Virus record (IMG/VR): IMGVR_UViG_3300027852_000036
Origin: a virus
Length of the DNA: 64,000 nt
Reading direction: 5' to 3' (one strand)
How positions within the stretch are numbered: the first letter of the stretch is position 1; every line of letters begins with the position of its first letter. Positions 1 through 64,000 of this stretch are shown here, in pieces. The notes beneath the pieces were generated by a model. The model was not told where the DNA came from, searched no databases, and saw only the letters and a list, made by a program, of their open reading frames with translations. The position numbers and the translations under genes are program-made.

Positions 1-3000
1 CTCCAAAGTGTCTGGAGTGATAAGGTTGCCAGATAAGTCAACGCCTTCGCCCGCTGCGCCAAGTACCTTAGAGTATTGATCCCAAACGGTGCGGAACCCT
101 AATAGTGCTTGCTTAGAGGTTATAGCCCCTGACTCTAGATCCATAGACAAGGTTTGCAGTTCATTCCCAAGCAAGGCAGCTCCCGATATATTGGTAACAT
201 CCAACGCCTGTGATATAGAACGCTCAAGTCCTGCACCCACATCAGTACCTAGTACTGATACTTTGTTTTCTAACGCCTCAGCTTCTGTAAGAATTACAGA
301 GGTAAACTCTTCCGCTAAGGAAGCCCATACACCTGCGTCTTCAAACCCTTCAAACAAACCCTTCTGGAAAGCCAGATTAGCTTGTACACCTGCTGAGTTC
401 ATTACTGAGGGATCAAACATCGAACCTTCAAAACCCAAGTAGGCGAATGCATTAACAGCTGCGGCAGTTTCTTCTACTAACCTAGCTAATGTGTCGCCTA
501 TCTCTTCGCCCGCCCTTCTGAAGTCATCAATAGGACGGAACAGTTGTTCAATCATTGAGTCAGATAAGCTATTAAAGTATCCAGATATACGATCGGCTGC
601 TTCACTACTGCTTAACCCGTCAAGGGATATGCTAGTGTTAAAGTCGCTAGCTAGTACGTTTTGGTCTACGAACCCTGCGTTTCCAACGTTCCCCTCAAAT
701 AAGGTTCCTGACTCGAAACTAGAGATCATATTGTCTACTAGATCCTGCTGGAAAGACTTAGAAGCTTTACCGAAGTGTGCTCCAGGGTCTAAGGCCATGA
801 TAAGATCAAATGTAGTATCTATAGTGTTAATGAATGCAGAAGATAAGTCATCGGATAGCTCTCCAGCAATATTCTGAGTAAACTCGTCTATACTGGCTGA
901 CTTGATGGCTCCTGTAGAAGTCTTACTAATAGTTAACTTAGTGATTACTAGAGCAGTAAGATTGTCAAAACTGTTCTTGATATAATCACTAGCCTTAGTT
1001 ATATTAGCAGGGTTAATCTGACTACCCTGAAGTTCTAAGTTAGGCTGTAATAGTACATCTTCTATTGTTCTTTCTGCACGGCGTTTAGGGCTACCTATAG
1101 CTAGGTCAGGACCAATCTCAGGCAAGTTATCAAACTGAGCGGCAACGCCTCGGTCAGTTAATCCACCGAACGCCTGCTTAGCTGAACTACCTACTGACTT
1201 GAAACTCTTACCAAGCTCTACAATAGAACCTTGCAAGTCGTACATAGATGAGAACAATCTAGTGTCAATCTCTACTAGGTCATTTATACTCTCTACTAGT
1301 GCGTTTGTTTCTAAGTCCATTACATTAGTAATGCCGTTTTCGCCTAGATTAGCTTCGTGGTTAGCTAACTGCTTCTTAACTAAAGCCTGTCCGCCGTCCC
1401 CGCCTGCTGAACTACCGCCAGAACCACCCATTAAGGAGGCCATCATCGCAATAAACCCTGCACCTATCGCCAAGCCGGGAATACCGCCTTCAGATACAAT
1501 TGCGCCGAAGCCAGAAGCTATCTTACCGGGTATGGTCGCTTGGTCTGCTGCCGCTGCCGAAGCTACGGAGGCTATATGAGCAGTTGCTGCCTGTACTTCC
1601 ATAGCTAACCTAGCTATGTGTATGGCTTGCTCTATAGCGTGTGCTGCCTTAGCTGCTGAACTACCTTCCTCAAACATACTTACCATCGCCGAAGCTTGGT
1701 CTCCGAAGCCTTTTAAACGCTGCTTCTGAATGTCTGCGTCAGTAGAGTTTTCATCTTCCTTCAGTTTAGAAAGGACTTTGTTATTCTTAGCAGTTACTTT
1801 AGCGAACTGGTTCGATCCGTCAATCCACTTCTTGAAAGGCCCATCATCTAGCCCCTCTAGTGCACTTCCTATATCCTTGAAAGGTGCATCAATAGTAGCT
1901 AATTCTCCCTTAAACTTTAGCAAGTCCTTAGTAACGCTAGAAGTCTTCTCTAGGTTCTCAAGGGCTGCTCTCTCTAAGGATAACTGGGCTTGAGCTGCGG
2001 CCAAAGCTTCCTGAACTTCAGCAGGTGCGCGGCCTCTTAACAGAGCTATTTTAGCCTCTAAAGCTGCGGTGACCTCTAGAGCTTGGTTTATCTTAGCCTG
2101 CTGCTCTAGCTTCTTAATATCTGCCTCTTCTTCAAAAGTTTTCAGCTGTATCTTAGCCTGCATAGCGGCAGTGTCCTGCTCACGCATTTCAGCCAACATA
2201 ATGAACCTATCAGACTCAACGCCTCTAATAGAGGATCTAAGATCATATTCCTGCTGAAGTTGCTGTAACGCCAACCCTTGGGAAGTCTTAAGAGTATTCA
2301 TACGTTCAGCTTGTTCAATCTCCAAGGTGAATAACTCTAATCTAACTTCTGCATTATCCTGGAGAGCTACTTTTTGCTTAGTAAGAACAGCAATACTACG
2401 CTCATTTGTAGCTATACTCTTATTCTGCAGATCTATGGCGTCTTTAATAGCTTTAGGAGCCGCATCTCGCGACCCTAGGCCATCTATCTTAGCTTGTAAA
2501 GCTGCATTCTTATTCCTAATAGTAGCAATCTTATTCTCTAGAAGCACCCGCTCTCTTCCTAGCTCTAAGGCTTTAGCGGCCACCCTAACTTCAGTATCAC
2601 CAACCTCTCCAGCCTTTCCACTGGCTTTCAAAGTACGTAGCTCTGCTTCATACTTTAGCTGAGATTCATAAGTAGATGCTTGAAGATCTTTATTGGCTAG
2701 TGCGATATTCCTCTGCTTCTCCATTGACCCAGTAAGTCTTTCTAACCCTTCCCTAGTCTTATCGGTTAAGCTTGAGAACTCCCTTAACTGGTCAAGGTTA
2801 TTAGACAGACTATCCAGTCCTTCGGTAGGCGTCTTCGCCAGCTCCAACAACCTTTTGGCTTCGGTAACACTTAAACCAATAGTTCGTAGAGTTTTCTCAC
2901 CTATCTTGGCAATATCACCCTGTACGTTACGTAAGGCTTCCGAACTAATAATATCCGAAGGTAAAGTAACTACAGCGTTGGTGACTATCGTATCTATCTC

Positions 3001-5298
3001 TTTCCTAGTTCGATCTATCGCAGCGTTTAAATCCCTAGTTACACGGTATCGCTGCTGACTAGTAATGCCCGCGTCGGCACCCCCGGCTGCTTCGCCTCGT
3101 CCACGGCTCCTAGTACCTTCAATAGCTTTCAAAGCCTTCTGCGAACTGAGTATGGTCGCTTGTAGTTTTTCTACCCTACCGGCATTAGCAGTAACTTCTA
3201 AGGAGAACTCACCGGTGTTAATTAACTCTTCTAACCCTTCCAGTTCTGTCTTAAACTCTACTAGCGAGGAAGAGTTAAAGGCCGATGATACTTTATCTAG
3301 CTGAGTATTACCTTCGAAAGACTTTAAGTACTTAGTGGTTTCTCTTTCTAAGTCTTCAATAGCCTTAGCGTACCCTTCAGTCTTTCCTTGAGCAGTTTGA
3401 GCAACAACAGCCTGAGCCTCAATTGCGGCCTGAGCTTCTTTAAGTATCGCAGGAATTTTAGCGAAGTCTTTGGGATCTACGTTTAATAGGTCCTCTAGTC
3501 GCTTTTGTAGCTTGGTCTGTTTTAGTGCTTTAGCTCCGTCCAAGATCTCCTTCTTAACATCTTGAAACTTCTCTAAAGTATATTGCAGGTTACGTTCTGG
3601 TACCTTTTCGAAAGCGTCTATGGTCGCCGTTAAGCCGCTACCAAGGTTTACTAAGTTATTAGCCAGTAATTTGGTGAGCCTTGTTGGTTCTATAAATGCT
3701 TCAGTTGCTGCGGTACTTAACTCTTTAAACCCTTCTAAAGGTTTCCTCAATTCCTCTGAGTAGCCTTTAGTGGCCTTAGTTAGATCTTCTATACCTTTTG
3801 GGTTATATAACCCAGTGGCAGCACCTATTCTGTCAAAGACACTTACGAGCGGCTCTAGTATACCTAGTGCGCTTGCTAATTTCTCTAAAGGTTTTGCGAA
3901 TAACTGGAAAGCTATCGTGGCCATAGATATCCACCCCGCCAGTTTAAATACTAGTCCACCGAGAGCTCTGATACCGCCCGCAGCCTTACCGAAAAGCTGC
4001 ATAGAGGCAGAGGCTGCAACTAATAGAGGACTCATGGTACGTAGTTGACTATTTACCCCGGCCATTACTGCCTGAGCTTCTATACCTCCTACCATACCTG
4101 CTGAGAAAGCTACCTGCATAGAGGTTCCAGCTAACCTTGCGCCACTAGCTACAGCACTTAATGAGGTATTGAAAGAGGTCATCGTTCCAGTAAGGGCCCT
4201 AGTAGAGAGGGATGACCTTATAGTGGCCTTCTCGAACTGAGCTAGGTTTGCTGTATGTTTTTCTACTATCTTTGTAGATAAGGAGTTATGCCAATCAGAA
4301 AGGGCTGGTATTGCCTGTTTTACTAGTCCTCTAACCAATAAGAACATACCTGCTTTAAGTGCTCCTGCACTTTCGGTAAACACACCTATAACACCAGTAG
4401 CGTCGATAAATCCTGTAACCATAGAGAGTACACTGTCTTTCAAGTCTACCATCTGTGAAGCTACTTTACTATAGGGATTGTTTGCTGCTTCTTTACCTAT
4501 CCGCTCGAATACTTCTAAACCTTGACGCATAGCTTCATTAGAGAACGCTTGACGTCTCTGTAACTCAGATAACTCAGACTGTGCTAAGTTATTCGCGTCA
4601 GCATACTTACGAGTAGCTTGTTCAATCTTAACGAAGATACCCAATTCATCAAGTATTTCAGGTTCCATCTTAGCGATACCCTTGGTGAGACGTTCTACGG
4701 AATCCGTAATATCCCTACCGAAAGCTTTAGAAGCTCCAAGAGCTACCTTTGCTAAGTCTTTTGTGAATTTAGTATCAAACCCTGCTGCAGCAGCCTGAGA
4801 AGCGAGCTTCATAGCAGTTGCTAGGGTGATTGTGTTATTGGTGCCTTCCTTCAGTGCTGCGGACATAGAGGTAAGTGATCTACCTGTCTGGGCTGCAAGA
4901 GACTCCTGTGCTTTAATTACGCCTTTTAAATCAGCAGACTGCTTCAACTGATCGAAGGCAGCGCCTACAGCCCATATATTAGCGGCTACTGTTGCGTATA
5001 CGTGTACTAAACCGCCCAACCCTTGAGACTGTTTAGCGAAATCCTTGGCACCCCTGCTAGAGGTGTTGCTGAAAGACTTGGCGGCCCGATCGGCTTCGCT
5101 GATCGACGTAGTGTAAGACTTAACACCTTCTGTAGTCTTTCCAAGAGCCTTACCAGCTCCTTGAGTAAATTTAGTAGGGTTTATTGGTTTCTCTAATTTA
5201 TCTAGAGACGCGCTTAATTTGCTAATTCCATCAGTTACCTTCTTCAGACCTTTGTCTGTTATCTCGATAACTACCTTTCTTTTCTCGTCTTTAGCCAT
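1..5298 (-). CDS. Tail tape measure protein (T5 pb2-like), runs off the left edge of the window
   Basis: Missing from the ORF track because it has no stop in the window. ATG at 5298 reads MAKDEKRKVVIEITDKGL...SRGAKDFAKQSQGLGGLVHVYATVAANIWAVGAAF...EILDELGI, which is T5 pb2-like. It lies directly after the tail chaperones. The frame was only spot-checked for stops (up to 1766 codons). Confidence 0.85.
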   Translation of the reverse strand, partial: MAKDEKRKVVIEITDKGLKKVTDGISKLSASLDKLEKPINPTKFTQGAGKALGKTTEGVKSYTTSISEADRAAKSFSNTSSRGAKDFAKQSQGLGGLVHVYATVAANIWAVGAAFDQLKQSADLKGVIKAQESLAAQTGRSLTSMSAALKEGTNNTITLATAMKLASQAAAAGFDTKFTKDLAKVALGASKAFGRDITDSVERLTKGIAKMEPEILDELGIFVKIEQATRKYADANNLAQSELSELQRRQAFSNEAMRQGLEVFERIGKEAANNPYSKVASQMVDLKDSVLSMVTGFIDATGVIGVFTESAGALKAGMFLLVRGLVKQAIPALSDWHNSLSTKIVEKHTANLAQFEKATIRSSLSTRALTGTMTSFNTSLSAVASGARLAGTSMQVAFSAGMVGGIEAQAVMAGVNSQLRTMSPLLVAASASMQLFGKAAGGIRALGGLVFKLAGWISMATIAFQLFAKPLEKLASALGILEPLVSVFDRIGAATGLYNPKGIEDLTKATKGYSEELRKPLEGFKELSTAATEAFIEPTRLTKLLANNLVNLGSGLTATIDAFEKVPERNLQYTLEKFQDVKKEILDGAKALKQTKLQKRLEDLLNVDPKDFAKIPAILKEAQAAIEAQAVVAQTAQGKTEGYAKAIEDLERETTKYLKSFEGNTQLDKVSSAFNSSSLVEFKTELEGLEELINTGEFSLEVTANAGRVEKLQATILSSQKALKAIEGTRSRGRGEAAGGADAGITSQQRYRVTRDLNAAIDRTRKEIDTIVTNAVVTLPSDIISSEALRNVQGDIAKIGEKTLRTIGLSVTEAKRLLELAKTPTEGLDSLSNNLDQLREFSSLTDKTREGLERLTGSMEKQRNIALANKDLQASTYESQLKYEAELRTLKASGKAGEVGDTEVRVAAKALELGRERVLLENKIATIRNKNAALQAKIDGLGSRDAAPKAIKDAIDLQNKSIATNERSIAVLTKQKVALQDNAEVRLELFTLEIEQAERMNTLKTSQGLALQQLQQEYDLRSSIRGVESDRFIMLAEMREQDTAAMQAKIQLKTFEEEADIKKLEQQAKINQALEVTAALEAKIALLRGRAPAEVQEALAAAQAQLSLERAALENLEKTSSVTKDLLKFKGELATIDAPFKDIGSALEGLDDGPFKKWIDGSNQFAKVTAKNNKVLSKLKEDENSTDADIQKQRLKGFGDQASAMVSMFEEGSSAAKAAHAIEQAIHIARLAMEVQAATAHIASVASAAAADQATIPGKIASGFGAIVSEGGIPGLAIGAGFIAMMASLMGGSGGSSAGGDGGQALVKKQLANHEANLGENGITNVMDLETNALVESINDLVEIDTRLFSSMYDLQGSIVELGKSFKSVGSSAKQAFGGLTDRGVAAQFDNLPEIGPDLAIGSPKRRAERTIEDVLLQPNLELQGSQINPANITKASDYIKNSFDNLTALVITKLTISKTSTGAIKSASIDEFTQNIAGELSDDLSSAFINTIDTTFDLIMALDPGAHFGKASKSFQQDLVDNMISSFESGTLFEGNVGNAGFVDQNVLASDFNTSISLDGLSSSEAADRISGYFNSLSDSMIEQLFRPIDDFRRAGEEIGDTLARLVEETAAAVNAFAYLGFEGSMFDPSVMNSAGVQANLAFQKGLFEGFEDAGVWASLAEEFTSVILTEAEALENKVSVLGTDVGAGLERSISQALDVTNISGAALLGNELQTLSMDLESGAITSKQALLGFRTVWDQYSKVLGAAGEGVDLSGNLITPDTLE

Positions 5299-5320
5299 AT
5301 TATTTCCTTAGCTTAGATAC

Positions 5321-5356
5321 AAAGAAGGCAGAGCTACGTTACATAACTCTGCCCTT
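5321..5356 (-). terminator. Intrinsic terminator after the tail chaperones
   Basis: Minus strand GGCAGAGT-loop-GCTCTGCC followed by TTCTTT. Confidence 0.55.
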
Positions 5357-5364
5357 AACGCGTG

Positions 5365-5679
5365 CTATTTCTTCTTCTTCTTAGTCTTCTTCTTCTTAGC
5401 ATTTAAGTTTGTTATTTTTATATTTTCCAGCTCTTTAATCGCACGTAGAGCCAGCATTCGGTCTTTAATCTCGAATATGTCGAATATAGTGTTTAGGCAG
5501 GATAAGTCCTTACCTAGGTAATTGCCTCCCATAGCGTCCCAGTTATCTGGTAAGTATGAGAAGGCTGCTACATAGTTTTGAAAACAGATTGGTAGGTCCG
5601 ATATCTCTATCGGTACCTCATCCTCGTTAGGTTCTTTGCCAAGCTGGTGCATTAACTCGTAGTACCTATCCTTAGTCAT
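5365..5679 (-). CDS. Tail assembly chaperone, downstream (T-like) ORF; probably also the C-terminal half of a -1 frameshift product
   Basis: Lies between chaperone and tape measure genes; its frame stays open upstream to 5769, overlapping the end of the preceding ORF. Confidence 0.7.
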   Translation of the reverse strand: MTKDRYYELMHQLGKEPNEDEVPIEISDLPICFQNYVAAFSYLPDNWDAMGGNYLGKDLSCLNTIFDIFEIKDRMLALRAIKELENIKITNLNAKKKKTKKKKK

Positions 5680-5729
5680 TCCTACTTCTTGATTACTGTA
5701 GTAACGGGTTAGGTCTTCGAATGCTCCCT

Positions 5730-6137
5730 CTACTTGGCCTTCGTAAAATTCTGTAAGTCGCCAACTATCTCAGCGACCCACGTATCGAACTCACCTGAGT
5801 CCTTCAATAATACCCGGGCATTCTCTACGGAATACTCCAGTTCTGCTTCTTCATCTACTGAGCTGATATCGATAGGTAGTAGATTAACTAAGTACTTGTA
5901 CTTTAAGCCTGACCATCCTTTAACTACAGAGTCGATATACAGTTTAGTAAACAGCTCTGAGTCAATCTCTTCAACGGGCTGTCTGCTCTTCTTATCAATT
6001 CTGGTTATGGTCGCTTTGGTTCGTAGATTTCCCAGTACTTTCTTACCTAGAAATGCTAGGTTAATACTGAAGCCTTCACAGCCAGGGTAGTCTACAGTTA
6101 CAAGTTTTTCTTCAACTAAGAGGTCTTTAAGATTCAT
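5730..6137 (-). CDS. Tail assembly chaperone (G-like)
   Basis: 135 aa, directly after the tail tube gene; YPGCEGFSINL and VKGWSGLKYKYL resemble T5-type chaperones. Confidence 0.75.
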   Translation of the reverse strand: MNLKDLLVEEKLVTVDYPGCEGFSINLAFLGKKVLGNLRTKATITRIDKKSRQPVEEIDSELFTKLYIDSVVKGWSGLKYKYLVNLLPIDISSVDEEAELEYSVENARVLLKDSGEFDTWVAEIVGDLQNFTKAK

Positions 6138-6180
6138 ATTTGTCCTTGAGGGTCAAGGGGCCGTTAAGCCCCTTTGCTGT

Positions 6181-7611
6181 TTAAACTGCGTAGTAACTAA
6201 CAGTCATTTCATCGGTAGTAGTAAGTCCTGTTCCCAGAGCAGTAGCTTCAATGCTTACTGAGATAACGTCTTCAGACTCAATTTGTGGTATTACAATGTG
6301 TGCTCTAGGCATTTCAAAAGATACGAAAGGAGCAACCGCGCCACCCATATTCAACTGAATTACGAAAGAGTTAGTCACGTCAGGATCAGCACTATTAACG
6401 TCGGCCAACATATCAGACAGTAAAGTCATTGACTTGTTAGTGTCAGTGTCCAAGTAGCAAGCAAAGCTACAAGTAATAGAGCGAGTACCTGTAAAGTGTC
6501 CGATCGGCTTGTTCACTTCACCCAACTCTTCAGGAGTAAGGAAAGTAGTTCCGTTATCGATACTTACTGTAGCACTAGTAAGTCCTAAATTATATGTACC
6601 AGAAGCAGGGCCGCCAGTCATAGTAATAGTACTTAACTTGTTCTTCAGGAAGGAAGCGGTACTAGGTACAGCTAAGTAGTCCGTGCCAGCTACTGAAGGA
6701 GTAGTTGCAGGAGTTACGATATCGTAGAATGAAGCCTGACCAGTCCAAGCGATCATGCCAATACCATCAATACTAAGATCGATTTCAGCAGCATTTACAA
6801 TTGCTTCGGTCATTCGGTACTGAGCACTACCTGTATCAATATATAAGTAGTACTTAGGAAGTTCGTGTACGTTTGAGTTAGCGAAGTCTACGTTCATAGC
6901 ACCTGGAGTAGCCTGAGCGCCTCCGTTAGTGATAGCATCCCACATAACCTTCTCTGCACAAGTATGGTTAGTAGCAGAAGCTGAACCGTCTGCAGCAGCT
7001 GAGATTGTAACAGTACCAACACCAGTCATCTGAGCAACGTCGAACAAGTCGTCATCGCCGCCAACAGTAGCTGTAATAGCGATAGTAGACGTAGCACCGG
7101 CAGTGTCGCTTACAAAGCGTAGGTTACCAGCGTGAAAGTCTACAGAAGCACCCTGTGAGCCGCCAACTAAGGCATCATTCAGCAAAGTAATCAGAGCAGC
7201 AATAGTAGTAGTTCCAGCACCAGTAGAGATTACTAGAGGAGTAACCCCACCACCGTCTACGTTGATAGAGAAGTCGTAGTCAGTAGAAGCAGTAAGTCCA
7301 GTATCTGTACCGTATGTTACAGTATTGCCAAACGTAATGTCTTGAGTACCAGGAGTAGTTGCAGCAGCTTCCTGATAAGGACGAACGTAAGTAGAGAAGC
7401 TGAAATCTACGGGATCAAGAGCGGTATTAAATACCTTCTGACCACGATTAGGAGCAGCGCCCGCTTCGTTCAAAGTAATTTCTTGAGTGGATGTGCTTTG
7501 GGAGAAAGAAAAACCATCTAATACTTTCAATTCCCAAGTGTTTGCGGTAGTCCAGCCTACACTAACTGTAGAAAGGTATACCTTCGCGTCACGTGATAGA
7601 GTTAAAGCCAT
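6181..7611 (-). CDS. Major tail tube protein (T5 pb6-like) with an internal inserted domain
   Basis: Motifs EITLNEAG...RGQKVFN...FSFSTYVRPY, LKNKL, NNxTFLTPE, PIGHFTG, IPQIESEDV match pb6; synteny agrees. Confidence 0.9.
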   Translation of the reverse strand: MALTLSRDAKVYLSTVSVGWTTANTWELKVLDGFSFSQSTSTQEITLNEAGAAPNRGQKVFNTALDPVDFSFSTYVRPYQEAAATTPGTQDITFGNTVTYGTDTGLTASTDYDFSINVDGGGVTPLVISTGAGTTTIAALITLLNDALVGGSQGASVDFHAGNLRFVSDTAGATSTIAITATVGGDDDLFDVAQMTGVGTVTISAAADGSASATNHTCAEKVMWDAITNGGAQATPGAMNVDFANSNVHELPKYYLYIDTGSAQYRMTEAIVNAAEIDLSIDGIGMIAWTGQASFYDIVTPATTPSVAGTDYLAVPSTASFLKNKLSTITMTGGPASGTYNLGLTSATVSIDNGTTFLTPEELGEVNKPIGHFTGTRSITCSFACYLDTDTNKSMTLLSDMLADVNSADPDVTNSFVIQLNMGGAVAPFVSFEMPRAHIVIPQIESEDVISVSIEATALGTGLTTTDEMTVSYYAV

Positions 7612-7628
7612 TTATAAATCCTCGATAA

Positions 7629-8078
7629 TTATAATACTTGATATTGAACCTCTAAGGATAACTCAGCCACACCCAAAGGGTCTAGTAGGCCTTCATCCGT
7701 TACGATCGAGGTAATCTGTAAATCCTGAGTTGTGGACTCAGTACCATTTGCGGAAGTATAAGGAATCTCCCTGTTTGCATCCAGCAATCTTTCAATATCT
7801 TCTAGGAGGGACTCCAAGGCAGCAGCCGGGTCTTCTCCATCAGATACATATATTCGCATAGTTATGTTAAGGAAGCCCCATTTAAATGCTGCAGGCAGAT
7901 ATTCTCTAGTTTCACTACCGGGTACGACCGATATGTATGGGAACTCTAATATTTCATCCCAAAACTTCAGCTTGCTCTCAGCCCCACACTGTATATCGTT
8001 AGTATAAGGGTCAAGACCGATTAAGTCGTCGTTTAAGATACTTACTAGGGAATTGGTTATTGATGATCTTACACTCAT
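7629..8078 (-). CDS. Tail terminator protein (T5 p142-like)
   Basis: KFWDEILEFPYISVVPGSETREY and SIVTDEGLLDPLG motifs; immediately upstream of the tail tube gene. Confidence 0.8.
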   Translation of the reverse strand: MSVRSSITNSLVSILNDDLIGLDPYTNDIQCGAESKLKFWDEILEFPYISVVPGSETREYLPAAFKWGFLNITMRIYVSDGEDPAAALESLLEDIERLLDANREIPYTSANGTESTTQDLQITSIVTDEGLLDPLGVAELSLEVQYQVL

Positions 8079-9346
8079 TCTCTAATACTCCTAAACTTCT
8101 GCCTGGTTAGCTCCATAGCTACATCGCGTATGGATTTGTCCATTAGTGGTACGGGATTGTACCCTAAATGCCCTAAAGCCCCATGAGGCTCGAAAGTCTC
8201 GTATGGTCGCTTCATATAGTTATAGTAAATATTAAGTGCCGCATCCCGACCTTCCGTAATCCGGGTAACTTGAACACTCTCCGCGAACCGTCCCGTCCTG
8301 TATATCAGATTTGGGCGACCCATGTTTTCTTCTACCGCCTTAGCGAGCTTGGCGTTTATAAGTTCTTTAAGACCTAGAGCAGTAGTTCCAGTTCTACTCT
8401 TGGGCTTTTGATTAGTTAGGCGTTTCTGTTTCGCCTTGGAAACCTTTGCTCTCTTTTTCTTTGTCTTATCAGCAGGCTTACCAAATAAGCTGCCAGAGTC
8501 TGAGACCTTACCTTTGTAGGAATACTTGTTACCCCACAGAGAGGACTTAATATCTTCAGTTATCTGATCGTTAATAGTCTTGCTTCCGGCGTATATATCT
8601 AGTATCCCGCCCATCAACTCTTTTACGGCCTTGTCTTCCGCTGCAAGAACCGCTTCCCTGAACTCCCCACTCTGAGGAATTATGTAAGAAAAGCCAAGTT
8701 CTCCAGAAAGACGACCAGCTTGAGTAGTTGCCTTAAAGCTAGCAGCATATTCCGAGGAGGCCAATTCTGCCGCGTTTAAACTATTTATGGTATTAGTTAC
8801 AGTATTAAGTAACTTCCGGGCTTCAGGCTTATTAGCTAACCTTTTCTGCAGGTTAACCAGATGCGCTGTAGAGGTGTGTTGCTTAGAAGATCTACCTACC
8901 TGACCCAAGTCATACCCTTTTGTGGGCCCGCGTAACTGTAGTTCTGATATATTTAACTCCCTAGACACATAGGCGTTAGACCTATCTAAGATATTTGTTA
9001 GGGTTCGTAAATCTTTTACTACCAGTATAATGTCTAAAGAGCCGGAGGAGCTATATAGTATAGGCTTCTTATACCCATTCTCTACTAACTTAGTTAACTG
9101 CCCCTTAGTGCCGACAGTAGTAGTCAAAGAGCTAAGATACTTCTTGTAAGACTCTGCTACTAAAGGAGCAAGGTCTCTATTCTCTTTATTTAACAGCTGA
9201 CTGCGTATGGTCGCTTCGGATAATTGGAATACGATGTACTCACTATCAGAGTCTTTACGAGTTTTCGCCAGTGATTTATACGCACTAGAGATGCGTTTCT
9301 TTAGTGTGCGCTCTAGTGCTTCTTCTAGCGTGATTCTCTTGGCCAT
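8075..9346 (-). CDS. Tail completion protein (T5 p143-like), N-terminally extended
   Basis: C-terminal MGRPNLIYRTGRFAESVQV...YMKRPYETFE...PLMDKSIRDVA; synteny. Confidence 0.7.
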   Translation of the reverse strand: MAKRITLEEALERTLKKRISSAYKSLAKTRKDSDSEYIVFQLSEATIRSQLLNKENRDLAPLVAESYKKYLSSLTTTVGTKGQLTKLVENGYKKPILYSSSGSLDIILVVKDLRTLTNILDRSNAYVSRELNISELQLRGPTKGYDLGQVGRSSKQHTSTAHLVNLQKRLANKPEARKLLNTVTNTINSLNAAELASSEYAASFKATTQAGRLSGELGFSYIIPQSGEFREAVLAAEDKAVKELMGGILDIYAGSKTINDQITEDIKSSLWGNKYSYKGKVSDSGSLFGKPADKTKKKRAKVSKAKQKRLTNQKPKSRTGTTALGLKELINAKLAKAVEENMGRPNLIYRTGRFAESVQVTRITEGRDAALNIYYNYMKRPYETFEPHGALGHLGYNPVPLMDKSIRDVAMELTRQKFRSIRE

Positions 9347-9894
9347 TACCGTACTCTATATAGGTCTAGTACACGCTTAATGTGTGGAGGCAGGTGACTG
9401 TCTTCAATCTCGACTGCTTCTGCATTAATATTAGTACTAGATATTTTATTCTGGGACTCACGCTTATGGTAGTAAGTAACTAAGTCGATAGCTGCTAACT
9501 TCATAGCGTTGGGAGTAGAAGTAAAACCACCAGAATACTCAATCACGAACGGTTTGTGTATGGTCGCTAGAGGTATTGATGTGTGGTCTAGTAACTCTAT
9601 TGAACCCTCCTCATTATATACCACGTAGAAGTTGGATGCTATTTCTTGCAGCACCATCTCGGTATCATAGTAGGAAAGTGTAGTTACTGTACTTATGGGT
9701 AGGTTTCTAACAAACAGCATTTCTTCACTAGAAGCGAGCTGTTCGGTGAAAGTAGAAGAAGTGAATACTCGGCCGCAGTAAGTTTCGATAAAACTGTCCA
9801 CTAACTCAATTGTTAGGGTCAGCTTTGCGTCTGCCTTATTATTGCTTATGCCAGAGAATGTTTTATAATCTTGTAAACTTATTAGGGTAGCCAT
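9346..9894 (-). CDS. Head-tail connector / head completion protein (T5 p144-like)
   Basis: LISLQDYKTFSGI...IETYCGR...YSGGF...MKLAAIDLVTYYHK...LPPHIKRVLDLYR. Confidence 0.85.
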   Translation of the reverse strand: MATLISLQDYKTFSGISNNKADAKLTLTIELVDSFIETYCGRVFTSSTFTEQLASSEEMLFVRNLPISTVTTLSYYDTEMVLQEIASNFYVVYNEEGSIELLDHTSIPLATIHKPFVIEYSGGFTSTPNAMKLAAIDLVTYYHKRESQNKISSTNINAEAVEIEDSHLPPHIKRVLDLYRVR

Positions 9895-9934
9895 TAGTTT
9901 CCTTTTTTAATTACCACTCGGTTGTGTAGGAATT

Positions 9935-9963
9935 AAAAAAGAAACCCGAAAGCTCGGGTTTCT
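9935..9963 (-). terminator. Intrinsic terminator after the capsid gene
   Basis: Minus strand GAAACCCGAG-CTT-TCGGGTTTC followed by TTTTTT. Confidence 0.8.
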
Positions 9964-9987
9964 CTCTATTGAACGTTAGACTAAGAC

Positions 9988-11913
9988 TTAGGAACCGTCT
10001 GCGTCATACTGACCATTGATAACACCAACATCAGCAATAACTTGTGCAAAACCTACTCGCTGAGTAGTTACAATAGTACGTGCCTGTGTAGGTACGTCAT
10101 ACTGGCTCTGCAGTGTTACACCACGCTGACGTGGAACCATGAAGTTAGTCTTATCAACTAAGATTCCGAACACGCTGTCATTAGCAACGGCAGGGAAAGA
10201 GTTAGTTACGACAACTTCGATACCGTGCAAGTAGCCAACAACACCTGTGAGAGCGTGAGCGCGCGCGCCTACTTTCTCAAGTGACTCAAACAAGGGATCA
10301 AGCATCAGATCGTAGTAAGCATCCAAGTTAACCAACATTACAAGGTTGTTTAAACGTAAACCACGTGGGCCCATCTTCTCTCGCATAGGAACTAAGTCCT
10401 CAGAAAGAATTCGAACAGTAGGACTACCAGCAATCTTAGCTACATTGTGAATTGCAGCAGCGCCTGTAGCAGTTGCACGTGTAATAAGACCAGTAGGCTC
10501 GTTAGAAGCACCGGAACCATTAAGAATACCTGCGTCTAAAGCACTAGCTTGACCTTCGATTATACTATCACGCAACAAAGGAAGGACAGCAAGAATTACG
10601 TCTTCGTCAGTCTCATCTACCAAGATAGCCTTAGAAACGAGCTTGTTAGTAGTAAGGGTGACTTCAGTCATTGCTGTATCAATTGCAACACCTGTAGTAG
10701 CAGAAGTACCGTAAGTACCAGCACCTACCCAAGCTGAATCAATGCGATCTGGACGAATCGGCAATGACAACTGCGCAGTATTCATCTTAATTTCGCGGAA
10801 CATAGGAGCCATAACCAACATGTCCTGAACATCACGCTCGATGTTAGAAGACAGAGTAGTTTCAAACTCTTCGTTAGGCATATCGTAGCCAGAAGCTGTA
10901 TTAAGTTTCTCTAGAACTTCACGACCAAACTTAGTATCACCTACTTGCTTGTTCAGAATCATAGAAGTTAAAGCTGCATCTTCGATATCGCTAGCAAATT
11001 CTTTGCTTACGTCAGAAGCTTCAGAGCCATGAAATGTACGCTTGGCTTTCTGAAGAGCAACGATTTCTTCGCTCTTTTCTTTAAGCTGTTCGGTGAGCTG
11101 TGATACAGACTCGTTGAAGCTAGCAACGTCGGTAGCACGCTTCTCTTCGAGACTCTTAACCAGTTCAGCAGCACCTGATTCAACCATACCAGCAACCTTA
11201 GCTGCAAGTTCGGCTTCTTTAGCGGCTTTCTCAGCAGCTTCAGCTTCAGCAGCTAAGCGAGCTGTCTCTGCGTCTTTAATACCTTTAGCTACCTGAGCAG
11301 CAATCTCTTTTTCCAGATCTTTAGGATCCATAACGTAATCTTCCTCTATATTAAGTTTGGTAGGCTCTTCGGAACCTGGGAGTTGTTTGAACTGATTTTT
11401 GAAACTAGCGATATCAGCGCTTCCGTCGTAAGACTTAGACACCGAAAACACACTATCTTGGTTGCAAGGAACAGATACTACTGATACTTCATGTAGCTCT
11501 ACTTCTTTGATTAGGAAAATTCCCGTACCTTCGTCATATGTAGCATCCTTAAGTCTGAATCCTACGGAGAAAGCTTGGAGAATACCTTCCTTTATAAGGT
11601 TATAAACGTTTCCAGCAGCCTTAGAGATCTCAGCGGTTATTTCTAACCCTTTACTACTTACTTCGTATGAGACCATCTTGCCGATGGGTTGTGAGTGATC
11701 ATGGTAGGCTAGGATAATTGGGTTCTTTAAGTAATTATCTAAGGCTTCGCCTTTCCAGGCATCCTCTATAATTATATCGCCAGACCTGTCTAATGTAGTG
11801 CAGTTGGCAAACCCCCTAATCACTAAGCTTTCGTTATCTCCTTCGGCTTTCACCTCCAAAGACTTTATCCCGGTTGCGAGATATACTTTATCGTCTTTAT
11901 GCACTAGTATCAT
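9988..11913 (-). CDS. Prohead protease (HK97 S78 family) fused in frame to the HK97-fold major capsid protein
   Basis: N-terminal DRSGD, YHDHSQPIG, AFSVGF, EVSVVSVPCN protease motifs, then a coiled-coil scaffold and capsid body. Likely true start is GTG 11904 (GGAGG 9 nt upstream); internal ATG at 11331 has a GAGGA RBS. Confidence 0.9.
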   Translation of the reverse strand: MILVHKDDKVYLATGIKSLEVKAEGDNESLVIRGFANCTTLDRSGDIIIEDAWKGEALDNYLKNPIILAYHDHSQPIGKMVSYEVSSKGLEITAEISKAAGNVYNLIKEGILQAFSVGFRLKDATYDEGTGIFLIKEVELHEVSVVSVPCNQDSVFSVSKSYDGSADIASFKNQFKQLPGSEEPTKLNIEEDYVMDPKDLEKEIAAQVAKGIKDAETARLAAEAEAAEKAAKEAELAAKVAGMVESGAAELVKSLEEKRATDVASFNESVSQLTEQLKEKSEEIVALQKAKRTFHGSEASDVSKEFASDIEDAALTSMILNKQVGDTKFGREVLEKLNTASGYDMPNEEFETTLSSNIERDVQDMLVMAPMFREIKMNTAQLSLPIRPDRIDSAWVGAGTYGTSATTGVAIDTAMTEVTLTTNKLVSKAILVDETDEDVILAVLPLLRDSIIEGQASALDAGILNGSGASNEPTGLITRATATGAAAIHNVAKIAGSPTVRILSEDLVPMREKMGPRGLRLNNLVMLVNLDAYYDLMLDPLFESLEKVGARAHALTGVVGYLHGIEVVVTNSFPAVANDSVFGILVDKTNFMVPRQRGVTLQSQYDVPTQARTIVTTQRVGFAQVIADVGVINGQYDADGS

Positions 11914-12430
11914 CCTCCGGAGAAGGTTTAGGTGCGGGTTCAGCTACTTTAGTAGCAGGCTTCGGCTTAGGATTCTTTGCAGCTTCCTCGGCCTTCTCAA
12001 AGTCTTCCAAAGCCTTAAAGGTCTTGGTAACTTCTTTCTTAGTACTATCTATAACAGCTTTGTGGGCTTCAACAGCGTCTTCGGCCATCTTAGCGGCGGC
12101 TAGTGCTGTAGATAGTTTATCTTCAAGCTTAGCAGCTTCTTTAGCGGCTCCTTTATCAGCTACAATAGCTAAACGTATGGCAGCCCGTAAAAAGCCAAAT
12201 ACTGATTTTCGTTTCTGTTTGCGAGATTTAACATCGCCTCGTTGCAGCATATGATGCTTAGAAGGGTCGCGACGGTACTCACCGTGCATCCTAGTCAACT
12301 CTCTGCAGAAGTTTTCGTAAGTTTGGTAGTGGTCTAGAACCTCACGCAACGTGTGCGGCGAGTCATCCTGACATCTACGAAATCGTGTTGCTGATAAAGA
12401 TACACGTCCGTCGTATCTAATACCGTCCAA
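11897..12430 (-). CDS. Hypothetical head-region protein with Ala/Lys/Glu-rich helical C-terminus; start uncertain
   Basis: Between portal and protease (the T5 decoration-gene position). The frame is open upstream of TTG 12430; a possible ATC start is at 12484. Confidence 0.6.
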   Translation of the reverse strand: MDGIRYDGRVSLSATRFRRCQDDSPHTLREVLDHYQTYENFCRELTRMHGEYRRDPSKHHMLQRGDVKSRKQKRKSVFGFLRAAIRLAIVADKGAAKEAAKLEDKLSTALAAAKMAEDAVEAHKAVIDSTKKEVTKTFKALEDFEKAEEAAKNPKPKPATKVAEPAPKPSPEDDTSA

Positions 12431-12462
12431 GTCGAAGACAAATTTAAATAAGTCTTCTAAGT

Positions 12463-13683
12463 CTAATTCTCTTCGTTGTCCGATGGGGGAGCTCCTCCTT
12501 CTTGTCCCGACACTCCAGTAGCAGAACCTGCTACGTTCGCCGGTATTCTTATTTTATCCAGTAAGGGTTCATCATCTAAAGGCGCTAAGCGCAGTTTAGC
12601 TCGTGCTTCGGCCCCTAGCATTAACCCATTGTTAGTCAGTGCAGTATAGTACTGCGCCTCATCTGCTAACTCAGGACGCAAGGCAGCCACATCGAAGTAG
12701 TTAGCAGCTATGTCGTAGCCAAAGAAGGCTTCCAACGCAGCAACAAACTTATCCAATATAGGCATAACAGTGTTTAGGTAAAATAGCTTCAGGTTAGGCG
12801 CTAGATTAGCGTTATTTCCTGAGTCTAGTAGAATAGGTGGGACGCCTATAGCTTTCAAGATGCGATCTTCTGCTACCTTGGTACTATCTGCAAAGTCTAA
12901 CTCACGGAAGTTGCTGTTACTAAGTGGGCGTACCTTTAAGCCTCCATCTACGACTACAGGGGCTTGGCCACCTGATCTAGGATTGAATCGTCGACGCCAT
13001 GAAGCAGTCATACGATCTTTAAGTCGGTCACTTAGTACATCTTCTGTTTCTAGCACAATGCCCGGTACGGCACCGTTGTTAAAGAAGTTTTCTTGGAAAG
13101 ATAACATACTTCCTAGTATGTTGATGCTATCCTGTGCAGACTTTAATCTGGAATCGCCCCGGTACAGTGAATTAATCGAGTTATCTCTAACATGAATTAT
13201 CTCATCAGGTGAGTACTTTTCCTTATTTATTCTATAGTGGTCTACAAAAGTAGTTTTAGAAGCTACTATGGTAACATCGCAAGCGGGCAGGTGGTATAGG
13301 TAGCTACCATCGAAGTAGAGGAACAAATTACCTTCAACTAGGAAGTCCATCCACATGGATCGCCTAAAAGACGAAACATCCTGATACTTATTAGGCTGTG
13401 TGTTTAATATGTTGTGAATTCGCTTATTGCGTATGGTCGCTGGTGTCCCAATATCTAGGGAACTCTTTATATCGAAGTTAATTTGCGCTATTGCGTCAAT
13501 TAGTAAGTCCGTGCCTCTACGAACTACTTCTAACTTGTCATACGCTCGATTGTATCGAAGGGAGTACTTAGTGCTAGGCACTTCACTACCTGCGTTACTT
13601 TCGGCAATATACTGTTGGGAGGGGTTTAATTTTTCCTCCCGTTGGGAGTCTTGTAGATCTTTTATTCTGGAAAATATACTCAC
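12463..13683 (-). CDS. Portal protein (T5 pb7 / HK97-like)
   Basis: IIHVRDNS...YRGDSRL...FFNNGAVPGIVL...ILKAIGVPPILL; 406 aa; synteny. Confidence 0.92.
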   Translation of the reverse strand: MSIFSRIKDLQDSQREEKLNPSQQYIAESNAGSEVPSTKYSLRYNRAYDKLEVVRRGTDLLIDAIAQINFDIKSSLDIGTPATIRNKRIHNILNTQPNKYQDVSSFRRSMWMDFLVEGNLFLYFDGSYLYHLPACDVTIVASKTTFVDHYRINKEKYSPDEIIHVRDNSINSLYRGDSRLKSAQDSINILGSMLSFQENFFNNGAVPGIVLETEDVLSDRLKDRMTASWRRRFNPRSGGQAPVVVDGGLKVRPLSNSNFRELDFADSTKVAEDRILKAIGVPPILLDSGNNANLAPNLKLFYLNTVMPILDKFVAALEAFFGYDIAANYFDVAALRPELADEAQYYTALTNNGLMLGAEARAKLRLAPLDDEPLLDKIRIPANVAGSATGVSGQEGGAPPSDNEEN

Positions 13684-13698
13684 AGAGGCTCCTTAGGG

Positions 13699-14073
13699 TT
13701 AAGTATCGAGTTTACGCTCCCTCTGTCGTTCCACCCACCGAGCTTGTTTCTCTGCAGTGGATAGTTTAGGGCTTTTACCGTAAATCTTATGTAGTCTTGC
13801 ATGGTCTTTCTTGCACAAGGTGACACACTCGTGTATCAACTGTTGCGAATGCTCCTCAATAAAGGCTTCCCTGTGATCGAGAATGTCTTTCTTATTGAGT
13901 TTGTGATCCTTTACCCACTTGTTGTACATTTCAGCTACCGAGTGGTAGTGATGGAACTCTAATAACTCGTTAGTCGCGCAAATACGGCACTCCGTACCTT
14001 TCGGATACAAAGTCTTAACTGCGTCTCTTATGTATTTTACAGGGTCTCTTTTAAGGTCGGCCATGTCACTCAC
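13699..14073 (-). CDS. HNH-type nicking endonuclease of the packaging module
   Basis: CRIC...LEFHHYHS...VTLCKKDHARLHKIYG; lies between TerL and portal as in T5. Confidence 0.8.
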   Translation of the reverse strand: MSDMADLKRDPVKYIRDAVKTLYPKGTECRICATNELLEFHHYHSVAEMYNKWVKDHKLNKKDILDHREAFIEEHSQQLIHECVTLCKKDHARLHKIYGKSPKLSTAEKQARWVERQRERKLDT

Positions 14074-14081
14074 TAAAAACT

Positions 14082-14109
14082 ATTATACCTAGGGCGTTAA
14101 AATTGTCAA
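14082..14109 (-). promoter_or_regulatory. Sigma70-type late promoter
   Basis: Minus strand TTGACA-N16-TATAAT upstream of the HNH/portal genes. Confidence 0.75.
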
Positions 14110-14150
14110 TCTATTTTTAACCCCTAAGTTAGGTTGGAGGATTGTATGCA

Positions 14151-15461
14151 TCATCTAGCAACATACGTGTATAGTGCATATCTTAACGCATCAGCCATGT
14201 GCTGAGTGCCGTTGTGTAGTGGGCGCTCCTTAGTAAGGTTAGTTCTATCGTCCCAGCGGTACTGGTCAATAGTTTTCAACACTTCAGTACAGGAAACATC
14301 GACAATCAGGTTATTGTTGTCGATAATAGAAGTTACCTTGGCAATTCCGTCTAATTTAGATTTCTTCGCCTTACTAGTAGATATGTCGTATTCGTTAGCC
14401 CAGTCAAACCTAGTCTGTGCAGCAGCGGAGTCAATAAAGATCATATCGAGACCATACTCCATCTCCATACCTTTAATAACCTTAGCCTGCTCACTAGTAA
14501 GCATCTTATTATCTAGAAACTCACTAAACACAAAGTACTTACCGCTAGAAGGTTCGAAGCCGATCACAACGAAGGCTGTGGGGTCTTTAAAACCAATATC
14601 GATACCGGCTATAAAGTCCATAGCGCGCATTCTATTCTCATCTTCCTTAATTGAAGACAAGTCCTGAACACACAGTTCTGTATCCATATCCCAGATTCGT
14701 CCAGAAAAGGACATAAAATCAGCTAGGTACTCTTGCCGAAACTCAGCCCTAGACATAGACGCTTTAGCGTCGTCAATATCTTCCTTAGAAGCTCTAGGAT
14801 TCTCTTTATAGTCCGAGTGGATACTTACCCACTTAGGATACTTCTCAGGGTCAAACCCTCTATCGTAGAATGTTTTAAAGTAGTTGTGAACCCCTCGGGG
14901 AGTACTAATAAAGATAGCTTTAGAATTAGGGTTGTCCAGAGTAGGACGAAGCTGCAAATTAAACGCATCTTCACCAGCATCCGACAGAGCCGCTTCATCA
15001 AACAGAATAAAGTCATAGGATCTACCAACAACACTATCCGCTTGCGTAACCGACCCCATGCGTATGGTCGATTCGTTACAGAGCTCAATCTCCATATCTT
15101 TCGCATTATTCTTAACTACCTCAATGTCAAACTTCTTAAGCAGCGTTCGCTGCAAGGCCCAACTAATCTGTGTCAACCTATAGTTCGGAGACATCAATAG
15201 TACATGACTACCGGGCATTAAAGTAACCAACTGCGCTAGTATATTTGCTATATAAGTCTTACCAGTACGCCTAGATAAACAACCAACAACAAAACGATAC
15301 TGTGGATCGTTCAAAGCGTTAATTATAGCAATCTGCGGAGCTATCGGATCAATATCAATAGCCTCCAGGTAGTTCTGAACAGGCAGTTTAAAGAACCTAT
15401 CTTCTACAGGGAATTCCACTATCTCTTTAAAATTAAGTGAAGGCCTTGAAACTGTTAGCAT
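14151..15461 (-). CDS. terL: Terminase large subunit (T5-like)
   Basis: Walker A SRRTGKT, Walker B ILFDEAA, ISTPRG, nuclease GIDIGFKDP and HMADALRY. Confidence 0.95.
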   Translation of the reverse strand: MLTVSRPSLNFKEIVEFPVEDRFFKLPVQNYLEAIDIDPIAPQIAIINALNDPQYRFVVGCLSRRTGKTYIANILAQLVTLMPGSHVLLMSPNYRLTQISWALQRTLLKKFDIEVVKNNAKDMEIELCNESTIRMGSVTQADSVVGRSYDFILFDEAALSDAGEDAFNLQLRPTLDNPNSKAIFISTPRGVHNYFKTFYDRGFDPEKYPKWVSIHSDYKENPRASKEDIDDAKASMSRAEFRQEYLADFMSFSGRIWDMDTELCVQDLSSIKEDENRMRAMDFIAGIDIGFKDPTAFVVIGFEPSSGKYFVFSEFLDNKMLTSEQAKVIKGMEMEYGLDMIFIDSAAAQTRFDWANEYDISTSKAKKSKLDGIAKVTSIIDNNNLIVDVSCTEVLKTIDQYRWDDRTNLTKERPLHNGTQHMADALRYALYTYVAR

Positions 15462-16121
15462 TTATGAATCCCTCGCAATTATATAGTCCCGTACAAAATC
15501 GGAACGTGTAATGTCAGTAGGTTTAAAATCAAATCGAGAAATCAACCCGTTAGTAATACTCATAAACCGTCCAAGCCCAGAGTCTCCAATATCAGCCTGC
15601 GCATGATCACCAGCTAACAACAGCCTACTGTTGTAACCTAGCCTAGTCGCTACAGAGTCTAACTCCTGAAACGTCATATTCTCAGCCTCATCAACCACTA
15701 CAGCAGCATTATCTAAGGTAATACCACGTATGTAACTAGTAGGAATGAAAGCACTTCCCATCGATTTAAGAGTCTCCCAAGACTTGGAATGACCGAGCAA
15801 TTCAGATGCAATAGACACGTAGGGTAGTTCATAGACCTCCATCTTCTCTTCTAGCGATCCAGGCAAAAAGCCTATAGATCGTACAGGCACAGCAGACCGT
15901 ACAACAATAACTCTGTTAATAGGCGACTCAGAAGATAGCATAGACATAATAGCTAAATACATAGCTAGGTAAGTCTTACCAGTTCCAGCAGAACCTAGCA
16001 AAGCTACGTTACTTCCATTAACATAGCTCTCTATAACGGCTGCTTGTGTCTTATTGGCAGGGTTAACGTTGCATAAATCTAGCAGGTGATAACTCTTGGG
16101 TAATTTACGGGGACGGGCGAT
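15462..16121 (-). CDS. phoH: PhoH-family ATPase; extended upstream of the track's TTG to an ATC start
   Basis: GSAGTGKT, RSAVP...IGFLPGSLEEK, YIRGITLDNA, DEAEN, GDHAQAD, RSDFVRDYI. The frame is open to 16148; AAGGAG lies 8 nt before ATC at 16121, giving ARPRKLPKSYHLLDLCNVNPANKTQ. Confidence 0.88.
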   Translation of the reverse strand: MARPRKLPKSYHLLDLCNVNPANKTQAAVIESYVNGSNVALLGSAGTGKTYLAMYLAIMSMLSSESPINRVIVVRSAVPVRSIGFLPGSLEEKMEVYELPYVSIASELLGHSKSWETLKSMGSAFIPTSYIRGITLDNAAVVVDEAENMTFQELDSVATRLGYNSRLLLAGDHAQADIGDSGLGRFMSITNGLISRFDFKPTDITRSDFVRDYIIARDS

Positions 16122-16134
16122 AAGAAATTCTCCT

Positions 16135-16623
16135 TTAAGGCTTCTTAATTAACTTCTCTAGAAGGTTACCATAATTAGAACCTTCTATACTATTGTCCTG
16201 AATGTTGATTGTGTTTTGAATGATCTTGTTGCGTTCATCTTCAGCTTTCATTAGCTTTAACTGCATCTCTAGCTCATCTTTCCTAAACTTTGAAGCTAGA
16301 GCTAGTAATTCTGCAATATCTTTACTAGACGTGGTTTCTGCATCAGCCATCTCTTCCAGCTTATCCTCAATAACTTTATCTAGTGCTTTTCCTAGCGTAA
16401 ATCTATTTCTGTAGCCAACCTCTAGGAACATGGTGTCGATGTAGGCTCGTACTTCTCGTTTCTGAAGATACTCGGCTACAGTGTTCTCAGAGAGATCAAG
16501 ATGTTCTGCAGTATCTTTTATTGAAGCTGTGGTTAAGTAGCTTGTTGCGACTTCTAGCATCTCTGGAGATATCTGTACAGTCGCAGTTGGGTCGTTGTTA
16601 TCTGTTGGGACTATTGTATTCAT
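16135..16623 (-). CDS. terS: Terminase small subunit (T5-like)
   Basis: SPEMLEVATSYL...EVRAYIDTMFLEVGYRNR...LDKVIEDKLEEM...NYGNLLEKL; GGAGG RBS. Confidence 0.85.
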   Translation of the reverse strand: MNTIVPTDNNDPTATVQISPEMLEVATSYLTTASIKDTAEHLDLSENTVAEYLQKREVRAYIDTMFLEVGYRNRFTLGKALDKVIEDKLEEMADAETTSSKDIAELLALASKFRKDELEMQLKLMKAEDERNKIIQNTINIQDNSIEGSNYGNLLEKLIKKP

Positions 16624-16643
16624 GTTACCTCCAAGAAAGACTA

Positions 16644-16672
16644 AATATACTGTAGTTCTTCTTGCGGGTCAA
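16644..16672 (-). promoter_or_regulatory. Promoter for the terminase operon
   Basis: Minus strand TTGACC-N17-TATATT, about 20 nt before the TerS ATG. Confidence 0.6.
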
Positions 16673-16781
16673 GTTCTTTTTAACGAGAGTGGGCGTATGG
16701 GGAAAAGTATCAGGGTATTTCTATGGGTGGGGGGTTGGTATGGGGGTGGATTTTGGGGGAAGTTATAGTCTTCTCTTTTCT

Positions 16782-16851
16782 TTTGTTTCTAACTGTTTCT
16801 TTTGTTTCGAACTGTTTCTTTTGTTTCGAACTGTTTCTTTTGTTTCGAACT
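16782..16851. repeat. 19-bp tandem repeat TTTGTTTCGAACTGTTTCT, about 3.7 copies
   Basis: Units start at 16782 (variant), 16801, 16820 and 16839 (partial). Confidence 0.95.
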
Positions 16852-16895
16852 GGGTAGGGTAGCGTCAATTGGGTTTTGTATTGAATATTTTAAAA

Positions 16896-17116
16896 AGTTA
16901 CACATGGAGATGGGCGTGCCAGAAAGACGAGGTGCATAGTCTCGTAACCGACCGGCCTCTATGCACTTGGTGGAGGGAATTAGATGTTCACTCGTTCATG
17001 GTAGCGTCAAAAGCATTATGTGTCTCGTTTTTTGGGAGTTACACATGGGGATGGGCGTGCCAGAAAGACGAGGTGCATAGTCTCGTAACCCCCCGGCCCC
17101 TATGCACTTGGTGGAG
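16896..17116. repeat. Two 80-bp direct repeats (16896-16975 and 17037-17116), each with an internal GTGCATAG/CTATGCAC inverted repeat
   Basis: Four mismatches between copies; 141-bp period. Confidence 0.95.
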
Positions 17117-17147
17117 TGGCCAACTGCATAGGGCTTATGCCCTTAAA

Positions 17148-17282
17148 TCATTTCTTCGATTCCTTCATTATGCGATTCATTCTGTATACGTGTAGAGACA
17201 TGCTGGCGGAGCAGGCAATAGCCGTGATACTAAAAAGGCCTGTCGCGAAGCCCGTCCACAATAACAATAATTCACTACTCAT
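17148..17282 (-). CDS. Small hydrophobic protein (44 aa)
   Basis: Hand-translated MSSELLLLWTGFATGLFSITAIACSASMSLHVYRMNRIMKESKK; overlaps the upstream stop. Confidence 0.5.
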   Translation of the reverse strand: MSSELLLLWTGFATGLFSITAIACSASMSLHVYRMNRIMKESKK

Positions 17283-17406
17283 CGTCTGATCCCTTCTCGT
17301 CCTTAGAAACGTTTACTATGTCGTCGTTACTGTAGCCAAACTCGTTGTAAGGCCCCATTGGGGCGCTCTCCATGCTTGCGAGGTATTCCTGCATTTCGAT
17401 GCTCAT
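17275..17406 (-). CDS. Small acidic protein (43 aa)
   Basis: Hand-translated MSIEMQEYLASMESAPMGPYNEFGYSNDDIVNVSKDEKGSDDE; its ATG overlaps the upstream stop. Confidence 0.55.
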   Translation of the reverse strand: MSIEMQEYLASMESAPMGPYNEFGYSNDDIVNVSKDEKGSDDE

Positions 17407-17531
17407 TTGGTAGCCTCTTCTATAGCTTGTGCGCGTGAGTTTGTGTCATTCTGTATTTTGGCAGCAGTGTCTACGCCTATGAACTGAATGGCTAGGAGGG
17501 TGAGGGCTGTAAGGACTATAACTTTTAACAT
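17403..17531 (-). CDS. Small N-terminally hydrophobic protein, paralog of 21914-22060
   Basis: MLKVIVLTALTLLAIQFIGVDTAA...; GGAG RBS and a TTTACA/TATAAT promoter directly upstream. Confidence 0.65.
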   Translation of the reverse strand: MLKVIVLTALTLLAIQFIGVDTAAKIQNDTNSRAQAIEEATK

Positions 17532-17627
17532 GGTGTTTCTCCGTTTGTGTGTATTCATTATAGCAAAATATCCGATGTTGTAAAGACATTTTGCTATACC
17601 AAAACGGAATAATAACATTGTGTTATA

Positions 17628-17882
17628 TTACTTAGCTACTTTTAACAAGTTAAATTCACCCTCTGCAAAAAATACGCAGTCGCGGACAGTATCGCCATCT
17701 GCAGCTTCTAAATACCGGCACGCACGTTCAAGTAGATGCATAAAATTATATTTTCTAGCAGCCTCCGTCGCGAGGGCTTCCGTAGCGTACCAAGTGCGTT
17801 GTGGAGGCAAGATAACACTATCGTTAATCTTACATACCTCTACTGTCCTATCGTTTACTGCTTCGCTCAATATATATCTCAT
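17628..17882 (-). CDS. Hypothetical protein
   Basis: 84-aa ORF overlapping the upstream stop codon. Confidence 0.55.
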   Translation of the reverse strand: MRYILSEAVNDRTVEVCKINDSVILPPQRTWYATEALATEAARKYNFMHLLERACRYLEAADGDTVRDCVFFAEGEFNLLKVAK

Positions 17883-18304
17883 AATATCACCCTACTATAC
17901 CAGTTAAGAAAACTTGCCCTGCTAAGCTCTCCTAAAGAGAAGCCCCACGGCACACCGTGCTTTAAAAAGTATCTGATACGGCTCGCGGCCCCCTGTGGGG
18001 TATTGTCTACCGCTGCCCAATGATAACTAAACAGCCACTCTACCGTTGGTTCACCTGGCCGGGACTCTGCAAAATTCTTCTGACAGTACCTAGCCCAATC
18101 TATATCCCGAGTACCATCGTAATAACAATCAAGTACCGAGATACCAATATAAGGGCCGTGACCGATCGCACAAGCCACTGTCTGACATTCCGAATCAATC
18201 AAGCTATCTTCGTTATAGCTACCCATGTCGAAATTGGGATAGCAGGCTGGCAAAGATTCTAAGTACTTTGCTAGTCTCTTGAGGTTCTTACGTCGTTTGC
18301 TCAT
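17879..18304 (-). CDS. Family A hypothetical protein (CxTxACAxGHGP motif)
   Basis: NLKRLAKYLESLP...FDMGSY...CQTVACAIGHGPYIGI...WLFSYHWAAVDNTPQGAASRI; ATG 18304 with GAGG RBS and upstream promoter. Confidence 0.75.
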   Translation of the reverse strand: MSKRRKNLKRLAKYLESLPACYPNFDMGSYNEDSLIDSECQTVACAIGHGPYIGISVLDCYYDGTRDIDWARYCQKNFAESRPGEPTVEWLFSYHWAAVDNTPQGAASRIRYFLKHGVPWGFSLGELSRASFLNWYSRVIL

Positions 18305-18492
18305 AATATTGCCTCTGTATGTAGGGTGTAATAATATCAAAAGCACGGAAGAGTGCCAATACCTTTTAGTTATAAGAAATAAAATTCATAGGGCCTATGC
18401 ACTTCGACAAACGTAATTATGCTTTCCAGACGTAAAAAACGCATAGGCCCTCACAGACCTATGCGTTTGTTGTATGCGTTTGTTGTATGCAG

Positions 18493-19230
18493 TTACTTAG
18501 CCGTGAAGTGATCCTTTAGCTGCACCCCTCTCCAGTTATATGCTTTCGGGTTTAGCCACTTTTTCTTGGGGGTGCTGTTGACAAGGGCCTTCAAAATTGG
18601 TAGCTCCCAGTATAGAACATCCTCTAATGCGGTATGCGGTTCAGCCTCGCTGGTGTCGGTCTTGCAAATAAAGTGGCGCATTACTTCAGCATTAGTTTTG
18701 TAGCTGCAGTTACCCTTCGACGTGCGCGAATTGAATAGGTGGTTTTCGAGTATGTAGTTCTTATATGCTTTCGTGAAAGCATACTTGTCGCTAGCAGCGT
18801 GCCATAAGCAAAACTGTTTGTCAGCGAATGCGGTTAGATCAATCCCAGTATTTGCACACTGGTTTAAATCGAATGTGAGGTTGTATGCGGTTAGGTATGG
18901 ATCATACGTCTCCTTCACTTTAGCAAGCCATGCGTTTATAGCTGGTACGCTTGCAAGCATTCGCGTCCCGTTTGCCACCATATCATTATACCTGTCGTAT
19001 CTCCTAGCTAGACTTGCTTTTGTCCATAACTCTCCTGCATCATTGTTGTAAAATAGCGGGTGGTTTTCTTTATCCGTGTATATGCCGTTCACTAGGATGG
19101 CGCATTGAGCTAGAACCTCGCCTTTCTTGGTGACGACTGCCGCCCCGAAATCCGCCACTTTTGACGTACTATTTTTAGTTGGGTTTGTCGTTTCTGTATC
19201 TACTATTAAAAACGTATCTCGCTTAGCCAT
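18493..19230 (-). CDS. DEDDh 3'-5' exonuclease (DnaQ/RNase T superfamily)
   Basis: IVDTETT, AYNLTFD, HTALEDV motifs. Confidence 0.8.
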   Translation of the reverse strand: MAKRDTFLIVDTETTNPTKNSTSKVADFGAAVVTKKGEVLAQCAILVNGIYTDKENHPLFYNNDAGELWTKASLARRYDRYNDMVANGTRMLASVPAINAWLAKVKETYDPYLTAYNLTFDLNQCANTGIDLTAFADKQFCLWHAASDKYAFTKAYKNYILENHLFNSRTSKGNCSYKTNAEVMRHFICKTDTSEAEPHTALEDVLYWELPILKALVNSTPKKKWLNPKAYNWRGVQLKDHFTAK

Positions 19231-19288
19231 GTTATGCATTCCTTTTGGAAAGTAAACCCCATGCTTGCATGGGGCTGGTTTACGTGGA

Positions 19289-19630
19289 TTATTCGCTATC
19301 TTGTGGGCCGTTGACGAATGCCTCTAGTGCGTCGAGAGTCGAAACGCTTGCACTTGCGAGTGTTTCGGCCTGCAAGCCAGTGAGTCCGATCACCTCGCCG
19401 ATGCGAGCCGCTTTTTTAGCTTTTGTGTCCTTAACAACTTTCGCCCCTTTCACCGTCTCCGCTTTGACGTATAACTGAAGACTAGACAGCTTGGCGATAA
19501 CACTAGCAGGCTTCTTGCCCAGTTCATTTGCGAGCTGTTGAACTTCTGTCTTGTTGTCCTGTCCAGTGTAGCCAGCTTTCAAGTGGTCGATCATGTCAGA
19601 AGTGTAGTTAGTGCTTTTTGAAGTTTTCAT
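19289..19630 (-). CDS. T5 A2-like small DNA-binding pre-early protein
   Basis: NYTSDM...LANELGKKPASVIAKLSSLQLYVK...ETLASASVSTLDAL resembles the A2 pattern (SVRSKL, LASLESAKLETLDAV); ATG 19630 below a TTGCAA/TATAAT promoter. Confidence 0.65.
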   Translation of the reverse strand: MKTSKSTNYTSDMIDHLKAGYTGQDNKTEVQQLANELGKKPASVIAKLSSLQLYVKAETVKGAKVVKDTKAKKAARIGEVIGLTGLQAETLASASVSTLDALEAFVNGPQDSE

Positions 19631-19706
19631 AAGATACAGCCTTTTTGTATGAAACGCCTTATGGTCGTTTCTGGTTAAGGAAGCATGGTTGCTTCCAGTG
19701 ATTCTA

Positions 19707-19913
19707 TTATAGCAACAATACTGATTTAATTGCAACTAAAATTAACGAAAAGTTTAAAATAATTAATGCCGTGCATTCTCCCTTTAATACTCCCCATAAA
19801 ATCCACAGTGCGTTGCCTCCTATCGCAACGTACCAACCTAATAACAATCCCTCTCCTATTAAGTAAAGACTAATCAACGTACCCGCCATCGCTAGCCACT
19901 CGATGCATTTCAT
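19707..19913 (-). CDS. Small multi-pass membrane protein, PnuC/PQ-loop half-transporter-like
   Basis: IEWLAMAGTLISLYLIG...LGWYVAIGGNALWILWG; about 68 aa, hydrophobic. Confidence 0.5.
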   Translation of the reverse strand: MKCIEWLAMAGTLISLYLIGEGLLLGWYVAIGGNALWILWGVLKGECTALIILNFSLILVAIKSVLLL

Positions 19914-19915
19914 GA

Positions 19916-20377
19916 TCAATGCCCCTGAGGTGACGGGATATAAAACCCGCGTGCGTTGAGTGCATGACAAAGATCGCGCAAATATGTATGGTTGTCTTCG
20001 TATACCTCTACCTGTACATCTTTGAACTGGCGTAAGTTTAGCATGGGTTTAATCGCTTCGATTTTCAAAGCCGCCCCGCCTCGCATATCGTCATTGCCCT
20101 GCCTATGCACTAACTTATCCGGCTGGCCTAAATGCCGGAGTACCCACTTTGTGCTATTCTCACACCACACTCTAGCAGTAGCGATGATCGTGTAAACATC
20201 CGGATCTTTCATTCCCTCAATATACCGCTTGCATAGCGGCAGTGGAGCATCTTGTAAGACCTTATGGCTGTTATCTCGCCAGTGCTGTAAGTCGATCTTG
20301 CCATCGTTGCCTAGCGCATAGCGGTGACTAGAGTCCGCTAGACAGCCGTCGAGATCGAATACTCTAATTGTCTTCAT
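19916..20377 (-). CDS. HAD-superfamily phosphatase (possible functional analog of T5 dmp nucleotidase)
   Basis: VFDLDGCLAD, IATAR, K motif and YEDN. Confidence 0.75.
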   Translation of the reverse strand: MKTIRVFDLDGCLADSSHRYALGNDGKIDLQHWRDNSHKVLQDAPLPLCKRYIEGMKDPDVYTIIATARVWCENSTKWVLRHLGQPDKLVHRQGNDDMRGGAALKIEAIKPMLNLRQFKDVQVEVYEDNHTYLRDLCHALNARGFYIPSPQGH

Positions 20378-20562
20378 TACTTCACACCTCTGTAAAATGC
20401 ATGATTACTGAAAATATGCTTTAAGATTGGCGACACTGCCATACCTTCCATAAACGGAACCGCATGGTCTTTTGATTCTACTACAGCTACCGCTCTAGCG
20501 AGTGACTGAGTTCGTGCTGGATTTTTTGCTATATGTAGTTGGATACGCTGCTGAAAAGTCAT
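20377..20562 (-). CDS. Hypothetical protein
   Basis: 61 aa; GGAG RBS; TTGACT-N16-TATTAT promoter upstream. Confidence 0.6.
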   Translation of the reverse strand: MTFQQRIQLHIAKNPARTQSLARAVAVVESKDHAVPFMEGMAVSPILKHIFSNHAFYRGVK

Positions 20563-20628
20563 GTCGTGTGCTCCGTTTAATGTGTAGTAATAATAGCAAA
20601 TTCTGGTTAAAAGTCAAATACCGTTTGG

Positions 20629-20799
20629 TTATAAGCTAGGGTCTTGTAAGATGTCGTATAGGTCGTGTAAGGTTCCGGGCAATTCTTTTCCCACATCTTC
20701 ATCGGTGCACTCTGCGTCGATAAGCGCATCCTTTAAGTCCGCTATTTCCGACTCGGTCAATTCTACAATATTTGACCAATCAAATGCGTCGTTCATCAT
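20629..20799 (-). CDS. Small highly acidic protein (56 aa)
   Basis: 16 Asp/Glu versus 2 Lys; own promoter and GGAG RBS. Confidence 0.65.
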   Translation of the reverse strand: MMNDAFDWSNIVELTESEIADLKDALIDAECTDEDVGKELPGTLHDLYDILQDPSL

Positions 20800-20837
20800 C
20801 CTGTACTCCGTTTGTGTATGGTGTAATAATAGCACAA

Positions 20838-21914
20838 CTAATCGGATGTGCAAGCAGTATCTGAAAAATATCTTTCTAGCGGGATTCTTAGGCTGGACTC
20901 TATTCTGTCCACTCCCATCGCTTCCTCAGCCTGAAAACTCAAGCTCCAAAAGTCAAGGATATTATCAAAGTAGGTAGGTACCTTCTTGTCAGCCAAGTAC
21001 CTAAGTCTGGCCACTGCCCCAGATACAGAACTATCTAGGGAGGCCCAATTGTCAGAAAAACACCAAGCCCCACCCTTCTTACTATTACTAGGTATGAAGC
21101 AACGCTCGACGTAAGAATCCCAATCCCACAGGTTAGGATCACTCAGCCCAACTGTCTCAGCGTCAATCATAGGTATACCGGCGTCTATTCCGTGATTAAT
21201 GAGACTCTTCCCAATATCAGGTACCTCACTCTCAAGATGCTCAGCCAGTTTTTTAAGGTTTGCTATCTTCATTAGATCCGGCACTTTCCGAACCTTTCCA
21301 AGCTTCGTTCCTAACGTCTTTATGTACCTCGCCTGCAATGTCCTGCAATATTCAGGCATTGCTCCAAATGACAACACCTGCCCACGTAATATGTCTAACT
21401 CCTCTTTGGTACCGGGCTCAGCGGCCTTGCGAAGGTCTTCTTGAAAAGGTGTTATAGGGCCACCAGCAACGGGATTCCCTCCCTTAATCATTAGCCAGCT
21501 GTCGAATTGCCTTCTGTGTATAAAAAACTTAGGTACCTTCTTGTCGATAGCTAAAAGTATCCGTAACCCGGCTCCTAGCCTAGAAGTGTCCTCGCCGTCC
21601 CAATTGAAACACCACTCATAGTCACTAAAGCTACCTAGGTCAGTATGCTTGAAAAAGCAACGCCGAGCATAGGAGTCCCAATCCCAATAAGCGGGGTCAG
21701 CATGTAAACCAGTTTCACTCGTCAGTAGAGGTATTCCAGCTTCGGGGCCATAAAACAGTGCACTAGGTTTTTCTGAAGTTTCTGAACGCAGCGAGTCTTT
21801 CTCGCAGTACTGCCCAATATCCGAGTGTCCTGAAGCCTCAGCTAGGCCGATTAGATGCTTAGCCAACTTACGTAGGTTCCCAACCCTGAAGCCGTTAAAA
21901 ATGCTCATAGCCAC
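20838..21914 (-). CDS. Protein with two tandem degenerate family A domains
   Basis: Twice NLxKLAxHL...G..AGIP...W..DWDSY..RCF...WCF..W...D....GA..R...L.DKKVP. Confidence 0.7.
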   Translation of the reverse strand: MAMSIFNGFRVGNLRKLAKHLIGLAEASGHSDIGQYCEKDSLRSETSEKPSALFYGPEAGIPLLTSETGLHADPAYWDWDSYARRCFFKHTDLGSFSDYEWCFNWDGEDTSRLGAGLRILLAIDKKVPKFFIHRRQFDSWLMIKGGNPVAGGPITPFQEDLRKAAEPGTKEELDILRGQVLSFGAMPEYCRTLQARYIKTLGTKLGKVRKVPDLMKIANLKKLAEHLESEVPDIGKSLINHGIDAGIPMIDAETVGLSDPNLWDWDSYVERCFIPSNSKKGGAWCFSDNWASLDSSVSGAVARLRYLADKKVPTYFDNILDFWSLSFQAEEAMGVDRIESSLRIPLERYFSDTACTSD

Positions 21915-22060
21915 TACCTCGTCATTTCGTCTATATATGCGTCCCTAGTCATATGGCCGGAAACGTTCTCATTGTGTACGTCTAGCGCGACATCAACGGA
22001 GACATTATAGAGCACTATGGCTGCTAACGCTACTAATATTAAAACTTTTAAATTGCTCAT
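21914..22060 (-). CDS. Small N-terminally hydrophobic protein, paralog of 17403-17531
   Basis: MSNLKVLILVALAAIVLYNVSVDVAL...; TTGGCA-N17-TATTAT promoter and GGAG RBS. Confidence 0.65.
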   Translation of the reverse strand: MSNLKVLILVALAAIVLYNVSVDVALDVHNENVSGHMTRDAYIDEMTR

Positions 22061-22337
22061 GGTCGTCTCCGTTTGTGTATGGTGTAATAATAGCAAAACT
22101 AGCGAGGAGTGCCAATACCGTTTGGTTATAATAAACCCCTATCTTACGTCCATACACTTGAGTCCGAAGTGCATATGTTTCAAGTGCATATGCGCTTCGC
22201 CGCGCCGATTTTACAGGAAAACAGGAGAAAAGTCAAGGACTTCCAGACGAATGGTCATAGCTCATTTATTCACACTAATGGTTGACATTAGGTACCTAAA
22301 TACGTATAGTGTAGCTTGAACTGAGAGGAATACAGCG

Positions 22338-23213
22338 ATGGGTACACATAAGTTAATGAAAGAACTAACAGAGGGTCAGTACACTATCAACGAGAATGGT
22401 AGTATAGACGTGGATGGTAGTGTTATAATCCCTACTTACATGCGGAAAATTCCTGTTAAGTTTGGGAAAGTTACCGGAAGCTTTTGTTGTGACAACACAA
22501 AAATCACCTCACTAAGGTACGCCCCTAAAAAAGTAGGCGGCAGCTTTTACTGTAACAGCACAAGGATCACCTCACTAAGGTATGCCCCTAGAAGAGTAGG
22601 TGGAAACTTTAACTGTAACAACACAGGAATAATCTCATTAAGGTACTGCCCTAGAAAAGTAGGTGGGAACTTTTACTGCAGCAACACAAAAATCACCTCG
22701 CTAAGGTACTGCCCTGAAAAAGTAGTTGTAGGTTTTTACTGTAACAGCACAAAAATCGCTTCGTTAAGGTACGCCCCTGGAAAGGTAGGTGGAAACTTTA
22801 ACTGTAACGACACAAAAATCACCTCACTAAGGTACGCCCCTAAAAAAGTAGTCGGAAGCTTTTACTGTAACAATACGGCGATCACCTCACTAAGGTATGC
22901 CCCTAGGAAAGTAGGTAGAAACTTTAATTGCAACAACACAGGAATCATCTCATTAAGACACTGCCCTAGAAAAGTAGGTGACGGCTTTTACTGCGGCAAA
23001 ACAAAAATCACCTCACTAATGTACGCCCCTGAAAAAGTAGGTGGAAGCTTCTACTGTAGCGGCACAAAAATAACTTCGTTAAGGTACGCCCCTGAAAAGG
23101 TAGGCGGAAACTTTTACTGCAACAACACAGAGGTCACCTCACTAGGGTACGCCCCTAAAAAAGTAGTCGGAAGCTTTTACTGTAACAATACAGCGATCAC
23201 CTCACCTCACTAA
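22338..23213 (+). CDS. LRR-like solenoid protein with 11 full and 1 partial 21-aa repeats (63-bp units)
   Basis: Repeat GxFxCxxTxIxSLxxxPxKVG from 22476; TTGACA-N17-TATAGT promoter and GAGGA RBS. Confidence 0.85.
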   Translation: MGTHKLMKELTEGQYTINENGSIDVDGSVIIPTYMRKIPVKFGKVTGSFCCDNTKITSLRYAPKKVGGSFYCNSTRITSLRYAPRRVGGNFNCNNTGIISLRYCPRKVGGNFYCSNTKITSLRYCPEKVVVGFYCNSTKIASLRYAPGKVGGNFNCNDTKITSLRYAPKKVVGSFYCNNTAITSLRYAPRKVGRNFNCNNTGIISLRHCPRKVGDGFYCGKTKITSLMYAPEKVGGSFYCSGTKITSLRYAPEKVGGNFYCNNTEVTSLGYAPKKVVGSFYCNNTAITSPH

Positions 23214-23339
23214 AACACTGCTCCGGGACTAGGGTGGTTCTATAACATTCCAAAAGGTTATAACAGTGGTTTTGTTATAACCTTTAGTTATACCTAGCGC
23301 CGAAAAATGCACTTCCAGCTATTACCTTTGCTATTTTAC

Positions 23340-24255
23340 GCGACCATGAGCAGATAATCAAGTCCAAACATTAGACCGTTTGATTATAAGAAACCCACTG
23401 AAACGACCATGAGCAGATAGCCGTGTATCATAACATGAGCAGATGTGCAACCCCAAACATTAGACCGTTTGGCTATAACGAAGCGACCATGAGCAGATAG
23501 CCGTGTATCATAACATGAGCAGCTAATCAACCCCAAACATTAGACCGTTTGATTATAAGAAACCCACTGAAACGACCATGAGCAGATAGCCGTGTATCAT
23601 AACATGAGCAGATAATCAAGTACCACCGGTCGGGGACATATGTGTATGGTCGTTTCATAATAGCGATTTTTAGCGCCTAGTGCGATTTCTACAAATTTTT
23701 GGTTTTTTGGTTTCCAAATTTGTGGGAGGATTATTTTTTACGATTTAGCGCCTAGTGCGATTTCTACAAATTTTCCATAAAATCGTTCCAAGTTGAAGCG
23801 ACCATGAGCATTTATTTCTCCATGAACATTTATTTCTCCATGAGCATTTATTTCTCCATAATCATTTGAATCAAGCTGCTGCGATGGAGGACGGTGGAGG
23901 CATCTGGAACAGCCTGCGTATGGTCGCATCAGACTGGATAGGACTGGATAGGACTGGAACAGGATGTGTATGGAGATATAAGACTGGATAGGACTGGAAC
24001 GGGATGTGTATGGTCGCTTCAACTCGAACCCCTAAAAGTGTACAGGAGCGGCTAGCGAAGAGCGAAAACGGTGGAGGATTTTTGAAGCGACCATACAAAA
24101 GTTACCGAAATTTCAACAACTCTAGCAGAATTGAAGCGACCATAATCATTCTGGAGCGAAACGGTTTCGAACTGGTGCTAGGGAGAGATGGAATAATGAT
24201 GCGGGAAGGATATAGTTTTGAAGGGAGTTTTCGAATGAACGAGTGTTCATGGTCG
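23340..24255. repeat. Complex non-coding repeat cluster
   Basis: CATGAGCAG x7 in nested 60-90 bp units (23345-23630); AGCGCCTAGTGCGATTTCTACAAATTT x2; 18-bp CATGAGCATTTATTTCTC x3; 10-bp GACTGGATAG/GACTGGAAC units; 11 CGACCAT heptamers in both orientations. Confidence 0.9.
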
Positions 24256-24655
24256 TTTCAGGAAGAAACTGTGATTGTACCTTATAAATATGTAAAATCC
24301 GGGTAGGTTTTAAATGCCGGATTTTTTATACAGCAAAAATATTGAAACGCAGGAGTGGTCCCAATAATCAGTATTCGTTGTAGTTGGTAGTAAATGTTTT
24401 AGTTTGTCTCAATGGGGGGGAGTCCGCGAATTCAAAGTCGGTATGTGTTTTTTCCTTTTGGTTCCAAAAAAACATACCGGATCATTCGATCCTCCCCGTA
24501 ATTATTTCTCTAGTGTTCAATTATTACTAATATAACATATTATATCAATGATTTTCGAAAAAGCAAGTCTTTTATTTTCTCTAGCCACGTGTAAAGCGTT
24601 ATTGCGTTTGAATTTATTTCTAGGTATTTTATTTACCTGAAATTAATAATATTAG

Positions 24656-24685
24656 TTGAATTGATTAGGTTAGTTTTGTTATAAT
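24656..24685 (+). promoter_or_regulatory. Sigma70-type promoter for the first gene after the repeat cluster
   Basis: TTGAAT-N18-TATAAT with an AT-rich upstream region; AAGGAG RBS before ATG 24720. Confidence 0.55.
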
Positions 24686-24719
24686 ACATTTTCAACTAAC
24701 TGAAAGAAGGAGTTTAAAA

Positions 24720-25967
24720 ATGAGTAACGAAGTGAGAACGATGAGTTTAACCGAATTTAAGAGGGCAGTGGGCGTAGCCAAGGGGTTAAGCCTCTGCAGG
24801 GTATCTTCAGAGGACCTAGATACTATTTATGAGAAATGGCCAGTGGCTGATGAAAATGAAAGGGTTGATATAGTACAAGTCTTGATAACCGCCCTAGTAG
24901 ATGCAGACCCACAACCTGCTCTTGATCTATTTCACCGTAGAGACTTGGAACCTAGTATTGGTTTGCTATTCAAGTGGCCTAAGCTAGTATCTGTTATAAA
25001 TACTGAGCGGAGTTGGTTAGGTGGTGAAGAGATTTGGGCGTTCACAGCTCTTGAGGATGGGTCAGATAGGAAATGGGATGCTTATGCAAATAGGTATCCT
25101 AATCGTAAGAAGAGCGCTGTTAAGTCTAGACTTAGAAACTTTAAAAAGGGGAATATTTCTAAATGGTATGAAAAGGCTGTCTCAGTCTCGGCCGATATTG
25201 GCTCGCCTGAATGTGCCGATGTAGGCCTTCGGCCTTACTCTCGGCTAGTACCGGCCAGTATTGCCCTGCTTGAGATGGAGTTCTTCGCTGCTGCAACTAC
25301 GCTAGACTTTACTAAAAGTTTAGAGCACTTTTCTAGCCTGACTGGTAATATTAACCTGATAGATGAGTTAGCTGCCTGCGATGCTAAACTATGGGTAGCA
25401 GACTTGATGCTTGATGCTTACAGTGCTGCTCCTGAAGAAGGTGAGAAACTTGCTGAGAAGTTGCCGGAGGTTAGGACGGGATACTACAGGTTCCCGCTAT
25501 ATACTATTAGACAATATGTAGCGATGCTTCTGATTGCCGAAAGTGGCAATAGTGCTAGCCTAATGCCTGAGTTTAATAAATTATTCCCAGAAGTACCATA
25601 CAGAGGCGCTAGAACTGCTGACGCATTAAGCGATCGCTTAGCTATGTTGAAAGGGGATTGGGGCAAGGTGCCAACTAATGCGAAGTTCTGTTGGGGTGTA
25701 GCTCCCTATAACTTCGTCTCCAGAGAACTAGGGACTTTAACGACCATACCCGAGTTTAAGGCATTAGTAGCAGCTAGGGAGAATGAGGACTTATGGATAG
25801 ACGAGAAGATTGTCCCAGTCCCCGTAAAAGGGATGCCAACTGAAGGTAAGTCTTTTGCTAGCTTAAAAGGCGCTGTAGTTGAAGCGACCATACCCGATCA
25901 GGATAAATTAGCAAGGTTAGCCGAACTGGAGAAAGAGATGGCCCAGCTTCGTAAGGATATAGGATAA
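24720..25967 (+). CDS. Hypothetical protein with possible Myb/HTH-like segments and a C-terminal coiled coil
   Basis: 415 aa; KWDAYANRYPNRKKSAVKSRL and FNKLFPEVPYRGARTADALSDRL. Confidence 0.7.
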   Translation: MSNEVRTMSLTEFKRAVGVAKGLSLCRVSSEDLDTIYEKWPVADENERVDIVQVLITALVDADPQPALDLFHRRDLEPSIGLLFKWPKLVSVINTERSWLGGEEIWAFTALEDGSDRKWDAYANRYPNRKKSAVKSRLRNFKKGNISKWYEKAVSVSADIGSPECADVGLRPYSRLVPASIALLEMEFFAAATTLDFTKSLEHFSSLTGNINLIDELAACDAKLWVADLMLDAYSAAPEEGEKLAEKLPEVRTGYYRFPLYTIRQYVAMLLIAESGNSASLMPEFNKLFPEVPYRGARTADALSDRLAMLKGDWGKVPTNAKFCWGVAPYNFVSRELGTLTTIPEFKALVAARENEDLWIDEKIVPVPVKGMPTEGKSFASLKGAVVEATIPDQDKLARLAELEKEMAQLRKDIG

Positions 25968-26035
25968 ACAAATTTTAAACCCTTGCCAGTTAGGGATCAA
26001 CTGGCTCAACTTAATTAAACAGATAGGAGAAACAA

Positions 26036-26758
26036 ATGAACAGATTAGAGAAAATACAAGACAGAGAAACTATGGTGGAATTAGCAGAAATGGTAGATAG
26101 GGTGATTAAGTCGTCAAGTAGTTCATACGATATACCTGCCGTAGTTGAGAGCCTGTGGCCCGCTATAAGCGACCATGGTATTTATCTACATGGTACTAGC
26201 GAGCAGGTAATGGAATCCCTACTGGGTCTCGCCCGTGAACACGGTGAGTGCAAGGACTTAATACATGATATAATTACCGCGGCCGGAGTAATGTACGGGG
26301 CGGACGCAGATAGTTGTTACCTTGTAGAGCACATAGCCCCGTTTTTAAGGACTAGTGAAGAATTAGGACTAGAGTTGAAACAGGCTAGAAAGGAGTTTGA
26401 TTACTTTGTAGGCTCGGAGTGGGAGAAAGACTCCATGTATAAGGCTATCCTAGTACTAGAGGATAGATACTCCTATAGGCGCGAAACAGAAGGCGCTAGA
26501 AAATCTGACTCTTGTAAGTATTGGCTAGTAACTCCTGAAGATATGGACTACTGTGAGGACGAACGGGATTTGGACTATATAGAAGAAGATCTAGAGGGAG
26601 ACTTAGTATTGATTAACGTAAAGATAGCAGAGTTAGAGCTGAAACGAGCTGAGTTAAGAATGAAACAGGCTAAAGAGGAGCTAACTAGCTTACAGCAAGA
26701 ACCCGAGCAAGGTGATTTCAGAAGCTTGCCAATGACAGGGACAGATGATTTAGGATAA
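26036..26758 (+). CDS. Hypothetical protein ending in a copy of the helicase C-terminal tail
   Basis: 240 aa; GGAG RBS; ends DFRSLPMTGTDDLG. Confidence 0.75.
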   Translation: MNRLEKIQDRETMVELAEMVDRVIKSSSSSYDIPAVVESLWPAISDHGIYLHGTSEQVMESLLGLAREHGECKDLIHDIITAAGVMYGADADSCYLVEHIAPFLRTSEELGLELKQARKEFDYFVGSEWEKDSMYKAILVLEDRYSYRRETEGARKSDSCKYWLVTPEDMDYCEDERDLDYIEEDLEGDLVLINVKIAELELKRAELRMKQAKEELTSLQQEPEQGDFRSLPMTGTDDLG

Positions 26759-26767
26759 ACAAATTAA

Positions 26768-26834
26768 ACCCGCCTAGTGCGGGTTTTTTATTGCCTCGAA
26801 TTCGAGACACAAAAAAGCCGCAATTAAGCGGCTA
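26768..26834. terminator. Back-to-back terminators at a convergent junction
   Basis: Plus strand CCCGC-CTAGT-GCGGG-TTTTTT; minus strand GCCGC-TTAATT-GCGGC-TTTTTT. Confidence 0.85.
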
Positions 26835-27041
26835 AGGGTGGTTATTCCATTCTACATCATAATTACCTATCTTATCTACTAAAGGCATTAGGGAGGGGTA
26901 ATACTTCTCTATGTTAACTACGAAAAACACTCCTCCGGAATTCATAACCACCATGTCCTTCTTAGAAGGCTTGTAACGTTTCCCAGCCTTACTAGGGTCT
27001 GGGTTATCTTTACTATAGAAAATCTTAAACTTTTTCCTCAT
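26832..27041 (-). CDS. Hypothetical protein
   Basis: 69-aa ORF, last gene of a leftward unit. Confidence 0.6.
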   Translation of the reverse strand: MRKKFKIFYSKDNPDPSKAGKRYKPSKKDMVVMNSGGVFFVVNIEKYYPSLMPLVDKIGNYDVEWNNHP

Positions 27042-27050
27042 TGTAATACC

Positions 27051-27437
27051 CTATCTAGTTGAGAATGGTTCTAGTATGTCCTGTAATTCTTGTAATAGTT
27101 TTGTTTGCTCTCGCTGTAGTTGGCTAAGCCTAACTACGATGTTCTCTCCTCTAGAGTAGTTTATTGATTCGGCCGATCTTATTAGGATATGGTCGTTGTC
27201 TTCTCCTACGAAGTATTTGCACGTTTCCTTGATTATTTCGTAGACTGTATCAGTATCATCTGATAGTTCCTGTAGTTGTGTAGCGATCTTTTCCTCACTG
27301 CTTGGTGAATGTAGCATATGTATAGCCATTATCGGCCAGAGTTTATAAATAAGCGCTAATCTCTCAGATACGTTGCCCACTCCTAGCTGTAGTGATAGTT
27401 CGTCTGATATGTGCTGAATTATTTGTTGGTTGTTCAT
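27051..27437 (-). CDS. Family C helical hypothetical protein
   Basis: KLWPIMAIH resembles SLWPAISDH of 26036; coiled-coil C-terminus. Confidence 0.65.
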   Translation of the reverse strand: MNNQQIIQHISDELSLQLGVGNVSERLALIYKLWPIMAIHMLHSPSSEEKIATQLQELSDDTDTVYEIIKETCKYFVGEDNDHILIRSAESINYSRGENIVVRLSQLQREQTKLLQELQDILEPFSTR

Positions 27438-27847
27438 AGTAGGCCTCTCAGCAAATCTATCTCGTCCTGAATGTGCTCTTGTTGCTGCCTTAAGTCTTCT
27501 ATTTGTCGAAGTACGTCATTCCGGTCAAAGAGTGCTAGGAGTTCATATAACGGGTGCTTAAAAGGTACTTCATAAAAGGTTAGTGTAGTTCTGATACATC
27601 TCTTGGCTATCTTTGCAGAAGTACCAGACTCCGCGAGAACCTCTAGTATATCCCTCTTTATTTGTTTAAGGTCGCGTTGCTTGGCTACATAACTACCATG
27701 AGCATCTGGCCCGATGTAGTTCCAAATCTCCGAAAGTGTGTGGATACTTTGTAGTATGATCTCCTCCCTAGTACTCTCCACACCTAAGGCGTATTTCCTA
27801 GTCGCAACCTTGAGAGCAATCTGTAATATGTCTTCTATTTGATCCAT
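27434..27847 (-). CDS. Family C hypothetical protein, paralog of 27952
   Basis: EIWNYIGPDAHGSY...KRC...FY...PLYELLALFD. Confidence 0.7.
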   Translation of the reverse strand: MDQIEDILQIALKVATRKYALGVESTREEIILQSIHTLSEIWNYIGPDAHGSYVAKQRDLKQIKRDILEVLAESGTSAKIAKRCIRTTLTFYEVPFKHPLYELLALFDRNDVLRQIEDLRQQQEHIQDEIDLLRGLL

Positions 27848-27951
27848 GGTTCATTGTTCCATTTAGATAAACTAAGCTTTTAGGCTTAGAACGATACTAG
27901 TAGCTTCTACACTCTAGGGCCTTTAGTCGTTTTCGTACCTCTTCCTGTTTA

Positions 27952-28494
27952 TCAAATTTGCCCCGCGTAACCATATAGACGCAAGGCCATAAAGCGTATA
28001 GGAGACCTAGCCGCTTTAGTGATTCTGCCCCCGTAGTCATCATCCATTGCTTGGCTGATATTAGCTATGGCAGCGCTTGCGATTTTATCAATAATCATAA
28101 TCCTTCCTTTAGTGTGTCTATCTCGTTTTGTAGAACTTGACGCCTGTATGTTAAATACTGTATTTTTTTTTACTAAGGTAACTTCTTTGTCAAATAGTGC
28201 CAGCACTCGGTACAGTGGATTACCTCTAGAAACAGCATAAAATTCTAATACCGCTTCGAGACACCTCTTAGTAGTGTTAGCTCCGTAGCCGTAAGATAGC
28301 AGGGCGCTGTGCGTACTGACTAAGTTCGTTCCAATATTATAACCACCATGAGCCTTTGGGCCAATGAGAGTCCACATCTCAGTAAGTGCCACTATGGTAC
28401 TTCCCAAGTTAGCTTCTCTGCTGCTACAGTATGTTGGATATTGTACCTTTACTAAACCCCGCGCAATCTCTACTATGTCTCGTGTGTTTTTCAT
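27952..28494 (-). CDS. Family C hypothetical protein, paralog of 27434
   Basis: EMWTLIGPKAHGGY...KRC...FY...PLYRVLALFD. Confidence 0.7.
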   Translation of the reverse strand: MKNTRDIVEIARGLVKVQYPTYCSSREANLGSTIVALTEMWTLIGPKAHGGYNIGTNLVSTHSALLSYGYGANTTKRCLEAVLEFYAVSRGNPLYRVLALFDKEVTLVKKNTVFNIQASSSTKRDRHTKGRIMIIDKIASAAIANISQAMDDDYGGRITKAARSPIRFMALRLYGYAGQI

Positions 28495-28793
28495 GCTGTT
28501 ACCCCCTCGAATTCTTCTTTAGTTAGTCGTTTACCTTTGATGTAGTACTCTACCGTACCGTCTGGATACTTAATAGCCGGGCCTTTTGTATTATGGTACT
28601 TGTCTTTGCGGAAGTACATCATAGTGTTATTGGCTAAGTAAACTGCTGGGCCTTCTTTTCTATCAAGTTTGTCTTTGCGAAACCAGTAGGTGTCTCCATT
28701 AGTCATTACAATAGCTGGGCCGCCTTTACGATGTCTCTTGTCTTTGTGGTACCAGAATGTACCAAACCTGTTCTCTACTACTGTATACTTCAT
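28491..28793 (-). CDS. Family B LHRxDGPA-repeat protein (3 repeats)
   Basis: HRKGGPAI, DRKEGPAV, HNTKGPAI; ends YYIKGKRLTKEEF. Confidence 0.75.
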   Translation of the reverse strand: MKYTVVENRFGTFWYHKDKRHRKGGPAIVMTNGDTYWFRKDKLDRKEGPAVYLANNTMMYFRKDKYHNTKGPAIKYPDGTVEYYIKGKRLTKEEFEGVTA

Positions 28794-28799
28794 TTTCTT

Positions 28800-28864
28800 T
28801 TCCTTTAATTCTCGATTTCAGAATATATTATACTCAATTAAGCTATGATTGTAAAGAATTAAAA
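28800..28864 (-). promoter_or_regulatory. Cassette copy 1: early promoter plus leader/RBS (no terminator)
   Basis: TTTACA (28855-28850)-N17-TATAAT (28832-28827), leader TGAAATCGAGAATTAAAGGAAAA. Confidence 0.9.
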
Positions 28865-28885
28865 TCATATTCACTTGTTTCTCCT

Positions 28886-29311
28886 TTAAATTATGTAGTC
28901 TTCAAATTCTTCTGAGTACGTGTAGGTTGCCTCTCGGCTAAAGAACCCTACGCTATCAAAGTCGTTGGGAACTCCTCGATCTAGCATATAAAGAATGCGC
29001 TTAGCAGCTCCGTGTGCCGTATCATCTACCTCCGACCAACTACTTGAGAAACACCACTCCCACTCTCGTGCGTATATACCTTTGATAAACACTCGCTCAG
29101 AGTAGTCAGGCCAGTACTCTCCTACCTCTATTGGAATTCCTGCGTAAGGCCCATGACCTACAGCACATGCCGTAGTTCCGCACTCATGTCTAGTGATGGG
29201 GGCGAATCTACTTTCTCTATCTTGACTGTAGTTATACATTCCGAAGTGACCATACCCTTCTGGTAGCCCGCTCAAATAGTAAGCTAATGTCGTAAGATTT
29301 TCAATGTTCAT
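28886..29311 (-). CDS. Family A protein, tandem copy 1
   Basis: 141 aa; CGTTACAVGHGPYAGIP; AAGGAG RBS. Confidence 0.8.
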   Translation of the reverse strand: MNIENLTTLAYYLSGLPEGYGHFGMYNYSQDRESRFAPITRHECGTTACAVGHGPYAGIPIEVGEYWPDYSERVFIKGIYAREWEWCFSSSWSEVDDTAHGAAKRILYMLDRGVPNDFDSVGFFSREATYTYSEEFEDYII

Positions 29312-29322
29312 TTGTTTCTCCT

Positions 29323-29748
29323 TTAAATTATGTAGTCTTCAAATTCTTCTGAGTACGTGTAGGTTGCCTCTAGTCCAGAGAACTCTCCGCCCTCAAAGTC
29401 GTTGGGAACTCCTCGATCTAGCATATAAAGAATGCGTTTAGCAGCCCCGTGTGCCGTATCATCTACCCCTACCCAACTACCAGAAAAACACCACTTCCAC
29501 TGTCGTGTATATCGGTCTTTAATAAACACTCGCTCAGAGTAGTCAGACCAGCGCTCTCCTTTGTTTATTGGAATTCCTGCGTAAGGCCCATGACCTACAG
29601 CACATGCCGTAGTTCCGCACTTGTATCTAGTGATGGAGTCGAATCTACTTTCTCTATCTTGATTGTAGCTATACATTCCGAAGTGACCATACCCTTCTGG
29701 TAGCCCGCTCAAATAGTAAGCTAATGTCGTAAGATTTTCAATGTTCAT
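29323..29748 (-). CDS. Family A protein, tandem copy 2
   Basis: 141 aa; 116/141 identical to copy 1. Confidence 0.8.
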   Translation of the reverse strand: MNIENLTTLAYYLSGLPEGYGHFGMYSYNQDRESRFDSITRYKCGTTACAVGHGPYAGIPINKGERWSDYSERVFIKDRYTRQWKWCFSGSWVGVDDTAHGAAKRILYMLDRGVPNDFEGGEFSGLEATYTYSEEFEDYII

Positions 29749-29975
29749 TCCGTCTCCTCCAGGAATTTAGCAATGTGGTCTAGGGACAGGCCTTCGTCGT
29801 CCTTCCTAATTACGATGCCGTTCTCTAGCTGTACTTGATCGCCTCCCTCAAAACCGTAAAATACGTCCCAATCTATGTATCCTTCCATATCTTCGATAGG
29901 TAGGAACATTAGCCCATCTGGTAAACTGTCCGAATAATCAGCTAATATTCTCAAGTTCTGTCTGTGTAGTTTCAC
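29745..29975 (-). CDS. Acidic hypothetical protein with a family A-like N-terminus
   Basis: NLRILADYSDSLPDG resembles NLxxLAxYLxxLPEG. Confidence 0.6.
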   Translation of the reverse strand: MKLHRQNLRILADYSDSLPDGLMFLPIEDMEGYIDWDVFYGFEGGDQVQLENGIVIRKDDEGLSLDHIAKFLEETE

Positions 29976-29980
29976 TTGTT

Positions 29981-30071
29981 TTTCCTTTAATTCTCGATTT
30001 CAGAATATATTATACTCAATTAAGCTGTGATTGTAAAGAATTAAAACACAAAAAACCCGCAATTAAGCGGG
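29981..30071 (-). promoter_or_regulatory. Cassette copy 2: terminator + early promoter + RBS
   Basis: CCCGCTTAATTGCGGG-TTTTTT, then TTTACA-N17-TATAAT and AAGGAAAA. Confidence 0.9.
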
Positions 30072-30656
30072 TTTGACTCTATTAAATTCTTTTTCTGTGT
30101 AGTGGTTTCCTTGTAAATACCAGTATAAATTACCGGAGTTTGTACTTACTGCTGGGCCATCTGTTCGGTGTATCAAACCTTTTCTATAGTACATAAAACC
30201 TCCGCCCTTATAGGTTACAGCAGGGCCGTATGCGCAATGTATTTTACCTTTCCTATAGCGGTAGCACGCTCCTTGTGGGTTAAAGATAGCGGGGCCTTTC
30301 TTACGGTGCAGTTTGCCCTTACGGTAGTATCTCTCGTATCCACTAGTCTGAACAACCGCAGGACCGTCCTTACGGTGTAGCTTACCCTTACGATAGTACT
30401 TAACGTACTCGCCTGTGCAAACAGCTGAGCCACCTTTGCGATGCAATCTATCATCCTTATACCAAGCATAAGCTCCGCTAGGATACTCTATCGCAGGCCC
30501 ATCTAGGCGGTGCAGTTTTCCATACTTATACCAATACTTTATCCCATCAGCTGTAATTACAGCAGGGCCATTCGGATTATGTAATACACCTTTTAGCATC
30601 CATTTAACGCTACCATCGTTACCGACCTTTACAGTGTACTCATCGTATGTAGTCAC
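30063..30656 (-). CDS. Family B LHRxDGPA-repeat protein (7 repeats)
   Basis: About 23-aa repeats; ends WYLQGNHYTEKEF. Confidence 0.75.
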   Translation of the reverse strand: MTTYDEYTVKVGNDGSVKWMLKGVLHNPNGPAVITADGIKYWYKYGKLHRLDGPAIEYPSGAYAWYKDDRLHRKGGSAVCTGEYVKYYRKGKLHRKDGPAVVQTSGYERYYRKGKLHRKKGPAIFNPQGACYRYRKGKIHCAYGPAVTYKGGGFMYYRKGLIHRTDGPAVSTNSGNLYWYLQGNHYTEKEFNRVKPA

Positions 30657-30901
30657 TTTGAGCCTCTATATATGTTAATACTATTGTCTGCACTAGCTTC
30701 TAGATCTTCTAGCCGTGTTACAAGTCCCAGAGTCACGCCACAGTCTAAGGCGTATAGTTCATGCACTACAGCTAGAGCCCTTACCAAGGCGTCTGTAGTA
30801 TCTTGGTCACTAGCTAGACCTAGTGACCCCTTAAGTCCCTGCAAAGATGTGTTATCTTTTAACTTTGCGCATACTGCTTCTGCAATATCAAGTCTGTTCA
30901 T
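30653..30901 (-). CDS. Hypothetical protein
   Basis: 82 aa, first gene after cassette 3. Confidence 0.6.
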   Translation of the reverse strand: MNRLDIAEAVCAKLKDNTSLQGLKGSLGLASDQDTTDALVRALAVVHELYALDCGVTLGLVTRLEDLEASADNSINIYRGSK

Positions 30902-30907
30902 TTACTT

Positions 30908-30998
30908 TTTCCTTTAATTCTCGATTTCAGAATATATTATACTCAATTAAGTTGTGATTGTAAAGAATTAAAACACAAAAAACCCGCAATTAAGCGGG
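30908..30998 (-). promoter_or_regulatory. Cassette copy 3: terminator + early promoter + RBS
   Basis: Near-identical to copy 2. Confidence 0.9.
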
Positions 30999-31289
30999 GT
31001 ATTTTTGATAGAACTCTTCTTTTGTGTATTGCTTATCTTCAACCCAATACTCTTCTACATTTGGCCCTTTAACAGCTGGGCCGTCTAGCCTATGTAGTTG
31101 GTCGTGCATCAACCACATCTTCGTACCATCTGCTAGAACAATGGCTGCCCCTTCGGGGTTATGCTTCTTCCCGTTAAGGAACCAATACTTAGAACCACTA
31201 TTCGTTACAGCGGCAGGCCCGCCCTTTCGATGCAGTTGGTTTTGCTTATTGAGCCAGAAAGTGCCATTGGCCTTACGCCTCTTAGCCAC
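30990..31289 (-). CDS. Family B LHRxDGPA-repeat protein (3 repeats)
   Basis: LHRKGGPAA, HNPEGAAI, LHRLDGPAV. Confidence 0.75.
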   Translation of the reverse strand: MAKRRKANGTFWLNKQNQLHRKGGPAAVTNSGSKYWFLNGKKHNPEGAAIVLADGTKMWLMHDQLHRLDGPAVKGPNVEEYWVEDKQYTKEEFYQKYPA

Positions 31290-31427
31290 CTAGAGTGCTC
31301 CCATTTCTTTTATCAACTTATCCTGTTTTTTAATATGCTCCCTCTGACTCTGTACTAACTGTATCAGTGATACTATCAGCGGACTAGCCGTATGTCTCTT
31401 TAGCAACCTTTCTAGTAAATTATCCAT
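31290..31427 (-). CDS. Small coiled-coil hypothetical protein
   Basis: Likely start MDNLLERL at 31427, coupled to the upstream ORF. Confidence 0.5.
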   Translation of the reverse strand: MDNLLERLLKRHTASPLIVSLIQLVQSQREHIKKQDKLIKEMGAL

Positions 31428-31593
31428 TGCACAACTCCAGCTCTGATAACCACTCCGATAATAAGTACTCAAGTTCTTCCACTACTATAGAGGTCTCACA
31501 CAGCTCCTCCTCTAGTTGCGTCCTACGCCTAGTCTGCGACTCAATATCTTCAATTAACTTAGTTACTTTAATTTCTATCTGTTCCCTATTCAT
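31420..31593 (-). CDS. Small acidic coiled-coil protein (57 aa), not in the ORF track
   Basis: Hand-translated MNREQIEIKVTKLIEDIESQ...LELCNG; its ATG overlaps the upstream stop. Confidence 0.55.
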   Translation of the reverse strand: MNREQIEIKVTKLIEDIESQTRRRTQLEEELCETSIVVEELEYLLSEWLSELELCNG

Positions 31594-32069
31594 GCTAGAT
31601 TGCCTTTGCTTGTATAAACGCGACCATACGCGATTTTGTAATGTGAATCAATGTCCTCAAAGTCTTCAGGATACTGGTATTTTGAAAAACTTAAATCATC
31701 CTCTAGGAAGTTCGCTGGAATGCCTTTAACGACCATGTACAGAATGCGCTTAGCTGCCCCGTGCGGAGTATCGTCTATACTGGCCCATCCTGGGGAAAAA
31801 CACCACTCCCATTCAGGAGATAAGCTATAGCTAATGAAATTCCTAGCTGAGTATATGATCCAAGGCTCGTCTGGTTTTGAGGGGATGCCTGCAAAAGGCC
31901 CATGCCCGATAGCGTCCCCACACGTACCATAAAACTCATCTAGACTAGCTGGGCAGTATTCCTTGAAAGCTGGGTGACTATTGTAGCAAGACATGTCAAA
32001 GTACATACATGCGTCATCTAGCTTCAGTAAGTAGTTTGCTAGTTTTAGTAAGTTATGTTCGTTAACCAT
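31590..32069 (-). CDS. Family A protein
   Basis: NLLKLANYLLKL...FDMSCY...CGDAIGHGPFAGIP...WCFSPGWASIDDTPHGAAKRI. Confidence 0.75.
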   Translation of the reverse strand: MVNEHNLLKLANYLLKLDDACMYFDMSCYNSHPAFKEYCPASLDEFYGTCGDAIGHGPFAGIPSKPDEPWIIYSARNFISYSLSPEWEWCFSPGWASIDDTPHGAAKRILYMVVKGIPANFLEDDLSFSKYQYPEDFEDIDSHYKIAYGRVYTSKGNLA

Positions 32070-32446
32070 CGTGTTCTCCCTAAGTCCTTTCTGTAGAAAA
32101 TACGAATCTTTATCTCGTATATAAGCCTACAACTCTCTACTCCGTTTAAGAAATACCTAGCCGGTGCCGCATTGGTGCGGGGAATAGCCGGGCCACCTAC
32201 TCTATGTAGTAATCCCTCCCTATACCACATAGTATCTCCATGTATATTAGTAACAGCCGGCCCCTCTACCCTATGTAGCCTACCTTTGTGATACCACTCC
32301 TCTACCTCTATACTAACTACCGCAGGGCCGTCATCTCTGTGAAGCCTGCCGCCTAGGTAGTGTCTATCACAACTATACTTACCTGCTTCGTCTCGCAACA
32401 CTTCCGCCCTAGAACCTAAAGATTCGTCTATTTCACTAGTGGTCAT
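32045..32446 (-). CDS. Family B LHRxDGPA-repeat protein (3 repeats)
   Basis: LHRDDGPAV, LHRVEGPAV, LHRVGGPAI. Confidence 0.75.
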   Translation of the reverse strand: MTTSEIDESLGSRAEVLRDEAGKYSCDRHYLGGRLHRDDGPAVVSIEVEEWYHKGRLHRVEGPAVTNIHGDTMWYREGLLHRVGGPAIPRTNAAPARYFLNGVESCRLIYEIKIRIFYRKDLGRTRWLTNITY

Positions 32447-32868
32447 TGTGAGCCCCTAGAGCAGATTACCATATCATCACCTACGAAACGAACTCGAACT
32501 CTTGGTTTGCTGGCACGCTTGAAATCTTCTTCAGTGTACCTAACGCCCCTTATATAGTAACGTTCGTGACCATTAAAGCTGCAAGCTGGGCCATCTAGTC
32601 GATGGCGAAGTCCGTCCTCTATATAGGAGAAACTACCATGAGGAGATTCAACCGCTGGGCCACCTATTCGATGAGCGACATCTTTGTAGTACCACTCTGT
32701 AACCCCTCCAACATACTCAACTGCTGGGCCACCTGCTCTGCTAAGCTGACCGTGGATATAATACTTCCTAGTACCTTGTGAAGTAATATAGGCCGGCCCA
32801 TCTGGGTTATGTAGCCTACCTTCATCATCGTACCATCTGATACCGTATACATCATTAACTATCTTCAT
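32443..32868 (-). CDS. Family B LHRxDGPA-repeat protein (4 repeats)
   Basis: LHNPDGPAY, LSRAGGPAV, HRIGGPAV, HRLDGPAC. Confidence 0.75.
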   Translation of the reverse strand: MKIVNDVYGIRWYDDEGRLHNPDGPAYITSQGTRKYYIHGQLSRAGGPAVEYVGGVTEWYYKDVAHRIGGPAVESPHGSFSYIEDGLRHRLDGPACSFNGHERYYIRGVRYTEEDFKRASKPRVRVRFVGDDMVICSRGSQ

Positions 32869-33260
32869 TTTTGTAGGGCTCCTAATATTTCTACGAAAGT
32901 GTTCAAGTCCTTTTCTTCCCTAATTTTCCTCTTAGCATTTTTTTGCTCATTATGCCTCTTGCTCAGCTCGTCCCACACACTAGTAGATGCGTTCTCACAG
33001 AATCCTGTTGAGCTACTTCTCAGAATTGCCGCTTGCGTATTAGCGTACCAGAAGTCTATAGTACAGGTGCTATACTTAACCTCACATATAGGAGGCGGAC
33101 AAGGTGTTCTACCTCCTGAGCTCCGCTTAATTGCCGCTAAAGTGTATTCTCCTCCAATGTCGATTACTAGTACTGAGCTATTGGGACGAAAGACCTCTTC
33201 TGAGCTACGTACTAGCTTCAACACACTAAATAGTGCTACTGTTACATCTGATTGATTCAT
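32865..33260 (-). CDS. Family D hypothetical protein
   Basis: LxLxxSSEEVxxP...VLVI...LAAI...DFWY shared with the two adjacent ORFs. Confidence 0.7.
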   Translation of the reverse strand: MNQSDVTVALFSVLKLVRSSEEVFRPNSSVLVIDIGGEYTLAAIKRSSGGRTPCPPPICEVKYSTCTIDFWYANTQAAILRSSSTGFCENASTSVWDELSKRHNEQKNAKRKIREEKDLNTFVEILGALQK

Positions 33261-33261
33261 T

Positions 33262-33678
33262 CTAGTAACCTCTTATAATCATTGATAAGTTGCGAAGGTT
33301 TTCTTCTTGCTCCTTCCTGTTTTTAGCGGCAATTAAGTCCTTTTTTCGACCTGAAAATGCCTTACCTATAACTCTGGAGTCGCCCTTATTAAACCCTGCT
33401 GACTTGCTCTGTATTGCTGCAGTAGTACAGTGGTAATACCAGAAGTCTAAGCTATCTGTGCTGCGTACTATACGATACTCGTTGCGACTGGGACTGCCTC
33501 TATTAATAGTAGTAATAGCCGCTAGAACATGGCTGCGGTCTAGTTGGATGACTAATACGCCTGCCTTAGGGCTCAACACTTCTTCCGAACTACTTATCAA
33601 CTGTAAAACCTCGTCCCTTAACTCTTTTGAATAAGATTGTTTCATTTGAATATCCTGTAAGTTGTGTTCGTCAATCAT
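33262..33678 (-). CDS. Family D hypothetical protein
   Basis: QSYSKELRDEVLQLISSSEEVLSP; ends RGY. Confidence 0.7.
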   Translation of the reverse strand: MIDEHNLQDIQMKQSYSKELRDEVLQLISSSEEVLSPKAGVLVIQLDRSHVLAAITTINRGSPSRNEYRIVRSTDSLDFWYYHCTTAAIQSKSAGFNKGDSRVIGKAFSGRKKDLIAAKNRKEQEENLRNLSMIIRGY

Positions 33679-33679
33679 T

Positions 33680-34051
33680 CTAGTAACCTCTCAAAGTGTC
33701 TGAAAATAGGCGAAGACTCGACTCTCGATCCTTTTCGTTTTTTTCGGCAGCTAAGTACTTTCTTCTGTATAAAAGCGCTTTACCTATACATAGAGAGTCG
33801 CCTGTATCAAACCCTGTCAACTCGCTATTACCTAGTGCATCATCCAATTTACACTCCCAGAAGTCTAAACTATCAGGACTATATACGATTTTGAAGCTAT
33901 CTGAAAAATAAGCACAGCGTATAGCTGCTAAAGTGAGTTCACCACTTAGTTTGATGACAAATACCCTCGCTCTAGGACTAAGAACCTTTTCCGCGCTACT
34001 TATCAACTGCAAAACCTCGTCCCTTAACTCTTTTGAATAAGATTGATTCAT
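33680..34051 (-). CDS. Family D hypothetical protein
   Basis: MNQSYSKELRDEVLQLISSAEKVLSP; ends DTLRGY. Confidence 0.7.
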   Translation of the reverse strand: MNQSYSKELRDEVLQLISSAEKVLSPRARVFVIKLSGELTLAAIRCAYFSDSFKIVYSPDSLDFWECKLDDALGNSELTGFDTGDSLCIGKALLYRRKYLAAEKNEKDRESSLRLFSDTLRGY

Positions 34052-34052
34052 T

Positions 34053-34478
34053 CTAGTAACCCCTCAAAGTGTCGCCATCTGTGTAAATACTTTTCTCGTA
34101 ACTGCGGTATTGTTTGAAATACGCTGGAACTCCGCGATCTAACATATACTGAATTCGTTTAGCTGCCCCGTGAGGAGTATTGTCTACTTTAGCCCAGGTA
34201 GCAGAGAAACACCATACCCACTCATCTGATCCTCTGTCTGTGACAAAACATCTACTAGAGTAGTCTTCGAAATCTTCTCCGTCATGTAGTGGAATCCCGG
34301 CGTAAGGGCCATGACCTACCGCGCAGGCGGCTGTTCGGCAATGGCCGTATGTTTCAACTGTATCGCCTGACATATCGTCATCATTGAATACGCTCATTTC
34401 AAAGTGTTCGTAGTCTTCTGGAAGTTCGCTAAGGTAGCGAACTAATGTCTTTAGGTTGGCTGTTTGTAGGTTAGTCAT
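34053..34478 (-). CDS. Family A protein
   Basis: CRTAACAVGHGPYAGIP...WCFSATWAKVDNTPHGAAKRI; ends DTLRGY. Confidence 0.75.
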   Translation of the reverse strand: MTNLQTANLKTLVRYLSELPEDYEHFEMSVFNDDDMSGDTVETYGHCRTAACAVGHGPYAGIPLHDGEDFEDYSSRCFVTDRGSDEWVWCFSATWAKVDNTPHGAAKRIQYMLDRGVPAYFKQYRSYEKSIYTDGDTLRGY

Positions 34479-34483
34479 TTGAT

Positions 34484-34573
34484 TTTCCTTTAATTCTCGA
34501 TTTCAGAATATATTATACTCAATTAAGCTGTGATTGTAAAGAATTAAAACACAAAAACCCGCAATTAAGCGGG
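34484..34573 (-). promoter_or_regulatory. Cassette copy 4: terminator + early promoter + RBS
   Basis: Near-identical to copy 2. Confidence 0.9.
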
Positions 34574-34579
34574 TTATAA

Positions 34580-35026
34580 TTACCACCACAGGTTCTGGAA
34601 GTATTTGCCAAACATATCAAAGCCGTACTGAACCTGTTCCCGAAAATCATCCACCCTAGCCTTGTATGCCCCATACTCCTCTTCATCTGTAACTTCTAGC
34701 TTCATTGAGGTACTTCCACAGTCTAATAAAGTCTCTGTAGACTCTAGTAATCCCTCAGGTAGTTCCTCCTCCCTAGTTTTCGGATTAAATGAGAAGATCA
34801 TAGCATCTAGGATCTCATGCCACTCCTTAAGGCCCCTAGCATGAATCTCTGGGTCACTTTTTGTAGGGTCTTCTAGCAGGCATCCTGGGAAGCCCCCACA
34901 GTTATCGTCACTAAGTAGTGCCTCTTTGAATTTGACTAGTCCTGCATAGATGATCGGCTTGAGCGTCTCATCTAGGCTGAAGGTGTCTTTGTAGTTAAAA
35001 ATAGGTTTCTTACCTTTGAATCTCAT
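34580..35026 (-). CDS. Conserved phage-type hypothetical protein
   Basis: 148 aa; sole gene between cassettes 5 and 4; WHEILDAMIFSF...GFDMFGKYFQNLWW. Confidence 0.7.
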   Translation of the reverse strand: MRFKGKKPIFNYKDTFSLDETLKPIIYAGLVKFKEALLSDDNCGGFPGCLLEDPTKSDPEIHARGLKEWHEILDAMIFSFNPKTREEELPEGLLESTETLLDCGSTSMKLEVTDEEEYGAYKARVDDFREQVQYGFDMFGKYFQNLWW

Positions 35027-35029
35027 TGT

Positions 35030-35112
35030 TTTTCCTCGATTTCAGAATATATTATACTAAATTAAGCTGTGATTGTAAAGAATTAAAACACAAAAACCCG
35101 CAATTAAGCGGG
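35030..35112 (-). promoter_or_regulatory. Cassette copy 5: terminator + early promoter + RBS
   Basis: Same elements with a shortened leader (GAAATCGAGGAAAAAC). Confidence 0.9.
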
Positions 35113-35118
35113 TTATTT

Positions 35119-35658
35119 TTAAAGCTGAATCCATCTACCTTTATTGGTATATACCGCATGTAGGTCTGAAGCCCTACCGCAGTGATCTACGAGTTGGAAC
35201 ATAGACATATTCCAGCCTTTAGCCACCCTCGTTATGAACTTCTTAAGTACGTCACCCGATACGTCTTTACCTTCTTGGTGGTACCTTATCAACATATTCA
35301 TGTTAGAGCACTCGCCAGCATGTCTAGACGTATTTATCCGGTCAGACTCAATCTGGTAGTCCTGAAGGGTTCTGTCAGATTTAAGAATGTTCACACACCC
35401 TGAGTACATAGTTCGTATATTGGAGTAGGACTGAACCCCTCGCCACACTAGGAACCCAGTGATAGTGTCCCTAGCGGTATGGTCTTCTCTGCCCATCTCT
35501 ATAAACTCTACTAGGTTATTACACACTCCAGACAGGTGAGCCCTAGGTAAAGTCTCTAAGGTATCTGCATTAGGTAAATCCTTTAAGGTACTAGATTCCG
35601 CCCTATATACTGTTGCTATTAATAGCACTGAAATGATTATAACTGCTAGTTTACGCAT
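35119..35658 (-). CDS. Putative exported protein with two related Cys-containing halves
   Basis: Signal-like MRKLAVIIISVLLIATVYRA; HLSGVCNNL and HAGECSNM segments. Confidence 0.6.
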   Translation of the reverse strand: MRKLAVIIISVLLIATVYRAESSTLKDLPNADTLETLPRAHLSGVCNNLVEFIEMGREDHTARDTITGFLVWRGVQSYSNIRTMYSGCVNILKSDRTLQDYQIESDRINTSRHAGECSNMNMLIRYHQEGKDVSGDVLKKFITRVAKGWNMSMFQLVDHCGRASDLHAVYTNKGRWIQL

Positions 35659-36211
35659 TTCGCTTACCTACTATAATGTTGAACTGTTCTTCCGATAGCC
35701 GTTTTCCAGCTATGAACCACTGCTTCTTTCCACAAGCAGTTACGATTGCAGGGCCCTCTAAGTTGTGTAGTTTACCGTGCCGGTACCACATACTGGATTT
35801 ACCTGGAATATACACCGCTGGACGGTTTTTAGCGTGTAATTTGCCTCCGTACTTATGGTATATCGAATCATTAGGCCCCTCTATAGTAACGTACCGTTTA
35901 GGCTTTTTAGGGGAAATATCTGCTAAAATCAAATCTAGGCGATTGTCTGGAACCGACCCTCTAGCGATACCTCCCGCTGTCCAACAATGAGGCTCAAAGT
36001 TGCCACACGGGAGCCTCACGGCTCCATGTATCGGCCAATCTTGGCCGGGATACACTTCATATACCACCACCTTACAACCCGACCTAGTCTTCTTGATTAT
36101 ATACTTCATAAACTCTAAACTAGAAATGCCCATATTAAACTCCGTCTGTATTACTAAACCATTTAATCTCGCGACCATGCGCGATCTCAAACATAAGTAC
36201 CAACTCGTCAA
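35651..36211 (-). CDS. Hypothetical N-terminal domain fused to family B repeats; start uncertain
   Basis: C-terminal LHAKNRPAV, LHNLEGPAI, WFIAGKRLSEEQF. Confidence 0.65.
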   Translation of the reverse strand: MTSWYLCLRSRMVARLNGLVIQTEFNMGISSLEFMKYIIKKTRSGCKVVVYEVYPGQDWPIHGAVRLPCGNFEPHCWTAGGIARGSVPDNRLDLILADISPKKPKRYVTIEGPNDSIYHKYGGKLHAKNRPAVYIPGKSSMWYRHGKLHNLEGPAIVTACGKKQWFIAGKRLSEEQFNIIVGKRNA

Positions 36212-36449
36212 GAGGTAGAACCTTCTTAGACTCGTATTTTGTTAGGAACTTGGCGAAAGCCTTCCAGTCATCGGAATTCATTATAGCTACGCCGTGTTCT
36301 ACTCCATAAGGGGTGCCGTCATATACATCAACACGACCCCCTGACCAATCATATCCGTTCTTTGCAAGCCACTTTCTATCTAATGGCCCTGTCCAATTAA
36401 GAAAGTAGCTGACCATTTTAGCCTCCAAATAGTGCGTTACAGGCCGCAT
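36135..36449 (-). CDS. Hypothetical protein; start uncertain
   Basis: ORF in a tightly packed leftward unit. Confidence 0.55.
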   Translation of the reverse strand: MRPVTHYLEAKMVSYFLNWTGPLDRKWLAKNGYDWSGGRVDVYDGTPYGVEHGVAIMNSDDWKAFAKFLTKYESKKVLPLDELVLMFEIAHGREIKWFSNTDGV

Positions 36450-36714
36450 AGACCCCGAAAAAGATCCCGCCCAGTATTGCTATGTTAAAAGCATTTGAAG
36501 CTGCCGAGTTCTTCTGACCAGAACCACCGTGCTGCAGGTAGGTTTCATTCTCTACAAGAGGAGCACCTCCGAGAGACTGCCTAGATACGTGGAATGATGC
36601 CATCACAGTATCTAGTTCCTCACACTGCTTGGGTGGTAAATGTTCCCGAGCTTGGTTTGTAATATAGTATAAAACCAGCTCTGTATTATGTACTCGTTTC
36701 TCTAAGTTACTCAT
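36418..36714 (-). CDS. Hypothetical protein with a C-terminal transmembrane segment
   Basis: Ends AFNIAILGGIFFGVYAACNALFGG. Confidence 0.6.
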   Translation of the reverse strand: MSNLEKRVHNTELVLYYITNQAREHLPPKQCEELDTVMASFHVSRQSLGGAPLVENETYLQHGGSGQKNSAASNAFNIAILGGIFFGVYAACNALFGG

Positions 36715-36988
36715 TATCTTCTCCTGGTGCTTTCACGTCTCTGTTTCGGTAGTATTCCGTTAGTGCGTCAATAAGTTCGTCCCTACGCGCGTCTAGCTCT
36801 CGGATCATATCCTGAATAGCTCGATCAGCGGTATCTGGTTCGAAGGTTCCTTTTAAGGGGTTAAGAACTATGTCGTCACTAGACAGATACGTTCCATCCC
36901 TAACAGCTTTCAGCTCATCTAGCAACTCTTTACGCTGCTCATGGAACGCTTCTGTAATATTCTCCCGTAGGTGTCGTTTGTTAGTCAT
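36707..36988 (-). CDS. Hypothetical protein
   Basis: 93 aa, overlapping start/stop with its neighbour. Confidence 0.6.
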   Translation of the reverse strand: MTNKRHLRENITEAFHEQRKELLDELKAVRDGTYLSSDDIVLNPLKGTFEPDTADRAIQDMIRELDARRDELIDALTEYYRNRDVKAPGEDNE

Positions 36989-36989
36989 C

Positions 36990-37094
36990 TTACATCACCT
37001 GCAAACTAATACCGCATAGATATAGCGCAGCAAAAAAGCTACCCGCGAACATTACTGTAAGCCCTACAATCATTAACTTATCTTTAATACTCAT
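36990..37094 (-). CDS. 34-aa membrane peptide, first gene after cassette 6
   Basis: Hand-translated MSIKDKLMIVGLTVMFAGSFFAALYLCGISLQVM; AAGGA RBS. Confidence 0.55.
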   Translation of the reverse strand: MSIKDKLMIVGLTVMFAGSFFAALYLCGISLQVM

Positions 37095-37110
37095 TGTAAA
37101 TTTCCTTGTT

Positions 37111-37164
37111 TTCTCGATTTCAGATTATATTATACTCAATTAAGCTAATATTGTAAAGAATTAA
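37111..37164 (-). promoter_or_regulatory. Cassette copy 6: early promoter only
   Basis: TTTACA-N17-TATAAT followed by CTGAAATCGAGAA. Confidence 0.85.
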
Positions 37165-37168
37165 TTAA

Positions 37169-37618
37169 CTAAATCCTACATTTAACATCATAATCAACTA
37201 TGTCTAGCGTGTTAATAGCCCATTTTGAATCGACCATGAGCGCTCCAGCCTCTAGCCTTACAGGCAGCTCCTTGAGAATCCCAATGTAAGCTGTGCTAGT
37301 AGGCTTCATATAGTAATAGCCTTGTGCTATTGTGGTAGTAAACCCGTCCATAAGTAGGGTTGGCCGAATACACAGGTGTTTGTCGCCACTATTGACGAGC
37401 CGTACCTCGTATCCGGATACCTCTACATCGGTACCACCTAGCCCCGGAATGGGACCTGCGTCAAAGTACCGGGAGTGTACGAATACTTCGTGCTCCTGGT
37501 CGTACGCAGCAAGTATCCAATCATCTGCAATGTAATGTACATCGCGTAAGGGGGACTGCGAACAGCCTATACATCCAAGTATAGGCAGCATGCATAGATA
37601 TTTGTAGACCTTATTCAT
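37169..37618 (-). CDS. Putative lipoprotein
   Basis: MNKVYKYLCMLPILGCIGCSQ: basic N-region, hydrophobic core and lipobox-like IGC. Confidence 0.6.
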   Translation of the reverse strand: MNKVYKYLCMLPILGCIGCSQSPLRDVHYIADDWILAAYDQEHEVFVHSRYFDAGPIPGLGGTDVEVSGYEVRLVNSGDKHLCIRPTLLMDGFTTTIAQGYYYMKPTSTAYIGILKELPVRLEAGALMVDSKWAINTLDIVDYDVKCRI

Positions 37619-38555
37619 CCTCTTCTTCGATACCACAGGCAGCCTTCTCAGCATCAGTACCTGCACGCTTAACAGCCTCACGGACAGCTTTCTTACTGCA
37701 CATCAAAGATAACGCAATCTCTGACCGGTTAGCGTTGTGTAAAAGTCGGCTATCCTTACGAATAACGCAATCTTTATCACTCCAAGTAGTTCCGATGGAT
37801 AGTCCAATAGTAATACCCTGACCACCTACGCTAGTACTGCCCATACAGGTATCATCTGAAGCTACCAGTGGGGCAGCCCATGTGGTACTTACTGGGTTAC
37901 GTTTCTGAGCCTCGTATCGACTGTTGTCTGTAAAGTTAACACTGTTGTCGCTAGTACCAGAAAGCTCTTTAGCTTCTTCAGCACTTAGACCGTTATTAAT
38001 TACAACAGCCCCGCTACCCATAACATCACCTGAAACACCTGTGACAGATCCTACGCTAGAATTACTACCAGAAGAGCTACTGGTTGAGCTATTATTGTCA
38101 CTAGAGCTATTGGACTTACTATTAGTCTTGCTGTTGTTATTAGCCGTAGTCTTGCTGTTGTTATTAGCCGTAGTCTTGCTGTTGTTATTAGCCGTAGTCT
38201 TGCTGTTGTTATTAGCCGTAGTCTTGCTGTTGTTATTAGCCGTAGTCTTGCTGTTGTTATGGCTAGCAGTAGTATTGCTATTAGTGTTAGTCCCATTAAC
38301 GGTGCCAGTATTAGTGCCGTTAGTAGTACCTGTTAGGATACCTGAAACAGTGCCGGTGTTAGTACCAGTGTTGTTCCCTGGGTTATTGGTAGAACTATTA
38401 CCGCCACTATTGTTGCTGCCTGAGTTAGAGTTGGCATTTGGGTTTGGGTTAGTGTTAGTATTGGGAGTATTCCCGTTACCGCTATTTGTAAGTGCAGGCG
38501 TCGCAGTCATAGCTAGTACTACCGCTGCTACGGCCAGTTTAATCTTTAAATTCAT
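37611..38555 (-). CDS. Secreted Asn/Ser/Thr-rich protein with NNNSKTTA tandem repeats and a Cys-rich C-terminal domain
   Basis: Signal peptide MNLKIKLAVAAVVLAMTATPALT; 24-bp tandem repeat at about 38120-38260; C-terminal DTCMGS...DCVIRK...LMC. Confidence 0.75.
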   Translation of the reverse strand: MNLKIKLAVAAVVLAMTATPALTNSGNGNTPNTNTNPNPNANSNSGSNNSGGNSSTNNPGNNTGTNTGTVSGILTGTTNGTNTGTVNGTNTNSNTTASHNNSKTTANNNSKTTANNNSKTTANNNSKTTANNNSKTTANNNSKTNSKSNSSSDNNSSTSSSSGSNSSVGSVTGVSGDVMGSGAVVINNGLSAEEAKELSGTSDNSVNFTDNSRYEAQKRNPVSTTWAAPLVASDDTCMGSTSVGGQGITIGLSIGTTWSDKDCVIRKDSRLLHNANRSEIALSLMCSKKAVREAVKRAGTDAEKAACGIEEEDE

Positions 38556-38564
38556 CTTCTAGTC

Positions 38565-38846
38565 CTAAGTTGATTGATCGAATTGTTTAATGGTCTTATA
38601 CGCATAATCTAAGCAGTCTTGTACTGTGGTGTGGCTCATTTCAGCCTGCAGTATGCACTCGATCAGTAAGCTACCTAAATTGTACTTTACACCGTCTTGG
38701 TTGTTTATCTCTACCTCTCTCCACAACTCTGTAACGTGCTGAGTTATGTACTTGAGTCGCTCTCTGCGGCTACCATGCGCAGTCGCAGATATTTCAGGGT
38801 GTGCTAATACTAACTCCTGAAGGTCTTCCCAGCTTCTACGGGGCAT
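38565..38846 (-). CDS. Hypothetical protein
   Basis: 93-aa ORF. Confidence 0.6.
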   Translation of the reverse strand: MPRRSWEDLQELVLAHPEISATAHGSRRERLKYITQHVTELWREVEINNQDGVKYNLGSLLIECILQAEMSHTTVQDCLDYAYKTIKQFDQST

Positions 38847-39108
38847 TGTGTGCTCCTACTTTACTGATATAAAAGTCTACCTTCTCTACCGAGCATTTAC
38901 GAATAAGAGGGGTAAGTAGGTCAACCTCTTCGTGAAATTCCATAGTAGGTTTATCCCGTATATCTAGGATGTGTATGCAGTACGTCGCGGTACCCGGCTC
39001 TTTATCTAAGTAGATAGAGTAGCCGTTATTGAACTGAATCTCTACTGTAGTGCCTGTTTCACGTATGTTGTTGTCTTTGCGGTATTTGTCAGAAGTTAGG
39101 TTAATCAT
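38836..39108 (-). CDS. Hypothetical protein
   Basis: 90 aa, first gene after the degenerate cassette promoter. Confidence 0.6.
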   Translation of the reverse strand: MINLTSDKYRKDNNIRETGTTVEIQFNNGYSIYLDKEPGTATYCIHILDIRDKPTMEFHEEVDLLTPLIRKCSVEKVDFYISKVGAHNAP

Positions 39109-39114
39109 GTCAGT

Positions 39115-39174
39115 TTTTCCTTGATTTCAGATTCTATTATAGCGCATTGGGCGGCTTTTGTAAAGTTTTATTTC
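39115..39174 (-). promoter_or_regulatory. Cassette copy 7 (degenerate early promoter)
   Basis: TTTACA-N17-TATAAT followed by CTGAAATCAAGGAAAAAC. Confidence 0.75.
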
Positions 39175-39184
39175 TAAACCAATA

Positions 39185-39388
39185 CTAAAGCCCCCAAATT
39201 AGGTAAATTAAGTAGCCTGCAAAGCCTGTATAAAGGCCGAAAGCAGCAACCGCTAGAGCGGCTACAAACGCAGCAGGTACTTTTAGTAAGTAATTTGGAA
39301 GCCTACCATCATACGCCGCAACTACTAGAGTTGAGAAGTATAGGAATGCGACTACTGATGTAAGTAGCACTTGTTCTGGTATATTCAT
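39185..39388 (-). CDS. Small two-helix membrane protein
   Basis: 67 aa, two hydrophobic stretches. Confidence 0.6.
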   Translation of the reverse strand: MNIPEQVLLTSVVAFLYFSTLVVAAYDGRLPNYLLKVPAAFVAALAVAAFGLYTGFAGYLIYLIWGL

Positions 39389-39438
39389 TGTATATCCTTA
39401 GTAAATTTTAGGCAACAAAAAACCCTGCAGCCGAATAG

Positions 39439-39657
39439 CTACAAGGTTAGTTGCAGAAACTGTTCAAATGTAAGTGTGTCACCCGTGTCCTTCTTGTACC
39501 TGGCGTACTCCTTGAAGGCGTCAGCCCGCCGAACCTTAGTCAGCGGGATAGGGTTGAGAATCTTATCAATTAAGTCCACCGCCTCTTCAGTAGCTAACTG
39601 AGCTTCTGTCTTAGGCTTCTTTGGCGGATTAATTAAGTCTTCCATACTAATTGGCAC
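39439..39657 (-). CDS. Hypothetical protein
   Basis: 72-aa ORF. Confidence 0.55.
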   Translation of the reverse strand: MPISMEDLINPPKKPKTEAQLATEEAVDLIDKILNPIPLTKVRRADAFKEYARYKKDTGDTLTFEQFLQLTL

Positions 39658-39922
39658 TAGGCGGACTCCCTAAGGACTCTGTGAAGGTATCTAAGAGGAC
39701 TTCTACTTTTGCTCTATCTTCCTTGTACTTGTTAGAATACTCATAAAAGTCTCCTAATCTTACGATCCTGTCTAAAGAGTCTTCGTAAGATACAAAAGGC
39801 TTAGACAGTTTTTTGAAGAAAGCTTTTCGCTCCTTTTCACAGCGGATCTCTGCCCCCATAAATAAGAGCAGTAGCTTGCGATGCGTGCCCGTAATAGAGT
39901 GTCTAACTTTAGAGCTATACAT
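39647..39922 (-). CDS. Hypothetical protein
   Basis: 91-aa ORF. Confidence 0.55.
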   Translation of the reverse strand: MYSSKVRHSITGTHRKLLLLFMGAEIRCEKERKAFFKKLSKPFVSYEDSLDRIVRLGDFYEYSNKYKEDRAKVEVLLDTFTESLGSPPSAN

Positions 39923-40269
39923 TACTTAGTCTCCTGCTTAGTGGAGGCTTTAATCAATAACTCACAAAAATGCACTAAGTCCTTTAGACTCATCTTATCC
40001 AAGCTGGGTAATTCAAAGTTCCTAGCCCCTATCATTATCTTGATAGCAGAGATGTATGGAACTTTAGAATCCAGTACCTTAGCCTTCTTAGGCGGTGCCT
40101 TATGGTAGATACCTAAAGCGGTCAACTTAGCGATAATATCATCCTCAGAAATTCCGAATTCCTCGGAGAGGGAGAAAATAGCTTCTTTACGTCCGTCGTC
40201 CGATAACTCACTCTGGTACGTAGAGACTAGGTATTCTACTTCTTTTAGAGAGTATTTCTTTGTGGCCAT
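39922..40269 (-). CDS. Second A2-family-like small DNA-binding protein
   Basis: KYSLKEV...LSEEFG...IIAKLTALGIYHK...LPSLDKMSLKDL parallels 19289-19630. Confidence 0.5.
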   Translation of the reverse strand: MATKKYSLKEVEYLVSTYQSELSDDGRKEAIFSLSEEFGISEDDIIAKLTALGIYHKAPPKKAKVLDSKVPYISAIKIMIGARNFELPSLDKMSLKDLVHFCELLIKASTKQETK

Positions 40270-40320
40270 TTTTAAAATCCAATTTCGCTTTGTGAAATGT
40301 AATTATAGCAAATCAAGCGA

Positions 40321-40512
40321 TTATTGTACAGTTTTATTTTGAATTAAGTTCTTACGGGCTTCCAAGTCTTTTATCCTATACTCTAGAGTACTTTTGAAGT
40401 GTTCCAACTCATTTTTCCTAGCCTTGAGGTACACTAATTCTATCTCTTTAGTACATTTATGTATTACCGCTTTGAGTGTCGCTATCATTATTCTATCCTT
40501 ACTATAGTTCAA
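40321..40512 (-). CDS. Small basic coiled-coil hypothetical protein
   Basis: 63 aa, TTG start overlapping the upstream gene. Confidence 0.45.
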   Translation of the reverse strand: MNYSKDRIMIATLKAVIHKCTKEIELVYLKARKNELEHFKSTLEYRIKDLEARKNLIQNKTVQ

Positions 40513-40753
40513 ATATTTGTTTTATTACCATTGCTAAGATGCCCACTACTATGGCGGTGAGCATTTTCTGATGTAAGGACCGTATAGGCTCGAAACTCTC
40601 TTTATTGACTTTAGTTTCCTCTAAACTCTCGATCCTCTCTAGTACATGCTCTAAATCCTTGGTCACTAGGTTCATGGACTGGTTTAATTCCAACTCCTTA
40701 ACCTGCATTTCCATCAATAGATGCTGTATTGTCTGTTCTTCTTTCCCTGCCAT
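40502..40753 (-). CDS. Coiled-coil protein with one C-terminal TM helix (XhlA/holin-like candidate)
   Basis: Coiled coil followed by MLTAIVVGILAMVIKQIF; next to a putative peptidoglycan enzyme. Confidence 0.45.
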   Translation of the reverse strand: MAGKEEQTIQHLLMEMQVKELELNQSMNLVTKDLEHVLERIESLEETKVNKESFEPIRSLHQKMLTAIVVGILAMVIKQIFEL

Positions 40754-40887
40754 TACAAACCCCTTGCATTATGCTTAATTGGGAGTTAACTATTCGAAGT
40801 GCTGAAGTATTCAGACCCCGCGCCGACCCCCTCTCACGCATTTTACTCCTTACAAGAGTTACACGCGTATGTATTTAGTATTGTGCG

Positions 40888-41277
40888 TCATTTTATGTGC
40901 AGCGCGAAGCCTCTAGAGTTTAAATGACCGTGAAAGTCCTCCATAGCCTTCCTAGAAGTGAATACGGCCTTATCTCCGTCTAGGCTAGTCCCAAAAGACT
41001 TACCAAGAAGTATGCAACCCTTAGTATCTTTACTATAGTTACCTACATGGAATAGTATATTGGTACGTCCAGGTACGTCTGCTACTCCATATACTAGGCC
41101 AAACCTGTGAGACTGCGTAAGCTCGCAGTAGTATACGCCTTTGGGTATACAAGATACGAAGGGAGCATTACTTATATCAGGTAGCTCCAGTGTGAACCAG
41201 GTTTTATCCCCCAGGGTAAGTATTCCTCTAGTACACTTGGGAAAATACTGTAGACGGGTTAGTACTGCTATGTCCAT
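40888..41277 (-). CDS. DUF5675-like protein (YkuD/L,D-transpeptidase fold), candidate cell-wall enzyme
   Basis: TLELP...SCIPKGVY...VPGRTNILFHVGNYSKDTKGCILLG (HxGN...GC); own promoter TTGACC-N17-TATAGT. Confidence 0.75.
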   Translation of the reverse strand: MDIAVLTRLQYFPKCTRGILTLGDKTWFTLELPDISNAPFVSCIPKGVYYCELTQSHRFGLVYGVADVPGRTNILFHVGNYSKDTKGCILLGKSFGTSLDGDKAVFTSRKAMEDFHGHLNSRGFALHIK

Positions 41278-41345
41278 AACTACTCCTCAAAAATTCCACT
41301 ATATCGAACCCCATGACGAGGGTCAAGAGCTAAATAGACAATATT

Positions 41346-41374
41346 TCTTTACAAAAGGTTGTTATAGTAGTATA
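41346..41374 (+). promoter_or_regulatory. Early promoter for the thyA operon
   Basis: TTTACA-N17-TATAAT. Confidence 0.8.
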
Positions 41375-41418
41375 ATATATATTCAAACTTAAAACATAAC
41401 TAGACTAACGGGTAAATA

Positions 41419-42249
41419 ATGAAACAGTATTTGGATTTAATGGCGGAAGTTCTAGCCCAGGGTGAAACTACCATAGACAGGACGGGCGTCGGTACCAAAC
41501 GTCTAGTAGGTCAGCAGGTAAGGTTTGACCTATCTAAAGGATTCCCAGCTGTGACCACAAAGAAGCTAGCGTGGAAGGCTGTAGTGTCTGAACTATTATG
41601 GTTTATGGAAGGCTCTACCGATGAGCGTCGTTTGGCGGAAATATTGCATGGTACTAGGAGTGAAGAAAAGAAGACGATTTGGACTGCAAACTATAAAGAA
41701 CAGGGCGGTGAGCTCGGGTATACGAATGGCTACACTGGGCCAATCTACGGCAAGCAGTGGCGAGACTTCGAAGGCGTAGATCAGCTGCAGGGAGCAATTG
41801 ATACTATCTTAACAAACCCATCTAGTAGGCGGAATATTGTAAGCGCGTGGAATCCCCCAAAGCTACCAGAAATGATCTTACCACCTTGTCATCTGTTGTT
41901 TCAATTTATGGTAAGCGAGGCAGGACGGTTACACTGTGTGACGTACCAGCGTTCCTGCGATGTATTACTAGGGCTTCCGTTTAATATTGCGTCATATGCG
42001 CTGCTAATGCATATAGTTGCTAGGGAGACAGATACTGTTCCGGGAGAGTTAGTAATGAACCTAGCGGACACTCATGTATACTTGAGCCACTTATTGGCTT
42101 GTGAGGAACAACTAGAGCGTGAGCCTATGGCTTTGCCAGAACTTCAATTCGCTACAAAGCCTTGGGACTTATACTCCCTCGGAGACTTTACATTAAAAGG
42201 GTATAAGAGCCACCCACCTCTAACTAACAACACGAGTATGGTCGTATGA
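41419..42249 (+). CDS. thyA: Thymidylate synthase
   Basis: DRTGVGT, FPAVTTKK, ELLWF, GPIYGKQWR, LPPCH, YQRSCD, GLPFNIASY. Confidence 0.97.
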   Translation: MKQYLDLMAEVLAQGETTIDRTGVGTKRLVGQQVRFDLSKGFPAVTTKKLAWKAVVSELLWFMEGSTDERRLAEILHGTRSEEKKTIWTANYKEQGGELGYTNGYTGPIYGKQWRDFEGVDQLQGAIDTILTNPSSRRNIVSAWNPPKLPEMILPPCHLLFQFMVSEAGRLHCVTYQRSCDVLLGLPFNIASYALLMHIVARETDTVPGELVMNLADTHVYLSHLLACEEQLEREPMALPELQFATKPWDLYSLGDFTLKGYKSHPPLTNNTSMVV

Positions 42250-42827
42250 TTCTATCAGCAATATTTTCAGCAGTTAAATTAAAGGAAACAGCCGACACAG
42301 ACTTGTGGGGCTTCGGTAATAACGACGACTTATTAGTATCCTGCAAAAAGGACTTACAGCTCTTCAAAGGTATGACAGACGGATGTACCTTGATAATGGG
42401 TAGGAAGACTTTTGAGTCTCTAGGAAGCCGTACACTCCCTGGACGCCTCAGTATCGTAATCACCTCTCAGGAGGGTTTAAAGGCTCCAGGTTGTTTATTC
42501 GTGCGTAGCTTAGATACTGCCGTACATGCGGCTGCTGAAGTATACGGAGCTAAGGTAGCTTACGTGATTGGAGGGGCTAAGCTAATTGAGCAGGTTATAA
42601 ATGAGCGAAGGGCGGCACACTTATATGTTTCCGTCTTCCAAACTAACCGCGTTCTAACTCTAGACGATGCTGAAGTGACCATAAACCTTCAGGACATCTT
42701 ACCTGCGTATAAAGAGTTTAGGTCAACTAGTGCGACGCTTCAAGGTTTGTCAGTATTAGGCGGGCCGCGGCGGGAAGGTGGAGTGTTAACGTTTATAGAA
42801 TATGAAGTAGATCAGGAGGCTTGGTAA
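42246..42827 (+). CDS. folA: Dihydrofolate reductase (divergent)
   Basis: GFGNNDDLL, DLQLFK, IMGRKTFESL, LPGR, VIGGA; adjacent to thyA. Confidence 0.88.
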   Translation: MILSAIFSAVKLKETADTDLWGFGNNDDLLVSCKKDLQLFKGMTDGCTLIMGRKTFESLGSRTLPGRLSIVITSQEGLKAPGCLFVRSLDTAVHAAAEVYGAKVAYVIGGAKLIEQVINERRAAHLYVSVFQTNRVLTLDDAEVTINLQDILPAYKEFRSTSATLQGLSVLGGPRREGGVLTFIEYEVDQEAW

Positions 42828-43123
42828 TGTTTGAGATGCGAGTAATAGTGCAAAGAGAAGAGACCGTAGGGACGGACTATAAAAAGGGTCAGTGGGTTGA
42901 TGCGATAAGCGATTACGACCCAGACTACCAAATAGACCGTGAAGAGTGGGCACACAGATCCGCTCAAAACCTTCGGGCTGGGTTAGTGCATATGTTAGGA
43001 GACGTGCCTAAAATATCAGATATACTGGAGTATTTCCCAACGTATACTATTAGACAGGCTTTGGAATGTCGCAACCACTATATTGAATCCTCTATAGAGT
43101 ACCAAGTAAGAGCACTACCATGA
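42821..43123 (+). CDS. Hypothetical protein
   Basis: 100-aa ORF within the operon. Confidence 0.55.
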   Translation: MVMFEMRVIVQREETVGTDYKKGQWVDAISDYDPDYQIDREEWAHRSAQNLRAGLVHMLGDVPKISDILEYFPTYTIRQALECRNHYIESSIEYQVRALP

Positions 43124-43815
43124 ACACTATTATATGTGGAGACTTACATGGTAAGCTAGATGTCGCAAAAGCTTTGCTAGACGTCTACAAGGAAGAGAAG
43201 CTTGTATTTATCGGAGACTACGTAGACAGCTTCACGGAGTCTGTGGCTACTCAGATAGCCTTACTAAGGTTACTGTTAGACGCTCGTAGAGACTCAGAAC
43301 AGAATGTCACAGTGTTGGCAGGTAACCACGAACTGTCTTATATAGATCAGAAGCATAGAGCTTCTGGGTGGAACGCTGCAATGAGTGCTCATATGCTACC
43401 CCTTGAGCCTGAGTTACGAGATCTACCTAAATTTTTATGGGTAGGTAGGTACTTAATTAGCCATGCTGGAGTTAGTCGTAAACTGCTTCAAACAATAGAG
43501 GGAGAAGGAAAGCTAACTAAGATGAAAGAGGCTAGACATCTACGGGAGTATTTGAGAGGTATGAAGTTCGACGAGATAGGGTACGCTAGAGGAGGCGCAA
43601 GCCCTGTAGGAGGATTAATGTGGTGTGACTGGTTTGAAGAGTTCACGCCCCTTACGGTAGCTAATCAAGTAGTCGGGCATTCCGGCACTAGGCGAGCTAC
43701 CGGCCCACAAGGTATTATAGAGCTAGAAGGTAATTACAACGTTGACTGCCTCGACCATACACAAGAGGTACTAAGTATTACGGATGAAGGTATTGTGGAG
43801 ATTATACCGCTATGA
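43120..43815 (+). CDS. Calcineurin-like metallophosphoesterase (Ser/Thr phosphatase-like)
   Basis: GDLHG, GDYVD, GNHE, SHAG, VGH. Confidence 0.88.
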   Translation: MNTIICGDLHGKLDVAKALLDVYKEEKLVFIGDYVDSFTESVATQIALLRLLLDARRDSEQNVTVLAGNHELSYIDQKHRASGWNAAMSAHMLPLEPELRDLPKFLWVGRYLISHAGVSRKLLQTIEGEGKLTKMKEARHLREYLRGMKFDEIGYARGGASPVGGLMWCDWFEEFTPLTVANQVVGHSGTRRATGPQGIIELEGNYNVDCLDHTQEVLSITDEGIVEIIPL

Positions 43816-44156
43816 TAACATTTAAAGAAGTGATAGCTAAGTGGAACACTTATGTAAATTATGTTCCTACAGTATCACCCTATGTGTTTATGTATAAGCA
43901 CAGTGATAAAGTAGTAGCTTTGTTCAACGCTAGAGACATTGGGGAGTTTTATGGCCCTAAAGCGTTAGAGCATGCACTCCTCTCTGCCCACAAGTTGAGC
44001 GATAAAGAGGTAGCAGAAGAAGGTAGTACAAAAGCTTGCCCCGAGTGTGGGAATACTAAGTTAGTCTTACTAAGGACACACAATTTAAAAGCCTGTAACC
44101 GATGTGGCCATAAGATGCAGTGGTTGCTAGAAGATGGGCAATCTAGCATTCAATAA
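43812..44156 (+). CDS. Zinc-ribbon hypothetical protein
   Basis: CPECG...CNRCG. Confidence 0.6.
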   Translation: MITFKEVIAKWNTYVNYVPTVSPYVFMYKHSDKVVALFNARDIGEFYGPKALEHALLSAHKLSDKEVAEEGSTKACPECGNTKLVLLRTHNLKACNRCGHKMQWLLEDGQSSIQ

Positions 44157-44220
44157 AATAAAACTTTACAATAGGTGGTTAATTGCCGTATAATAGTCAT
44201 TGATTAATTGAGGAAAGCAT

Positions 44221-44514
44221 ATGAATCAACAACTAGTGGATGACCTTCAGGTAGACTACCCGAAGGTTTTTAAGGAAGATGCTGAGATAACTATAGGCGT
44301 GGGTTGGTATAGCCTAGCCAAGGAAGTTACCTCTGCTATACAGAAAGTGGGTGCTAAGATAGAATCACTAGAAAGTAAACGCGGAGGCATGGTAGTTAGG
44401 TTATCTTGCGAAAAAGACACACTACCGTTAGCAAAGACAGCAATCAAAGAATACCTACATCTTAGTAAGACCACTTGCGAAATCTGTGGAACATCGGGGT
44501 GCGAGGAACACTAG
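44221..44514 (+). CDS. Conserved phage hypothetical protein with a C-terminal CEICG motif
   Basis: VGWYSL...SKRGGM...SKTTCEICG; TTTACA/TATAAT promoter upstream. Confidence 0.65.
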   Translation: MNQQLVDDLQVDYPKVFKEDAEITIGVGWYSLAKEVTSAIQKVGAKIESLESKRGGMVVRLSCEKDTLPLAKTAIKEYLHLSKTTCEICGTSGCEEH

Positions 44515-44526
44515 AGGAATATAGTT

Positions 44527-45060
44527 ATGGAACGATGGGCATTTTCAGATCCCCATTTTGGGCACAGGAACGTTATTAAGTTCACTCTACCCGAGGATGA
44601 AGGTGGTGGACTTATGCGACCATACGCAAGTTTAGAAGAGATGGATGAAGATATTGTGAAGAAGCACAATGAGCTTGTAAAGCCTGGGGATATTGTCTAT
44701 TGTCTGGGGGATTTGGCGTGGAATATCGACTCCCTAAGAATTCTATACAGGATGAATGGGGACAAGCACTTAATCTTAGGTAATCACGATACCCTGGACT
44801 TTAACGAGTACAGCAAGCACTTCAAAACGGTCAAGGCTTATTCTAAGATGAAATATAAGACATTTGGAACCAAGGTGCTACTATCCCACATCCCCATCCA
44901 TCCGCAACAATTCCATACACGGTTTTCTTTGAACCTACATGGGCACTTACATTCTACGGTTTTACCAGACCGCAGGTACATTAATAGTTGTCTAGATGCC
45001 AACGGTATGGCCCCTATCCATCTAGCAGCCGAAATTGAGGATAGGAAAAAACACTTATGA
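44527..45060 (+). CDS. Calcineurin-like metallophosphoesterase
   Basis: SDPHFGH, LGD, LGNHD, LSHIP, NLHGHLH. Confidence 0.88.
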   Translation: MERWAFSDPHFGHRNVIKFTLPEDEGGGLMRPYASLEEMDEDIVKKHNELVKPGDIVYCLGDLAWNIDSLRILYRMNGDKHLILGNHDTLDFNEYSKHFKTVKAYSKMKYKTFGTKVLLSHIPIHPQQFHTRFSLNLHGHLHSTVLPDRRYINSCLDANGMAPIHLAAEIEDRKKHL

Positions 45061-45254
45061 AAATTCAAGATATAGAGTCTGACATTATGGAATGTTGGAA
45101 CGTAGTAAACGATATAGAGGCAGTCTTGTCGACGGCTGACGAAGACCAACTCCCCGCAGCTATGAACGCTGTTAGGGAGCTGTATGATATTAAGTTCAAT
45201 AAACTATTCAATACGTATGAATCCTTCATACGTGCCAACCGCAAAAAGACATAA
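45057..45254 (+). CDS. Small conserved phage hypothetical protein
   Basis: IMECWNVVNDI...LYDIKFNKLF. Confidence 0.6.
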   Translation: MKIQDIESDIMECWNVVNDIEAVLSTADEDQLPAAMNAVRELYDIKFNKLFNTYESFIRANRKKT

Positions 45255-45265
45255 GGAACCTACCT

Positions 45266-45526
45266 ATGTATAAAGTACAAGCCCCACCCAATCTTTTAAT
45301 TCTAACCCCGCTCAAAGAGCCTGAGACCATGATCTATATGGGGGAGAAGACGGATTTACCAACACAAGGCACTGTCGTGTCCGTAGGTGCAGCCTTAGAC
45401 CCTAACTGGCTCGGACTAGAGGTTCTATTTAAGAAGTTCGGTGCACAAGCTTTTGACTACGATGGCGTTAAGTATCTGTCCATTGAGGAAAAGGAGGTAG
45501 TTGCTCTCTTAACTGAGGAGAAGTAA
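45266..45526 (+). CDS. groES: GroES-like co-chaperonin (Cpn10)
   Basis: 86 aa; QGTVVSVG...VLFKKFGAQ...DGVKYLSIEEKEVVA. Confidence 0.75.
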   Translation: MYKVQAPPNLLILTPLKEPETMIYMGEKTDLPTQGTVVSVGAALDPNWLGLEVLFKKFGAQAFDYDGVKYLSIEEKEVVALLTEEK

Positions 45527-47776
45527 ATGATAAAGTCAATCCTTAAACGGGATGGCTCAACTCAACCATTTGATCCCAACAAGGTTAACGGCTGGGGTAT
45601 TTGGGCCGCAAACAATCTAGGGGATAAAGTATCCTGGCCAGGCGTAGTACTGGGAGCTGTTAGTTCGCTTCCAGAAACTGTCACGTCCGACCAACTACAA
45701 GAGAGACTTATAAAAGTCTGCCTAGATAATGATTCTTACTCATACCAAAAGATGGCCGGGAAGTTATATTCTAGTGCCATAGACAAGCACATAAAAGGAG
45801 GTGATCTTAAATCTATCGAGGAACTTCATAAGGAGCTGCTAGATGCAGGCTTTATGCGAAAACTCGATTATACTAAGGTAGACTACGCTAAGGCGGAGAA
45901 GTTGATCGACCATACACGATCTGCTGAGATGTCACATGGGGCCCTGCATCAGATACGGTACAAGTACGCACTTAGAGATAAGGTTTCTGGGAAGGAATAC
46001 GAGACAGCCCAGTTTGTATTTATGAGAATGGCTATGGCTCTAGCGGAAACTTCTGATCATAGTGTTCGTATGCGGGACGTGGAGGAGTGGTACAACCATT
46101 TCTCGCTAGGGAGGCTTAACTGCCCTACCCCTAACTACGTCAATCTAGGAACCCCTTTGAGTGGGTTTTCTTCGTGCTGTGTGTATAAAGCTGACGATTC
46201 TGCTAGAAGTCTAGCAATAGGTGACCATATTGCCTACACTATGACGTATATGAGTGCAGGAATAGGTAGTAGGATTGATTGCCGTTCAGTCGGTGATCCA
46301 GTACGCAAGGGGGTTATCCAGCATCAAGGGAAGCTACCATACTACAAGGCGCTAACTGGTGCAGTCACAGCACAGCTTCAGAATGGTAGGGGAGGTGCTT
46401 GCACTACTTACTACACAATCTATGACCCAGAGATTGAGACGCTACTAAAGCTGAAGAACCCTAAGTCAGTTGAAGATAAGCGTATCAGAGGATTAGACTA
46501 TGCTGTTGGCACTAATCGTTTCTTTGCTACTAAAGCGGCGAAGAGGGAGAAGTTCTTCACCTTCAACGCATTCACTGCCCCAAGGTTGCAGGCTGCGCTT
46601 CACTCTGGAGATGAGGAACGGTTCGCTAGGGAATATAAGATACTAGAAGAGGATGATTCCTTCAACAAAGTATACTTAGACGCTAGGGATGTGTTGCTGA
46701 CTGCGCTTAATGAGAGCTACGAGACAGGTAGGGTTTATTTGTATTTCTTGGATGAAATGAATAAGCACACCCCGTTCAGGGAGCCTATCTATAGTTCAAA
46801 CCTATGTACGGAGATTTTCCTACCAACCCAAGGCTACCGACATATGCAGCAATTGTATATGAACGGAGGTGAAGAGGTCGGGGAAGTAGCCATGTGTACA
46901 TTGGCCGGTATCTGCCCATCTAATGTATCTAGCGAGGAAGAGTACACTAGTGCAGCCTATTATGCTCTGTTGATGATTGACCGATGCATACATGCTACGC
47001 ACTATGAGCTTCCGCACGTAGGATACACGTCTAAGTCTAGATTAAATGCGGGAGTTGGTATAGTTGGGTTAGCCCACGTATTAGCTAAACAAGGGGAGAA
47101 GTACTCTACGGAATCGGGGAAGCAGTCTATTAATGATGCTGCTGAAAGGCATATGTGGCATCTATTGAATGCGTCACTGCGACTCGGTAAAGAGTTGGGT
47201 AATGCTCCGTGGATGTTTAAGACTAACTGGCCTAAAGGCTATCTTCCTAGCGATACCAATAACAAGGCAGTAGACGATATTGTATCGTTAAGTTCTGCAG
47301 GGTATGACTGGGAAGGTTTACGTGCTAAAATCGTAGAAAACGGAGGTATACGAAACAGTGTAGTAGCTGCACATATGCCCACCGAATCCTCTAGTAAGAT
47401 AACTGGATTACCTAATGGTCTATACCCTATTAGGGATTTAACTCTTATTAAAACAGACGATAATAACAGCACTTATTGGGCCGCTACGGATGGTGAGGAG
47501 TTAGACGAACACTACGAAAGAGCTTGGGACATATCTACTAGAGATTTGATCGATATGTATGCAATCGTACAGAAGTGGACAGATCAAGGTATTAGTGCAG
47601 ATTTCTATAGGCGTATCATTGGGGATGACTCAGTGACTTCTACAGAGATGCTTAAGGACTACTTCCACATGGTTAAGATGGGCTTAAAGTCTAAGTACTA
47701 TCAAAACACTGAGGCGTCTTCTGGAGTTTCCTTACAGGGAGACGACGCAGACTGCATCGGAGGTTGCACACTATGA
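45527..47776 (+). CDS. nrdA: Ribonucleotide reductase class Ia alpha subunit
   Basis: ATP-cone start ILKRDGS, SSCC, SNLCTEI, CTLA, MPTESSS, SKYYQ and C-terminal CIGGC. Confidence 0.96.
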   Translation: MIKSILKRDGSTQPFDPNKVNGWGIWAANNLGDKVSWPGVVLGAVSSLPETVTSDQLQERLIKVCLDNDSYSYQKMAGKLYSSAIDKHIKGGDLKSIEELHKELLDAGFMRKLDYTKVDYAKAEKLIDHTRSAEMSHGALHQIRYKYALRDKVSGKEYETAQFVFMRMAMALAETSDHSVRMRDVEEWYNHFSLGRLNCPTPNYVNLGTPLSGFSSCCVYKADDSARSLAIGDHIAYTMTYMSAGIGSRIDCRSVGDPVRKGVIQHQGKLPYYKALTGAVTAQLQNGRGGACTTYYTIYDPEIETLLKLKNPKSVEDKRIRGLDYAVGTNRFFATKAAKREKFFTFNAFTAPRLQAALHSGDEERFAREYKILEEDDSFNKVYLDARDVLLTALNESYETGRVYLYFLDEMNKHTPFREPIYSSNLCTEIFLPTQGYRHMQQLYMNGGEEVGEVAMCTLAGICPSNVSSEEEYTSAAYYALLMIDRCIHATHYELPHVGYTSKSRLNAGVGIVGLAHVLAKQGEKYSTESGKQSINDAAERHMWHLLNASLRLGKELGNAPWMFKTNWPKGYLPSDTNNKAVDDIVSLSSAGYDWEGLRAKIVENGGIRNSVVAAHMPTESSSKITGLPNGLYPIRDLTLIKTDDNNSTYWAATDGEELDEHYERAWDISTRDLIDMYAIVQKWTDQGISADFYRRIIGDDSVTSTEMLKDYFHMVKMGLKSKYYQNTEASSGVSLQGDDADCIGGCTL

Positions 47777-48876
47777 CCAAGTTTGATGATTCGATATTCA
47801 AAGCAGATAAAAGTCAGTACGCAACGCCTAGTATTTTTCTAGGCGAGGCTGCTGGCCTCTTCGACACTATCCATAAGCCGTTCCCGAAACTGTGGGCACA
47901 CTACAAAACTCTAAAATCCCTAGACTGGGATGAAAATGAGATCGATTATAGTGGGTGCCTAACAGACTTCCAGAACTGCTCAGAAGACATTTACGATGCC
48001 ATGATTAAGACATTAGCATGGCAGTGGGAGGCAGATAGTGTAGCAGCAAATTCCTTAATGGGAATTCTGGCTCCCTTCATCACTTCTAGTGAAGCGTTGG
48101 CCTCTTGGTCTAAGATCGCTGAGAATGAGGTTCTGCATTCCGCTACGTACTCTGAGATAGTAAGGTCGTCTTTTAAAGACCCTGACTCAACACTACAAGA
48201 GATTCTAGAGGTTCAGGAAGCCCTTAGTAGGTTAACCTGTATTGCTAAGGTATGTAATGATGCTTCTAAGGCTGGAGCTGAATACACCCTAGGGCTAGTG
48301 GAGAATGACCAGACGCTATATAATCGGGTTTACCTGTTTATAGTAGCAGTATTCGTACTAGAGAGGATTCAGTTTATGTCTTCTTTTGCGGTTACTTTTT
48401 CTATCTGTGATACGGGCCTGTTCATACCTTTTGGCAAAGCTGTGCAGAAGATCGCACAGGATGAGCTAGAGGTACATGTTCAGATGGGCAAGGACGTACT
48501 ACGGTACGAAGCTCAAACTGACCGAGGTAAGGAAGCTGCCCGCACTTTAGGTAGTGAGGTACAGGCCCTTATTTCTGAAGTAGTGAATGCGGAACTAGAG
48601 TGGGTAGACTTCTTATTTTCTGGAGGAAGGAGCCTAGTAGGACTTAATGCTGATGTACTAAAGCAGTGGGTACTATTTAACGCTAGAGATGTGTATAATC
48701 ACCTTGGGCTAGAGTCTCCTTATGATATGCCTGCTAAAAACCCTTTAAAGTTCATGGAGCATTGGTTGAACATGAATAAAATACAAACAGCCCCTCAAGA
48801 GACCGAGATCACTGCCTACAAGGTAGGTGTTCTTCGCAGAGACGATGAGGATATGGACTTCGAGACAGACTTTTGA
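47764..48876 (+). CDS. nrdB: Ribonucleotide reductase class Ia beta subunit
   Basis: DWDENE, EVLHSATY, LERIQFMSSF, DELEVH, WVDFLF. Confidence 0.95.
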   Translation: MHTMTKFDDSIFKADKSQYATPSIFLGEAAGLFDTIHKPFPKLWAHYKTLKSLDWDENEIDYSGCLTDFQNCSEDIYDAMIKTLAWQWEADSVAANSLMGILAPFITSSEALASWSKIAENEVLHSATYSEIVRSSFKDPDSTLQEILEVQEALSRLTCIAKVCNDASKAGAEYTLGLVENDQTLYNRVYLFIVAVFVLERIQFMSSFAVTFSICDTGLFIPFGKAVQKIAQDELEVHVQMGKDVLRYEAQTDRGKEAARTLGSEVQALISEVVNAELEWVDFLFSGGRSLVGLNADVLKQWVLFNARDVYNHLGLESPYDMPAKNPLKFMEHWLNMNKIQTAPQETEITAYKVGVLRRDDEDMDFETDF

Positions 48877-49132
48877 TATTAATACAGTTTACTTCAGCAA
48901 ACTGCAACCCTTGTTCTGTACTGAAAGCAAGTATGGAACAAGTTCCGCTCCCTAAGGGGGTGGAGCTAGCGGTCGTTAACCTAAATCCGCTAACCCTATG
49001 ACAAGTTCTTATAATGTTAGATCTGTGCCTACACTGATACTGACTACAGGTACTTACGAAGAGGTAGGAAGAACAGCAGGAGCTAAGACTCCTAAGCAAT
49101 TGGAAGATTGGTATAAAGAGATGGGCTTGTAG
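48873..49132 (+). pseudogene. Thioredoxin-like gene split by a -1 frameshift near 48980-48998
   Basis: TTG 48873 gives MILIQFTSANCNPCSVLK...VNLNPLTL-stop (49001); the -1 frame continues ANPMTSSYNVRSVPTLIL...EVGRTAGAKTPKQLEDWYKEMGL-stop (49132). Confidence 0.75.
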
Positions 49133-49219
49133 GTACAGGAAAAGTAATTCTTTACAAAAGCTGCCCAATCAAGTATAATATACATTCAAATCGAGAAATA
49201 AACCAAAGAGGAAAACAAC

Positions 49220-49579
49220 ATGGCACTATGGACTGACGAACTAAAAGCGGAGTTGATTCAGGATTACGTGGATCAAAACCCTACCCCCGAAACATCAACA
49301 TCTATAATCAAAGGGCTGGCAGATAAGTATTCCGGTACCGTAAACAGTATTCGTATTATGCTTAACAAAGCTGATGTATACGTTAAGGTTGCGAAAGCCC
49401 CTAAAGCGAGTGATAATCCTGACGCTCCTCGTCGTGTATCTAAGGCAGATGCTATCGCTGAATTAGTAGCAGCTCTCTCAGATGCTGGCGTAGAGGCTGA
49501 TGATGATATTATCAACAAACTTACTGGTAAAGCAGCTCTGTACTTCTCTACAGCGTTTCGTACTCTTATCAATAAGTAA
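49220..49579 (+). CDS. T5 D3-like HTH DNA-binding protein
   Basis: WTDELKA...PTPETSTSII...RVSKADAIAEL...IINKLTGKAALYF; TTTACA-N17-TATAAT promoter upstream. Confidence 0.7.
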   Translation: MALWTDELKAELIQDYVDQNPTPETSTSIIKGLADKYSGTVNSIRIMLNKADVYVKVAKAPKASDNPDAPRRVSKADAIAELVAALSDAGVEADDDIINKLTGKAALYFSTAFRTLINK

Positions 49580-49602
49580 TCAATCAATAATCGGAGAGCA
49601 GC

Positions 49603-50235
49603 GTGGCTAACAAAAGGGTAAAACTACAAGTAGGTGAGGATTTAAGTAAGGGTAATATAGAACGTGTTCTAGAATACCTTGATACTGAATCTTCCACCAA
49701 GAAAGTAGCCTGTGACATGCTGGGAATCCGGTACAATACTACTCGATTAACAAGAATACTAGAAGAGTATTCGGAGGATAAGGAGCGGTACGCTAGGATT
49801 AGGAAAAAGAAGCGTGGAACTCCTGTACTTAAAGAAGAGGCTTGTTCCATTATTGAAGAATACCTAATACAAAGATCAATGTCTAAGGTAGCTACCATGC
49901 ACTATAGGAGCACGGCTTTAATACGACAAACCCTCATTAAGTATGGGGCTGATCTAGTGGCTGGTAAGACCGACTATTTCAATCCTGAATTGCTTCCAGA
50001 CTTGAGTATGCGGGATTCCTTTGAGAAAGATGAGCTAGTATGGAGTGCTAGGCATAACTGTATCGCTAGAGTACTCGGTCCCGTTAAAGGCGGGTACTGG
50101 GTTTGGGTTCTAGGCAGTAATGCTCAACAGTCTGCTCTGGCAACTGAAGAACTTGGCTCGTTAGAATTACTGACAGAGCTAGGCGTTAATTTGGAGAAAG
50201 TAGCTAACCAGCATGTAGGTGCTGAAAACAACTAA
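49603..50235 (+). CDS. T5-conserved HTH-like hypothetical protein
   Basis: KKVACDMLGIRYNTTRL...GELVWSARH-like segment; replication-module synteny. Confidence 0.65.
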   Translation: MANKRVKLQVGEDLSKGNIERVLEYLDTESSTKKVACDMLGIRYNTTRLTRILEEYSEDKERYARIRKKKRGTPVLKEEACSIIEEYLIQRSMSKVATMHYRSTALIRQTLIKYGADLVAGKTDYFNPELLPDLSMRDSFEKDELVWSARHNCIARVLGPVKGGYWVWVLGSNAQQSALATEELGSLELLTELGVNLEKVANQHVGAENN

Positions 50236-50245
50236 GGTGTAAAAC

Positions 50246-50521
50246 ATGAACAAAGATAACTTTTTACAGAAAATGACGGATTATGGTGATGCAGTAGTAA
50301 CTTATCGTAGCCCTGTATCTAGGCGCTCAAAGTATGTAGTAGGAACTACAGACTTTAATAGCTCAGACTACATTAAGGACAAACGTAAGCCTCGCTATCG
50401 AATACACAATGGGTCAGTTCTAATGTTTTGTTGGGATACCGATACTTTCAAACAAATCGCTGTTTCAGATGTACAGAAGATCGAACCCTTGAGCAAGGTT
50501 ATTGCACATGGAGTTCGTTGA
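50246..50521 (+). CDS. T5-conserved hypothetical protein
   Basis: YGDAVVTYRS...KYVVGTTDF...YI...LMFCWDTD. Confidence 0.65.
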   Translation: MNKDNFLQKMTDYGDAVVTYRSPVSRRSKYVVGTTDFNSSDYIKDKRKPRYRIHNGSVLMFCWDTDTFKQIAVSDVQKIEPLSKVIAHGVR

Positions 50522-50795
50522 AGAGCCGGAGCTGGCTGTAGAGGTATTTCATAACGAGGATAAGTTTGAAAAGGTATTTTTAACTATTAATACCTTCAGA
50601 GGGAAAGAGTACTTCCACATGCGTAAGTACTACTTGGATTTCGAAGGAGACTACCTCCCAACGAACCAAGGAATAGCTTTCCCAGCCTCTCTAGAAACTA
50701 CGGTGGCATTATTCGACTCACTATGCAAGATTCTTAGCGAAAGCGAAGCACTACAAACAGTCTTAGATAATAGTACAATTCTTAACAAGGAATAA
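50508..50795 (+). CDS. PC4/p15-like ssDNA-binding transcriptional coactivator
   Basis: LTINTFRGKEYFHMRKYYLDFEGDYLPTNQGI. Confidence 0.75.
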   Translation: MEFVEEPELAVEVFHNEDKFEKVFLTINTFRGKEYFHMRKYYLDFEGDYLPTNQGIAFPASLETTVALFDSLCKILSESEALQTVLDNSTILNKE

Positions 50796-50797
50796 AC

Positions 50798-51730
50798 ATG
50801 AGCCAATCATTCAAAGAACGATGCGACATTATGTATGATAAGGGTACGCCCATTATTAGTGATGCTCAGTATGACAACCTTTTTGGAGAAGGAGCGACCA
50901 TAGGCAGGCCGGGCTACTCTGAAGATATTAAGCATCCGTTCCAGATGTATTCGCTTCAGAAACACTACACGGAAGACGGCGAACCGCCTATCCCTGTAAA
51001 AGACTGTATAAAGACTCCTAAACTAGACGGGGCGGCTTGCTGCTTAGTTTACATAGACGGAGAGCTTAGTAGGGCAACTACTAGAGGTGATGGTATCGCT
51101 GGTAAGGTAATCACTGAGAAACTGAAACTACTTGTACCTAATAGTATAAAAACTAACGAACCTCTCATTCAGATAACTGGAGAGATCGTGGCACTCGCTT
51201 CCGTGGAGAATTCTAGGAATCAGGCCGCTGGGTCACTAGGTTTAAAGTCTATCGAAGACTTTAAAATCCGTATGGAAGAGATCGGACTGAAATTCATTGC
51301 TTATAGCACTACTAGCATCGAGGCTTCCTATAAACTGAGCCTAGCAGGTTTAGCTCTCAAAGGTTTCAGTACTGTAATAGGAGACTGTTCTGGTTTTCCT
51401 ACAGACGGGGAAGTGTATCGCATAGAGCGTCAGCAAGACTATATAGCTGCTGGTTTTACTAGTAAGCATCCTAAGGGTGCTTTCGCTTGGAAAGAGAAGC
51501 AAGAAGTAGTACAAACCAAACTATTGGACGTAATTTGGCAAGTAGGGAAGTCTGGTAAAGCTACCCCTATTGCCATCTTAGATCCTGTAGTAATCGGGGA
51601 AGCTACAGTAGCTAAGGCAACGCTGAATAATATGGCATTTATTGATAACCTGGGCCTGACACTGGGGTGCACTGTTGAACTTATCAGAGCAGGGGAGATC
51701 ATCCCAGAAATAGTTGGGAGGGCTGATTAA
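50798..51730 (+). CDS. NAD-dependent DNA ligase, adenylation/OB subunit (split ligase A)
   Basis: KLDG, TRGDG, ITGE, PTDG, WQVGKSG, ATLNN, RAGEIIP. Confidence 0.92.
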   Translation: MSQSFKERCDIMYDKGTPIISDAQYDNLFGEGATIGRPGYSEDIKHPFQMYSLQKHYTEDGEPPIPVKDCIKTPKLDGAACCLVYIDGELSRATTRGDGIAGKVITEKLKLLVPNSIKTNEPLIQITGEIVALASVENSRNQAAGSLGLKSIEDFKIRMEEIGLKFIAYSTTSIEASYKLSLAGLALKGFSTVIGDCSGFPTDGEVYRIERQQDYIAAGFTSKHPKGAFAWKEKQEVVQTKLLDVIWQVGKSGKATPIAILDPVVIGEATVAKATLNNMAFIDNLGLTLGCTVELIRAGEIIPEIVGRAD

Positions 51731-51810
51731 TTATAAAAGTTTATGTTGACAAAAGGTTATATTCTTTAGTATAATTACTAAATAGAAAATTAAATCAGGA
51801 AATAATTTAG

Positions 51811-52572
51811 ATGAAAATAGTAGCCCCAACAAAGTGCCCCTGCTGCTCTTTTAAGCTAGAGCTAGTGAAGGATCAACTGTTTTGTAGAAACCCTTCTTGT
51901 GGCGTAGTCAATACAAAGAAAGTGGAAGCCTTTGCTAAGGTTATGAAAATAAAGGGACTTGGCCCAAAGACTGTGGAGAAATTAGGGTTAACAAAGGTAC
52001 CTGATATATACCTCTTAGAGGAGGAGCACATAGTTTCGATAATAGGCGATGCCTTAGGCAAAAAACTATACTCCTCTATAGAGTTCTCAAGGGAAGTAGA
52101 ACTTGGCACTTTCTTTAGTGCACTATCTATCCCATTATTTGGTAAATCAGCAGCATCTAAACTTGCTCCGCTGGTTACTGGATTCGACGATGTATCTAGG
52201 GAAGTATGTAAGAAGGCTGGACTAGGTGATAAAGTTACCGACTCTTTACTTACTTGGATAGATGAAGTCTGGAAAGACATGAATTATAATAGTATAATGA
52301 ACGAACTATCAATCGTAAAGGCTGAGAAGTCTATACCTGTAGAGAATAGAGGAGCTGTAGTCATTACTGGTAAGCTTAATGATTATAAGAACCGTAAACT
52401 AGCGGCTACCTTTTTAGAAAGTAAGGGATTTACCATCAAATCTTCAGTCACTAAGGCTGTAGATTATTTAGTATCAGAGGAGGGAAGGGATTCTTCCTCT
52501 GTTTTAAAAGCAAAAAAGCTCAATATACCGATATTGAGTATAATCGAACTCTTAAACATAGAAAGCAAATAG
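51811..52572 (+). CDS. NAD-dependent DNA ligase, Zn-finger/HhH/BRCT subunit (split ligase B)
   Basis: PTKCPCC...CRNPSC, IKGLGPKT, VITGKL, SSVTKAVDYLV. Confidence 0.92.
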   Translation: MKIVAPTKCPCCSFKLELVKDQLFCRNPSCGVVNTKKVEAFAKVMKIKGLGPKTVEKLGLTKVPDIYLLEEEHIVSIIGDALGKKLYSSIEFSREVELGTFFSALSIPLFGKSAASKLAPLVTGFDDVSREVCKKAGLGDKVTDSLLTWIDEVWKDMNYNSIMNELSIVKAEKSIPVENRGAVVITGKLNDYKNRKLAATFLESKGFTIKSSVTKAVDYLVSEEGRDSSSVLKAKKLNIPILSIIELLNIESK

Positions 52573-52583
52573 GAAAGTAAAAC

Positions 52584-53309
52584 ATGGCAAAACAAACTTG
52601 GACTGACGAACGAACTGCTCACCTCACCGGTCTCGTAGAAGAGGGTGTTGAAGTAACTCAGAAAGACTTGGCGGGTATCGCTGAGGAACTTGAGACTTCA
52701 ACTCGATCAGTTGGTAGTAAGCTCCGTAAAATGGGGTACGATGTAGAGAAAGTATCTGCCACTAACACACGTAAGTGGACTCCAGAACAGGAAAGTGACT
52801 TAGTAGATTTTCTAGGTGAAAATCCCGGTTCTTATACGTTCCGAGAAATTGCTGCACTGTTCCACTCAGGACATTTCTCTAGCAAAGCTATTCAGGGCAA
52901 GATCCTTAGCCTTGAGTTGACTGGCTCTGTCAAGCCTGCTGAAAAGGTTGTAGCGGCCCGTCAGTACACTGAAGAGCAGGAATCTGTATTCTTGGCTATG
53001 GCTAAGAAAGGGGACTCTGTAGAAGCTATCGCAGAAGCTATGGGTAAGTCTCTCCAGTCTGTTCGTGGTAAAGCACTCAGCTTCATCCGAACTGTTGAAG
53101 GCTTTAAAATGCCGCATCAAGAAACCTCAACCGCTGCTTCTAAAGAAGACGCTATCTCAGGTCTCGGCGATATTTCTGGTATGACCGTAGAAGACATTGC
53201 TTCTGCAATTGATAAGACTCCACGAGGTGTTAAGACTTCTCTTACACGTCGAGGACTTACCTGTGCAGATTACGATGGCGCAAAACGTGCAGCTAAGCGC
53301 AAAGACTAG
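52584..53309 (+). CDS. D5: T5 D5-like DNA-binding transcription regulator
   Basis: Repeated HTH units; WTDER...RSVGSKLRKMG, KAIQGKILS, SVRGKALS, RGVKTSLTRRGL...DYDGA. Confidence 0.85.
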   Translation: MAKQTWTDERTAHLTGLVEEGVEVTQKDLAGIAEELETSTRSVGSKLRKMGYDVEKVSATNTRKWTPEQESDLVDFLGENPGSYTFREIAALFHSGHFSSKAIQGKILSLELTGSVKPAEKVVAARQYTEEQESVFLAMAKKGDSVEAIAEAMGKSLQSVRGKALSFIRTVEGFKMPHQETSTAASKEDAISGLGDISGMTVEDIASAIDKTPRGVKTSLTRRGLTCADYDGAKRAAKRKD

Positions 53310-53329
53310 GTAACTCTAGTAGTTAAGCC

Positions 53330-53360
53330 AAGGGAGGGCCTGAAAAGGCCCTCCCTTTCT
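53330..53360 (+). terminator. Hairpin terminator after D5
   Basis: AGGGAGGGCC-TGAAAA-GGCCCTCCCT followed by TTCT. Confidence 0.7.
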
Positions 53361-53380
53361 AGGTACAAGGAGGCGGTAAT

Positions 53381-53683
53381 ATGAAAGTAACAGTAACATA
53401 CACAGAAGACGGGGCATTAACTCCCGAAGAGCTTAAAGCCTCTGTAAAAGCTAGGGTAGGTGGGATGGCAGGAGTAACAATATCTCCCGATTCAAATGAC
53501 CCCTATCATTTAATGTATTTTGCAGCCCAAGAGCTGATAACAGTCCAACAGTTAGATTCTTTTTATGATGATAGTCAGGAGCTGTACCACGTTAAACTAA
53601 AAAAGTTTATAGAAGAAGCAGAAGACTTAGCACGTAGTGCTATATTACAAGTAATTCAAGATAACGAGACGAAGATGACTTGA
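53381..53683 (+). CDS. Hypothetical protein
   Basis: 100 aa; AAGGAGG RBS. Confidence 0.65.
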   Translation: MKVTVTYTEDGALTPEELKASVKARVGGMAGVTISPDSNDPYHLMYFAAQELITVQQLDSFYDDSQELYHVKLKKFIEEAEDLARSAILQVIQDNETKMT

Positions 53684-53684
53684 T

Positions 53685-55061
53685 ATGATTGACCTAGAAG
53701 GGGTAGTATTAGCTAAATTGCTTTCTGAATCTCCCGAGGTTGAACACTACGCTAAGTTAAAGATGGGCTTCTTTTCAGAAATGTATAAGCCTATATACAG
53801 AGCAGTAGTTCGAGTATATCAAACAACGGGCGAGGTGCCTTCCTTTGATACCTTGGAAGTTTTAGTTAAAGACGCTGAATTACAGAACGGGTTGGCTGCC
53901 CTTAAATCTATAGAGCTACCGAACGTCGACCTGGACTTAGCCATTGAGGGTTTGACGGATAAGTACGCACAAACAGAGGCTTTAACCAGTATAGACTCAT
54001 TCCTAGATAAAGTAACGATGTTGAACACTATAGAGATTAAAGAATCACTATCTATGTTAGCGTTGGAACTCGATACCAAGTTACATACGTCAGAAACGGT
54101 AGTATACGCGGATCAGATCCACTTATTCAGAACACAGGAAGAGGACAATCTGGCTAGAATTCCTACAGGCATTAGCAACGAATTTGACGCTAAGGCTGGC
54201 GGATTCTTTAATGAAGATTTAATACTATTAGGTGGTAAGCGAGGAGCAGGTAAATCCTTAGTATGTGCCAACCTAGTAGCTTCTCAATACAAATTAGGCA
54301 AGGTTAGTGTTTACTATACCATCGAAATGTCGAGAGAAGAAACATTAGGGAGAATAATCTGTATATTGGCTAATGTTAGTCATAGTAACTACAGGTTAGG
54401 CGAGCTAAGTAATGAAGAGAAAGTAGCTCTAGCAAAGACACGTAGCGGGATGTTCCTAGGTGCTGACGAGGTTTTAAATGCCTTTATAGCCTCTACGGAG
54501 AAAGACTTGGTAGAGTTTGAGAATGTCTTATTGGATACGTTCGAACTTAATCCGGTTAAACAGATTGTAGTAGTGGATGACAGAGACTTGAGCTTATCTA
54601 GTATAGATCTTACATTACAGAAGTTCAGACTACAGTATAAAGAAAACTTATCATTGGTGGCGATCGACTACCTTAACCAGATTGTATTAGAGAGTTCAGT
54701 TGACCAGTACGACTGGAAAGATCAAATACTGATAAGTAAGCAATTAAAGAATCTTGCTAGGAAGTACGAACTTCCAATTGTTAGCCCGTTTCAGATTGAC
54801 GAATCAGGGCAGGCTAGATTCTCTAAAGGTATTCTTGATGCTTGTGACGTTGCCTTTAATCTAAGCGCAGATGAGCATATAGAGCTGAAGGTTGTGAAAG
54901 CTAGATCCTTTAATGATTCACACACTTTCATACAGCCAATGAATTGGGAGACATTAACTATGGACAATAAGACTATAGAAAGGCCGAAAGAGCCTGAAGA
55001 AGGGGCAGAAGATGGCGGATTCAGGGGACTACCAATGGCTGGGACGGATGACTTAGGATGA
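53685..55061 (+). CDS. DnaB-like replicative helicase (T5 D6-like)
   Basis: IPTG, GGKRGAGKS, YTIEM, IDYLNQI, SPFQID, FSKGILD. Confidence 0.9.
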   Translation: MIDLEGVVLAKLLSESPEVEHYAKLKMGFFSEMYKPIYRAVVRVYQTTGEVPSFDTLEVLVKDAELQNGLAALKSIELPNVDLDLAIEGLTDKYAQTEALTSIDSFLDKVTMLNTIEIKESLSMLALELDTKLHTSETVVYADQIHLFRTQEEDNLARIPTGISNEFDAKAGGFFNEDLILLGGKRGAGKSLVCANLVASQYKLGKVSVYYTIEMSREETLGRIICILANVSHSNYRLGELSNEEKVALAKTRSGMFLGADEVLNAFIASTEKDLVEFENVLLDTFELNPVKQIVVVDDRDLSLSSIDLTLQKFRLQYKENLSLVAIDYLNQIVLESSVDQYDWKDQILISKQLKNLARKYELPIVSPFQIDESGQARFSKGILDACDVAFNLSADEHIELKVVKARSFNDSHTFIQPMNWETLTMDNKTIERPKEPEEGAEDGGFRGLPMAGTDDLG

Positions 55062-55912
55062 CTCCACAAGAGATATTAGACGGAGAAGGCATCTACTACC
55101 TATACAAAGGTAGAGATTTACTGGTACGGTGCCTTTCTCCCGACCACGAAGATTCAAACCCATCCATGCGGGTGGATAAAGTAACAGGTGTTTTTAATTG
55201 CCTATCTTGTGGCTTTAAAGGGAGCCTATATACTAAGTATAAAATTGCAAGAGATATTCAATTTGAACTACTTAGTAAAGTAAAAGGAAAGTTAAGAGAT
55301 ATTGTAATATCTACAGAAGGTAGAAGTATTCCGGAAGGTTCTATAGAGTATAATAGGGCTTCATTCAAAGGGATACCGGCAAAAACTCTTAAAGAATATG
55401 GGGCATTTACTAATGACACAGTATTTCCAGATAGGATAGTATTTCCTATCAAGGATGCCGTAGGAAGGATAATAGCTTTCTCAGCTAGATCTTTGTATAG
55501 CGACCTTCCCCCAAAGTATATCGTATCGCCCGCTGAGGTGGATATACCGTTTTTCCCTGCCATTATTACGCCAGAGTATAATAGTATGTTTATAGTAGAA
55601 GGTATATTTGACTACATAAACTTGAAGTACTTAGGCTGCGACAACGCAGTATGTATATTCGGCACTGTTAAACTAACAGAACGTAATGTAGTGGAAAAAC
55701 TAGCCCCTTACAGGTTGCAGGGCGTGCAGAAGATAAATATAATGATGGACGGCGATGATGCCGGACGTAAAGCTGCTAAAAAGATAAAGTATTTAATTGA
55801 TGATAAAACAGAGTTTGTAACTAACATTGTATACTTAGAAGATGGACAAGACCCCGGTGGTTTAACTCCTGAGCAAGTCGCTAAGTACAAAAGCACGCTG
55901 TATAGCAGCTAG
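55058..55912 (+). CDS. DNA primase (Zn finger + TOPRIM)
   Basis: CLSPDHEDSNPS...CLSCG, RIVFPI, VEGIFD, MDGDDAG, DPG. Confidence 0.92.
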   Translation: MTPQEILDGEGIYYLYKGRDLLVRCLSPDHEDSNPSMRVDKVTGVFNCLSCGFKGSLYTKYKIARDIQFELLSKVKGKLRDIVISTEGRSIPEGSIEYNRASFKGIPAKTLKEYGAFTNDTVFPDRIVFPIKDAVGRIIAFSARSLYSDLPPKYIVSPAEVDIPFFPAIITPEYNSMFIVEGIFDYINLKYLGCDNAVCIFGTVKLTERNVVEKLAPYRLQGVQKINIMMDGDDAGRKAAKKIKYLIDDKTEFVTNIVYLEDGQDPGGLTPEQVAKYKSTLYSS

Positions 55913-55921
55913 AGAGACATT

Positions 55922-56533
55922 ATGGGAATGGAATTACCACCGCACACTTTATATTCAGTAGAGTCAGGATCTGGCTACAAGTACAGATTGTTTGTAGGCG
56001 ATCTAGCGCACGAGCCGCAAGAACTACACGATATATTAAACGCACTTAGAGATACTACTCCGTTTGATACCTTAGAGGTTAGGGTTAACTCAGGAGGTGG
56101 CTTCTGTAAGAATGGGAAAGCGTTGATCAACGTATTGAACGATAAATTCGCTGGGCGAGTAGACACTGTACTAGAGTCAGATGCTCATAGTATGGGAGCT
56201 ATGGTATTTCTAGCAGGAAATAACCGTATTATCTACCCAGACTCGGAGATCATGTTTCACGATGTAGCGGTGGGACTACCATACACAAAACTGGGCATTT
56301 CAGCATCTCGATTAGCAACACTGAGAGACGCCGCACACGCTGGATTAGTAGCAGATTTGTCCCCGTACTTAGAAGAGGAAGTAATTGCCTCAATCTTAGA
56401 CGGTGAGGACTACTACATGTATTCTAAAGATATGTGTGCTACTGGAATTGCTACACACGTAAGCGTTGGAAGCAATACGCTGGTAACAGCACAAGATTAC
56501 TTGAAACTAATAACCTCTAGCACTGAGGAGTAA
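55922..56533 (+). CDS. ClpP-like serine protease
   Basis: VNSGGG, AHSMG (catalytic Ser), IMFHD (catalytic His). Confidence 0.75.
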   Translation: MGMELPPHTLYSVESGSGYKYRLFVGDLAHEPQELHDILNALRDTTPFDTLEVRVNSGGGFCKNGKALINVLNDKFAGRVDTVLESDAHSMGAMVFLAGNNRIIYPDSEIMFHDVAVGLPYTKLGISASRLATLRDAAHAGLVADLSPYLEEEVIASILDGEDYYMYSKDMCATGIATHVSVGSNTLVTAQDYLKLITSSTEE

Positions 56534-56535
56534 AA

Positions 56536-58830
56536 ATGAAAATAGCTATCATAGACAAGCAGCCCGGAAACATTGATTATATCAAATATTTCGGACTTGA
56601 TGAGTATACAGATAGCATAGAGTTGCACAGCCTTGTTCAAACTAAAATGAGCAAGGTCTTACGAAAGGATGTAACACTGGAGTTCGACGATACAGGTTAC
56701 GACTTTGTAGTATTAGTAGGTGCTGAGGCCTGTAAGTTTATAGCCAACGTATCTAGTCCCACGGCTAATGCGGGACTCTTGATTGAAGATAAGTATATTC
56801 CGATGATGAATCCTTCGGTACTGTCCTTCAAGCCTGCTATGCAGCCTATGTTTGATATTTCTGTTAAGAAATGCGCGGCTCATATCTGTGGGACGTATAA
56901 AGAAGTCATACTAGACGTAGACCATACGGAAGACGGAAAAGTTGCACTAGAGTGGTTAAAAGAGGCGTTGAATTACGATGTAATTGCGCTAGATTCGGAA
57001 ACCAGCTCATTTTACATTCGAGATGGCTACTTACTAGGAATATCTATAACGTGGGCGAAGGATCAAGGCAAGTATATTTCTGCTGACGTACTGGATGAAG
57101 AACGTATCGAGGTACTTCAGGAAATACTAGATACAAAGACATGTGTGTTCCATAACGCTAAGTTCGATATTAAGTGGTTTGAGTACCACTTAGGGTTGAA
57201 AGTACCTTTTGTTCATGACACGATGTTACTGCATTATTTGCTAGATGAGACTCAAGGTAGTCATGGTTTGAAAGCTCTGGCACTTAAATACACTGGGTAC
57301 GGCGATTATGACGCAGAATTAGCGGATTTTAAGGATGCCTATTGTAAGCGTCATGGAATTAATACGACTGACTTTTCCTACGCATTTATACCTTTTGATA
57401 TTATCGGGAAGTATGCTGCGATTGATACGGCAGCGACATTCGTCCTTTATGAGAAGTTTATGCCGATTGTAGCGAAGTCGGAACAGTTGAATCGAGTATA
57501 TAACGATATAATGGTTCCAGGAATGAGATTCCTGCTCGATATTGAGGAAAACGGTGTTCCATTTGACGGTACTAGATTACAACTAGCACAAACGCAGATG
57601 GATTCCGATATAGGTGTTCTAAAGAGTGAGATTTACGACTATCCGGAAGTTAAGGCGTTGGAGGCTGAGCTAGGTAAGGTATTTAATCCAAACTCAGTAC
57701 AGCAGTTACGAACTTTACTATTTACGCATTGCGGTTTGCGGCCTACTGGTAGAAAAACTGGTACTGGTGCAGATAGTACAGATGCTATCGTACTAGCCCA
57801 ATTGGCTGAGCAACATCCTTTGCCTAAGTTGATCTTAGACATTAGGCAGAAGACTAAGATTAAGAGCACGTACTTAGATAAAATTATATCAGGTATCGAT
57901 CCTGATGGAAGACTGAGAACAGGGTTCAATATTACCAGCACTACTAGCGGTCGATTGAGTAGTAGTGGTAAACTGAACATGCAGCAGCTTCCTAGGGACA
58001 ACAAGCTGGTTAAAGGCTGTATTAAAGCCCCTGAAGGATACAAGATTGTATCACAGGATTTGGGTACAGCGGAAATGTACTACGCTGCTGCCTTATCAGG
58101 AGATAAGAAGCTACAAGGCGTGTTTCAGAGCGGTTCGGATTTCCATAGTACGATTGCCCATCAAGTATTTGGGCTGCCATGTGAGATCAGTGAAGTATCC
58201 AGTTTATATGGGTCTTTCCGACAAGCTGCAAAAGCCATATCATTCGGCATATTGTACGGTAGTGGGCCAGCAAAGGTCGCTGAAACAGTTAGTACGTTTA
58301 ATGCCGAAAACGGTATTAATGAATCATTTACAGTTGAAGATGCTAAGGAAGCGATCGCGCTTTACTTTAAGACGTATAGCACGCTTAAAGCTTGGTTAGC
58401 TTCTTGTCAGAAAGAAATCAAGACCAAAGGCTGTATTTACTCAGCATTTGGAAGAAAGCGTAGGTTACGTGATGTATTCTCTAATGACAAAGGATTAGCA
58501 GGGTCTCAGGTTCGTTCTGGAGTTAACTTTTTAATCCAGTCTGTAGCTTCGGATGTTAACTTAATGGCATCTATAGACTTAAACAACTGTATAAAGAAAG
58601 AACACGCCGGAAAAGCTGAAATCTTCGCTCTAGTACACGATTCAATCATATCTCTAGTAAGGGATGACTTTGTTGAAGAGTACTGCGAATTGGCTAAAAC
58701 TATAACCCAGATGGATAGAGGTGTTAGTATCTCTAATAGTCCGATCACTGTAGACACTGAGATCGGTCAGGACTATTCCTTTGATGGGTTCGAAAAGCAG
58801 TATCCTGAGCTGTTTGAGGAGGCAGGGTGA
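56536..58830 (+). CDS. DNA polymerase, family A (T5-like) with 3'-5' exonuclease
   Basis: DSETS, HNAKFD, YAAIDT, TTSGRLSS, DLGTAE, RQAAKAISFGILYG, VHDS. Confidence 0.96.
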   Translation: MKIAIIDKQPGNIDYIKYFGLDEYTDSIELHSLVQTKMSKVLRKDVTLEFDDTGYDFVVLVGAEACKFIANVSSPTANAGLLIEDKYIPMMNPSVLSFKPAMQPMFDISVKKCAAHICGTYKEVILDVDHTEDGKVALEWLKEALNYDVIALDSETSSFYIRDGYLLGISITWAKDQGKYISADVLDEERIEVLQEILDTKTCVFHNAKFDIKWFEYHLGLKVPFVHDTMLLHYLLDETQGSHGLKALALKYTGYGDYDAELADFKDAYCKRHGINTTDFSYAFIPFDIIGKYAAIDTAATFVLYEKFMPIVAKSEQLNRVYNDIMVPGMRFLLDIEENGVPFDGTRLQLAQTQMDSDIGVLKSEIYDYPEVKALEAELGKVFNPNSVQQLRTLLFTHCGLRPTGRKTGTGADSTDAIVLAQLAEQHPLPKLILDIRQKTKIKSTYLDKIISGIDPDGRLRTGFNITSTTSGRLSSSGKLNMQQLPRDNKLVKGCIKAPEGYKIVSQDLGTAEMYYAAALSGDKKLQGVFQSGSDFHSTIAHQVFGLPCEISEVSSLYGSFRQAAKAISFGILYGSGPAKVAETVSTFNAENGINESFTVEDAKEAIALYFKTYSTLKAWLASCQKEIKTKGCIYSAFGRKRRLRDVFSNDKGLAGSQVRSGVNFLIQSVASDVNLMASIDLNNCIKKEHAGKAEIFALVHDSIISLVRDDFVEEYCELAKTITQMDRGVSISNSPITVDTEIGQDYSFDGFEKQYPELFEEAG

Positions 58831-59333
58831 AAATATCGGAAGTAACCTTTCCGGTCTATAAAATGCCTAATGGGAAGATAACTAGAGAAGGTACTGTAGT
58901 TATCATTACCAACGACCATGGACGATCTACAGTACTTGATGATACTAGCCTGTACGGGTCATTTGGAAGCAGGCGGATCAAGTTGGGTGAAAAGGTGGGA
59001 GAGAAACTCGTAGCAAAGCTGAAGAAGGGCTTTCCCACTATCCAGTCTTTAGTAGTGAGGTCGAAAGACCTCTACGTTGACTCCAACGGTAAGTTATTTA
59101 ATTATGTACCTTCCGTTACGTGCAAGATCACTTACTATCCTGTAGTAAGTCAGGTAGTCCGTAAACAATCTAGCCCATTGGCATACTTGAAGGGTTATCC
59201 TACTCCAGTTAAAATACCTATGCCACTGTCTGAAGACAGTGATTGGTATTTAGGAATCGGCGTCTACGAAGGAGGGACTATCCTATTTGATATTTCCGAC
59301 ACTATGAAAAAGAAAACGTGGCGTAAGATATGA
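58827..59333 (+). CDS. T5-conserved hypothetical protein downstream of the polymerase
   Basis: FPVY...VLDD...RRI...YVDSNGK...TWRKI; synteny. Confidence 0.7.
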   Translation: MKISEVTFPVYKMPNGKITREGTVVIITNDHGRSTVLDDTSLYGSFGSRRIKLGEKVGEKLVAKLKKGFPTIQSLVVRSKDLYVDSNGKLFNYVPSVTCKITYYPVVSQVVRKQSSPLAYLKGYPTPVKIPMPLSEDSDWYLGIGVYEGGTILFDISDTMKKKTWRKI

Positions 59334-60625
59334 AGGCAGTTATTAGTGACCATATCTACATATCTGTAGATGATGAGTTGAAAGAATCGCTTATGGCGGA
59401 ATTAACCTATAAGCTAACAAAAACAGTAAGGGGAGGAAAGAAAGTACCCTACAAAGAGAAGAAGTACGTAGTCGTTAGAGACAATATTCTAGCGATACCG
59501 GTAGGTCGATACGATCTGATACCGGAAGGGCACGAAATAGTAGATAAACGAGCAAGCCCTGAAGCAGACTTCCCGGACTTTAAGTTTGAACTACGGGACG
59601 ATCAGAAGGTAGTAGTAGAAGACATAGAAGGTAGTGCAATTATTAATGCCCAACCAAGTTGGGGTAAGACTTTCTGCGGTATCGCTACTGCCCAAAGACT
59701 AGGGATGAAGACACTAGTTATAGTACATACTCTATTATTATTTGACCAATGGGTCAGTGAGATAGAGAAGACACTAGGGATTAAGCCTGGAGTTATAACG
59801 GCAGGTAAGTATGATATAGATAGTCCCATAGTAGTATCTAATATCCAGTCTTTGAAGAAGCACGTTAGTAAGATAACTAAGGAATTCGGTGTAGTTATTG
59901 TAGATGAGGCACACCATACGCCTGCATCTACATTTACTGGAATCTTATTAAAACTACATAGTAAGGTTAAGATAGCACTATCCGCTACCCTTAACAGGAA
60001 AGATGGTTTGGGAGTATTCCTCCCCGGATTTTTCTCTACCAACATATATGTACCGAAGGAGGCTAACCATATTAAGCCTACTATTCTTACATATAATACA
60101 GGTATTACTTTTAATGATGATAACGGAGTGCCTTGGGCACTTAGGATAAACGAACTATATAACGATGAAGCCTTTCAGAATCTAGTAATGTGTTTGGCTC
60201 TTACTTTTGTGCAGAAAGGGCATCCGACACTAGTAGTAGCCAATAGAGTGGCACTGCTAGGGCACTTCCACGAAATACTGGGAGAGGGTTCCATACTTAT
60301 AACGGGAGCTACTAAGAACAGAGATGAGTTATTGGATACAGTAAGAAGTGGAGAGAATAACCTTATATTTGGTACCTCCTCTATATTCCAAGAAGGAATC
60401 AACATCCCTAGACTGTCTTGTTTGATTGCAGCGCAGCCCATTAACAATGCTTCTATGATACAACAGTTAACTGGTCGAATTGCTAGAGAGTGTGAGGGTA
60501 AACTCCCTCCTGTAGCAATAGATCTAGTGTTACATGGTCGTACTGCTAGGAAGCAATATAATAGTAGACTAGCTACTTATGCTGCTTTAGGGTACTCAGT
60601 AACTAAACTGGAGAAGATAGAGTAA
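59330..60625 (+). CDS. D10: Superfamily II helicase (T5 D10-like)
   Basis: QPSWGKT, DEAH, SAT, QLTGRIAR. Confidence 0.9.
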   Translation: MKAVISDHIYISVDDELKESLMAELTYKLTKTVRGGKKVPYKEKKYVVVRDNILAIPVGRYDLIPEGHEIVDKRASPEADFPDFKFELRDDQKVVVEDIEGSAIINAQPSWGKTFCGIATAQRLGMKTLVIVHTLLLFDQWVSEIEKTLGIKPGVITAGKYDIDSPIVVSNIQSLKKHVSKITKEFGVVIVDEAHHTPASTFTGILLKLHSKVKIALSATLNRKDGLGVFLPGFFSTNIYVPKEANHIKPTILTYNTGITFNDDNGVPWALRINELYNDEAFQNLVMCLALTFVQKGHPTLVVANRVALLGHFHEILGEGSILITGATKNRDELLDTVRSGENNLIFGTSSIFQEGINIPRLSCLIAAQPINNASMIQQLTGRIARECEGKLPPVAIDLVLHGRTARKQYNSRLATYAALGYSVTKLEKIE

Positions 60626-60966
60626 TGGATACTCCAACTATAACTAAATTTGATACAAAGGCAACATTAGGAGGCAGACCCTCCACACTGTACATGCTGT
60701 TTGCTAACTTAGAAAGTGCCCCCGGACAGTCATTCTTGACAGGGTACGATGAACTAAAGAGAACAGCATTCCAGCTAGATTTAGCCGAGTTAAAGGTTTA
60801 TCTATTTCTAGCTGGGTGTAGGAACTACGTTAAGTTCCTATACACCGGCGACTTAGGTCTCAGCGTAGACCTAGTGCCATTCAGCATGAAGGCAATAGAA
60901 CTCAATAGTCTTCTAACTTTAAGAAAACAAACGGTATTCTTCAGATTTGAAGAAGAAAGGACATAA
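60625..60966 (+). CDS. Hypothetical protein
   Basis: 113 aa between D10 and D11. Confidence 0.6.
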   Translation: MDTPTITKFDTKATLGGRPSTLYMLFANLESAPGQSFLTGYDELKRTAFQLDLAELKVYLFLAGCRNYVKFLYTGDLGLSVDLVPFSMKAIELNSLLTLRKQTVFFRFEEERT

Positions 60967-60970
60967 TACA

Positions 60971-61672
60971 ATGGCTTTAGATTTTAACAAAATTAGTGGT
61001 TCAGCGAAGAAAGGTGGTACATTTTTAAAGTGGGTTCCAGGCTCCAACCAGTTTCGTATGGTAGGTGGTGTGTTACCCCGATATATGTACTGGGTTAAAG
61101 GTGCTGACGGCTCGAATCATCCCTTTGAATGTTTAGGTTTTGATCGAGACCAAGAATCCTTTACTAACGAGGAAAAGGACTGGGTACAGGAGATGGTAAC
61201 CGTTGTAGTTGACGGTGAGAAAGTACCTGCACAGTGTGCATGGTCATATACTTGTTTAGGTATTGATCGTAAAGACGGCAAAGTTAAAGTAATCCCCCTC
61301 AAGAAGAAAATGACAGAAGCCATTATAGCTAGTGCTGGTCGCTTAGGTGATCCCACTAATCCTGAAACAGGCTACGATATTATCGTAGATCGCAAAAAGA
61401 CTGGTTCCAACGCTTACAACGTTGAGTACAACCTAGACATATTAGGTATGGCTGCTGAGACCAACAAAACCCCTCTTACTGATGCTGAAAAGCAGGCAGT
61501 AGCGGATTCCCCTACAATCACCGAGTTAACTAAGCGAGAGACTCCAGATGCTCAGTTAGCACGATTACAGAAAGTACTCGGAATAGAAGCTAAGGAAGAC
61601 ACACCTAATCCTTCTAGTAACGATGATGACGATGATCTTCCCGGCTTTGACGGCGGAGACTTCGACAGTTAA
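60971..61672 (+). CDS. D11: Single-stranded DNA-binding protein (T5 D11-like)
   Basis: MALDFNK...RMVGGVLPRYMYWVKG...PFECLGFDR...KKKMTEAI...GDPT; acidic aromatic tail DDDDDLPGFDGGDFDS. Confidence 0.85.
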   Translation: MALDFNKISGSAKKGGTFLKWVPGSNQFRMVGGVLPRYMYWVKGADGSNHPFECLGFDRDQESFTNEEKDWVQEMVTVVVDGEKVPAQCAWSYTCLGIDRKDGKVKVIPLKKKMTEAIIASAGRLGDPTNPETGYDIIVDRKKTGSNAYNVEYNLDILGMAAETNKTPLTDAEKQAVADSPTITELTKRETPDAQLARLQKVLGIEAKEDTPNPSSNDDDDDLPGFDGGDFDS

Positions 61673-61768
61673 ACAGCTTAAGCCGCTACACTTGGAACGT
61701 TTTGATGGCGAAGCCTTTCGACAGGTAAACAGACTAAGCTGTAGCGGCTTACCTTACTTGGAGGTATT

Positions 61769-61960
61769 ATGGACGGATTTTCAGTTGTATCAGAACATGA
61801 GCTGTACCTTATTAGGGAAACGCTGGATGAAGATACTATAGAGGAGACTCACGATAGTAATGGATATTACTTGACTGATATTGAGACAGGAACTGTACTA
61901 GGGTATTCTAGTAGACTAGAGGCTAGGGTTCTAACGGAGTTATTGGGGAATCTTTGGTGA
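61769..61960 (+). CDS. Small acidic hypothetical protein
   Basis: 63 aa; GGAGG RBS. Confidence 0.6.
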   Translation: MDGFSVVSEHELYLIRETLDEDTIEETHDSNGYYLTDIETGTVLGYSSRLEARVLTELLGNLW

Positions 61961-62916
61961 AAGTATTATTTATATCTGACCACCATATAAAGCTGGGTCA
62001 GCGTAAAGTCCCGGTAAGTTGGGCTAAGAACAGATTTCAGCAGTTGTGGGATAAGGTAGTAAAAGTAGCTACCGATAAAGGAGTAGCGACCATATTCCAT
62101 GGAGGCGATATATTCGATGACGTACCTTCTATGGCGGAACTAGAAGTGTACGGGAACATGCTTAACGCATTCGCAGATTTTGATAACATTTTAATGCCGG
62201 GAAACCATGAGGCATTAAAGAAAGGAACTTCATTTCTGGAACACTTGCAACCATTGACACCTTTTCCGATAGTGTCTAAGTGGATGCCAGAGGAGGAAGT
62301 GTTAGAAAGGTTTTCAATACCTAATACTAGCATTCTACCCTACACGGACTTGAAGAAGAATATATGGCATAAAGGGGCAAAGAGTAAGATACTATTTACT
62401 CATGTACGAGGTGAGATACCTCCCCATGTAATCCCCGAGGTACCATTAGAGTTATTCGATGGTTGGGAGACAGTCTACGCAGGAGATTTGCATTCACATG
62501 AATTGTGTCAGCGTAATATAGTCTACCCAGGAAGCCCTATTGGTACGACGTTTAGAAGATCAGAGGCTAAAGGCACTAACGGAGTGCTTATTATAGACAC
62601 GGAAACTAATGAGTGGGAGTTTGTCGATTTAGATATGCCCCAACTGATTAAAAAGACCGTGTACTCTGAAGATGAGATAATTCCCACAACCCCGCACCAT
62701 ACCGTGTATGAATTAGTTGGGGCCGAGACTTCCATGAGCAAGGTAGAGCATTCCGATCTGGTTGATAAAAAGATCAGCAATGTAGACTTAGTATCGGAAA
62801 CAGTTACTATAGTAGAAGCGTCAGCGGAAGAAGAGTTATCCGAGTATTTAACACAAAAAGAGGGTATAACAGACCCTAGCCCATATGTAGGGCTGTTTAA
62901 GGATATAATATTATGA
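61957..62916 (+). CDS. D12: Recombination nuclease, SbcD/Mre11-like (T5 D12-like)
   Basis: SDHH, GGDIFD, GNHE, FTHVRGEIPPHV, GDLH, YPGSP. Confidence 0.9.
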   Translation: MKVLFISDHHIKLGQRKVPVSWAKNRFQQLWDKVVKVATDKGVATIFHGGDIFDDVPSMAELEVYGNMLNAFADFDNILMPGNHEALKKGTSFLEHLQPLTPFPIVSKWMPEEEVLERFSIPNTSILPYTDLKKNIWHKGAKSKILFTHVRGEIPPHVIPEVPLELFDGWETVYAGDLHSHELCQRNIVYPGSPIGTTFRRSEAKGTNGVLIIDTETNEWEFVDLDMPQLIKKTVYSEDEIIPTTPHHTVYELVGAETSMSKVEHSDLVDKKISNVDLVSETVTIVEASAEEELSEYLTQKEGITDPSPYVGLFKDIIL

Positions 62917-63757
62917 GCACACCAGATATGGTAGCAGTAGGTATAGTAGTATTCCTATCAACATTAGCGTTAATAGCAGCATTTAATAAGGAGAAATAAA
63001 TGAGCATAATGGAAATAATTGAACTAGCAGTAGGCATTATAGTAGTATCCGTGATAGGGCACGCAGTTGGTATAGGCGTCCTGCATTTGATTAAGGGAAA
63101 GAAATGAGCGCACTTGAGTTAGCAGAATTCGTAGGATATTTTATGTTAGGTTTACTTATTATCTACGGTATTGACGAGTTTAGGAAGAAGTAACATGGGA
63201 CACGCTTTATTAGTAGTATCTCTAGCCTGTATGGGCATGGTAGTGGTGCTATTAGTGTTGGACTTTTTAGGAGATTAGGGGGTTATATGAAACAATTTTT
63301 TAGTAAGTTAATAACGATAGTAATAGGATGGCCCATTGCAGTAGTGCTAATGAACGTAATATTAGTACTAGGTCTAATATTTGGCATCTTCAGTTTAGTA
63401 GGGGTTACGACTCCTAGAGACAAGTTGGCGCTAGTGGTAGATAGCGCTATGATCAAACTAAGAGACCCAAGGTAGGAGGAAACATGGAATTTGTAGTAGA
63501 GGCAGTATTAATTATTGCTGCGTCAATTTCGGGCATGGTTATTATATCAATGTGGTGGTTTAACTAACATGCGTAAGTTGATTAGGAAGCTAGCTATAGT
63601 AGCAATAGGCTGGCCTTTGGCTTTAATGACAGTCAACATAGTAATGTTTGTTGGACTGTTATTGGCCTTAGCCAATGTGGTGGGGTTTTATACCCCCCGC
63701 TTCAGTCTAGCGGCCTGGTTAGTTCAGGCAGCTATTAAAACTAAGGGGGCTCCATGA
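62913..63757 (+). CDS. Cluster of seven tiny hydrophobic ORFs (62913-62999, 63000-63107, 63104-63193, 63195-63278, 63287-63475, 63484-63567, 63569-63757)
   Basis: Hand-translated; 27-62 aa each with a transmembrane-length hydrophobic core; abutting or overlapping start/stop codons; most have purine-rich RBSs. Confidence 0.7.
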
Positions 63758-64000
63758 TAACACTGAAGGTATTAAAATGGGGTAATATGTTCTGCTATGG
63801 TGAGGACAACAGTCTTGACTTTACTGAGCGGGGAGCAGTTACACAAATAACAGGTCAGAACGGTGTAGGTAAATCCAGCATCAATCTGGTATTAGAAGAG
63901 TTACTATTCAACAAGAATAGTAGGGGAATTAAGAAAGCCGACATTCCTAATAGAGACCTTAATGCTACGACTTATTGGGCTAGTTTAACGTTTTCTATTG
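63754..64000 (+). CDS. D13: SbcC/Rad50-like recombination ATPase (T5 D13-like), truncated by the window edge
   Basis: MITLKVLKWGNMFCYGEDN...GQNGVGKSSI...LFNKNSRGIKKADIPNR. Confidence 0.88.
   Translation, partial: MITLKVLKWGNMFCYGEDNSLDFTERGAVTQITGQNGVGKSSINLVLEELLFNKNSRGIKKADIPNRDLNATTYWASLTFSI

What the first reader, a model, noticed from the sequence alone, without database searches (positions are those of the whole stretch)
1532..62093. Polar, over-represented octamer GCGACCAT whose orientation flips at the 23.3-24.3 kb repeat cluster
Seen: 22 copies found by eye, against about 2 expected at uniform composition (128000/65536). Left arm: 8 of 8 are reverse (ATGGTCGC at 1532, 3152, 3620, 6007, 8203, 9207, 9560, 13433). 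Right arm: 7 of 7 are forward (25884, 26169, 31620, 36171, 44616, 50894, 62086). Seven more, in both orientations, are packed into 23340-24143. Many extend to AAGCGACCATAC. The motif sits in coding DNA in different frames (ATI, KRPY, MRPY), so it is a DNA-level signal. The copies at 31620 and 36171 lie on the non-coding strand of leftward genes, so polarity follows genome position rather than transcription. Established: polar motifs such as Chi and KOPS orient RecBCD and FtsK, and T7 primase reads 5'-TGGTC-3', which this motif contains. Inference: a phage-specific directional signal for DNA translocation (two-step injection or packaging), recombination or lagging-strand priming, loaded or switched at the repeat cluster.
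Basis: partly seen in the sequence, partly recalled or inferred. Interest (0 to 1): 0.85.

Follow-up and report, generated by a model that had tools for sequence, protein, structure and literature searches.

The report
Two-armed polar DNA word in phage
An uncultured marine relative of phage T5 carries about 47 copies of one short DNA word that point one way on one half of the genome and the other way on the other half, whatever the gene direction, so it is a real directional DNA signal, most likely a Chi-like one, whose reader is still unknown.

Summary
GCGACCAT occurs 22 times in the window, against about 1 expected, at exactly the coordinates and strands given. The invariant core is CGACCAT, with 38 copies against 3.7 expected, and it is the most over-represented word in the window.

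On the 84-kb source contig there are 47 core copies. Eighteen of 19 left of the cluster are reverse. Fourteen of 17 right of it are forward. The four exceptions match the chance background.

In the leftward early-gene block the copies lie on the antisense strand (4 of 5 exact, 6 of 8 near matches). Polarity therefore follows position, not transcription.

Codon-aware shuffles give 1-2 octamers against 22 observed outside the cluster. Fourteen of 22 Ala-Thr-Ile tripeptides are encoded GCGACCATA. The full site is about 16 nt (AGCGACCAT-R-NN-C-R-N-T).

The phage is a distant T5 relative with a T5-type nickase gene. The cluster lies where T5 has its injection-stop and terminal-repeat boundary repeats. 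Relatives with 64-66% portal identity lack the word.

The function is not settled. My ranking is a Chi-like signal for an end-entering helicase-nuclease (0.35), nick sites (0.22) and loading sites for a phage protein (0.22). This scan has noted similar polar words in other uncultured phages.

The parts
1532..1539 (-). GCGACCAT copy, left arm, sense strand of the tape-measure-like gene (GCG-ACC-ATA = ATI)
3152..3159 (-). GCGACCAT copy, left arm (ATI)
3620..3627 (-). GCGACCAT copy, left arm (ATI)
6007..6014 (-). GCGACCAT copy, left arm (ATI)
8203..8210 (-). GCGACCAT copy, left arm, frame CGA-CCA-TAC (RPY, a peptide conserved in T5 and Thalassa homologues)
9207..9214 (-). GCGACCAT copy, left arm (ATI)
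9560..9567 (-). GCGACCAT copy, left arm (ATI)
13433..13440 (-). GCGACCAT copy in the portal gene (ATI at a position that varies among homologues)
15064..15070 (-). CGACCAT copy in the large terminase gene (STI; homologues have SLF/SLL)
19661..19667 (-). CGACCAT copy, left arm, in the presumed pre-early block
22059..22065 (-). CGACCAT copy; last reverse copy before the cluster; antisense in a rightward ORF
23340..24260 (.). Non-coding repeat cluster with 11 CGACCAT cores in both orientations: forward at 23341, 23404, 23484, 23573, 23799, 24088, 24137; reverse at 23646, 23920, 24010, 24249. The cores sit in several different repeat modules. First polarity switch. It lies at the position of the T5 injection-stop / terminal-repeat boundary repeats.
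   Evidence: synteny
25741..25747 (+). CGACCAT copy, right arm, in the orphan 415-aa gene
25884..25891 (+). GCGACCAT copy, right arm (TTGAAGCGACCATAC)
26169..26176 (+). GCGACCAT copy, right arm
31620..31627 (+). GCGACCAT copy, antisense in a leftward early gene
31730..31736 (+). CGACCAT copy, antisense in a leftward early gene
36171..36178 (+). GCGACCAT copy, antisense in a leftward early gene
37231..37237 (+). CGACCAT copy (TGAATCGACCATGAGC), antisense in a leftward early gene
43752..43758 (+). CGACCAT copy, right arm
44616..44623 (+). GCGACCAT copy, right arm (RPY; RP conserved in homologues)
45907..45913 (+). CGACCAT copy in nrdA (IDH, conserved in the T5 and PSTCR5 homologues)
50894..50901 (+). 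GCGACCAT copy in the ligase subunit gene (ATI)
58913..58919 (+). CGACCAT copy, right arm
62086..62093 (+). GCGACCAT copy in the D12-like (Mre11/SbcD-like) gene (ATI)
27189..27195 (-). Discordant CGACCAT copy with poor flanks; counted as background
42238..42244 (-). Discordant CGACCAT copy with poor flanks; counted as background
60534..60540 (-). Discordant CGACCAT copy with poor flanks; counted as background
13699..14073 (-). Homologue of the T5 site-specific nicking endonuclease, between large terminase and portal; candidate reader under the nick-site reading
   Evidence: (PF26848 label)
16135..16623 (-). T5-type small terminase subunit; candidate reader of the cluster repeats
16624..17878 (.). 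Non-coding G-rich stretch with 4 tandem TTTCTTTTGTTTCGAACTG units upstream of TerS. Contig depth rises to the right of it. Possible outer edge of the terminal repeat.
19916..20377 (-). dmp-like (T5 pre-early 5'-deoxyribonucleotidase) gene. It anchors the synteny that places the cluster at the iss position.
53685..55912 (+). DnaB-like helicase and DnaG/T7-like primase genes; candidate readers under the priming or loading reading

Best explanation
Shown: the word is a selected, DNA-level, strand-polar signal. It consists of the core CGACCAT within AGCGACCAT-R-NN-C-R-N-T. It is written into coding sequence at a cost to the proteins. On each of two genome arms the copies point the same way whatever the gene direction. 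The arms meet at a non-coding cluster that holds copies in both orientations, and again near the early/late gene boundary roughly opposite the cluster on the circular map.

Inferred, most likely mechanism: the word acts like a Chi site. By synteny with T5 the cluster lies at the terminal-repeat boundary, where terminase cuts concatemers and where virion ends lie. A helicase-nuclease of the RecBCD/AddAB class, from the host or possibly the phage, would enter there and travel outward. On either arm it would meet 5'-GTATGGTCGCTT-3' on the 3'-ended strand, approaching from the 3' side. That is the active orientation for Chi. Each encounter would switch the enzyme from degradation to recombination.

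The terminal repeat is a direct repeat and must serve both ends. It therefore has to carry both orientations, which the cluster does.
For: - Over-representation and rank: this is the top word of the window, and codon-aware nulls give 1-2 octamers against 22 observed.
- Polarity by position, not transcription: antisense in the leftward early block for 4 of 5 exact copies and 6 of 8 near matches.
- Two switch points.
- Selection at nucleotide level: there are 22 ATI tripeptides against 8.6 expected, and 14 are encoded GCGACCATA where codon usage predicts about 1%. C at +10 is the third codon position after ATA in the predominant frame, and 27 of 32 copies have it. ATI copies lie at positions that vary among homologues.
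- Density of one copy per 2-3 kb. The Chi-rich phage LLS has one per 1.86 kb. [quoted passage not shown]
- Relatives with 64-66% portal identity, which carry the same nickase and packaging genes, lack the word. This fits a host-specific signal.
- The T5-like layout, with a dmp-like gene and a depth rise, places the terminal repeat at about 17-24.4 kb.
- The complement ATGGTCGC shares the TGGT core with GCTGGTGG. This is a weak point.
Against: - The conserved site is about 16 nt and partly bipartite, which is longer than any known Chi.
- The host is unknown. In 401 sampled Gammaproteobacteria genomes the word never exceeded about 4 times its control, far from E. coli-like Chi enrichment.
- The positional counterparts of the cluster unit in T5 (TGCAAATCCGAC) and PSTCR5 (CCTGTTCCC) are not the Chi of their hosts. 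This suggests a phage-encoded reader.
- If the left virion end lies near 17 kb, the first correctly oriented copies are about 6 kb inside it.
- The termini were not mapped.
- The phage has its own end-processing genes: D12/D13-like, flap endonuclease and a D10-like helicase.
Confidence: 0.35

Rival explanations
1. The word is the target of the phage's T5-type nicking endonuclease. Virion DNA would carry about 40 site-specific nicks, on the top strand in one arm and the bottom strand in the other. The 3'-OH ends could prime outward strand-displacement synthesis by the T5-type polymerase.
For: - A homologue of the T5 nicking endonuclease (38-46% identity to homologues in T5-like phages) lies between large terminase and portal.
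- The T5 nick consensus R/GCGCRGG begins with purine-GCG, as this word does (A-GCGACCAT). Position -1 of the octamer is a purine in most copies.
- T5 has a major nick inside its iss repeats.
- Pseudomonas phage tf shows that nick motifs can be strongly over-represented and strand-specific (PMC3517423).
- The length of the site (9-16 nt) suits a nuclease site.
Against: - In T5, BF23 and tf all nicks lie on one strand. Here the strand flips.
- The T5 nick consensus is not over-represented in T5: 6 copies on the nicked strand and 5 on the other.
- Relatives L145 and L147 carry the nickase but no abundant word.
- Only 4 of 8 positions match the T5 consensus.
- Logan contig breaks do not coincide with the sites. 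This test is uninformative at 170x depth.
Confidence: 0.22
2. The word is the binding or loading site of a phage-encoded protein whose main site is the cluster. Candidates are an iteron-like origin or terminus protein, the small terminase, or a helicase or primase loader. The dispersed oriented copies would load or orient a replisome component, so that all forks or primers on one arm run the same way.
For: - The cluster unit sits where T5 has its DRD repeats. T5 and PSTCR5 also have stray copies of their own lineage-specific cluster unit outside the cluster: T5 at 12155 and 78937/78952, and PSTCR5 with 10 dispersed copies.
- The about 16-nt partly bipartite site looks like a duplex-DNA protein footprint.
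- The two switch points are roughly antipodal on the circular map, as an origin and a terminus would be.
- The complement contains the T7 primase site TGGTC (read from the sequence). The phage has a T7/DnaG-like primase.
Against: - No reader has been identified. The neighbouring 415-aa and 240-aa proteins are orphans with no fold or family.
- Sub-words (TGGTC, GGTC, TGGTCG) show no consistent arm polarity once the full motif is removed.
- GC skew follows transcription only.
- PSTCR5's dispersed copies show no clear polarity, with 7 of 11 concordant.
- Relatives with the same replication genes lack the word.
Confidence: 0.22
3. The signal is linked to transcription, for example a late-promoter, pause or antitermination element read on the non-template strand. 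The forward copies in the leftward early block would drive or mark late antisense transcription.
For: - 28-29 of 36 copies outside the cluster lie on the sense strand.
- Sense copies are mildly enriched in the first 45 codons of genes (10 of 28 against 20% expected, P = 0.03).
Against: - The copies are intragenic and mostly in one codon frame, not upstream of genes.
- In the leftward early block they are antisense: 4 of 5 exact and 6 of 8 near matches.
- There is no resemblance to sigma-70 elements.
- The frame bias is explained more simply by ATI being the best tolerated coding of the word.
Confidence: 0.1
4. The word has no present function. It would be a footprint of a past mutational or mobile-element process, or of duplication.
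For: None positive. Function is untested, and only one lineage (two near-identical samples) carries it.
Against: - The flanks of the dispersed copies are unrelated, and the copies lie in unrelated genes without insertions relative to homologues.
- Strict arm polarity and the codon and amino-acid costs argue for selection.
Confidence: 0.05

Closest known systems
Chi-rich phages (E. coli lambdoid phage LLS, P. aeruginosa phage MD8; Genome Res 2025, PMC12315714)
   Same: An octamer-scale asymmetric word is the most over-represented word of the genome. It occurs about once per 2 kb, is strongly oriented, and is concentrated near the packaging site. It accumulated against chance expectation.
   Different: - Those phages use the known Chi of a known host and have a single orientation, because only one cos end is open.
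- Here the host and its Chi are unknown.
- The site is longer (about 16 nt).
- The orientation is two-armed, with a bidirectional cluster.
- The phage is T5-like with long terminal repeats inferred, not lambdoid.
Site-specific nicks of T5/BF23 (R/GCGCRGG) and of Pseudomonas phage tf (TACT/RTGMC)
   Same: A homologous nickase gene is present. The word begins purine-GCG like the T5 consensus. The tf motif is also far over-represented and strand-specific.
   Different: All known nick motifs lie on one strand of the whole genome. The T5 motif is rare and not over-represented. No nicks have been shown here.
KOPS / architecture-imparting sequences and Chi skew of bacterial chromosomes
   Same: A skewed word whose orientation switches at two roughly opposite points of the replicon, independently of gene direction.
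   Different: Those are features of cellular chromosomes read by FtsK or RecBCD. No FtsK-like reader was found here. The replicon is an about 90-kb virus whose origin is unknown.
T5 injection-stop region repeats (DRD units of Repeat Region 3; Davison 2020, bioRxiv 10.1101/866236)
   Same: A dense non-coding array of short repeats lies at the inner edge of the pre-early / terminal-repeat region. The unit is lineage-specific, and a few copies lie elsewhere in the genome.
   Different: T5 units are all in one orientation and almost confined to the array. There are no DnaA boxes here. Here 36 copies are dispersed and polar. The function of the T5 units is itself unknown.

Membership tests
Chi sites (phage-borne) | Short asymmetric word, far over-represented in the phage | tested here: met
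   22 against about 1 (octamer) and 38 against 3.7 (core). It is the top word. Codon-aware nulls give 1-2. The conserved site is longer than 8 nt.
Chi sites (phage-borne) | Orientation set by the direction of enzyme entry, not by transcription | tested here: met
   Arm rule holds for 32 of 36 copies. Copies are antisense in the leftward early block. The active orientation from cluster or ends holds if ATGGTCGC is the strand that is read.
Chi sites (phage-borne) | Same word is the host's Chi (over-represented and skewed in the host genome) | tested here: inconclusive
   The host is unknown. In 401 sampled Gammaproteobacteria the largest excess over control was about 4-fold. Other phyla were not screened.
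Chi sites (phage-borne) | Recognition by RecBCD/AddAB with attenuation of the nuclease | not testable with these tools
   Needs enzyme assays.
T5-type nick sites | Phage encodes the nicking endonuclease | tested here: met
   Window 13699-14073(-): PF26848 label; tblastn to T5-like phages, where the matched gene is annotated 'nicking endonuclease' in some records and hypothetical protein in others.
T5-type nick sites | Match to the nick consensus R/GCGCRGG | tested here: not met
   Only purine-GCG is shared.
T5-type nick sites | All sites on one strand of the genome | tested here: not met
   The strand flips at the cluster and near the early/late boundary.
T5-type nick sites | Physical strand interruption at the site in virion DNA | not testable with these tools
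   The only public run is held as contigs.
KOPS-like architecture-imparting sequences | Skew that switches at two roughly opposite points of the replicon | tested here: met
   Switches lie at 22.1-23.3 kb and between 67.3 kb and the contig join. The exact antipode depends on an unassembled gap.
KOPS-like architecture-imparting sequences | FtsK/SpoIIIE-type reader | tested here: inconclusive
   None was seen among the about 30 proteins scanned. Not all genes were scanned.
Primase recognition / single-strand initiation sites | Minimal recognition word enriched on the lagging-strand template | tested here: not met
   With full motif copies removed, TGGTC, GGTC and TGGTCG show no consistent arm polarity. 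GTC and GTGTC follow coding strand.
T5 iss repeat array | Non-coding repeat array at the inner edge of the pre-early / terminal-repeat region | tested here: met
   Leftward dmp-like gene at 19.9 kb, rightward genes, then the array, as in T5. Depth rises from about 17-18 kb. Termini were not mapped.
T5 iss repeat array | Paired DnaA boxes and sequence similarity to T5 repeats | tested here: not met
   No TTWTNCACA lies in the cluster. The unit is unrelated to TGCAAATCCGAC.

The most novel reading that the evidence does not exclude
The phage runs its own polar system. A phage-encoded reader, either the T5-type nickase or a helicase or primase loader, would use about 40 oriented sites so that nick- or primer-initiated strand-displacement synthesis on each arm always runs away from the terminal-repeat cluster. 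This would give a virus a replichore-like, multi-origin architecture written into its coding sequence.
Probability: 0.2. Interest if true: 0.85.

Novelty: new variant of a known kind. Interest (0 to 1): 0.62.

Why it matters
Polar over-represented words are how cells orient machines that track along DNA, as with Chi for RecBCD and KOPS for FtsK. In phages, only single-orientation cases are documented in the papers I read: Chi-rich lambdoid phages and nick motifs.

Here a T5-like phage shows a two-armed arrangement with a bidirectional cluster at the presumed terminal-repeat boundary. Selection for it is strong enough to change protein sequences.

- If the word is Chi-like, it shows how a phage with two exposed ends tames a host nuclease without a protein inhibitor, and it would reveal the Chi of an unknown marine host.
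- If the copies are nick sites or loading sites, they would give the long-unexplained T5 nicks or iss repeats a testable function.

Tried and rejected
- **Close relatives.** None were found: megablast against phages, viral contigs by polymerase (best 68% over 5.5 kb, otherwise at most 56%), metagenome contigs by capsid (34-36%). A 15-mer scan of viral contigs gave only single matches per contig, as chance would give. Positional or synonymous conservation across relatives therefore could not be tested. The only other sample (JGI 3300002180) is 99.97% identical.
- **The same word in other phages.** It is not enriched in T5, PSTCR5, Vibrio phage 70E37-3, Thalassa or PM135.
- **Known host words.** E. 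coli Chi and KOPS are not enriched in this phage.
- **Host clue from ThyA.** None; the best identity was 50%, to mixed taxa.
- **Neighbouring proteins.** The 415-aa protein beside the cluster has no family, no Atlas neighbour and a poor model. It has no similarity to T5 A1, and the 240-aa protein has none to dmp.
- **PSTCR5 word GCCTTAGC.** It looked polar but proved to be a coding Ala-Lys-Ala repeat word.
- **Contig closure.** The contig ends do not overlap, so the genome is not closed.
- **Contig breaks in run X1.** They do not coincide with motif copies. At 170x depth this is uninformative.
- **Maximal-order Markov statistics.** They are unsuitable because the sub-words carry the signal.
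Full report
**1. Observation**

Dinucleotide shuffles give a mean of 1.0 and a maximum of 4.

An unbiased survey of all 6- to 11-mers against an order-3 Markov model shows that the signal is carried by the core CGACCAT. It has 38 copies against 3.7 expected (P about 2e-25) and is the most over-represented 7-mer of the window. The top-ranked 8- to 11-mers are almost all extensions of it.

**2. Source and full extent**

The window's proteins are encoded on ENA contig ERZ27237542:k141_55396 (83,896 bp, from a marine metagenome), which the window covers in reverse orientation. Three loci extend the window to coordinates -14,329 to 69,682.

The extensions add eight copies on the left, seven of them reverse, and one forward copy on the right at about 67,268 (coordinate as).

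Totals outside the cluster:
- Left of 22.1 kb, 18 of 19 copies are reverse.
- Right of 24.4 kb, 14 of 17 copies are forward.
- All 22 octamers outside the cluster obey the arm rule (P = 5e-7).
- The four discordant heptamers have poor flanks. Their number matches the 5-7 copies that codon-aware shuffles produce by chance.

The contig ends do not overlap. The second polarity switch therefore lies between 67.3 kb and the unassembled join. This interval contains the convergent early/late gene boundary at about 68.3 kb. Near matches at 68,945 and 69,334 are already reverse.

**3. A DNA-level, position-dependent signal under selection**

*Null models.* Synonymous-codon shuffles that keep every protein give 1.7 octamers, and whole-codon shuffles give 1.1. 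The observed number outside the cluster is 22.

*Position, not transcription.* Gene layout is late genes leftward (to 21.9 kb), a rightward block at 22.0-26.8 kb containing the cluster, small early genes leftward (27.0-41.3 kb), and replication genes rightward (41.4-68.3 kb). The leftward early block is the only place where transcription and position disagree. There, 4 of 5 exact copies and 6 of 8 near matches are forward, that is antisense. Elsewhere nearly all copies are sense.

*Codon and amino-acid cost.* About 20 of the 28-29 sense copies use one frame, GCG-ACC-ATA/ATG. The tripeptide Ala-Thr-Ile occurs 22 times against 8.6 expected. Fourteen of the 22 are encoded GCGACCATA, where codon usage predicts about 1%. 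These copies lie at positions where T5, PSTCR5 and Vibrio-phage homologues have other residues. The RPY and IDH copies exploit conserved peptides. No insertions are involved.

*Full site.* Aligning 32 dispersed copies shows a longer site, A-G-CGACCAT-R-N-N-C-R-N-T. C at +10 is present in 27 of 32 copies and, in the predominant frame, is the third position of the codon after ATA.

*Sub-words.* With full motif copies removed, TGGTC, GGTC and TGGTCG show no consistent arm polarity. GTC and GTGTC follow coding strand.

**4. What the phage is**

The polymerase, ribonucleotide reductase, split NAD-ligase, D5-like protein, DnaB-like helicase, DnaG/T7-like primase, D10-like helicase, D12/D13-like nuclease, flap endonuclease and dUTPase make up a T5-type replication block. 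So do the T5-type small terminase, PhoH, large terminase, portal, protease-capsid fusion and tail genes for the late block. Gene order is that of T5. The polymerase is only 47% identical to that of T5.

Between large terminase and portal lies a homologue of the T5 site-specific nicking endonuclease.

A dmp-like gene at 19,916-20,377 (E = 5e-8 against T5 dmp) sits in a leftward block. Rightward genes and then the repeat cluster follow it. This is the layout of the T5 left terminal repeat, whose inner edge is the injection-stop repeat region.

In the one public run that holds the phage (kept as contigs), contig depth is about 170 over 1-14 kb and 274-330 over 18-20 kb. That is compatible with a terminal repeat starting near 17 kb, but it does not prove one.

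**5. The cluster**

The region 23,340-24,260 is non-coding. It holds 11 cores in both orientations, embedded in at least four different repeat modules. Hairpins, an AT-rich stretch and the promoter of the orphan 24720 gene follow it. It has no DnaA boxes.

**6. Comparison with relatives**

T5, PSTCR5, two Vibrio T5-like phages and PM135 are not enriched in CGACCAT. T5 has no dispersed word of comparable excess.

[quoted passage not shown] The latter two lie at its early/late boundary, 370 bp from the 64.8% nick.
- PSTCR5 has CCTGTTCCC 15 times against 0.4 expected. Five copies alternate in orientation in the equivalent non-coding cluster, and ten are dispersed without clear polarity.

A lineage-specific cluster unit with stray copies therefore recurs in the family. 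This phage has taken it much further and made it polar.

Metagenomic relatives with 64-66% portal identity (L145, L147) carry the nickase and the same late genes. They have 0-1 copies in 16-18 kb and no other dispersed word. The only other sample is 99.97% identical. Conservation across relatives therefore could not be tested.

**7. Mechanism**

*What the geometry excludes.* A two-armed polarity excludes processes that run one way along the whole molecule, namely injection and packaging. It fits a process that spreads from, or converges on, the cluster.

*Chi-like reading (0.35).* Reasons for ranking it first:
- Documented Chi-rich phages show the same density, the same status as top word, and clustering near the packaging site (PMC12315714).
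- An enzyme entering at cuts or ends in the cluster would meet ATGGTCGC in the Chi-active orientation on both arms.
- A directly repeated terminus must carry both orientations.
- A host-specific signal explains why relatives lack the word.

Reasons against it:
- The site is about 16 nt long.
- The host is unknown.
- No strong excess was seen in 401 sampled Gammaproteobacteria.
- The positional counterparts of the unit in T5 and PSTCR5 are not the Chi of their hosts.

*Nick-site reading (0.22).* The nickase gene, the shared purine-GCG start and the tf precedent support it. Every known case is single-stranded, and relatives that carry the nickase lack the word.

*Loading or binding site for a phage protein (0.22).* The footprint-like site and the roughly antipodal switches fit this reading. 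No reader was found, and the sub-word test for priming failed.

*Other readings.* A transcription-linked reading (0.10) is contradicted by the antisense copies and the intragenic positions. Absence of function (0.05) is contradicted by the polarity and the coding cost.

**8. Novelty**

Polar, over-represented words are known in phages as Chi accumulations and as nick motifs, always in one orientation. The new element is the two-armed arrangement in a T5-like phage, with a bidirectional cluster at the presumed repeat boundary.

Earlier notes of this scan describe comparable polar words in other uncultured phages. They pointed me to the Genome Research paper, which I read myself.

Noticed in passing
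Providencia phage PSTCR5 (MW057857.1), 60.4-62.4 kb and genome-wide: The 9-mer CCTGTTCCC occurs 15 times against 0.42 expected. Five copies alternate in orientation in a non-coding cluster at the T5-iss-like position, and ten are dispersed without clear polarity.
   Followed up: partly
Phage T5 (NC_005859.1) 12155 and 78937/78952: Copies of the iss repeat unit TGCAAATCCGAC lie outside the iss. Two of them are at the early/late gene boundary, 370 bp from the 64.8% major nick.
   Followed up: partly
window 16624-17878: A non-coding G-rich stretch with four tandem TTTCTTTTGTTTCGAACTG units lies just upstream of TerS. Relative L145 has a similar array upstream of its TerS. One contig of run X1 diverges at 16699.
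   Followed up: partly
window 1-20000, run X1: Contig depth is about 170 over 1-14 kb but 274-330 over 18-20 kb. This may mark the start of a twofold-covered terminal repeat.
   Followed up: no
window 19916-20377 (-): A gene similar to T5 dmp, the pre-early 5'-deoxyribonucleotidase (E = 5e-8). No A1 or A2 homologue was detectable anywhere on the contig.
   Followed up: partly
L147:2510-3259: A relative with 66% portal identity carries a gene labelled PF04896 AmoC between PhoH and the large terminase. This hints at a nitrifier or methanotroph host for that relative. The label is precomputed and I did not check it.
   Followed up: no
contig extension, window coordinates about 68683-68946: Tandem repeat of about 66 nt inside the leftward late gene at the contig end. 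This may be why the assembly stops there.
   Followed up: no
window 8792-57770: The window is 115 bp longer than the coordinates of ENA contig k141_55396 imply. A length difference in the 63-bp repeat gene at 22338-23213 is the likely cause.
   Followed up: no
sense-strand motif copies, whole contig: Ten of 28 sense copies lie within the first 45 codons of their gene, against 20% expected (P = 0.03).
   Followed up: partly
Gammaproteobacteria genomes G023, G042, G118, G252, G398 (unnamed): The first-listed GCGACCAT copies on the largest contig are nearly all on one strand. This is probably a coding-strand effect (GCG-ACC-AT). G066 and G367 have about 4 times the control count.
   Followed up: no

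Follow-up and report, generated by a model that had tools for sequence, protein, structure and literature searches.

The source of the DNA analyzed here is a marine, T5-like phage that carries seven domain copies of a protein family that we call family A. The window, by which we mean the whole stretch analyzed, comprises 64 kb of an 88.9-kb contig, and our copy count covers the window only. A family A HMM, built from an 80-sequence alignment and scanned against the six-frame translation of the whole window, detected exactly seven domains, five full-length and two degenerate, and no copy beyond those seven. The family members and the elements adjoining them are as follows.

17879 to 18304, minus strand: family A copy 1, starting with the ATG at 18304 and 141 aa long (HMM iE 3e-42).
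18331 to 18359, minus strand: promoter-like site preceding copy 1, TTGGCA-17-TATTAT with TG.
20838 to 21914, minus strand: ORF of 358 aa with two degenerate family A domains (iE 6e-13 and 9e-15).
About 21507 to 21887 and about 20961 to 21272, minus strand: the two degenerate domains of that ORF, as placed by the HMM.
28886 to 29311, minus strand: family A copy 2, 141 aa (HMM iE 4e-52), the downstream member of a recent tandem pair.
29323 to 29748, minus strand: family A copy 3, 141 aa (HMM iE 5e-52), the upstream member of the same pair.
29745 to 29975, minus strand: 76-aa ORF that may be a remnant or a truncated relative; over its first ~22 residues it is similar to the N-terminal helix of the family (NL..LA.Y...LP).
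30009 to 30074, minus strand: terminator/promoter cassette, the same as that upstream of copy 5, preceding the 76-aa ORF and the tandem pair, with the promoter-like site at 30037-30009.
31590 to 32069, minus strand: family A copy 4, 159 aa (HMM iE 4e-45).
34053 to 34478, minus strand: family A copy 5, 141 aa, with the full motif set (HMM iE 1e-53).
34512 to 34575, minus strand: terminator hairpin (34575-34556) followed by a promoter-like site, TTTACA-17-TATAAT (34540-34512), directly upstream of copy 5.

All ORFs named in a preliminary description of this DNA are present at these coordinates on the minus strand. Its count of at least seven domain copies is matched by the seven HMM domains; the N-terminal remnant that it had added at 29745 was not detected by the family A HMM, and its hhalign match to the family profile (probability 88%) spans 22 N-terminal columns only, so that a reading of the 76-aa ORF as a family A remnant is plausible but weak. 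The full-length copies measure about 141 to 159 aa, lie on the minus strand in all five cases, and are 38 to 83% identical to each other. For copy 1, a GTG-extended ORF reaches 18346, and the identical database gene call, P0017, starts at the ATG at 18304; with a pI of 7.6, this is the sole near-neutral copy in the window. The two-domain ORF found no match in a tblastn search of 50,697 phage records.

The motifs that the preliminary description listed as shared proved to be family-wide conserved blocks, with the exception of the "WCF" cysteine (C90), which is Cys in only 59% of members, Leu in 20%, and Met in 14%. The conserved center consists of C47-x4-C52-A-x-G-H56-G-P (C47, C52, and H56 at 98% each) together with M28 (97%), D99-N-T101 (96% and 92%, respectively), and R108, which is invariant (100%). 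In the window, the C-x4-C pair is intact in four of the five full-length copies, among them copy 1, which keeps C-x4-C...H and has Leu in place of the "WCF" Cys. The pair is lost from copy 4, where the cysteines are replaced by Y and D and the His is retained, a pattern found in just 2 of 322 unique family sequences. The cysteines are also gone from both domains of the 358-aa ORF; domain 1 has lost the His as well, while domain 2 retains it next to a deleted Cys loop. These losses imply either that the center is dispensable in the copies concerned or that those copies are decaying.

The family A domain is a compact, acidic unit of ~125 residues that is all-helical in our model, with a strongly conserved N-terminal helix and a disordered loop of variable length (0 to 46 residues) ahead of the center. 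Copy 5 was the one copy folded (AF2 pLDDT 77 and 82), and since this is so, we infer the common fold of the other copies from sequence homology. In the AlphaFold model with pLDDT 82, C52 opens a short helix (52-55). The three Cys/His residues conserved at 98% are candidate zinc ligands; C90 (59%) and H25 (His in 52% of members) are the Cys/His candidates for a fourth ligand, a role that D99 or M28, judged by their conservation, could fill instead. A homodimer prediction with Zn scored 0.00, a value obtained without controls that is evidence neither way. With a median pI of 4.9, a median net charge of -9, and 83% of members below pI 6, the acidity of the family argues against nucleic acid binding, and a DNA-binding zinc finger was rejected on this ground; c-type heme attachment was rejected as well, since the motif differs from CxxCH and an export signal is absent from the protein.

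The preliminary description recognized no named family, and our searches agree. None of 80 members matched Pfam or NCBIfam, the window copies matched nothing in PHROGs v4 or PADLOC-DB, and two profiles found no solved structure in a PDB sequence search. Matches to ZP-C (E of 0.12), Imm32 (E of 0.03), and IBR (E of 0.0012, in 1 of 80 members) were discarded as subthreshold chance hits, as were PDB rows for cobalamin adenosyltransferase (E of about 0.1). The library searches thus returned no profile match to a characterized housekeeping family. The structure prediction and fold search that had been proposed were carried out for copy 5, and the all-helical model found nothing convincing in Foldseek searches of the PDB and BFVD, in wide VIA-align searches with both models, or in the ESM Atlas by shape and features. 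The PDB sequence and fold searches, solved anti-defense proteins included, revealed no relative of family A. Zinc-binding anti-sigma (ZAS) domains, in which H-x3-C-x2-C forms the structural zinc site of a small helical protein, offer a lead only: they resemble family A in that a small helical domain carries a short cluster of Cys and His close to where a helix begins, but the C-x4-C-x3-H of family A differs in motif order and spacing and comprises only three conserved Cys/His residues, and the PDB sequence search matched no solved zinc site protein.

The profile search that the preliminary description had likewise proposed showed that the family is common in phage metagenomes. In an exhaustive search with clustering at 50% identity, 2,829 clusters matched at an E value of ≤1e-3 and 1,973 at ≤1e-10; family A Atlas clusters are 88 to 94% viral, and two strict motif patterns found 7 loci only among 185,579 species genomes. 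Cultured carriers include Agrobacterium/Rhizobium Pootjesviridae, a cultured example being Agrobacterium phage OLIVR5, a Synechococcus phage, and Chryseobacterium, Alishewanella, and Ochrobactrum phages, which makes the function of the family open to bench work. Family A is a real family of phage proteins, widespread and hitherto without annotation.

About 28 of 43 viral loci hold a single copy. Other phages have independent tandem arrays of two to seven copies, with seven copies at locus L002, six at L001, four domains at L010, and three copies each at L007, L014, and L020, and the paralogs of three independent arrays vary in the same loop segments around fixed core motifs. In a tree, the window copies fall into at least three deep clades, not one recent burst, and the members of the L001 and L002 arrays interleave, which indicates that the paralogs are old and have been retained. 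Within the recent tandem pair (28886-29311 and 29323-29748), 40 nucleotide and 25 amino acid differences correspond to a dN of 0.096 and a dS of 0.121; the resulting dN/dS of about 0.8, drawn from 40 differences, is not above 1. The one longer fused form that emerged from a search was a 330-aa self-fusion, an unfiltered scan of the 150 nearest neighbors with the family A HMM uncovered no hidden distant paralog, and a literature keyword search on tandem anti-defense paralogs returned nothing relevant.

The genomic setting is consistent with the pre-early and early placement assigned in the preliminary description, the genome ends being undefined in this metagenomic contig. Copy 1 and the two-domain ORF flank a homolog (19916-20377) of the T5-like dmp phosphatase (31 to 33% identity; E of 4e-6), which is located at the genome ends in T5-like records; a putative A2 gene (19289-19645) found no match. 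The other copies lie behind sigma70-like promoter cassettes, that upstream of copy 5 being one of five near-identical ones, and the 76-aa ORF is the first gene after the promoter-like site at 30037-30009. These promoter calls are matches to a sigma70-like consensus and describe a pattern, not evidence of function. The T5 pre-early genes are one case of the multicopy accessory families found in the early regions of large lytic phages. Family A resembles such families in its small genes with host-type promoters between structural and replication modules and in its paralogous expansion, and it resembles the T5 pre-early genes in the position of two window members beside the dmp homolog. It differs in that tblastn of cultured T5-like phages found no family A member and in its unusually conserved Cys/His center and very wide distribution. 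Across loci, no neighbor cluster occurred in more than 7 of 42, a Pfam search of ten guessed neighbors gave no match, and the neighbors to which Pfam does assign a family comprise HTH regulators, ERF/YqaJ recombinases, nucleases, and helicases. Fusions of family A are limited to self-fusions and one fusion to a second new family (family C, described below), none involving a known domain. The lack of both a recurrent neighbor and a fusion to a known domain argues that the protein acts alone.

The explanation that we tentatively favor, at somewhat less than even confidence, is that family A proteins are stand-alone early proteins that act on the host through a metal or thiol center, with specificity set by a group of loops, and that multicopy phages hold them as a takeover or counter-defense repertoire. 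In this scenario, the Cys/Cys/His triad, perhaps with Asp99 or Met28 as a fourth ligand, would make up a reactive thiol center or a site for a metal, with Zn the likeliest. Through this center, which does not vary, each protein would work singly on a component of the host, early in infection. Ordered flanking loops (63-69, 79-88, 92-98, and 119-126) and the disordered loop at 29-46 would determine which component is targeted. Given a fixed center and such specificity loops, multicopy phages, such as this T5-like marine phage, would possess a set of specificities for host takeover or counter-defense. The independent arrays, the shared variable loops, the dN/dS of about 0.8, and the deep clades fit the repertoire put forward in the preliminary description; since most phages carry a single copy, however, a repertoire is not the general mode of the family. 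A repertoire of host-directed early proteins is a reasonable candidate role for family A, and an anti-defense function is plausible. The variable loops may also simply be less constrained surface.

The near-invariant polar center, shared by phages of unlike hosts, is as compatible with an enzyme as with a protein that binds polymorphic targets, or more so, and an enzymatic family A is the strongest alternative, though in our view rather unlikely. Cys52, His56, and Asp99 would then supply nucleophile, base, and acid, or C47 and C52 a redox pair, while R108 would hold the substrate and the variable loops of the rim would adjust which substrate is chosen among, possibly, small molecules (e.g., a nucleotide-derived signal), protein side chains, or nucleic acid modifications. 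The near-invariance of C47, C52, H56, D99, T101, R108, and N8 over about 2,800 clusters, whose phages infect unrelated hosts, favors catalysis, as do the position of C52 at the start of helix 52-55 in the model, the single copy as the usual state, and the one bacterial-genome locus examined, where family A lies in a phage-like nucleotide metabolism module beside RNR, ThyX, NUDIX, exonuclease, and Nmad5 genes. Nevertheless, no known enzyme class matches in fold or sequence, the small all-helical domain has no evident cofactor motif, the window retains Cys-less copies (31590 and both 20838-21914 domains), and D99-N-T-P precedes a helix and may be a mere helix cap.

It is more doubtful still that family A serves the phage itself rather than being aimed at the host, for example as a regulator of transcription or replication or as a helper in assembly or maturation, with paralogs that are redundant or stage specific. 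Replication, recombination, and regulatory genes are indeed found nearby, and the family occurs only in phages and elements resembling prophages. Yet no module provides a conserved partner gene, the acidic charge speaks against DNA binding, and the carriers differ widely in architecture (T5-like phages, Pootjesviridae myoviruses, a cyanophage, and 200-kb Chryseobacterium phages), while the absence of family A from the cultured T5-like phages searched argues against a part of the core machinery. Least probable, and very unlikely, is that the window copies are neutral duplication by-products of a recombination-prone accessory region, without diversified function and in several cases decaying: repeated promoter/terminator cassettes could drive unequal recombination, and the degenerate two-domain ORF, the 76-aa fragment, the Cys-less copy, and a dN/dS near 1 in the recent pair would agree with this, but every copy retains an open frame and, the cysteines apart, the conserved core, the copies fall into deep, separately conserved clades, another contig encodes P0002, a relative of copy 5 at 78% identity, and arrays recur independently with interleaved L001/L002 orthology.

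Two further families of small proteins with Cys motifs, DUF6197 and family C, occur within 10 kb of family A at 10 of 48 loci. DUF6197 (PF19698), an uncharacterized small protein of bacteria and phages that one paper mentions solely as an annotation label, resembles family A in size and in its occurrence in phages and prophages. Genes like DUF6197 are located no more than 10 kb from family A at 5 of 48 loci, directly adjacent at L023 and interleaved at L050, and they too form tandem arrays (nine copies at L023 and six at L018). The motifs are colinear: L..DL.A.R.LL..P..W, the N-terminal helix of DUF6197, corresponds to NL..LA.YL..LP..Y of family A, C-x-C-L-x-G-A to C-x4-C-A-x-G-H, and FND-x-NT-x-H..VL to W...DNTP.GAA.RI. 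An hhalign comparison with a shallow DUF6197 profile (10 sequences; Neff of 2.9) gave an E value of 0.075 and a probability of 0.75%, which are not significant; under relaxed settings, the alignment was colinear over 110 columns and paired the three blocks. DUF6197 differs in its cysteine spacing (C-x-C versus C-x4-C) and lacks both the His of G-H-G-P and the tryptophan-rich middle of family A. The PF19698 HMM (gathering score of 24.6 bits) matched none of the 80 family A members, even at an E value of ≤0.01, while a true DUF6197 neighbor (L023:9309-9686) scored 65 bits. As DUF6197 is itself uncharacterized, membership would leave the mechanism unexplained.

Family C, newly found here, has the signature IDLNNLT...C-x-Y-x-x-P-C-[IV]-I-G-x-[LM]...Q..FD...W..VL and, like family A, is a small protein of phages; its motif is C-x5-C-hydrophobic-hydrophobic-G. 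At L001, L002, L006, L010, L021, and L030, it is found next to or inside family A arrays, whereas this window has none. In P0113 (254 aa), it forms the N-terminal part of a fusion with a family A domain, and the N-terminal extension has no PDB relative. One member scanned (L006:11286-11600) had no Pfam match, and the family C profile showed no significant similarity to family A or DUF6197 (probability of <1%). That the three families constitute one hitherto unrecognized superfamily of helical, cysteine-centered phage proteins of new fold, neutralizing variable host targets through a conserved metal or thiol center and used either singly or in tandem arrays that have diversified and reach seven to nine copies, strikes us as an unlikely, speculative extension.

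Should the three families prove to belong together, DUF6197 would for the first time be placed in a functional context, and if the members neutralize, for example, defense systems or their signals, the superfamily would mirror, on the side of the phage, how diverse host defense genes are. Stand-alone early location, diversified arrays, and linkage to DUF6197 and family C by adjacency and fusion are features of the kind by which host takeover and counter-defense genes are shortlisted. About 2,800 clusters that are absent from Pfam, NCBIfam, and PHROGs turn a part of phage "dark matter" into something concrete and testable.

We show that family A, a small phage protein family carrying the motif C-x4-C-A-x-G-H-G-P, is real, widespread and phage-borne: an acidic helical domain, so far without annotation, in which a Cys/Cys/His/Asp/Arg set is near-invariant. 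All ORFs named in the preliminary description are present in the window, and the motif blocks it listed proved to be those conserved across family A as a whole. Its count of at least seven domains held for seven, as an HMM built from the 80-sequence alignment A3 and scanned against all six frames of the window detected five full copies and two domains in a two-domain ORF, with no further family A domain, while the 76-aa ORF it had called a remnant went undetected.

Family A copies and related ORFs in the window (HMM iE 3e-42 to 1e-53 for copies 1 to 5)
17879-18304, minus strand, copy 1
28886-29311, minus strand, copy 2 (tandem with copy 3)
29323-29748, minus strand, copy 3
31590-32069, minus strand, copy 4
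34053-34478, minus strand, copy 5
20838-21914, minus strand, 358-aa ORF with two family A domains (iE 6e-13 and 9e-15)
29745-29975, minus strand, 76-aa ORF, putative remnant

The remnant label is plausible but weak, since the profile alignment of this ORF (probability 88%) is limited to 22 columns of the N-terminal helix. Rare family exceptions at the Cys positions do occur in the window: in copy 4, Y and D replace the motif cysteines, as happens in 2 of 322 sequences, and the cysteines are missing from both domains of the 358-aa ORF.

Queried with one copy, a word-indexed search returned 11 proteins; an exhaustive search by profile, covering 1.84 billion representatives, returned 2,829 clusters at an E value of ≤1e-3, 1,973 at ≤1e-10 and 264 at ≤1e-30, typically of 130 to 190 aa with few two-domain forms. 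Their members are named "hypothetical protein" throughout and carry no precomputed Pfam domain. The earlier failure to recognize a named family was borne out by empty scans, with 0 of 80 members matching Pfam or NCBIfam and the window copies lacking any match in PHROGs and PADLOC. The ESM Atlas clusters of the family are 88 to 94% viral. Among 50,697 cultured-phage records searched by tblastn, about a dozen carry family A, always annotated as hypothetical: the Agrobacterium/Rhizobium Pootjesviridae phages OLIVR5/6, LG08, IC12 and IG49 (two copies each), Synechococcus phage BUCT-ZZ01, Ochrobactrum phage ORM_20, Chryseobacterium phages MA9V-1/2 and Alishewanella phages. In OLIVR5, the two matches correspond to gp147 and, by position, gp149. 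No cultured T5-like phage in these records matched. In 185,579 species genomes, scanning with strict motifs located only seven loci, in Sphingomonas, Sphingopyxis, Kordiimonas (three), a Planctomycetota MAG and a Saccharibacteria MAG; of these, the one in Sphingomonas is a phage-like module that carries RNR, ThyX, NUDIX, exonuclease and Nmad5 genes.

Over 322 unique sequences, conservation is concentrated at N8 (95%), F26 (98%), M28 (97%), C47 (98%), C52 (98%), G55 (99%), H56 (98%), P58 (95%), W70 (95%), Y73 (96%), F91 (100%), W95 (99%), D99 (96%), T101 (92%), G104 (97%), A105 (98%), R108 (100%) and I109 (98%). The cysteine of the "WCF" block behaves as a core position, because only 59% of members have Cys there (Leu in 20%, Met in 14%), and position 25 is His in 52%; therefore, the secure set comprises Cys-Cys-His together with Asp99, Met28 and Arg108. 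Family A is acidic, with a median pI of 4.9, a median net charge of -9 and 83% of its members under pI 6; so are the window copies (pI 4.6 to 5.0), with the exception of copy 1 (pI 7.6).

AlphaFold2, run with the 80-sequence alignment, predicted an all-helical protein (pLDDT 82, pTM 0.79; pLDDT 77 with a shallower alignment), in which a long N-terminal helix (3-18) is followed by an extended conserved segment (19-29), a disordered loop (~33-49), a short helix opened by C52 and four further helices. Fold searches gave no convincing match in the PDB (Foldseek; best E value, 3.6), in BFVD (best E value, 1e-2, to an unnamed phage protein) or in the Atlas (TM ≤0.36 with the predicted model); Atlas TM values of 0.58 and 0.51 were reached with unnamed viral clusters only. 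Thus, no known fold can be named for the predicted structure, which does not by itself prove a new one. Either a Cys2-His-(Asp/Met) metal site or, because C52 starts a helix, a thiol-based active site would fit the secure set. A conventional enzyme might be built around such a center; weighed together with the empty family and fold searches, we regard this reading as rather unlikely, and we tentatively prefer a host-directed effector.

The window is a metagenomic phage. A marine metagenome is the sole sequencing run containing the stretch, and the region showed no DNA-level match to cultured phages; its TerL is 47 to 49% identical to those of T5-like phages of Enterobacter, Vibrio, Serratia and Pectobacterium, and its family A proteins have a database record on an 88,917-bp contig. 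Structural genes (a T5_p143 tail-completion homolog, a protease-capsid fusion, portal and TerL) occupy the minus strand of 1-16 kb, replication genes (RNR, a DnaB-like helicase, a DNA polymerase of polymerase family A and another helicase) lie on the plus strand from ~45 kb, and the family A copies sit in the block of small genes separating these modules. The proposed pre-early placement gained partial support from 19916-20377 (minus strand), which lies between copy 1 and the two-domain ORF and encodes a 153-aa HAD-type phosphatase that matches phrog_415 and is 31 to 33% identical to dmp, the deoxynucleoside-5'-monophosphatase that is pre-early in T5 and that T5-like phages carry at their genome ends; this homolog probably marks a pre-early-like module. 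The putative A2 found no match. Beside copy 1, 18493-19239 (minus strand, 248 aa) has a phrog_20187 match and a weak one to a PHROG for a DNA polymerase exonuclease subunit, and is a candidate DEDD-type exonuclease.

Five near-identical TTTACA-17-TATAAT promoter-like sites, which are pattern matches only, partition the accessory block at 28.8-35.1 kb into cassettes, one directly upstream of copy 5 and another upstream of the remnant and the tandem pair. In four of the five, a terminator hairpin (AACCCGCTTAATTGCGGGTT) with a T-run comes ahead of the site.

Promoter-like sites (consensus pattern)
35114-35051, minus strand
34575-34512, minus strand
30998-30936, minus strand
30074-30009, minus strand
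28855-28827, minus strand

The block holds other repeat and paralog families. Interspersed among the family A copies are six genes with tandem repeats of ~23 residues (G-P-A-x...Y/W-[FY]-x-x-G-K-L-H-R); the repeats look MORN-like by eye, and Pfam gave no significant match, its sole row being a sub-threshold DUF6745 in 30063-30656. Directly downstream of copy 5 are three adjacent paralogs of about 123 to 138 aa with the common block SKELRDEVLQLISS.E.VLSP...L.AAI and no Pfam or PHROG match.

Members of the two further expanded families
28491-28793, minus strand, ~23-residue repeats
30063-30656, minus strand, ~23-residue repeats
30990-31289, minus strand, ~23-residue repeats
32045-32446, minus strand, ~23-residue repeats
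32443-32868, minus strand, ~23-residue repeats
35651-36211, minus strand, ~23-residue repeats
32865-33260, minus strand, third-family paralog
33262-33678, minus strand, third-family paralog
33680-34051, minus strand, third-family paralog

An apparent common N-terminal block (...L.E.W..IGP.AHG.Y...) suggests a further small paralog set in the adjacent genes 27051-27437, 27434-27847 and 27952-28494 (minus strand), for which no family match was found. One of the few products of the block assigned to a family, the 148-aa protein of 34580-35026 (minus strand) has a match to phrog_11543 (unknown function; E value, 2e-17), and 22338-23213 (plus strand, 291 aa) contains about a dozen 21-residue repeats (...KVGG.F.C.NT.ITSLRY.P...) with only a borderline DUF3805 match.

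Across loci, family A genes stand alone, and the regions that hold them are early or accessory. All-against-all ORF clustering of 42 loci found no partner gene recurring in more than seven, and the majority of the 150 nearest same-strand neighbors have no Pfam family; those assigned are HTH regulators, ERF and YqaJ recombinases, AAA_24, PD-(D/E)XK nucleases, helicases, YopX and AlpA; together they point to an early, recombination and replication setting. A phage-internal role might be sought in such a setting; with no widely recurrent partner, we consider it improbable.

Family A arrays are recurrent and diversified. About 28 of 43 IMG/VR loci are single-copy (counted within 10 kb on either side), and others hold seven tandem copies (L002), six (L001), four domains including a two-domain ORF (L010) or three (L007, L014 and L020). 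The window set and the L001 and L002 arrays have the variable segments 29-46, 63-69, 79-88, 92-98 and 119-126 in common, with the N-terminal helix, the Cys/His block and D-N-T-P-x-G-A-A-x-R-I nearly fixed. Changes in the recent pair, copies 2 and 3, map to the same segments (40 nucleotide and 25 residue differences; 10 synonymous and 30 nonsynonymous; dN/dS, ~0.79). In a FastTree phylogeny of 319 sequences, computed from a short alignment in which some near neighbors are the window's own records (P0001, P0003, P0004 and P0017), the full copies of the window split over at least three clades, with a common ancestor spanning 307 tips. L001 and L002 members intermingle in this tree; thus, the paralogs date far back and have been kept rather than newly amplified, and largely neutral duplication, for all that dN/dS is not far below one, is a very improbable account of the multiple copies.

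Two other families accompany family A. In L023, an 80.7-kb IMG/VR provirus, nine tandem paralogs of DUF6197 (PF19698; 65 bits for 9309-9686), 32 to 43% identical to the first copy, lie at 5897-10020, directly upstream of two family A genes. DUF6197-like genes lie less than 10 kb from family A in 5 of 48 loci, including L018, where six copies form an array, and L050, a Planctomycetota contig with the interleaved order A-DUF6197-A; the papers searched made no mention of DUF6197 arrays. In six loci, family A arrays are flanked or interrupted by an unnamed family of ~100 aa, here family C (IDLNNLT...C-x-Y-x-x-P-C-[IV]-I-G...Q..FD...W..VL), and P0113 (254 aa) is a fusion of family C with a family A domain; the single member scanned had no Pfam match.

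Family C members
L001, 8843-9169 and 11911-12342
L002, 9817-10170 and 12654-12995
L006, 11271-11597
L021, 9214-9998

All three families have an N-terminal helix, then Cys-(x1-5)-Cys-hydrophobic-hydrophobic-Gly and a conserved C-terminal helix motif. No pair was significant in profile-profile comparison (probability <1%); under relaxed settings, the DUF6197-family A alignment, not significant in the strict comparison, was colinear across all three blocks. Adjacency, interleaving and the P0113 fusion, set against nonsignificant profiles, therefore support a functional association and leave common descent as only a lead. Neither DUF6197 nor family C genes were found in the window.

Paralogous accessory families in phage early regions are already known as a phenomenon. 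Family A itself has a motif and an apparent, model-based fold that match nothing in the libraries searched, and its link to DUF6197 and family C is absent from those libraries and from the papers searched. For family A as a host-directed effector, the "anti-defence repertoire" of the preliminary description would be a fair hypothesis. The conserved center would bind a metal or form a reactive thiol site, the protein would act on a host component, and the variable rim may set its specificity.

What the first reader, a model, noticed from the sequence alone, without database searches (positions are those of the whole stretch)
23340..24490. Dense multi-scale repeat cluster: candidate injection-stop signal, terminal-repeat boundary or origin
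Seen: nested CATGAGCAG units, duplicated 27-bp blocks, 18-bp x3 and 10-bp units, CAAAC-N8-GTTTG inverted repeats, 11 CGACCAT heptamers, and a long inverted repeat CGGTATGT(G)T6...A7CATACCG at about 24439-24479. It is followed by an AT-rich stretch, with about 1.5 kb lacking a credible ORF. Established: in T5 the first-step-transfer DNA (A1, A2, dmp) ends in a repeat- and palindrome-rich injection-stop signal, and the gene order here (TerS, pre-early block, early genes, replication) matches a collapsed T5 terminal repeat. Inference: this is the equivalent signal and the hub of the GCGACCAT polarity.
Basis: partly seen in the sequence, partly recalled or inferred. Interest (0 to 1): 0.7.

Follow-up and report, generated by a model that had tools for sequence, protein, structure and literature searches.

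The report
Polar-motif repeat hub in T5-like phage
A 1-kb mostly non-coding stretch of a marine T5-like phage stacks 11 copies, in both directions, of a 13-letter DNA word that elsewhere in the genome always points away from this spot; it sits where phage T5 keeps its injection-stop region, at the inner edge of the probable terminal repeat, but the protein that reads the word is unknown.

Summary
The stretch beside it (24480-24740) has the lowest G+C of the whole window.

The core belongs to a roughly 13-bp word, AGCGACCATRNNC. It is about tenfold over-represented. Outside the hub, all 29 well-matching copies over 83 kb point away from the hub. This holds even where genes run the other way. 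The polarity flips back near the early/late gene junction at about 68 kb.

The phage is a distant T5 relative (DNA polymerase 47%, TerL 46% identical). Its gene order matches T5 with a collapsed terminal repeat, which puts the hub where T5 has Repeat Region 3 and the iss. In one public run, contig depth falls 2.1-2.6-fold inside the hub.

The T5 injection machinery is not demonstrable. No A1 homolog was found, the A2 match is marginal, and the hub has no DnaA boxes. A two-armed polarity also cannot come from one-way injection.

Best reading: this is the T5 RR3-like junction at the inner edge of the terminal repeat, built as a docking array for a direction-reading DNA enzyme. Chi-like end control is the leading candidate, with a replication origin and nickase sites as rivals.

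T5 and a Vibrio T5-like phage lack the word. A closer relative keeps the hub.

The parts
23253..23285 (.). Perfect 13-nt inverted repeat (AAAGGTTATAACA / TGTTATAACCTTT) just after the LRR-like ORF. It forms the left edge of the non-coding region.
   Evidence: I15. Folds at -10.4 kcal/mol, z -5.0.
23340..23620 (+). Left array: 3.2 composite units of about 85-89 bp. Each unit carries a plus-strand motif copy (CGACCATGAGCAG), an extra CATGAGCAG half-copy and a CAAAC-N8-GTTTG palindrome. The palindrome region shares 15 of 18 bases (83%) with an element just upstream of three pre-early promoters (18358, 20617, 22114).
   Evidence: (families D3-D7). This array is absent from relative L124.
23640..23657 (-). 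First minus-strand motif copy (GAAACGACCATACACA). It is kept in relative L124.
23663..23774 (.). Core block. It contains an exact 31-bp direct repeat (23669-23699 and 23744-23774) flanking a T-rich inverted repeat, ACAAATTT...AAATTTGT. The first ~66 bp (23663-23728) are about 97% identical in relative L124 (dmp protein 83% identical), whose flanks are rearranged.
   Evidence: A Logan unitig breaks at 23775/23776.
23793..23867 (+). Plus-strand motif copy followed by 3.7 copies of an 18-bp unit (CCATGAGCATTTATTTCT). Each unit is a 3' half-copy of the motif.
23904..24025 (-). Units of 40-50 bp carrying two full minus-strand motif copies (23920, 24010), one degenerate copy and five GACTGGA(TAG) units.
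24004..24306 (+). Possible 100-aa ORF with no family match. It contains four motif copies (24010-, 24088+, 24137+, 24249-). A terminator-like hairpin follows at 24293-24330.
   Evidence: Gene calls on three assemblies. No Pfam or PHROG hit. Hairpin.
24439..24479 (.). Long inverted repeat CGGTATGTGTTTTT / AAAAAAACATACCG with a 13-nt loop.
   Evidence: (I17).
24480..24719 (.). AT-rich stretch (26% GC), the lowest of the whole window. It includes a sigma-70-like promoter (24656-24685) for the 415-aa ORF.
24720..26758 (+). Two lineage-specific genes beside the hub. The 415-aa ORF carries two motif copies near its 3' end. The 240-aa ORF carries one motif copy (26170), and its last ~14 residues copy the C-terminal tail of the phage's DnaB-like helicase.
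   Evidence: No homolog in 5.8 billion proteins except itself. Tails. Motif positions.
16650..17130 (.). Second repeat region between TerS and the pre-early block, and the candidate outer edge of the terminal repeat. It has G-tracts, four 19-bp repeats (three in another assembly), two 80-bp repeats, and two degenerate minus-strand motif-like copies (TTGACGCTACC...).
   Evidence: A loose end lies at 16699.
13699..14073 (-). Homolog of T5.153, an HNH protein between TerL and portal that Pfam files under PF26848 Phage_T5_Nicking_endo. It is a candidate reader of the motif.
   Evidence: 38% identity to T5.153, E 9e-34. Precomputed Pfam hit. Found in about 900 T5-like records.
1532..62093 (.). Dispersed copies of AGCGACCATRNNC. 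They lie on the minus strand left of the hub and on the plus strand right of it.

Best explanation
The cluster is the counterpart of T5's Repeat Region 3. That is the repeat-dense, mostly non-coding junction between the leftward pre-early (first-step-transfer-type) block and the early genes, at the inner edge of a terminal repeat that the assembly has collapsed.

It is built mainly from one word, AGCGACCATRNNC. There are 11 full and about a dozen half copies, in both orientations, around a conserved ~66-bp core (23663-23728).

The same word is scattered through the genome, and all well-matching copies point away from the hub. On a T5-type linear map, every dispersed copy outside the repeat has the same orientation relative to the nearer physical end.

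Proposed mechanism (inferred, not shown): the word is a directional signal read by an enzyme that tracks along DNA from the ends. The closest precedent is the Chi/RecBCD-type control seen in Chi-rich phages. The hub would act as a two-faced terminal wall. In the right repeat copy it lies at the very end of the genome. In the left copy it lies 6-7 kb inside. A helicase-nuclease entering from either end would be switched there from degradation to recombination, which spares the unique genome and favours repeat-by-repeat joining into circles or concatemers.

Shown: the anatomy, the polarity, the T5-type position, conservation in a relative, and the depth drop.
For: - Family and position. DNA polymerase is 47%, TerL 46%, TerS 34% and T5.153 38% identical to T5, and a dmp homolog is present. 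Gene order matches T5 and VspSw_1 with a collapsed repeat.
- Over-representation. The window has 38 copies of the core against 3.5 expected, with 11 of them in 915 bp. It is the most over-represented 7-10-mer in the window (z 19-48).
- Polarity. GCGACCAT is 15 outward to 0 inward. On the 83-kb composite, 18 of 19 cores left of the hub are minus and 14 of 17 right of it are plus. All 29 copies with good flanks agree, 17 minus and 12 plus.
- Independence from transcription. In the minus-strand gene block 26.8-41.3 kb, 7 plus against 2 weak minus copies appear. The word occurs in all three reading frames, antisense and in intergenic DNA.
- Second flip. It lies between 67.3 kb and the far late genes, at or near the early/late junction at 68.2 kb. 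A pattern symmetric about the hub fits a two-ended or two-armed process.
- Depth. Unitigs at 18.3-22.0 kb have depth 274-284. Those at 27.1-31.9 kb have 108-111. The unitig that starts inside the hub (23776-26837) has 134.
- Conservation. Relative L124 (dmp 83%) keeps two plus copies, one minus copy and the core block at about 97% identity, although it lacks 1.3 kb of genes and the 85-bp array.
- Precedent. Phages LLS, MD8 and P1 accumulate strongly one-oriented Chi sites. In LLS and MD8 they are concentrated near one end, and P1 needs RecBCD to recombine its terminal repeats (PMC12315714).
- Read as ATGGTCGC, the orientation that would be active toward the nearer end by the lambda rule, the word shares TGGT.G with E. 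coli Chi GCTGGTGG. This comes from the sequence alone and is weak.
Against: - No reader is identified and the host is unknown.
- About 10-13 positions are constrained, which is longer than any known Chi (5-8 nt).
- Copy density does not fall away from both ends. On the early arm it falls from 0.5 to 0.19 per kb. On the late arm it rises toward the genome centre.
- The depth evidence comes from one metagenomic run kept as contigs with mixed strains. The left flank shows a gradient (168 to 284), not a clean step. The ratio exceeds 2, and late genes sit at 1.5 times the early genes. The repeat edges are therefore not fixed.
- T5 (six Chi octamers in 113 kb) and VspSw_1 (none) show no dispersed over-represented word of their own. 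This is not a family trait.
- The hub also has the classic look of a replication origin (see rival).
Confidence: 0.4

Rival explanations
1. The hub is a replication origin. The motif copies would act as iterons, the 25%-GC stretch as the unwinding element and the adjacent lineage-specific genes as initiator or loader. Forks would leave in both directions (on a circle or concatemer, or inward from both repeat copies) and meet at the early/late junction. The dispersed copies would be replichore-type signals co-oriented with the forks (priming, fork-trap or restart sites).
For: - The hub is the divergence point of a two-armed polarity. The convergence point lies about 44 kb away at the early/late junction, which is the antipode if the unique length is about 89 kb.
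- About 85% of genes would be co-oriented with forks leaving the hub.
- The hub has a both-orientation repeat array next to the lowest-GC 240 nt of the window.
- No homolog of the T5.108 'replication origin binding' protein was found anywhere in 83 kb.
- The two genes next to the hub have no homologs at all. One ends in the helicase's own C-terminal tail.
- The complement of the word contains TGGTC, a T7 primase recognition pentamer (my own knowledge, not tested here).
Against: - In T5 the origins map near the genome centre, and the equivalent region is not considered an origin (Davison, bioRxiv 10.1101/866236).
- GC skew follows transcription and shows no separate switch at the hub.
- Depth is asymmetric across the hub, not a symmetric peak. 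Virion DNA would show no peak anyway.
- An initiator does not explain dispersed polar copies.
- The AT-rich stretch also contains an ordinary promoter.
Confidence: 0.25
2. The word is the recognition site of the phage's T5.153-type HNH nicking endonuclease. The dispersed copies would be the counterpart of T5's strand-specific nicks. The hub would be a dense nick-site cluster at the repeat edge, used for end processing or duplication of the terminal repeat by nick-primed strand displacement.
For: - A T5.153 homolog sits between TerL and portal (38% identity, E 9e-34; precomputed PF26848 hit).
- The T5 major nicks have the consensus R^GCGCRGG on one strand, and one of them (9748) lies inside the T5 iss region.
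- The word here begins A-GCG-A, so R-GCG is shared.
- HNH proteins beside terminase genes assist DNA cutting in other phages (PMC13595911).
Against: - All annotated T5 nicks are on one strand along the whole genome. Here the strand flips twice.
- The T5 nick consensus is not over-represented in T5: 5 minus and 3 plus copies.
- The nickase is present in about 900 T5-like records, yet T5, VspSw_1 and relatives with 55-75% TerL identity show no such word.
- The R-GCG match is short and could be chance.
Confidence: 0.18
3. The hub is a true T5-type injection-stop signal. Entry of the left end would pause when the hub reaches the envelope, and pre-early proteins would then release the rest of the genome.
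For: - Its position is the same as the T5 iss (9140-10149 of LTR 1-10219).
- It has the same kind of anatomy, with nested repeats, inverted repeats and palindromes.
- A dmp homolog and strong leftward sigma-70-like promoters lie in the block to its left.
- The depth drop at the hub suggests a repeat edge.
Against: - No A1 homolog was found (tblastn E<=1 over 83 kb and PHROG scans). A2 is only marginal (E 0.006).
- The hub has no DnaA box, and only two occur in 16.6-24.8 kb. Paired DnaA boxes are reported in the iss region of all 25 T5-like phages compared.
- One-way injection cannot create a polarity that reverses at the genome centre.
- Even in T5 the stop has not been mapped to defined sequences.
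Confidence: 0.12
4. The hub is a packaging start (pac-like site) of a headful series running leftward. The repeats would be TerS docking sites.
For: - The depth profile looks like a sawtooth: 284 just left of the hub, declining to 168 at 13 kb, with a sharp fall to 134-108 on the right.
- Arrays of short repeats are typical TerS targets (my own knowledge, not tested here).
Against: - TerL and TerS are T5-type (46% and 34% identity). That type makes exact long terminal repeats.
- The hub lies 6.7 kb from the TerS gene, with another repeat region directly beside TerS.
- Depth bins sum mixed-strain contigs.
Confidence: 0.05

Closest known systems
T5 Repeat Region 3 / injection stop signal (iss) in the left terminal repeat of Tequintavirus T5 (NC_005859 9140-10149; Davison, bioRxiv 10.1101/866236)
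   Same: - It has the same position: after the leftward pre-early block and a few rightward genes, before the early genes, at the inner end of the repeat.
- It is about 1-1.2 kb, mostly untranslated and packed with nested direct repeats, inverted repeats and palindromes.
- It contains the site type that is nicked or repeated elsewhere in the genome.
   Different: - There is no sequence similarity.
- It has no DnaA boxes and no IRD'-spacer-IRC' partner elsewhere in the repeat.
- A1 is absent and A2 is doubtful.
- T5's own array word (GCAAATCCG) is almost entirely local: 7 of 9 copies lie at 9.7-10.5 kb. Here the array word is dispersed genome-wide and strictly polar.
Chi-rich phages: lambdoid LLS, Pseudomonas MD8, and P1 (Zheng et al. 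2025, PMC12315714)
   Same: - A short asymmetric word is the most over-represented oligomer of the phage.
- It is almost wholly in one orientation relative to a DNA end.
- It is concentrated near an end (LLS and MD8).
- In P1 it is linked to recombination of long terminal repeats.
   Different: - Those phages carry the host's known 8-mer Chi and one polarity over the whole genome.
- Here the word is 10-13 bp and matches no known Chi.
- It has two opposed arms plus a both-orientation cluster.
- The phage is a virulent T5 relative with its own SbcCD-like and other nucleases.
Iteron-type replication origins of phages and plasmids (e.g. lambda ori, P1 oriR)
   Same: - A cluster of repeated protein-binding words lies in both orientations.
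- The most AT-rich DNA of the region is adjacent.
- Lineage-specific genes sit alongside.
   Different: - Iterons are not dispersed through the genome in a polar way.
- No initiator fold or family could be recognised here.
Site-specific nicks of T5/BF23, phiKMV-like phages and phage tf (PMC3517423)
   Same: - The sites are asymmetric 7-10-bp words confined to one strand.
- The phage encodes the T5.153-type HNH protein.
- R-GCG is shared with the T5 consensus.
   Different: - In those phages all sites lie on one strand genome-wide.
- In T5 the sites are not over-represented.
- Here the strand switches at the hub and near the genome centre.
Bacterial replichore-polar words (KOPS/FtsK, SRS/SpoIIIE, Ter/Tus)
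   Same: - Two opposed arms of a skewed word have switch points about half a genome apart.
   Different: - These are chromosome-scale systems without a cluster at the switch point.
- No FtsK-like or Tus-like protein was found in the 83 kb examined.

Membership tests
T5-type first-step-transfer region with iss | The phage belongs to the T5-like group (Demerecviridae-type replication, packaging and tail genes). | tested here: met
   DNA polymerase 47%, TerL 46%, TerS 34% and T5.153 38% identical to T5. Split NAD ligase and D2, D3, D5, D11, D12 and D13 homologs are present.
T5-type first-step-transfer region with iss | An untranslated repeat- and palindrome-rich region lies between the pre-early block and the early genes. 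| tested here: met
T5-type first-step-transfer region with iss | The region lies at the inner end of a long exact terminal repeat. | tested here: inconclusive
   Unitig depth is 274-284 left of the hub, 134 for the unitig starting inside it and 108-111 further right. This is one mixed-strain contig data set with a gradual left flank. Raw virion reads were not available.
T5-type first-step-transfer region with iss | The pre-early genes dmp, A1 and A2 are present (A1 and A2 are required for second-step transfer). | tested here: not met
   A dmp homolog is present (E 5e-8; precomputed PF26880 hit). A1 gave no hit by tblastn at E<=1 or by PHROG scans. A2 is only marginal: ORF 19289-19735 against phrog_1725 at E 0.006, with no BLASTP alignment.
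T5-type first-step-transfer region with iss | Paired DnaA boxes lie in inverted-repeat arms (seven or eight per FST region in T5-like phages). | tested here: not met
   No TTWTNCACA in 23200-24750, and only two in 16.6-24.8 kb. The feature is defined.
T5-type first-step-transfer region with iss | DNA entry pauses at this site in vivo. | not testable with these tools
   This needs an isolate and a shear experiment.
Chi-type polar recombination/attenuation sites | A short asymmetric word is strongly over-represented and oriented relative to DNA ends or fork direction. | tested here: met
   38 copies against 3.5 expected. All 29 well-matching dispersed copies fit a two-armed pattern.
Chi-type polar recombination/attenuation sites | The word is the Chi of the host's RecBCD/AddAB enzyme and is skewed on the host chromosome. 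| not testable with these tools
   The host is unknown and no whole genome is held for the window. The word matches no published Chi (my own knowledge).
Iteron-type replication origin | Clustered repeats lie beside an AT-rich unwinding element. | tested here: met
Iteron-type replication origin | A recognisable initiator is encoded next to it, or initiation has been mapped there. | tested here: inconclusive
   The adjacent 415-aa and 240-aa ORFs have no family or homolog. The Atlas model of the 415-aa protein is poor (pLDDT 0.40). The 240-aa ORF shares the helicase tail. No replication data exist.
T5-type site-specific nick sites | A T5.153-type HNH protein is encoded. | tested here: met
T5-type site-specific nick sites | All sites lie on one strand of the genome. 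| tested here: not met
   The strand flips at the hub and again beyond 67 kb. The T5 nicks are all on the minus strand.
T5-type site-specific nick sites | Physical nicks are present at the word in virion DNA. | not testable with these tools
   Only assembled contigs were available.

The most novel reading that the evidence does not exclude
A virulent T5-like phage lineage has evolved its own two-armed directional DNA code. A ~13-bp word points toward (or away from) the genome ends on both halves. A two-faced array of the word sits at the terminal-repeat edge. This would be a phage-encoded counterpart of Chi, KOPS or Ter.
Probability: 0.2. Interest if true: 0.8.

Novelty: new variant of a known kind. 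Interest (0 to 1): 0.62.

Why it matters
- How T5-like phages protect and process their exposed DNA ends is still open. So is what their repeat-rich iss region does, and what their strand-specific nicks are for.
- In this phage the equivalent region is built from a word that also marks the whole genome with a strict two-armed polarity. That ties the enigmatic junction to a genome-wide directional process. It also gives a defined, testable DNA ligand for pull-downs, nick mapping and nuclease assays.
- One-oriented Chi-rich phages are known (PMC12315714), but the papers read here describe no two-armed layout with a both-orientation hub; no exhaustive literature search was made.

Tried and rejected
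Searches that found nothing:
- Similarity of the hub DNA and of the 415-aa ORF to 50,697 phage records: no match.
- Relatives of the 415-aa ORF, TerS, the 358-aa ORF and dmp in IMG/VR: none.
- Exact 14-mer of the word in IMG/VR: 92 single chance hits and no locus with several copies.
- The 23-nt core-block pattern in IMG/VR: none.
- Rfam over 16-27 kb: nothing near threshold.
- Pfam and PHROG scans of hub-side ORFs: nothing.
- ESM Atlas for the 415-aa ORF: poor model and no usable neighbour.

Steps that could not be completed:
- The whole genome of the window is not held.
- The ENA contig ends do not overlap, so the circle was not closed. The last ~5 kb and the exact unique length stay unknown.
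- Relative L113 (TerL 55%) shows no hub within 10 kb upstream of TerL, so it was uninformative.

Readings rejected:
- Promoter or transcription-linked signal. Copies are antisense throughout 26.8-41.3 kb and lie inside genes in all frames.
- Coding artefact, because the frames are mixed.
- Family-wide trait, because T5 and VspSw_1 lack any such word.
- Known Chi octamers are not enriched here.
- GC-skew evidence for an origin, because the skew follows gene direction only.

Not interpretable:
- Contig ends of the JGI 10.3-kb contig (17841-28171) as repeat edges, because breaks coincide with strain-variable spots.
Full report
WHAT IS THERE

- CGACCAT occurs 38 times in the window, against 3.5 expected (largest of 100 shuffles: 9).
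- Eleven copies lie in 23341-24255, seven on the plus strand and four on the minus strand.
- The left part (23345-23619) is 3.2 copies of a composite unit of about 85-89 bp. Each unit holds a full copy (CGACCATGAGCAG), an extra CATGAGCAG and a CAAAC-N8-GTTTG palindrome.
- Next come an exact 31-bp direct repeat flanking a T-rich inverted repeat (23669-23774) and 3.7 copies of an 18-bp unit that is a half-copy of the word.
- Then come 40-50-bp units with GACTGGATAG repeats and minus-strand copies, and a perfect 16-nt inverted pair (24007-24022 / 24082-24097).
- The 14-nt-arm inverted repeat lies at 24439-24479 (-10.5 kcal/mol, z -3.2).
- The stretch that follows (24480-24740, 25% GC) is the lowest-GC 240 nt of the whole 64 kb.

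One correction: three independent gene calls place a 98-100-aa ORF at 24004-24306. It is followed by a hairpin with a T-run and has no family match.

THE WORD AND ITS POLARITY

(G)CGACCAT(AC) is by far the most over-represented 7-10-mer of the window (z 19-48 against a second-order model).

Aligning 32 dispersed copies gives A-G-C-G-A-C-C-A-T-R-n-n-C, with about 10-13 constrained positions.

I joined the window to overlapping pieces of the same phage from an ENA assembly. The overlaps are 100% identical. The composite runs from -13.5 to 69.7 kb in window coordinates.

- Left of the hub, 18 of 19 cores are on the minus strand.
- Right of the hub, 14 of 17 are on the plus strand.
- The four exceptions have poor flanks and match the number expected by chance.
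- All 29 copies scoring 16 or more agree: 17 minus and 12 plus. The matrix was built from these same sites, so the score cut is partly circular. The raw counts are not.

The polarity is not tied to transcription.

- In the minus-strand gene block 26.8-41.3 kb, full and one-mismatch copies are 7 plus against 2 weak minus.
- The word sits in all three frames, antisense and between genes.

The polarity flips back somewhere between 67.3 kb (last plus copy) and the far late genes (first minus copy at -13.2 kb). That places it at or near the early/late junction at 68.2 kb.

If the unique length is the 88.9 kb of the longest contig on record, the junction is the antipode of the hub. I could not close the circle.

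WHAT KIND OF PHAGE, AND WHERE THE HUB SITS

The phage is a distant T5 relative.

- DNA polymerase is 47%, TerL 46%, TerS 34% and the HNH protein T5.153 38% identical to T5.
- It has a split NAD ligase, homologs of D2, D3, D5, D11, D12 and D13, and a T5-like major tail protein.

The gene order is late genes, portal, HNH, TerL, PhoH, TerS, a repeat-rich gap (16.65-17.13 kb), a leftward block with a dmp homolog and strong sigma-70-like promoters, two rightward genes, the hub, and then early genes. This is the order of T5, and of Vibrio phage VspSw_1 whose record also has the repeat collapsed.

The hub is therefore the positional counterpart of T5 Repeat Region 3. That region holds the iss (9140-10149 of LTR 1-10219) and one major nick (Davison, bioRxiv 10.1101/866236).

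IS IT AT A TERMINAL-REPEAT EDGE?

One public marine run holds the phage, kept only as contigs. The table gives unitig depths.

| Region (window coordinates) | Depth |
|---|---|
| 12.5-14.2 kb (late genes) | 168-175 |
| 18.3-22.0 kb | 274-284 |
| 23776-26837 | 134 |
| 27.1-31.9 kb (three unitigs) | 108-111 |

- The fall of 2.1-2.6-fold lies inside the hub.
- The excess of the 134-deep unitig over its right-hand neighbours would fit a doubled first 450-700 nt. That would put an edge near 24.2-24.5 kb. This is my arithmetic and is only suggestive.

Caveats:
- The run contains mixed strains. Twelve of the 93 laid contigs are only 95-99% alike, and there are loose ends at 16699 and 17739.
- The left flank rises gradually.
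- Late genes sit at 1.5 times the early genes.

I read this as moderate support for a repeat whose inner edge lies in the hub. The outer edge is unresolved.

TESTS OF THE INJECTION-STOP READING

- A dmp homolog is present (E 5e-8).
- A1 gives no hit by tblastn (E<=1) over 83 kb or by PHROG scans.
- The ORF beside dmp (19289-19735) touches the A2 family phrog_1725 only at E 0.006 and gives no BLASTP alignment to T5 or Vibrio A2.
- The hub has no DnaA box. Paired DnaA boxes are reported in the iss region of all 25 T5-like phages compared.
- One-way injection or packaging cannot generate a polarity that reverses at mid-genome.
- The position fits. The function is neither supported nor excluded.

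COMPARATIVE EVIDENCE

- T5's own array word (GCAAATCCG) is almost entirely local to its iss region, with 7 of 9 copies at 9.7-10.5 kb. T5 has no dispersed over-represented word.
- In VspSw_1 only tRNA and promoter words stand out.
- Relatives with 55-75% TerL identity lack CGACCAT. This includes L119, which covers the late-gene stretch where this phage has five copies.
- Closer relatives keep it. L123 (dmp 94%) keeps the site at 19661.
- L124 (dmp 83%) has a hub directly upstream of the pre-early promoter, with two plus copies and one minus copy in the same order.
- L124 also has a ~66-bp core (window 23663-23728) at about 97% identity, although it lacks the two rightward genes and the 85-bp array.
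- So the word copies and the core block are under constraint, while the 85-bp array is a recent expansion.
- Over the 21 kb compared, the ENA assembly differs from the window only by one 19-bp repeat unit at 16.8 kb, and the JGI and Logan contigs match the window exactly, so the hub is identical in all three.

MECHANISM

A pattern that is symmetric about the hub needs a two-armed process. On a T5-type linear map this is equivalent to symmetry about the genome centre.

1. Chi-like end control (leading reading).
   - On the linear map, every dispersed copy outside the repeat has the same orientation relative to the nearer end. The two copies inside the left repeat are forced by identity with the right repeat.
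   - The hub lies at the extreme right end and 6-7 kb from the left end, and it faces both ways.
   - This resembles the terminally clustered, one-oriented Chi sites of LLS and MD8.
   - It also resembles the RecBCD-dependent repeat recombination of P1 (PMC12315714).
   - Weak points: the word is long, the host and reader are unknown, and copy density does not fall from both ends.

2. Replication origin.
   - For: a both-orientation array next to the most AT-rich DNA, and no T5.108 origin-binding homolog.
   - For: two orphan genes beside the hub. One ends in the helicase's own tail...FRSLPMTGTDDLG against ...FRGLPMAGTDDLG.
   - For: about 85% of genes co-oriented with outward forks.
   - Against: the T5 origins are central, there is no skew signal, and depth across the hub is asymmetric.

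3. Nickase sites.
   - For: the T5.153 homolog is present, the T5 nick consensus R^GCGCRGG shares R-GCG with the word, and one T5 nick lies in its iss.
   - Against: all T5 nicks are on one strand and the T5 site is not enriched.

These readings are not exclusive of the positional assignment. I put about 0.4 on the junction-plus-end-control reading, 0.25 on an origin, 0.18 on nickase sites, 0.12 on a true injection stop and 0.05 on a pac-like start.

VERDICT

The T5-type position and the role as hub of the polarity hold. The repeat edge is suggested. The injection-stop function is not shown, and two of its family hallmarks are missing.
- The feature is a new variant of a known kind of region.
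- Its most unusual aspect is that it is built from a lineage-specific word that is strictly polar across the genome, in two arms.

Noticed in passing
window 16650-17130: A second repeat-rich non-coding region lies between TerS and the pre-early block. It has G-tracts, four 19-bp repeats (TTTCTTTTGTTTCGAACTG) and two 80-bp repeats with hairpins. It also has two degenerate motif-like copies, and it shares GTTTCGAACTG and GTTCATGGTNG with the right part of the hub. The ENA assembly has one 19-bp unit fewer, the only difference in 21 kb. It is a candidate outer repeat edge or terminase site.
   Followed up: partly
window 18297-18379, 20590-20634, 22053-22135 (minus strand): Three near-identical pre-early promoter cassettes (TTATAACCAAACGGTATTGGCA, 17 nt, TATTAT, RBS, ATG). 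Their upstream element recurs three times in the hub's left array. The motif copy at 22059 overlaps the start codon of a 48-aa ORF.
   Followed up: partly
window 26036-26758 and 53685-55061: The orphan 240-aa early protein and the DnaB-like helicase end in nearly the same tail (FRSLPMTGTDDLG against FRGLPMAGTDDLG). This suggests competition for, or sharing of, one replisome partner.
   Followed up: partly
composite -13.5 to 69.7 kb: No homolog of T5 A1 (DNA transfer protein) or of the T5.108 'replication origin binding' helicase was detected. Homologs of dmp, D2, D3 and D11 were.
   Followed up: yes
window 22017-23213; L124: The 100-aa ORF and the 291-aa 63-bp-repeat (LRR-like) ORF are missing from a relative with 83% dmp identity. 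In that relative the hub abuts the pre-early promoter, so these two genes are a lineage-specific insertion or loss.
   Followed up: partly
window 15462-16001: A PhoH-like gene sits between TerS and TerL. In T5 phoH lies in the early region.
   Followed up: no
L115:1100-4930: A relative with 53% TerL identity repeats a cassette five times: CTTGACAC, about 16 nt, TAAAAT, then CGGCGCCATGG. The ATG lies about 7 nt after the -10 element, so the mRNAs may be leaderless. The CGGCGCCATG word resembles CGACCATG in form.
   Followed up: no
window 62913-63757: About 0.85 kb with only tiny ORFs separates the D12 and D13 nuclease-subunit genes, which overlap in T5. It lies near the centre of the putative linear genome, but the motif polarity does not switch there (the copy at 67268 is still plus).
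   Followed up: partly
window 17739-17841 and 22073: This is a strain-variable spot. Logan contigs show a loose end at 17739 and a low-depth joint 17762->22073 that skips 4.3 kb of pre-early genes. A JGI contig starts at 17841.
   Followed up: no
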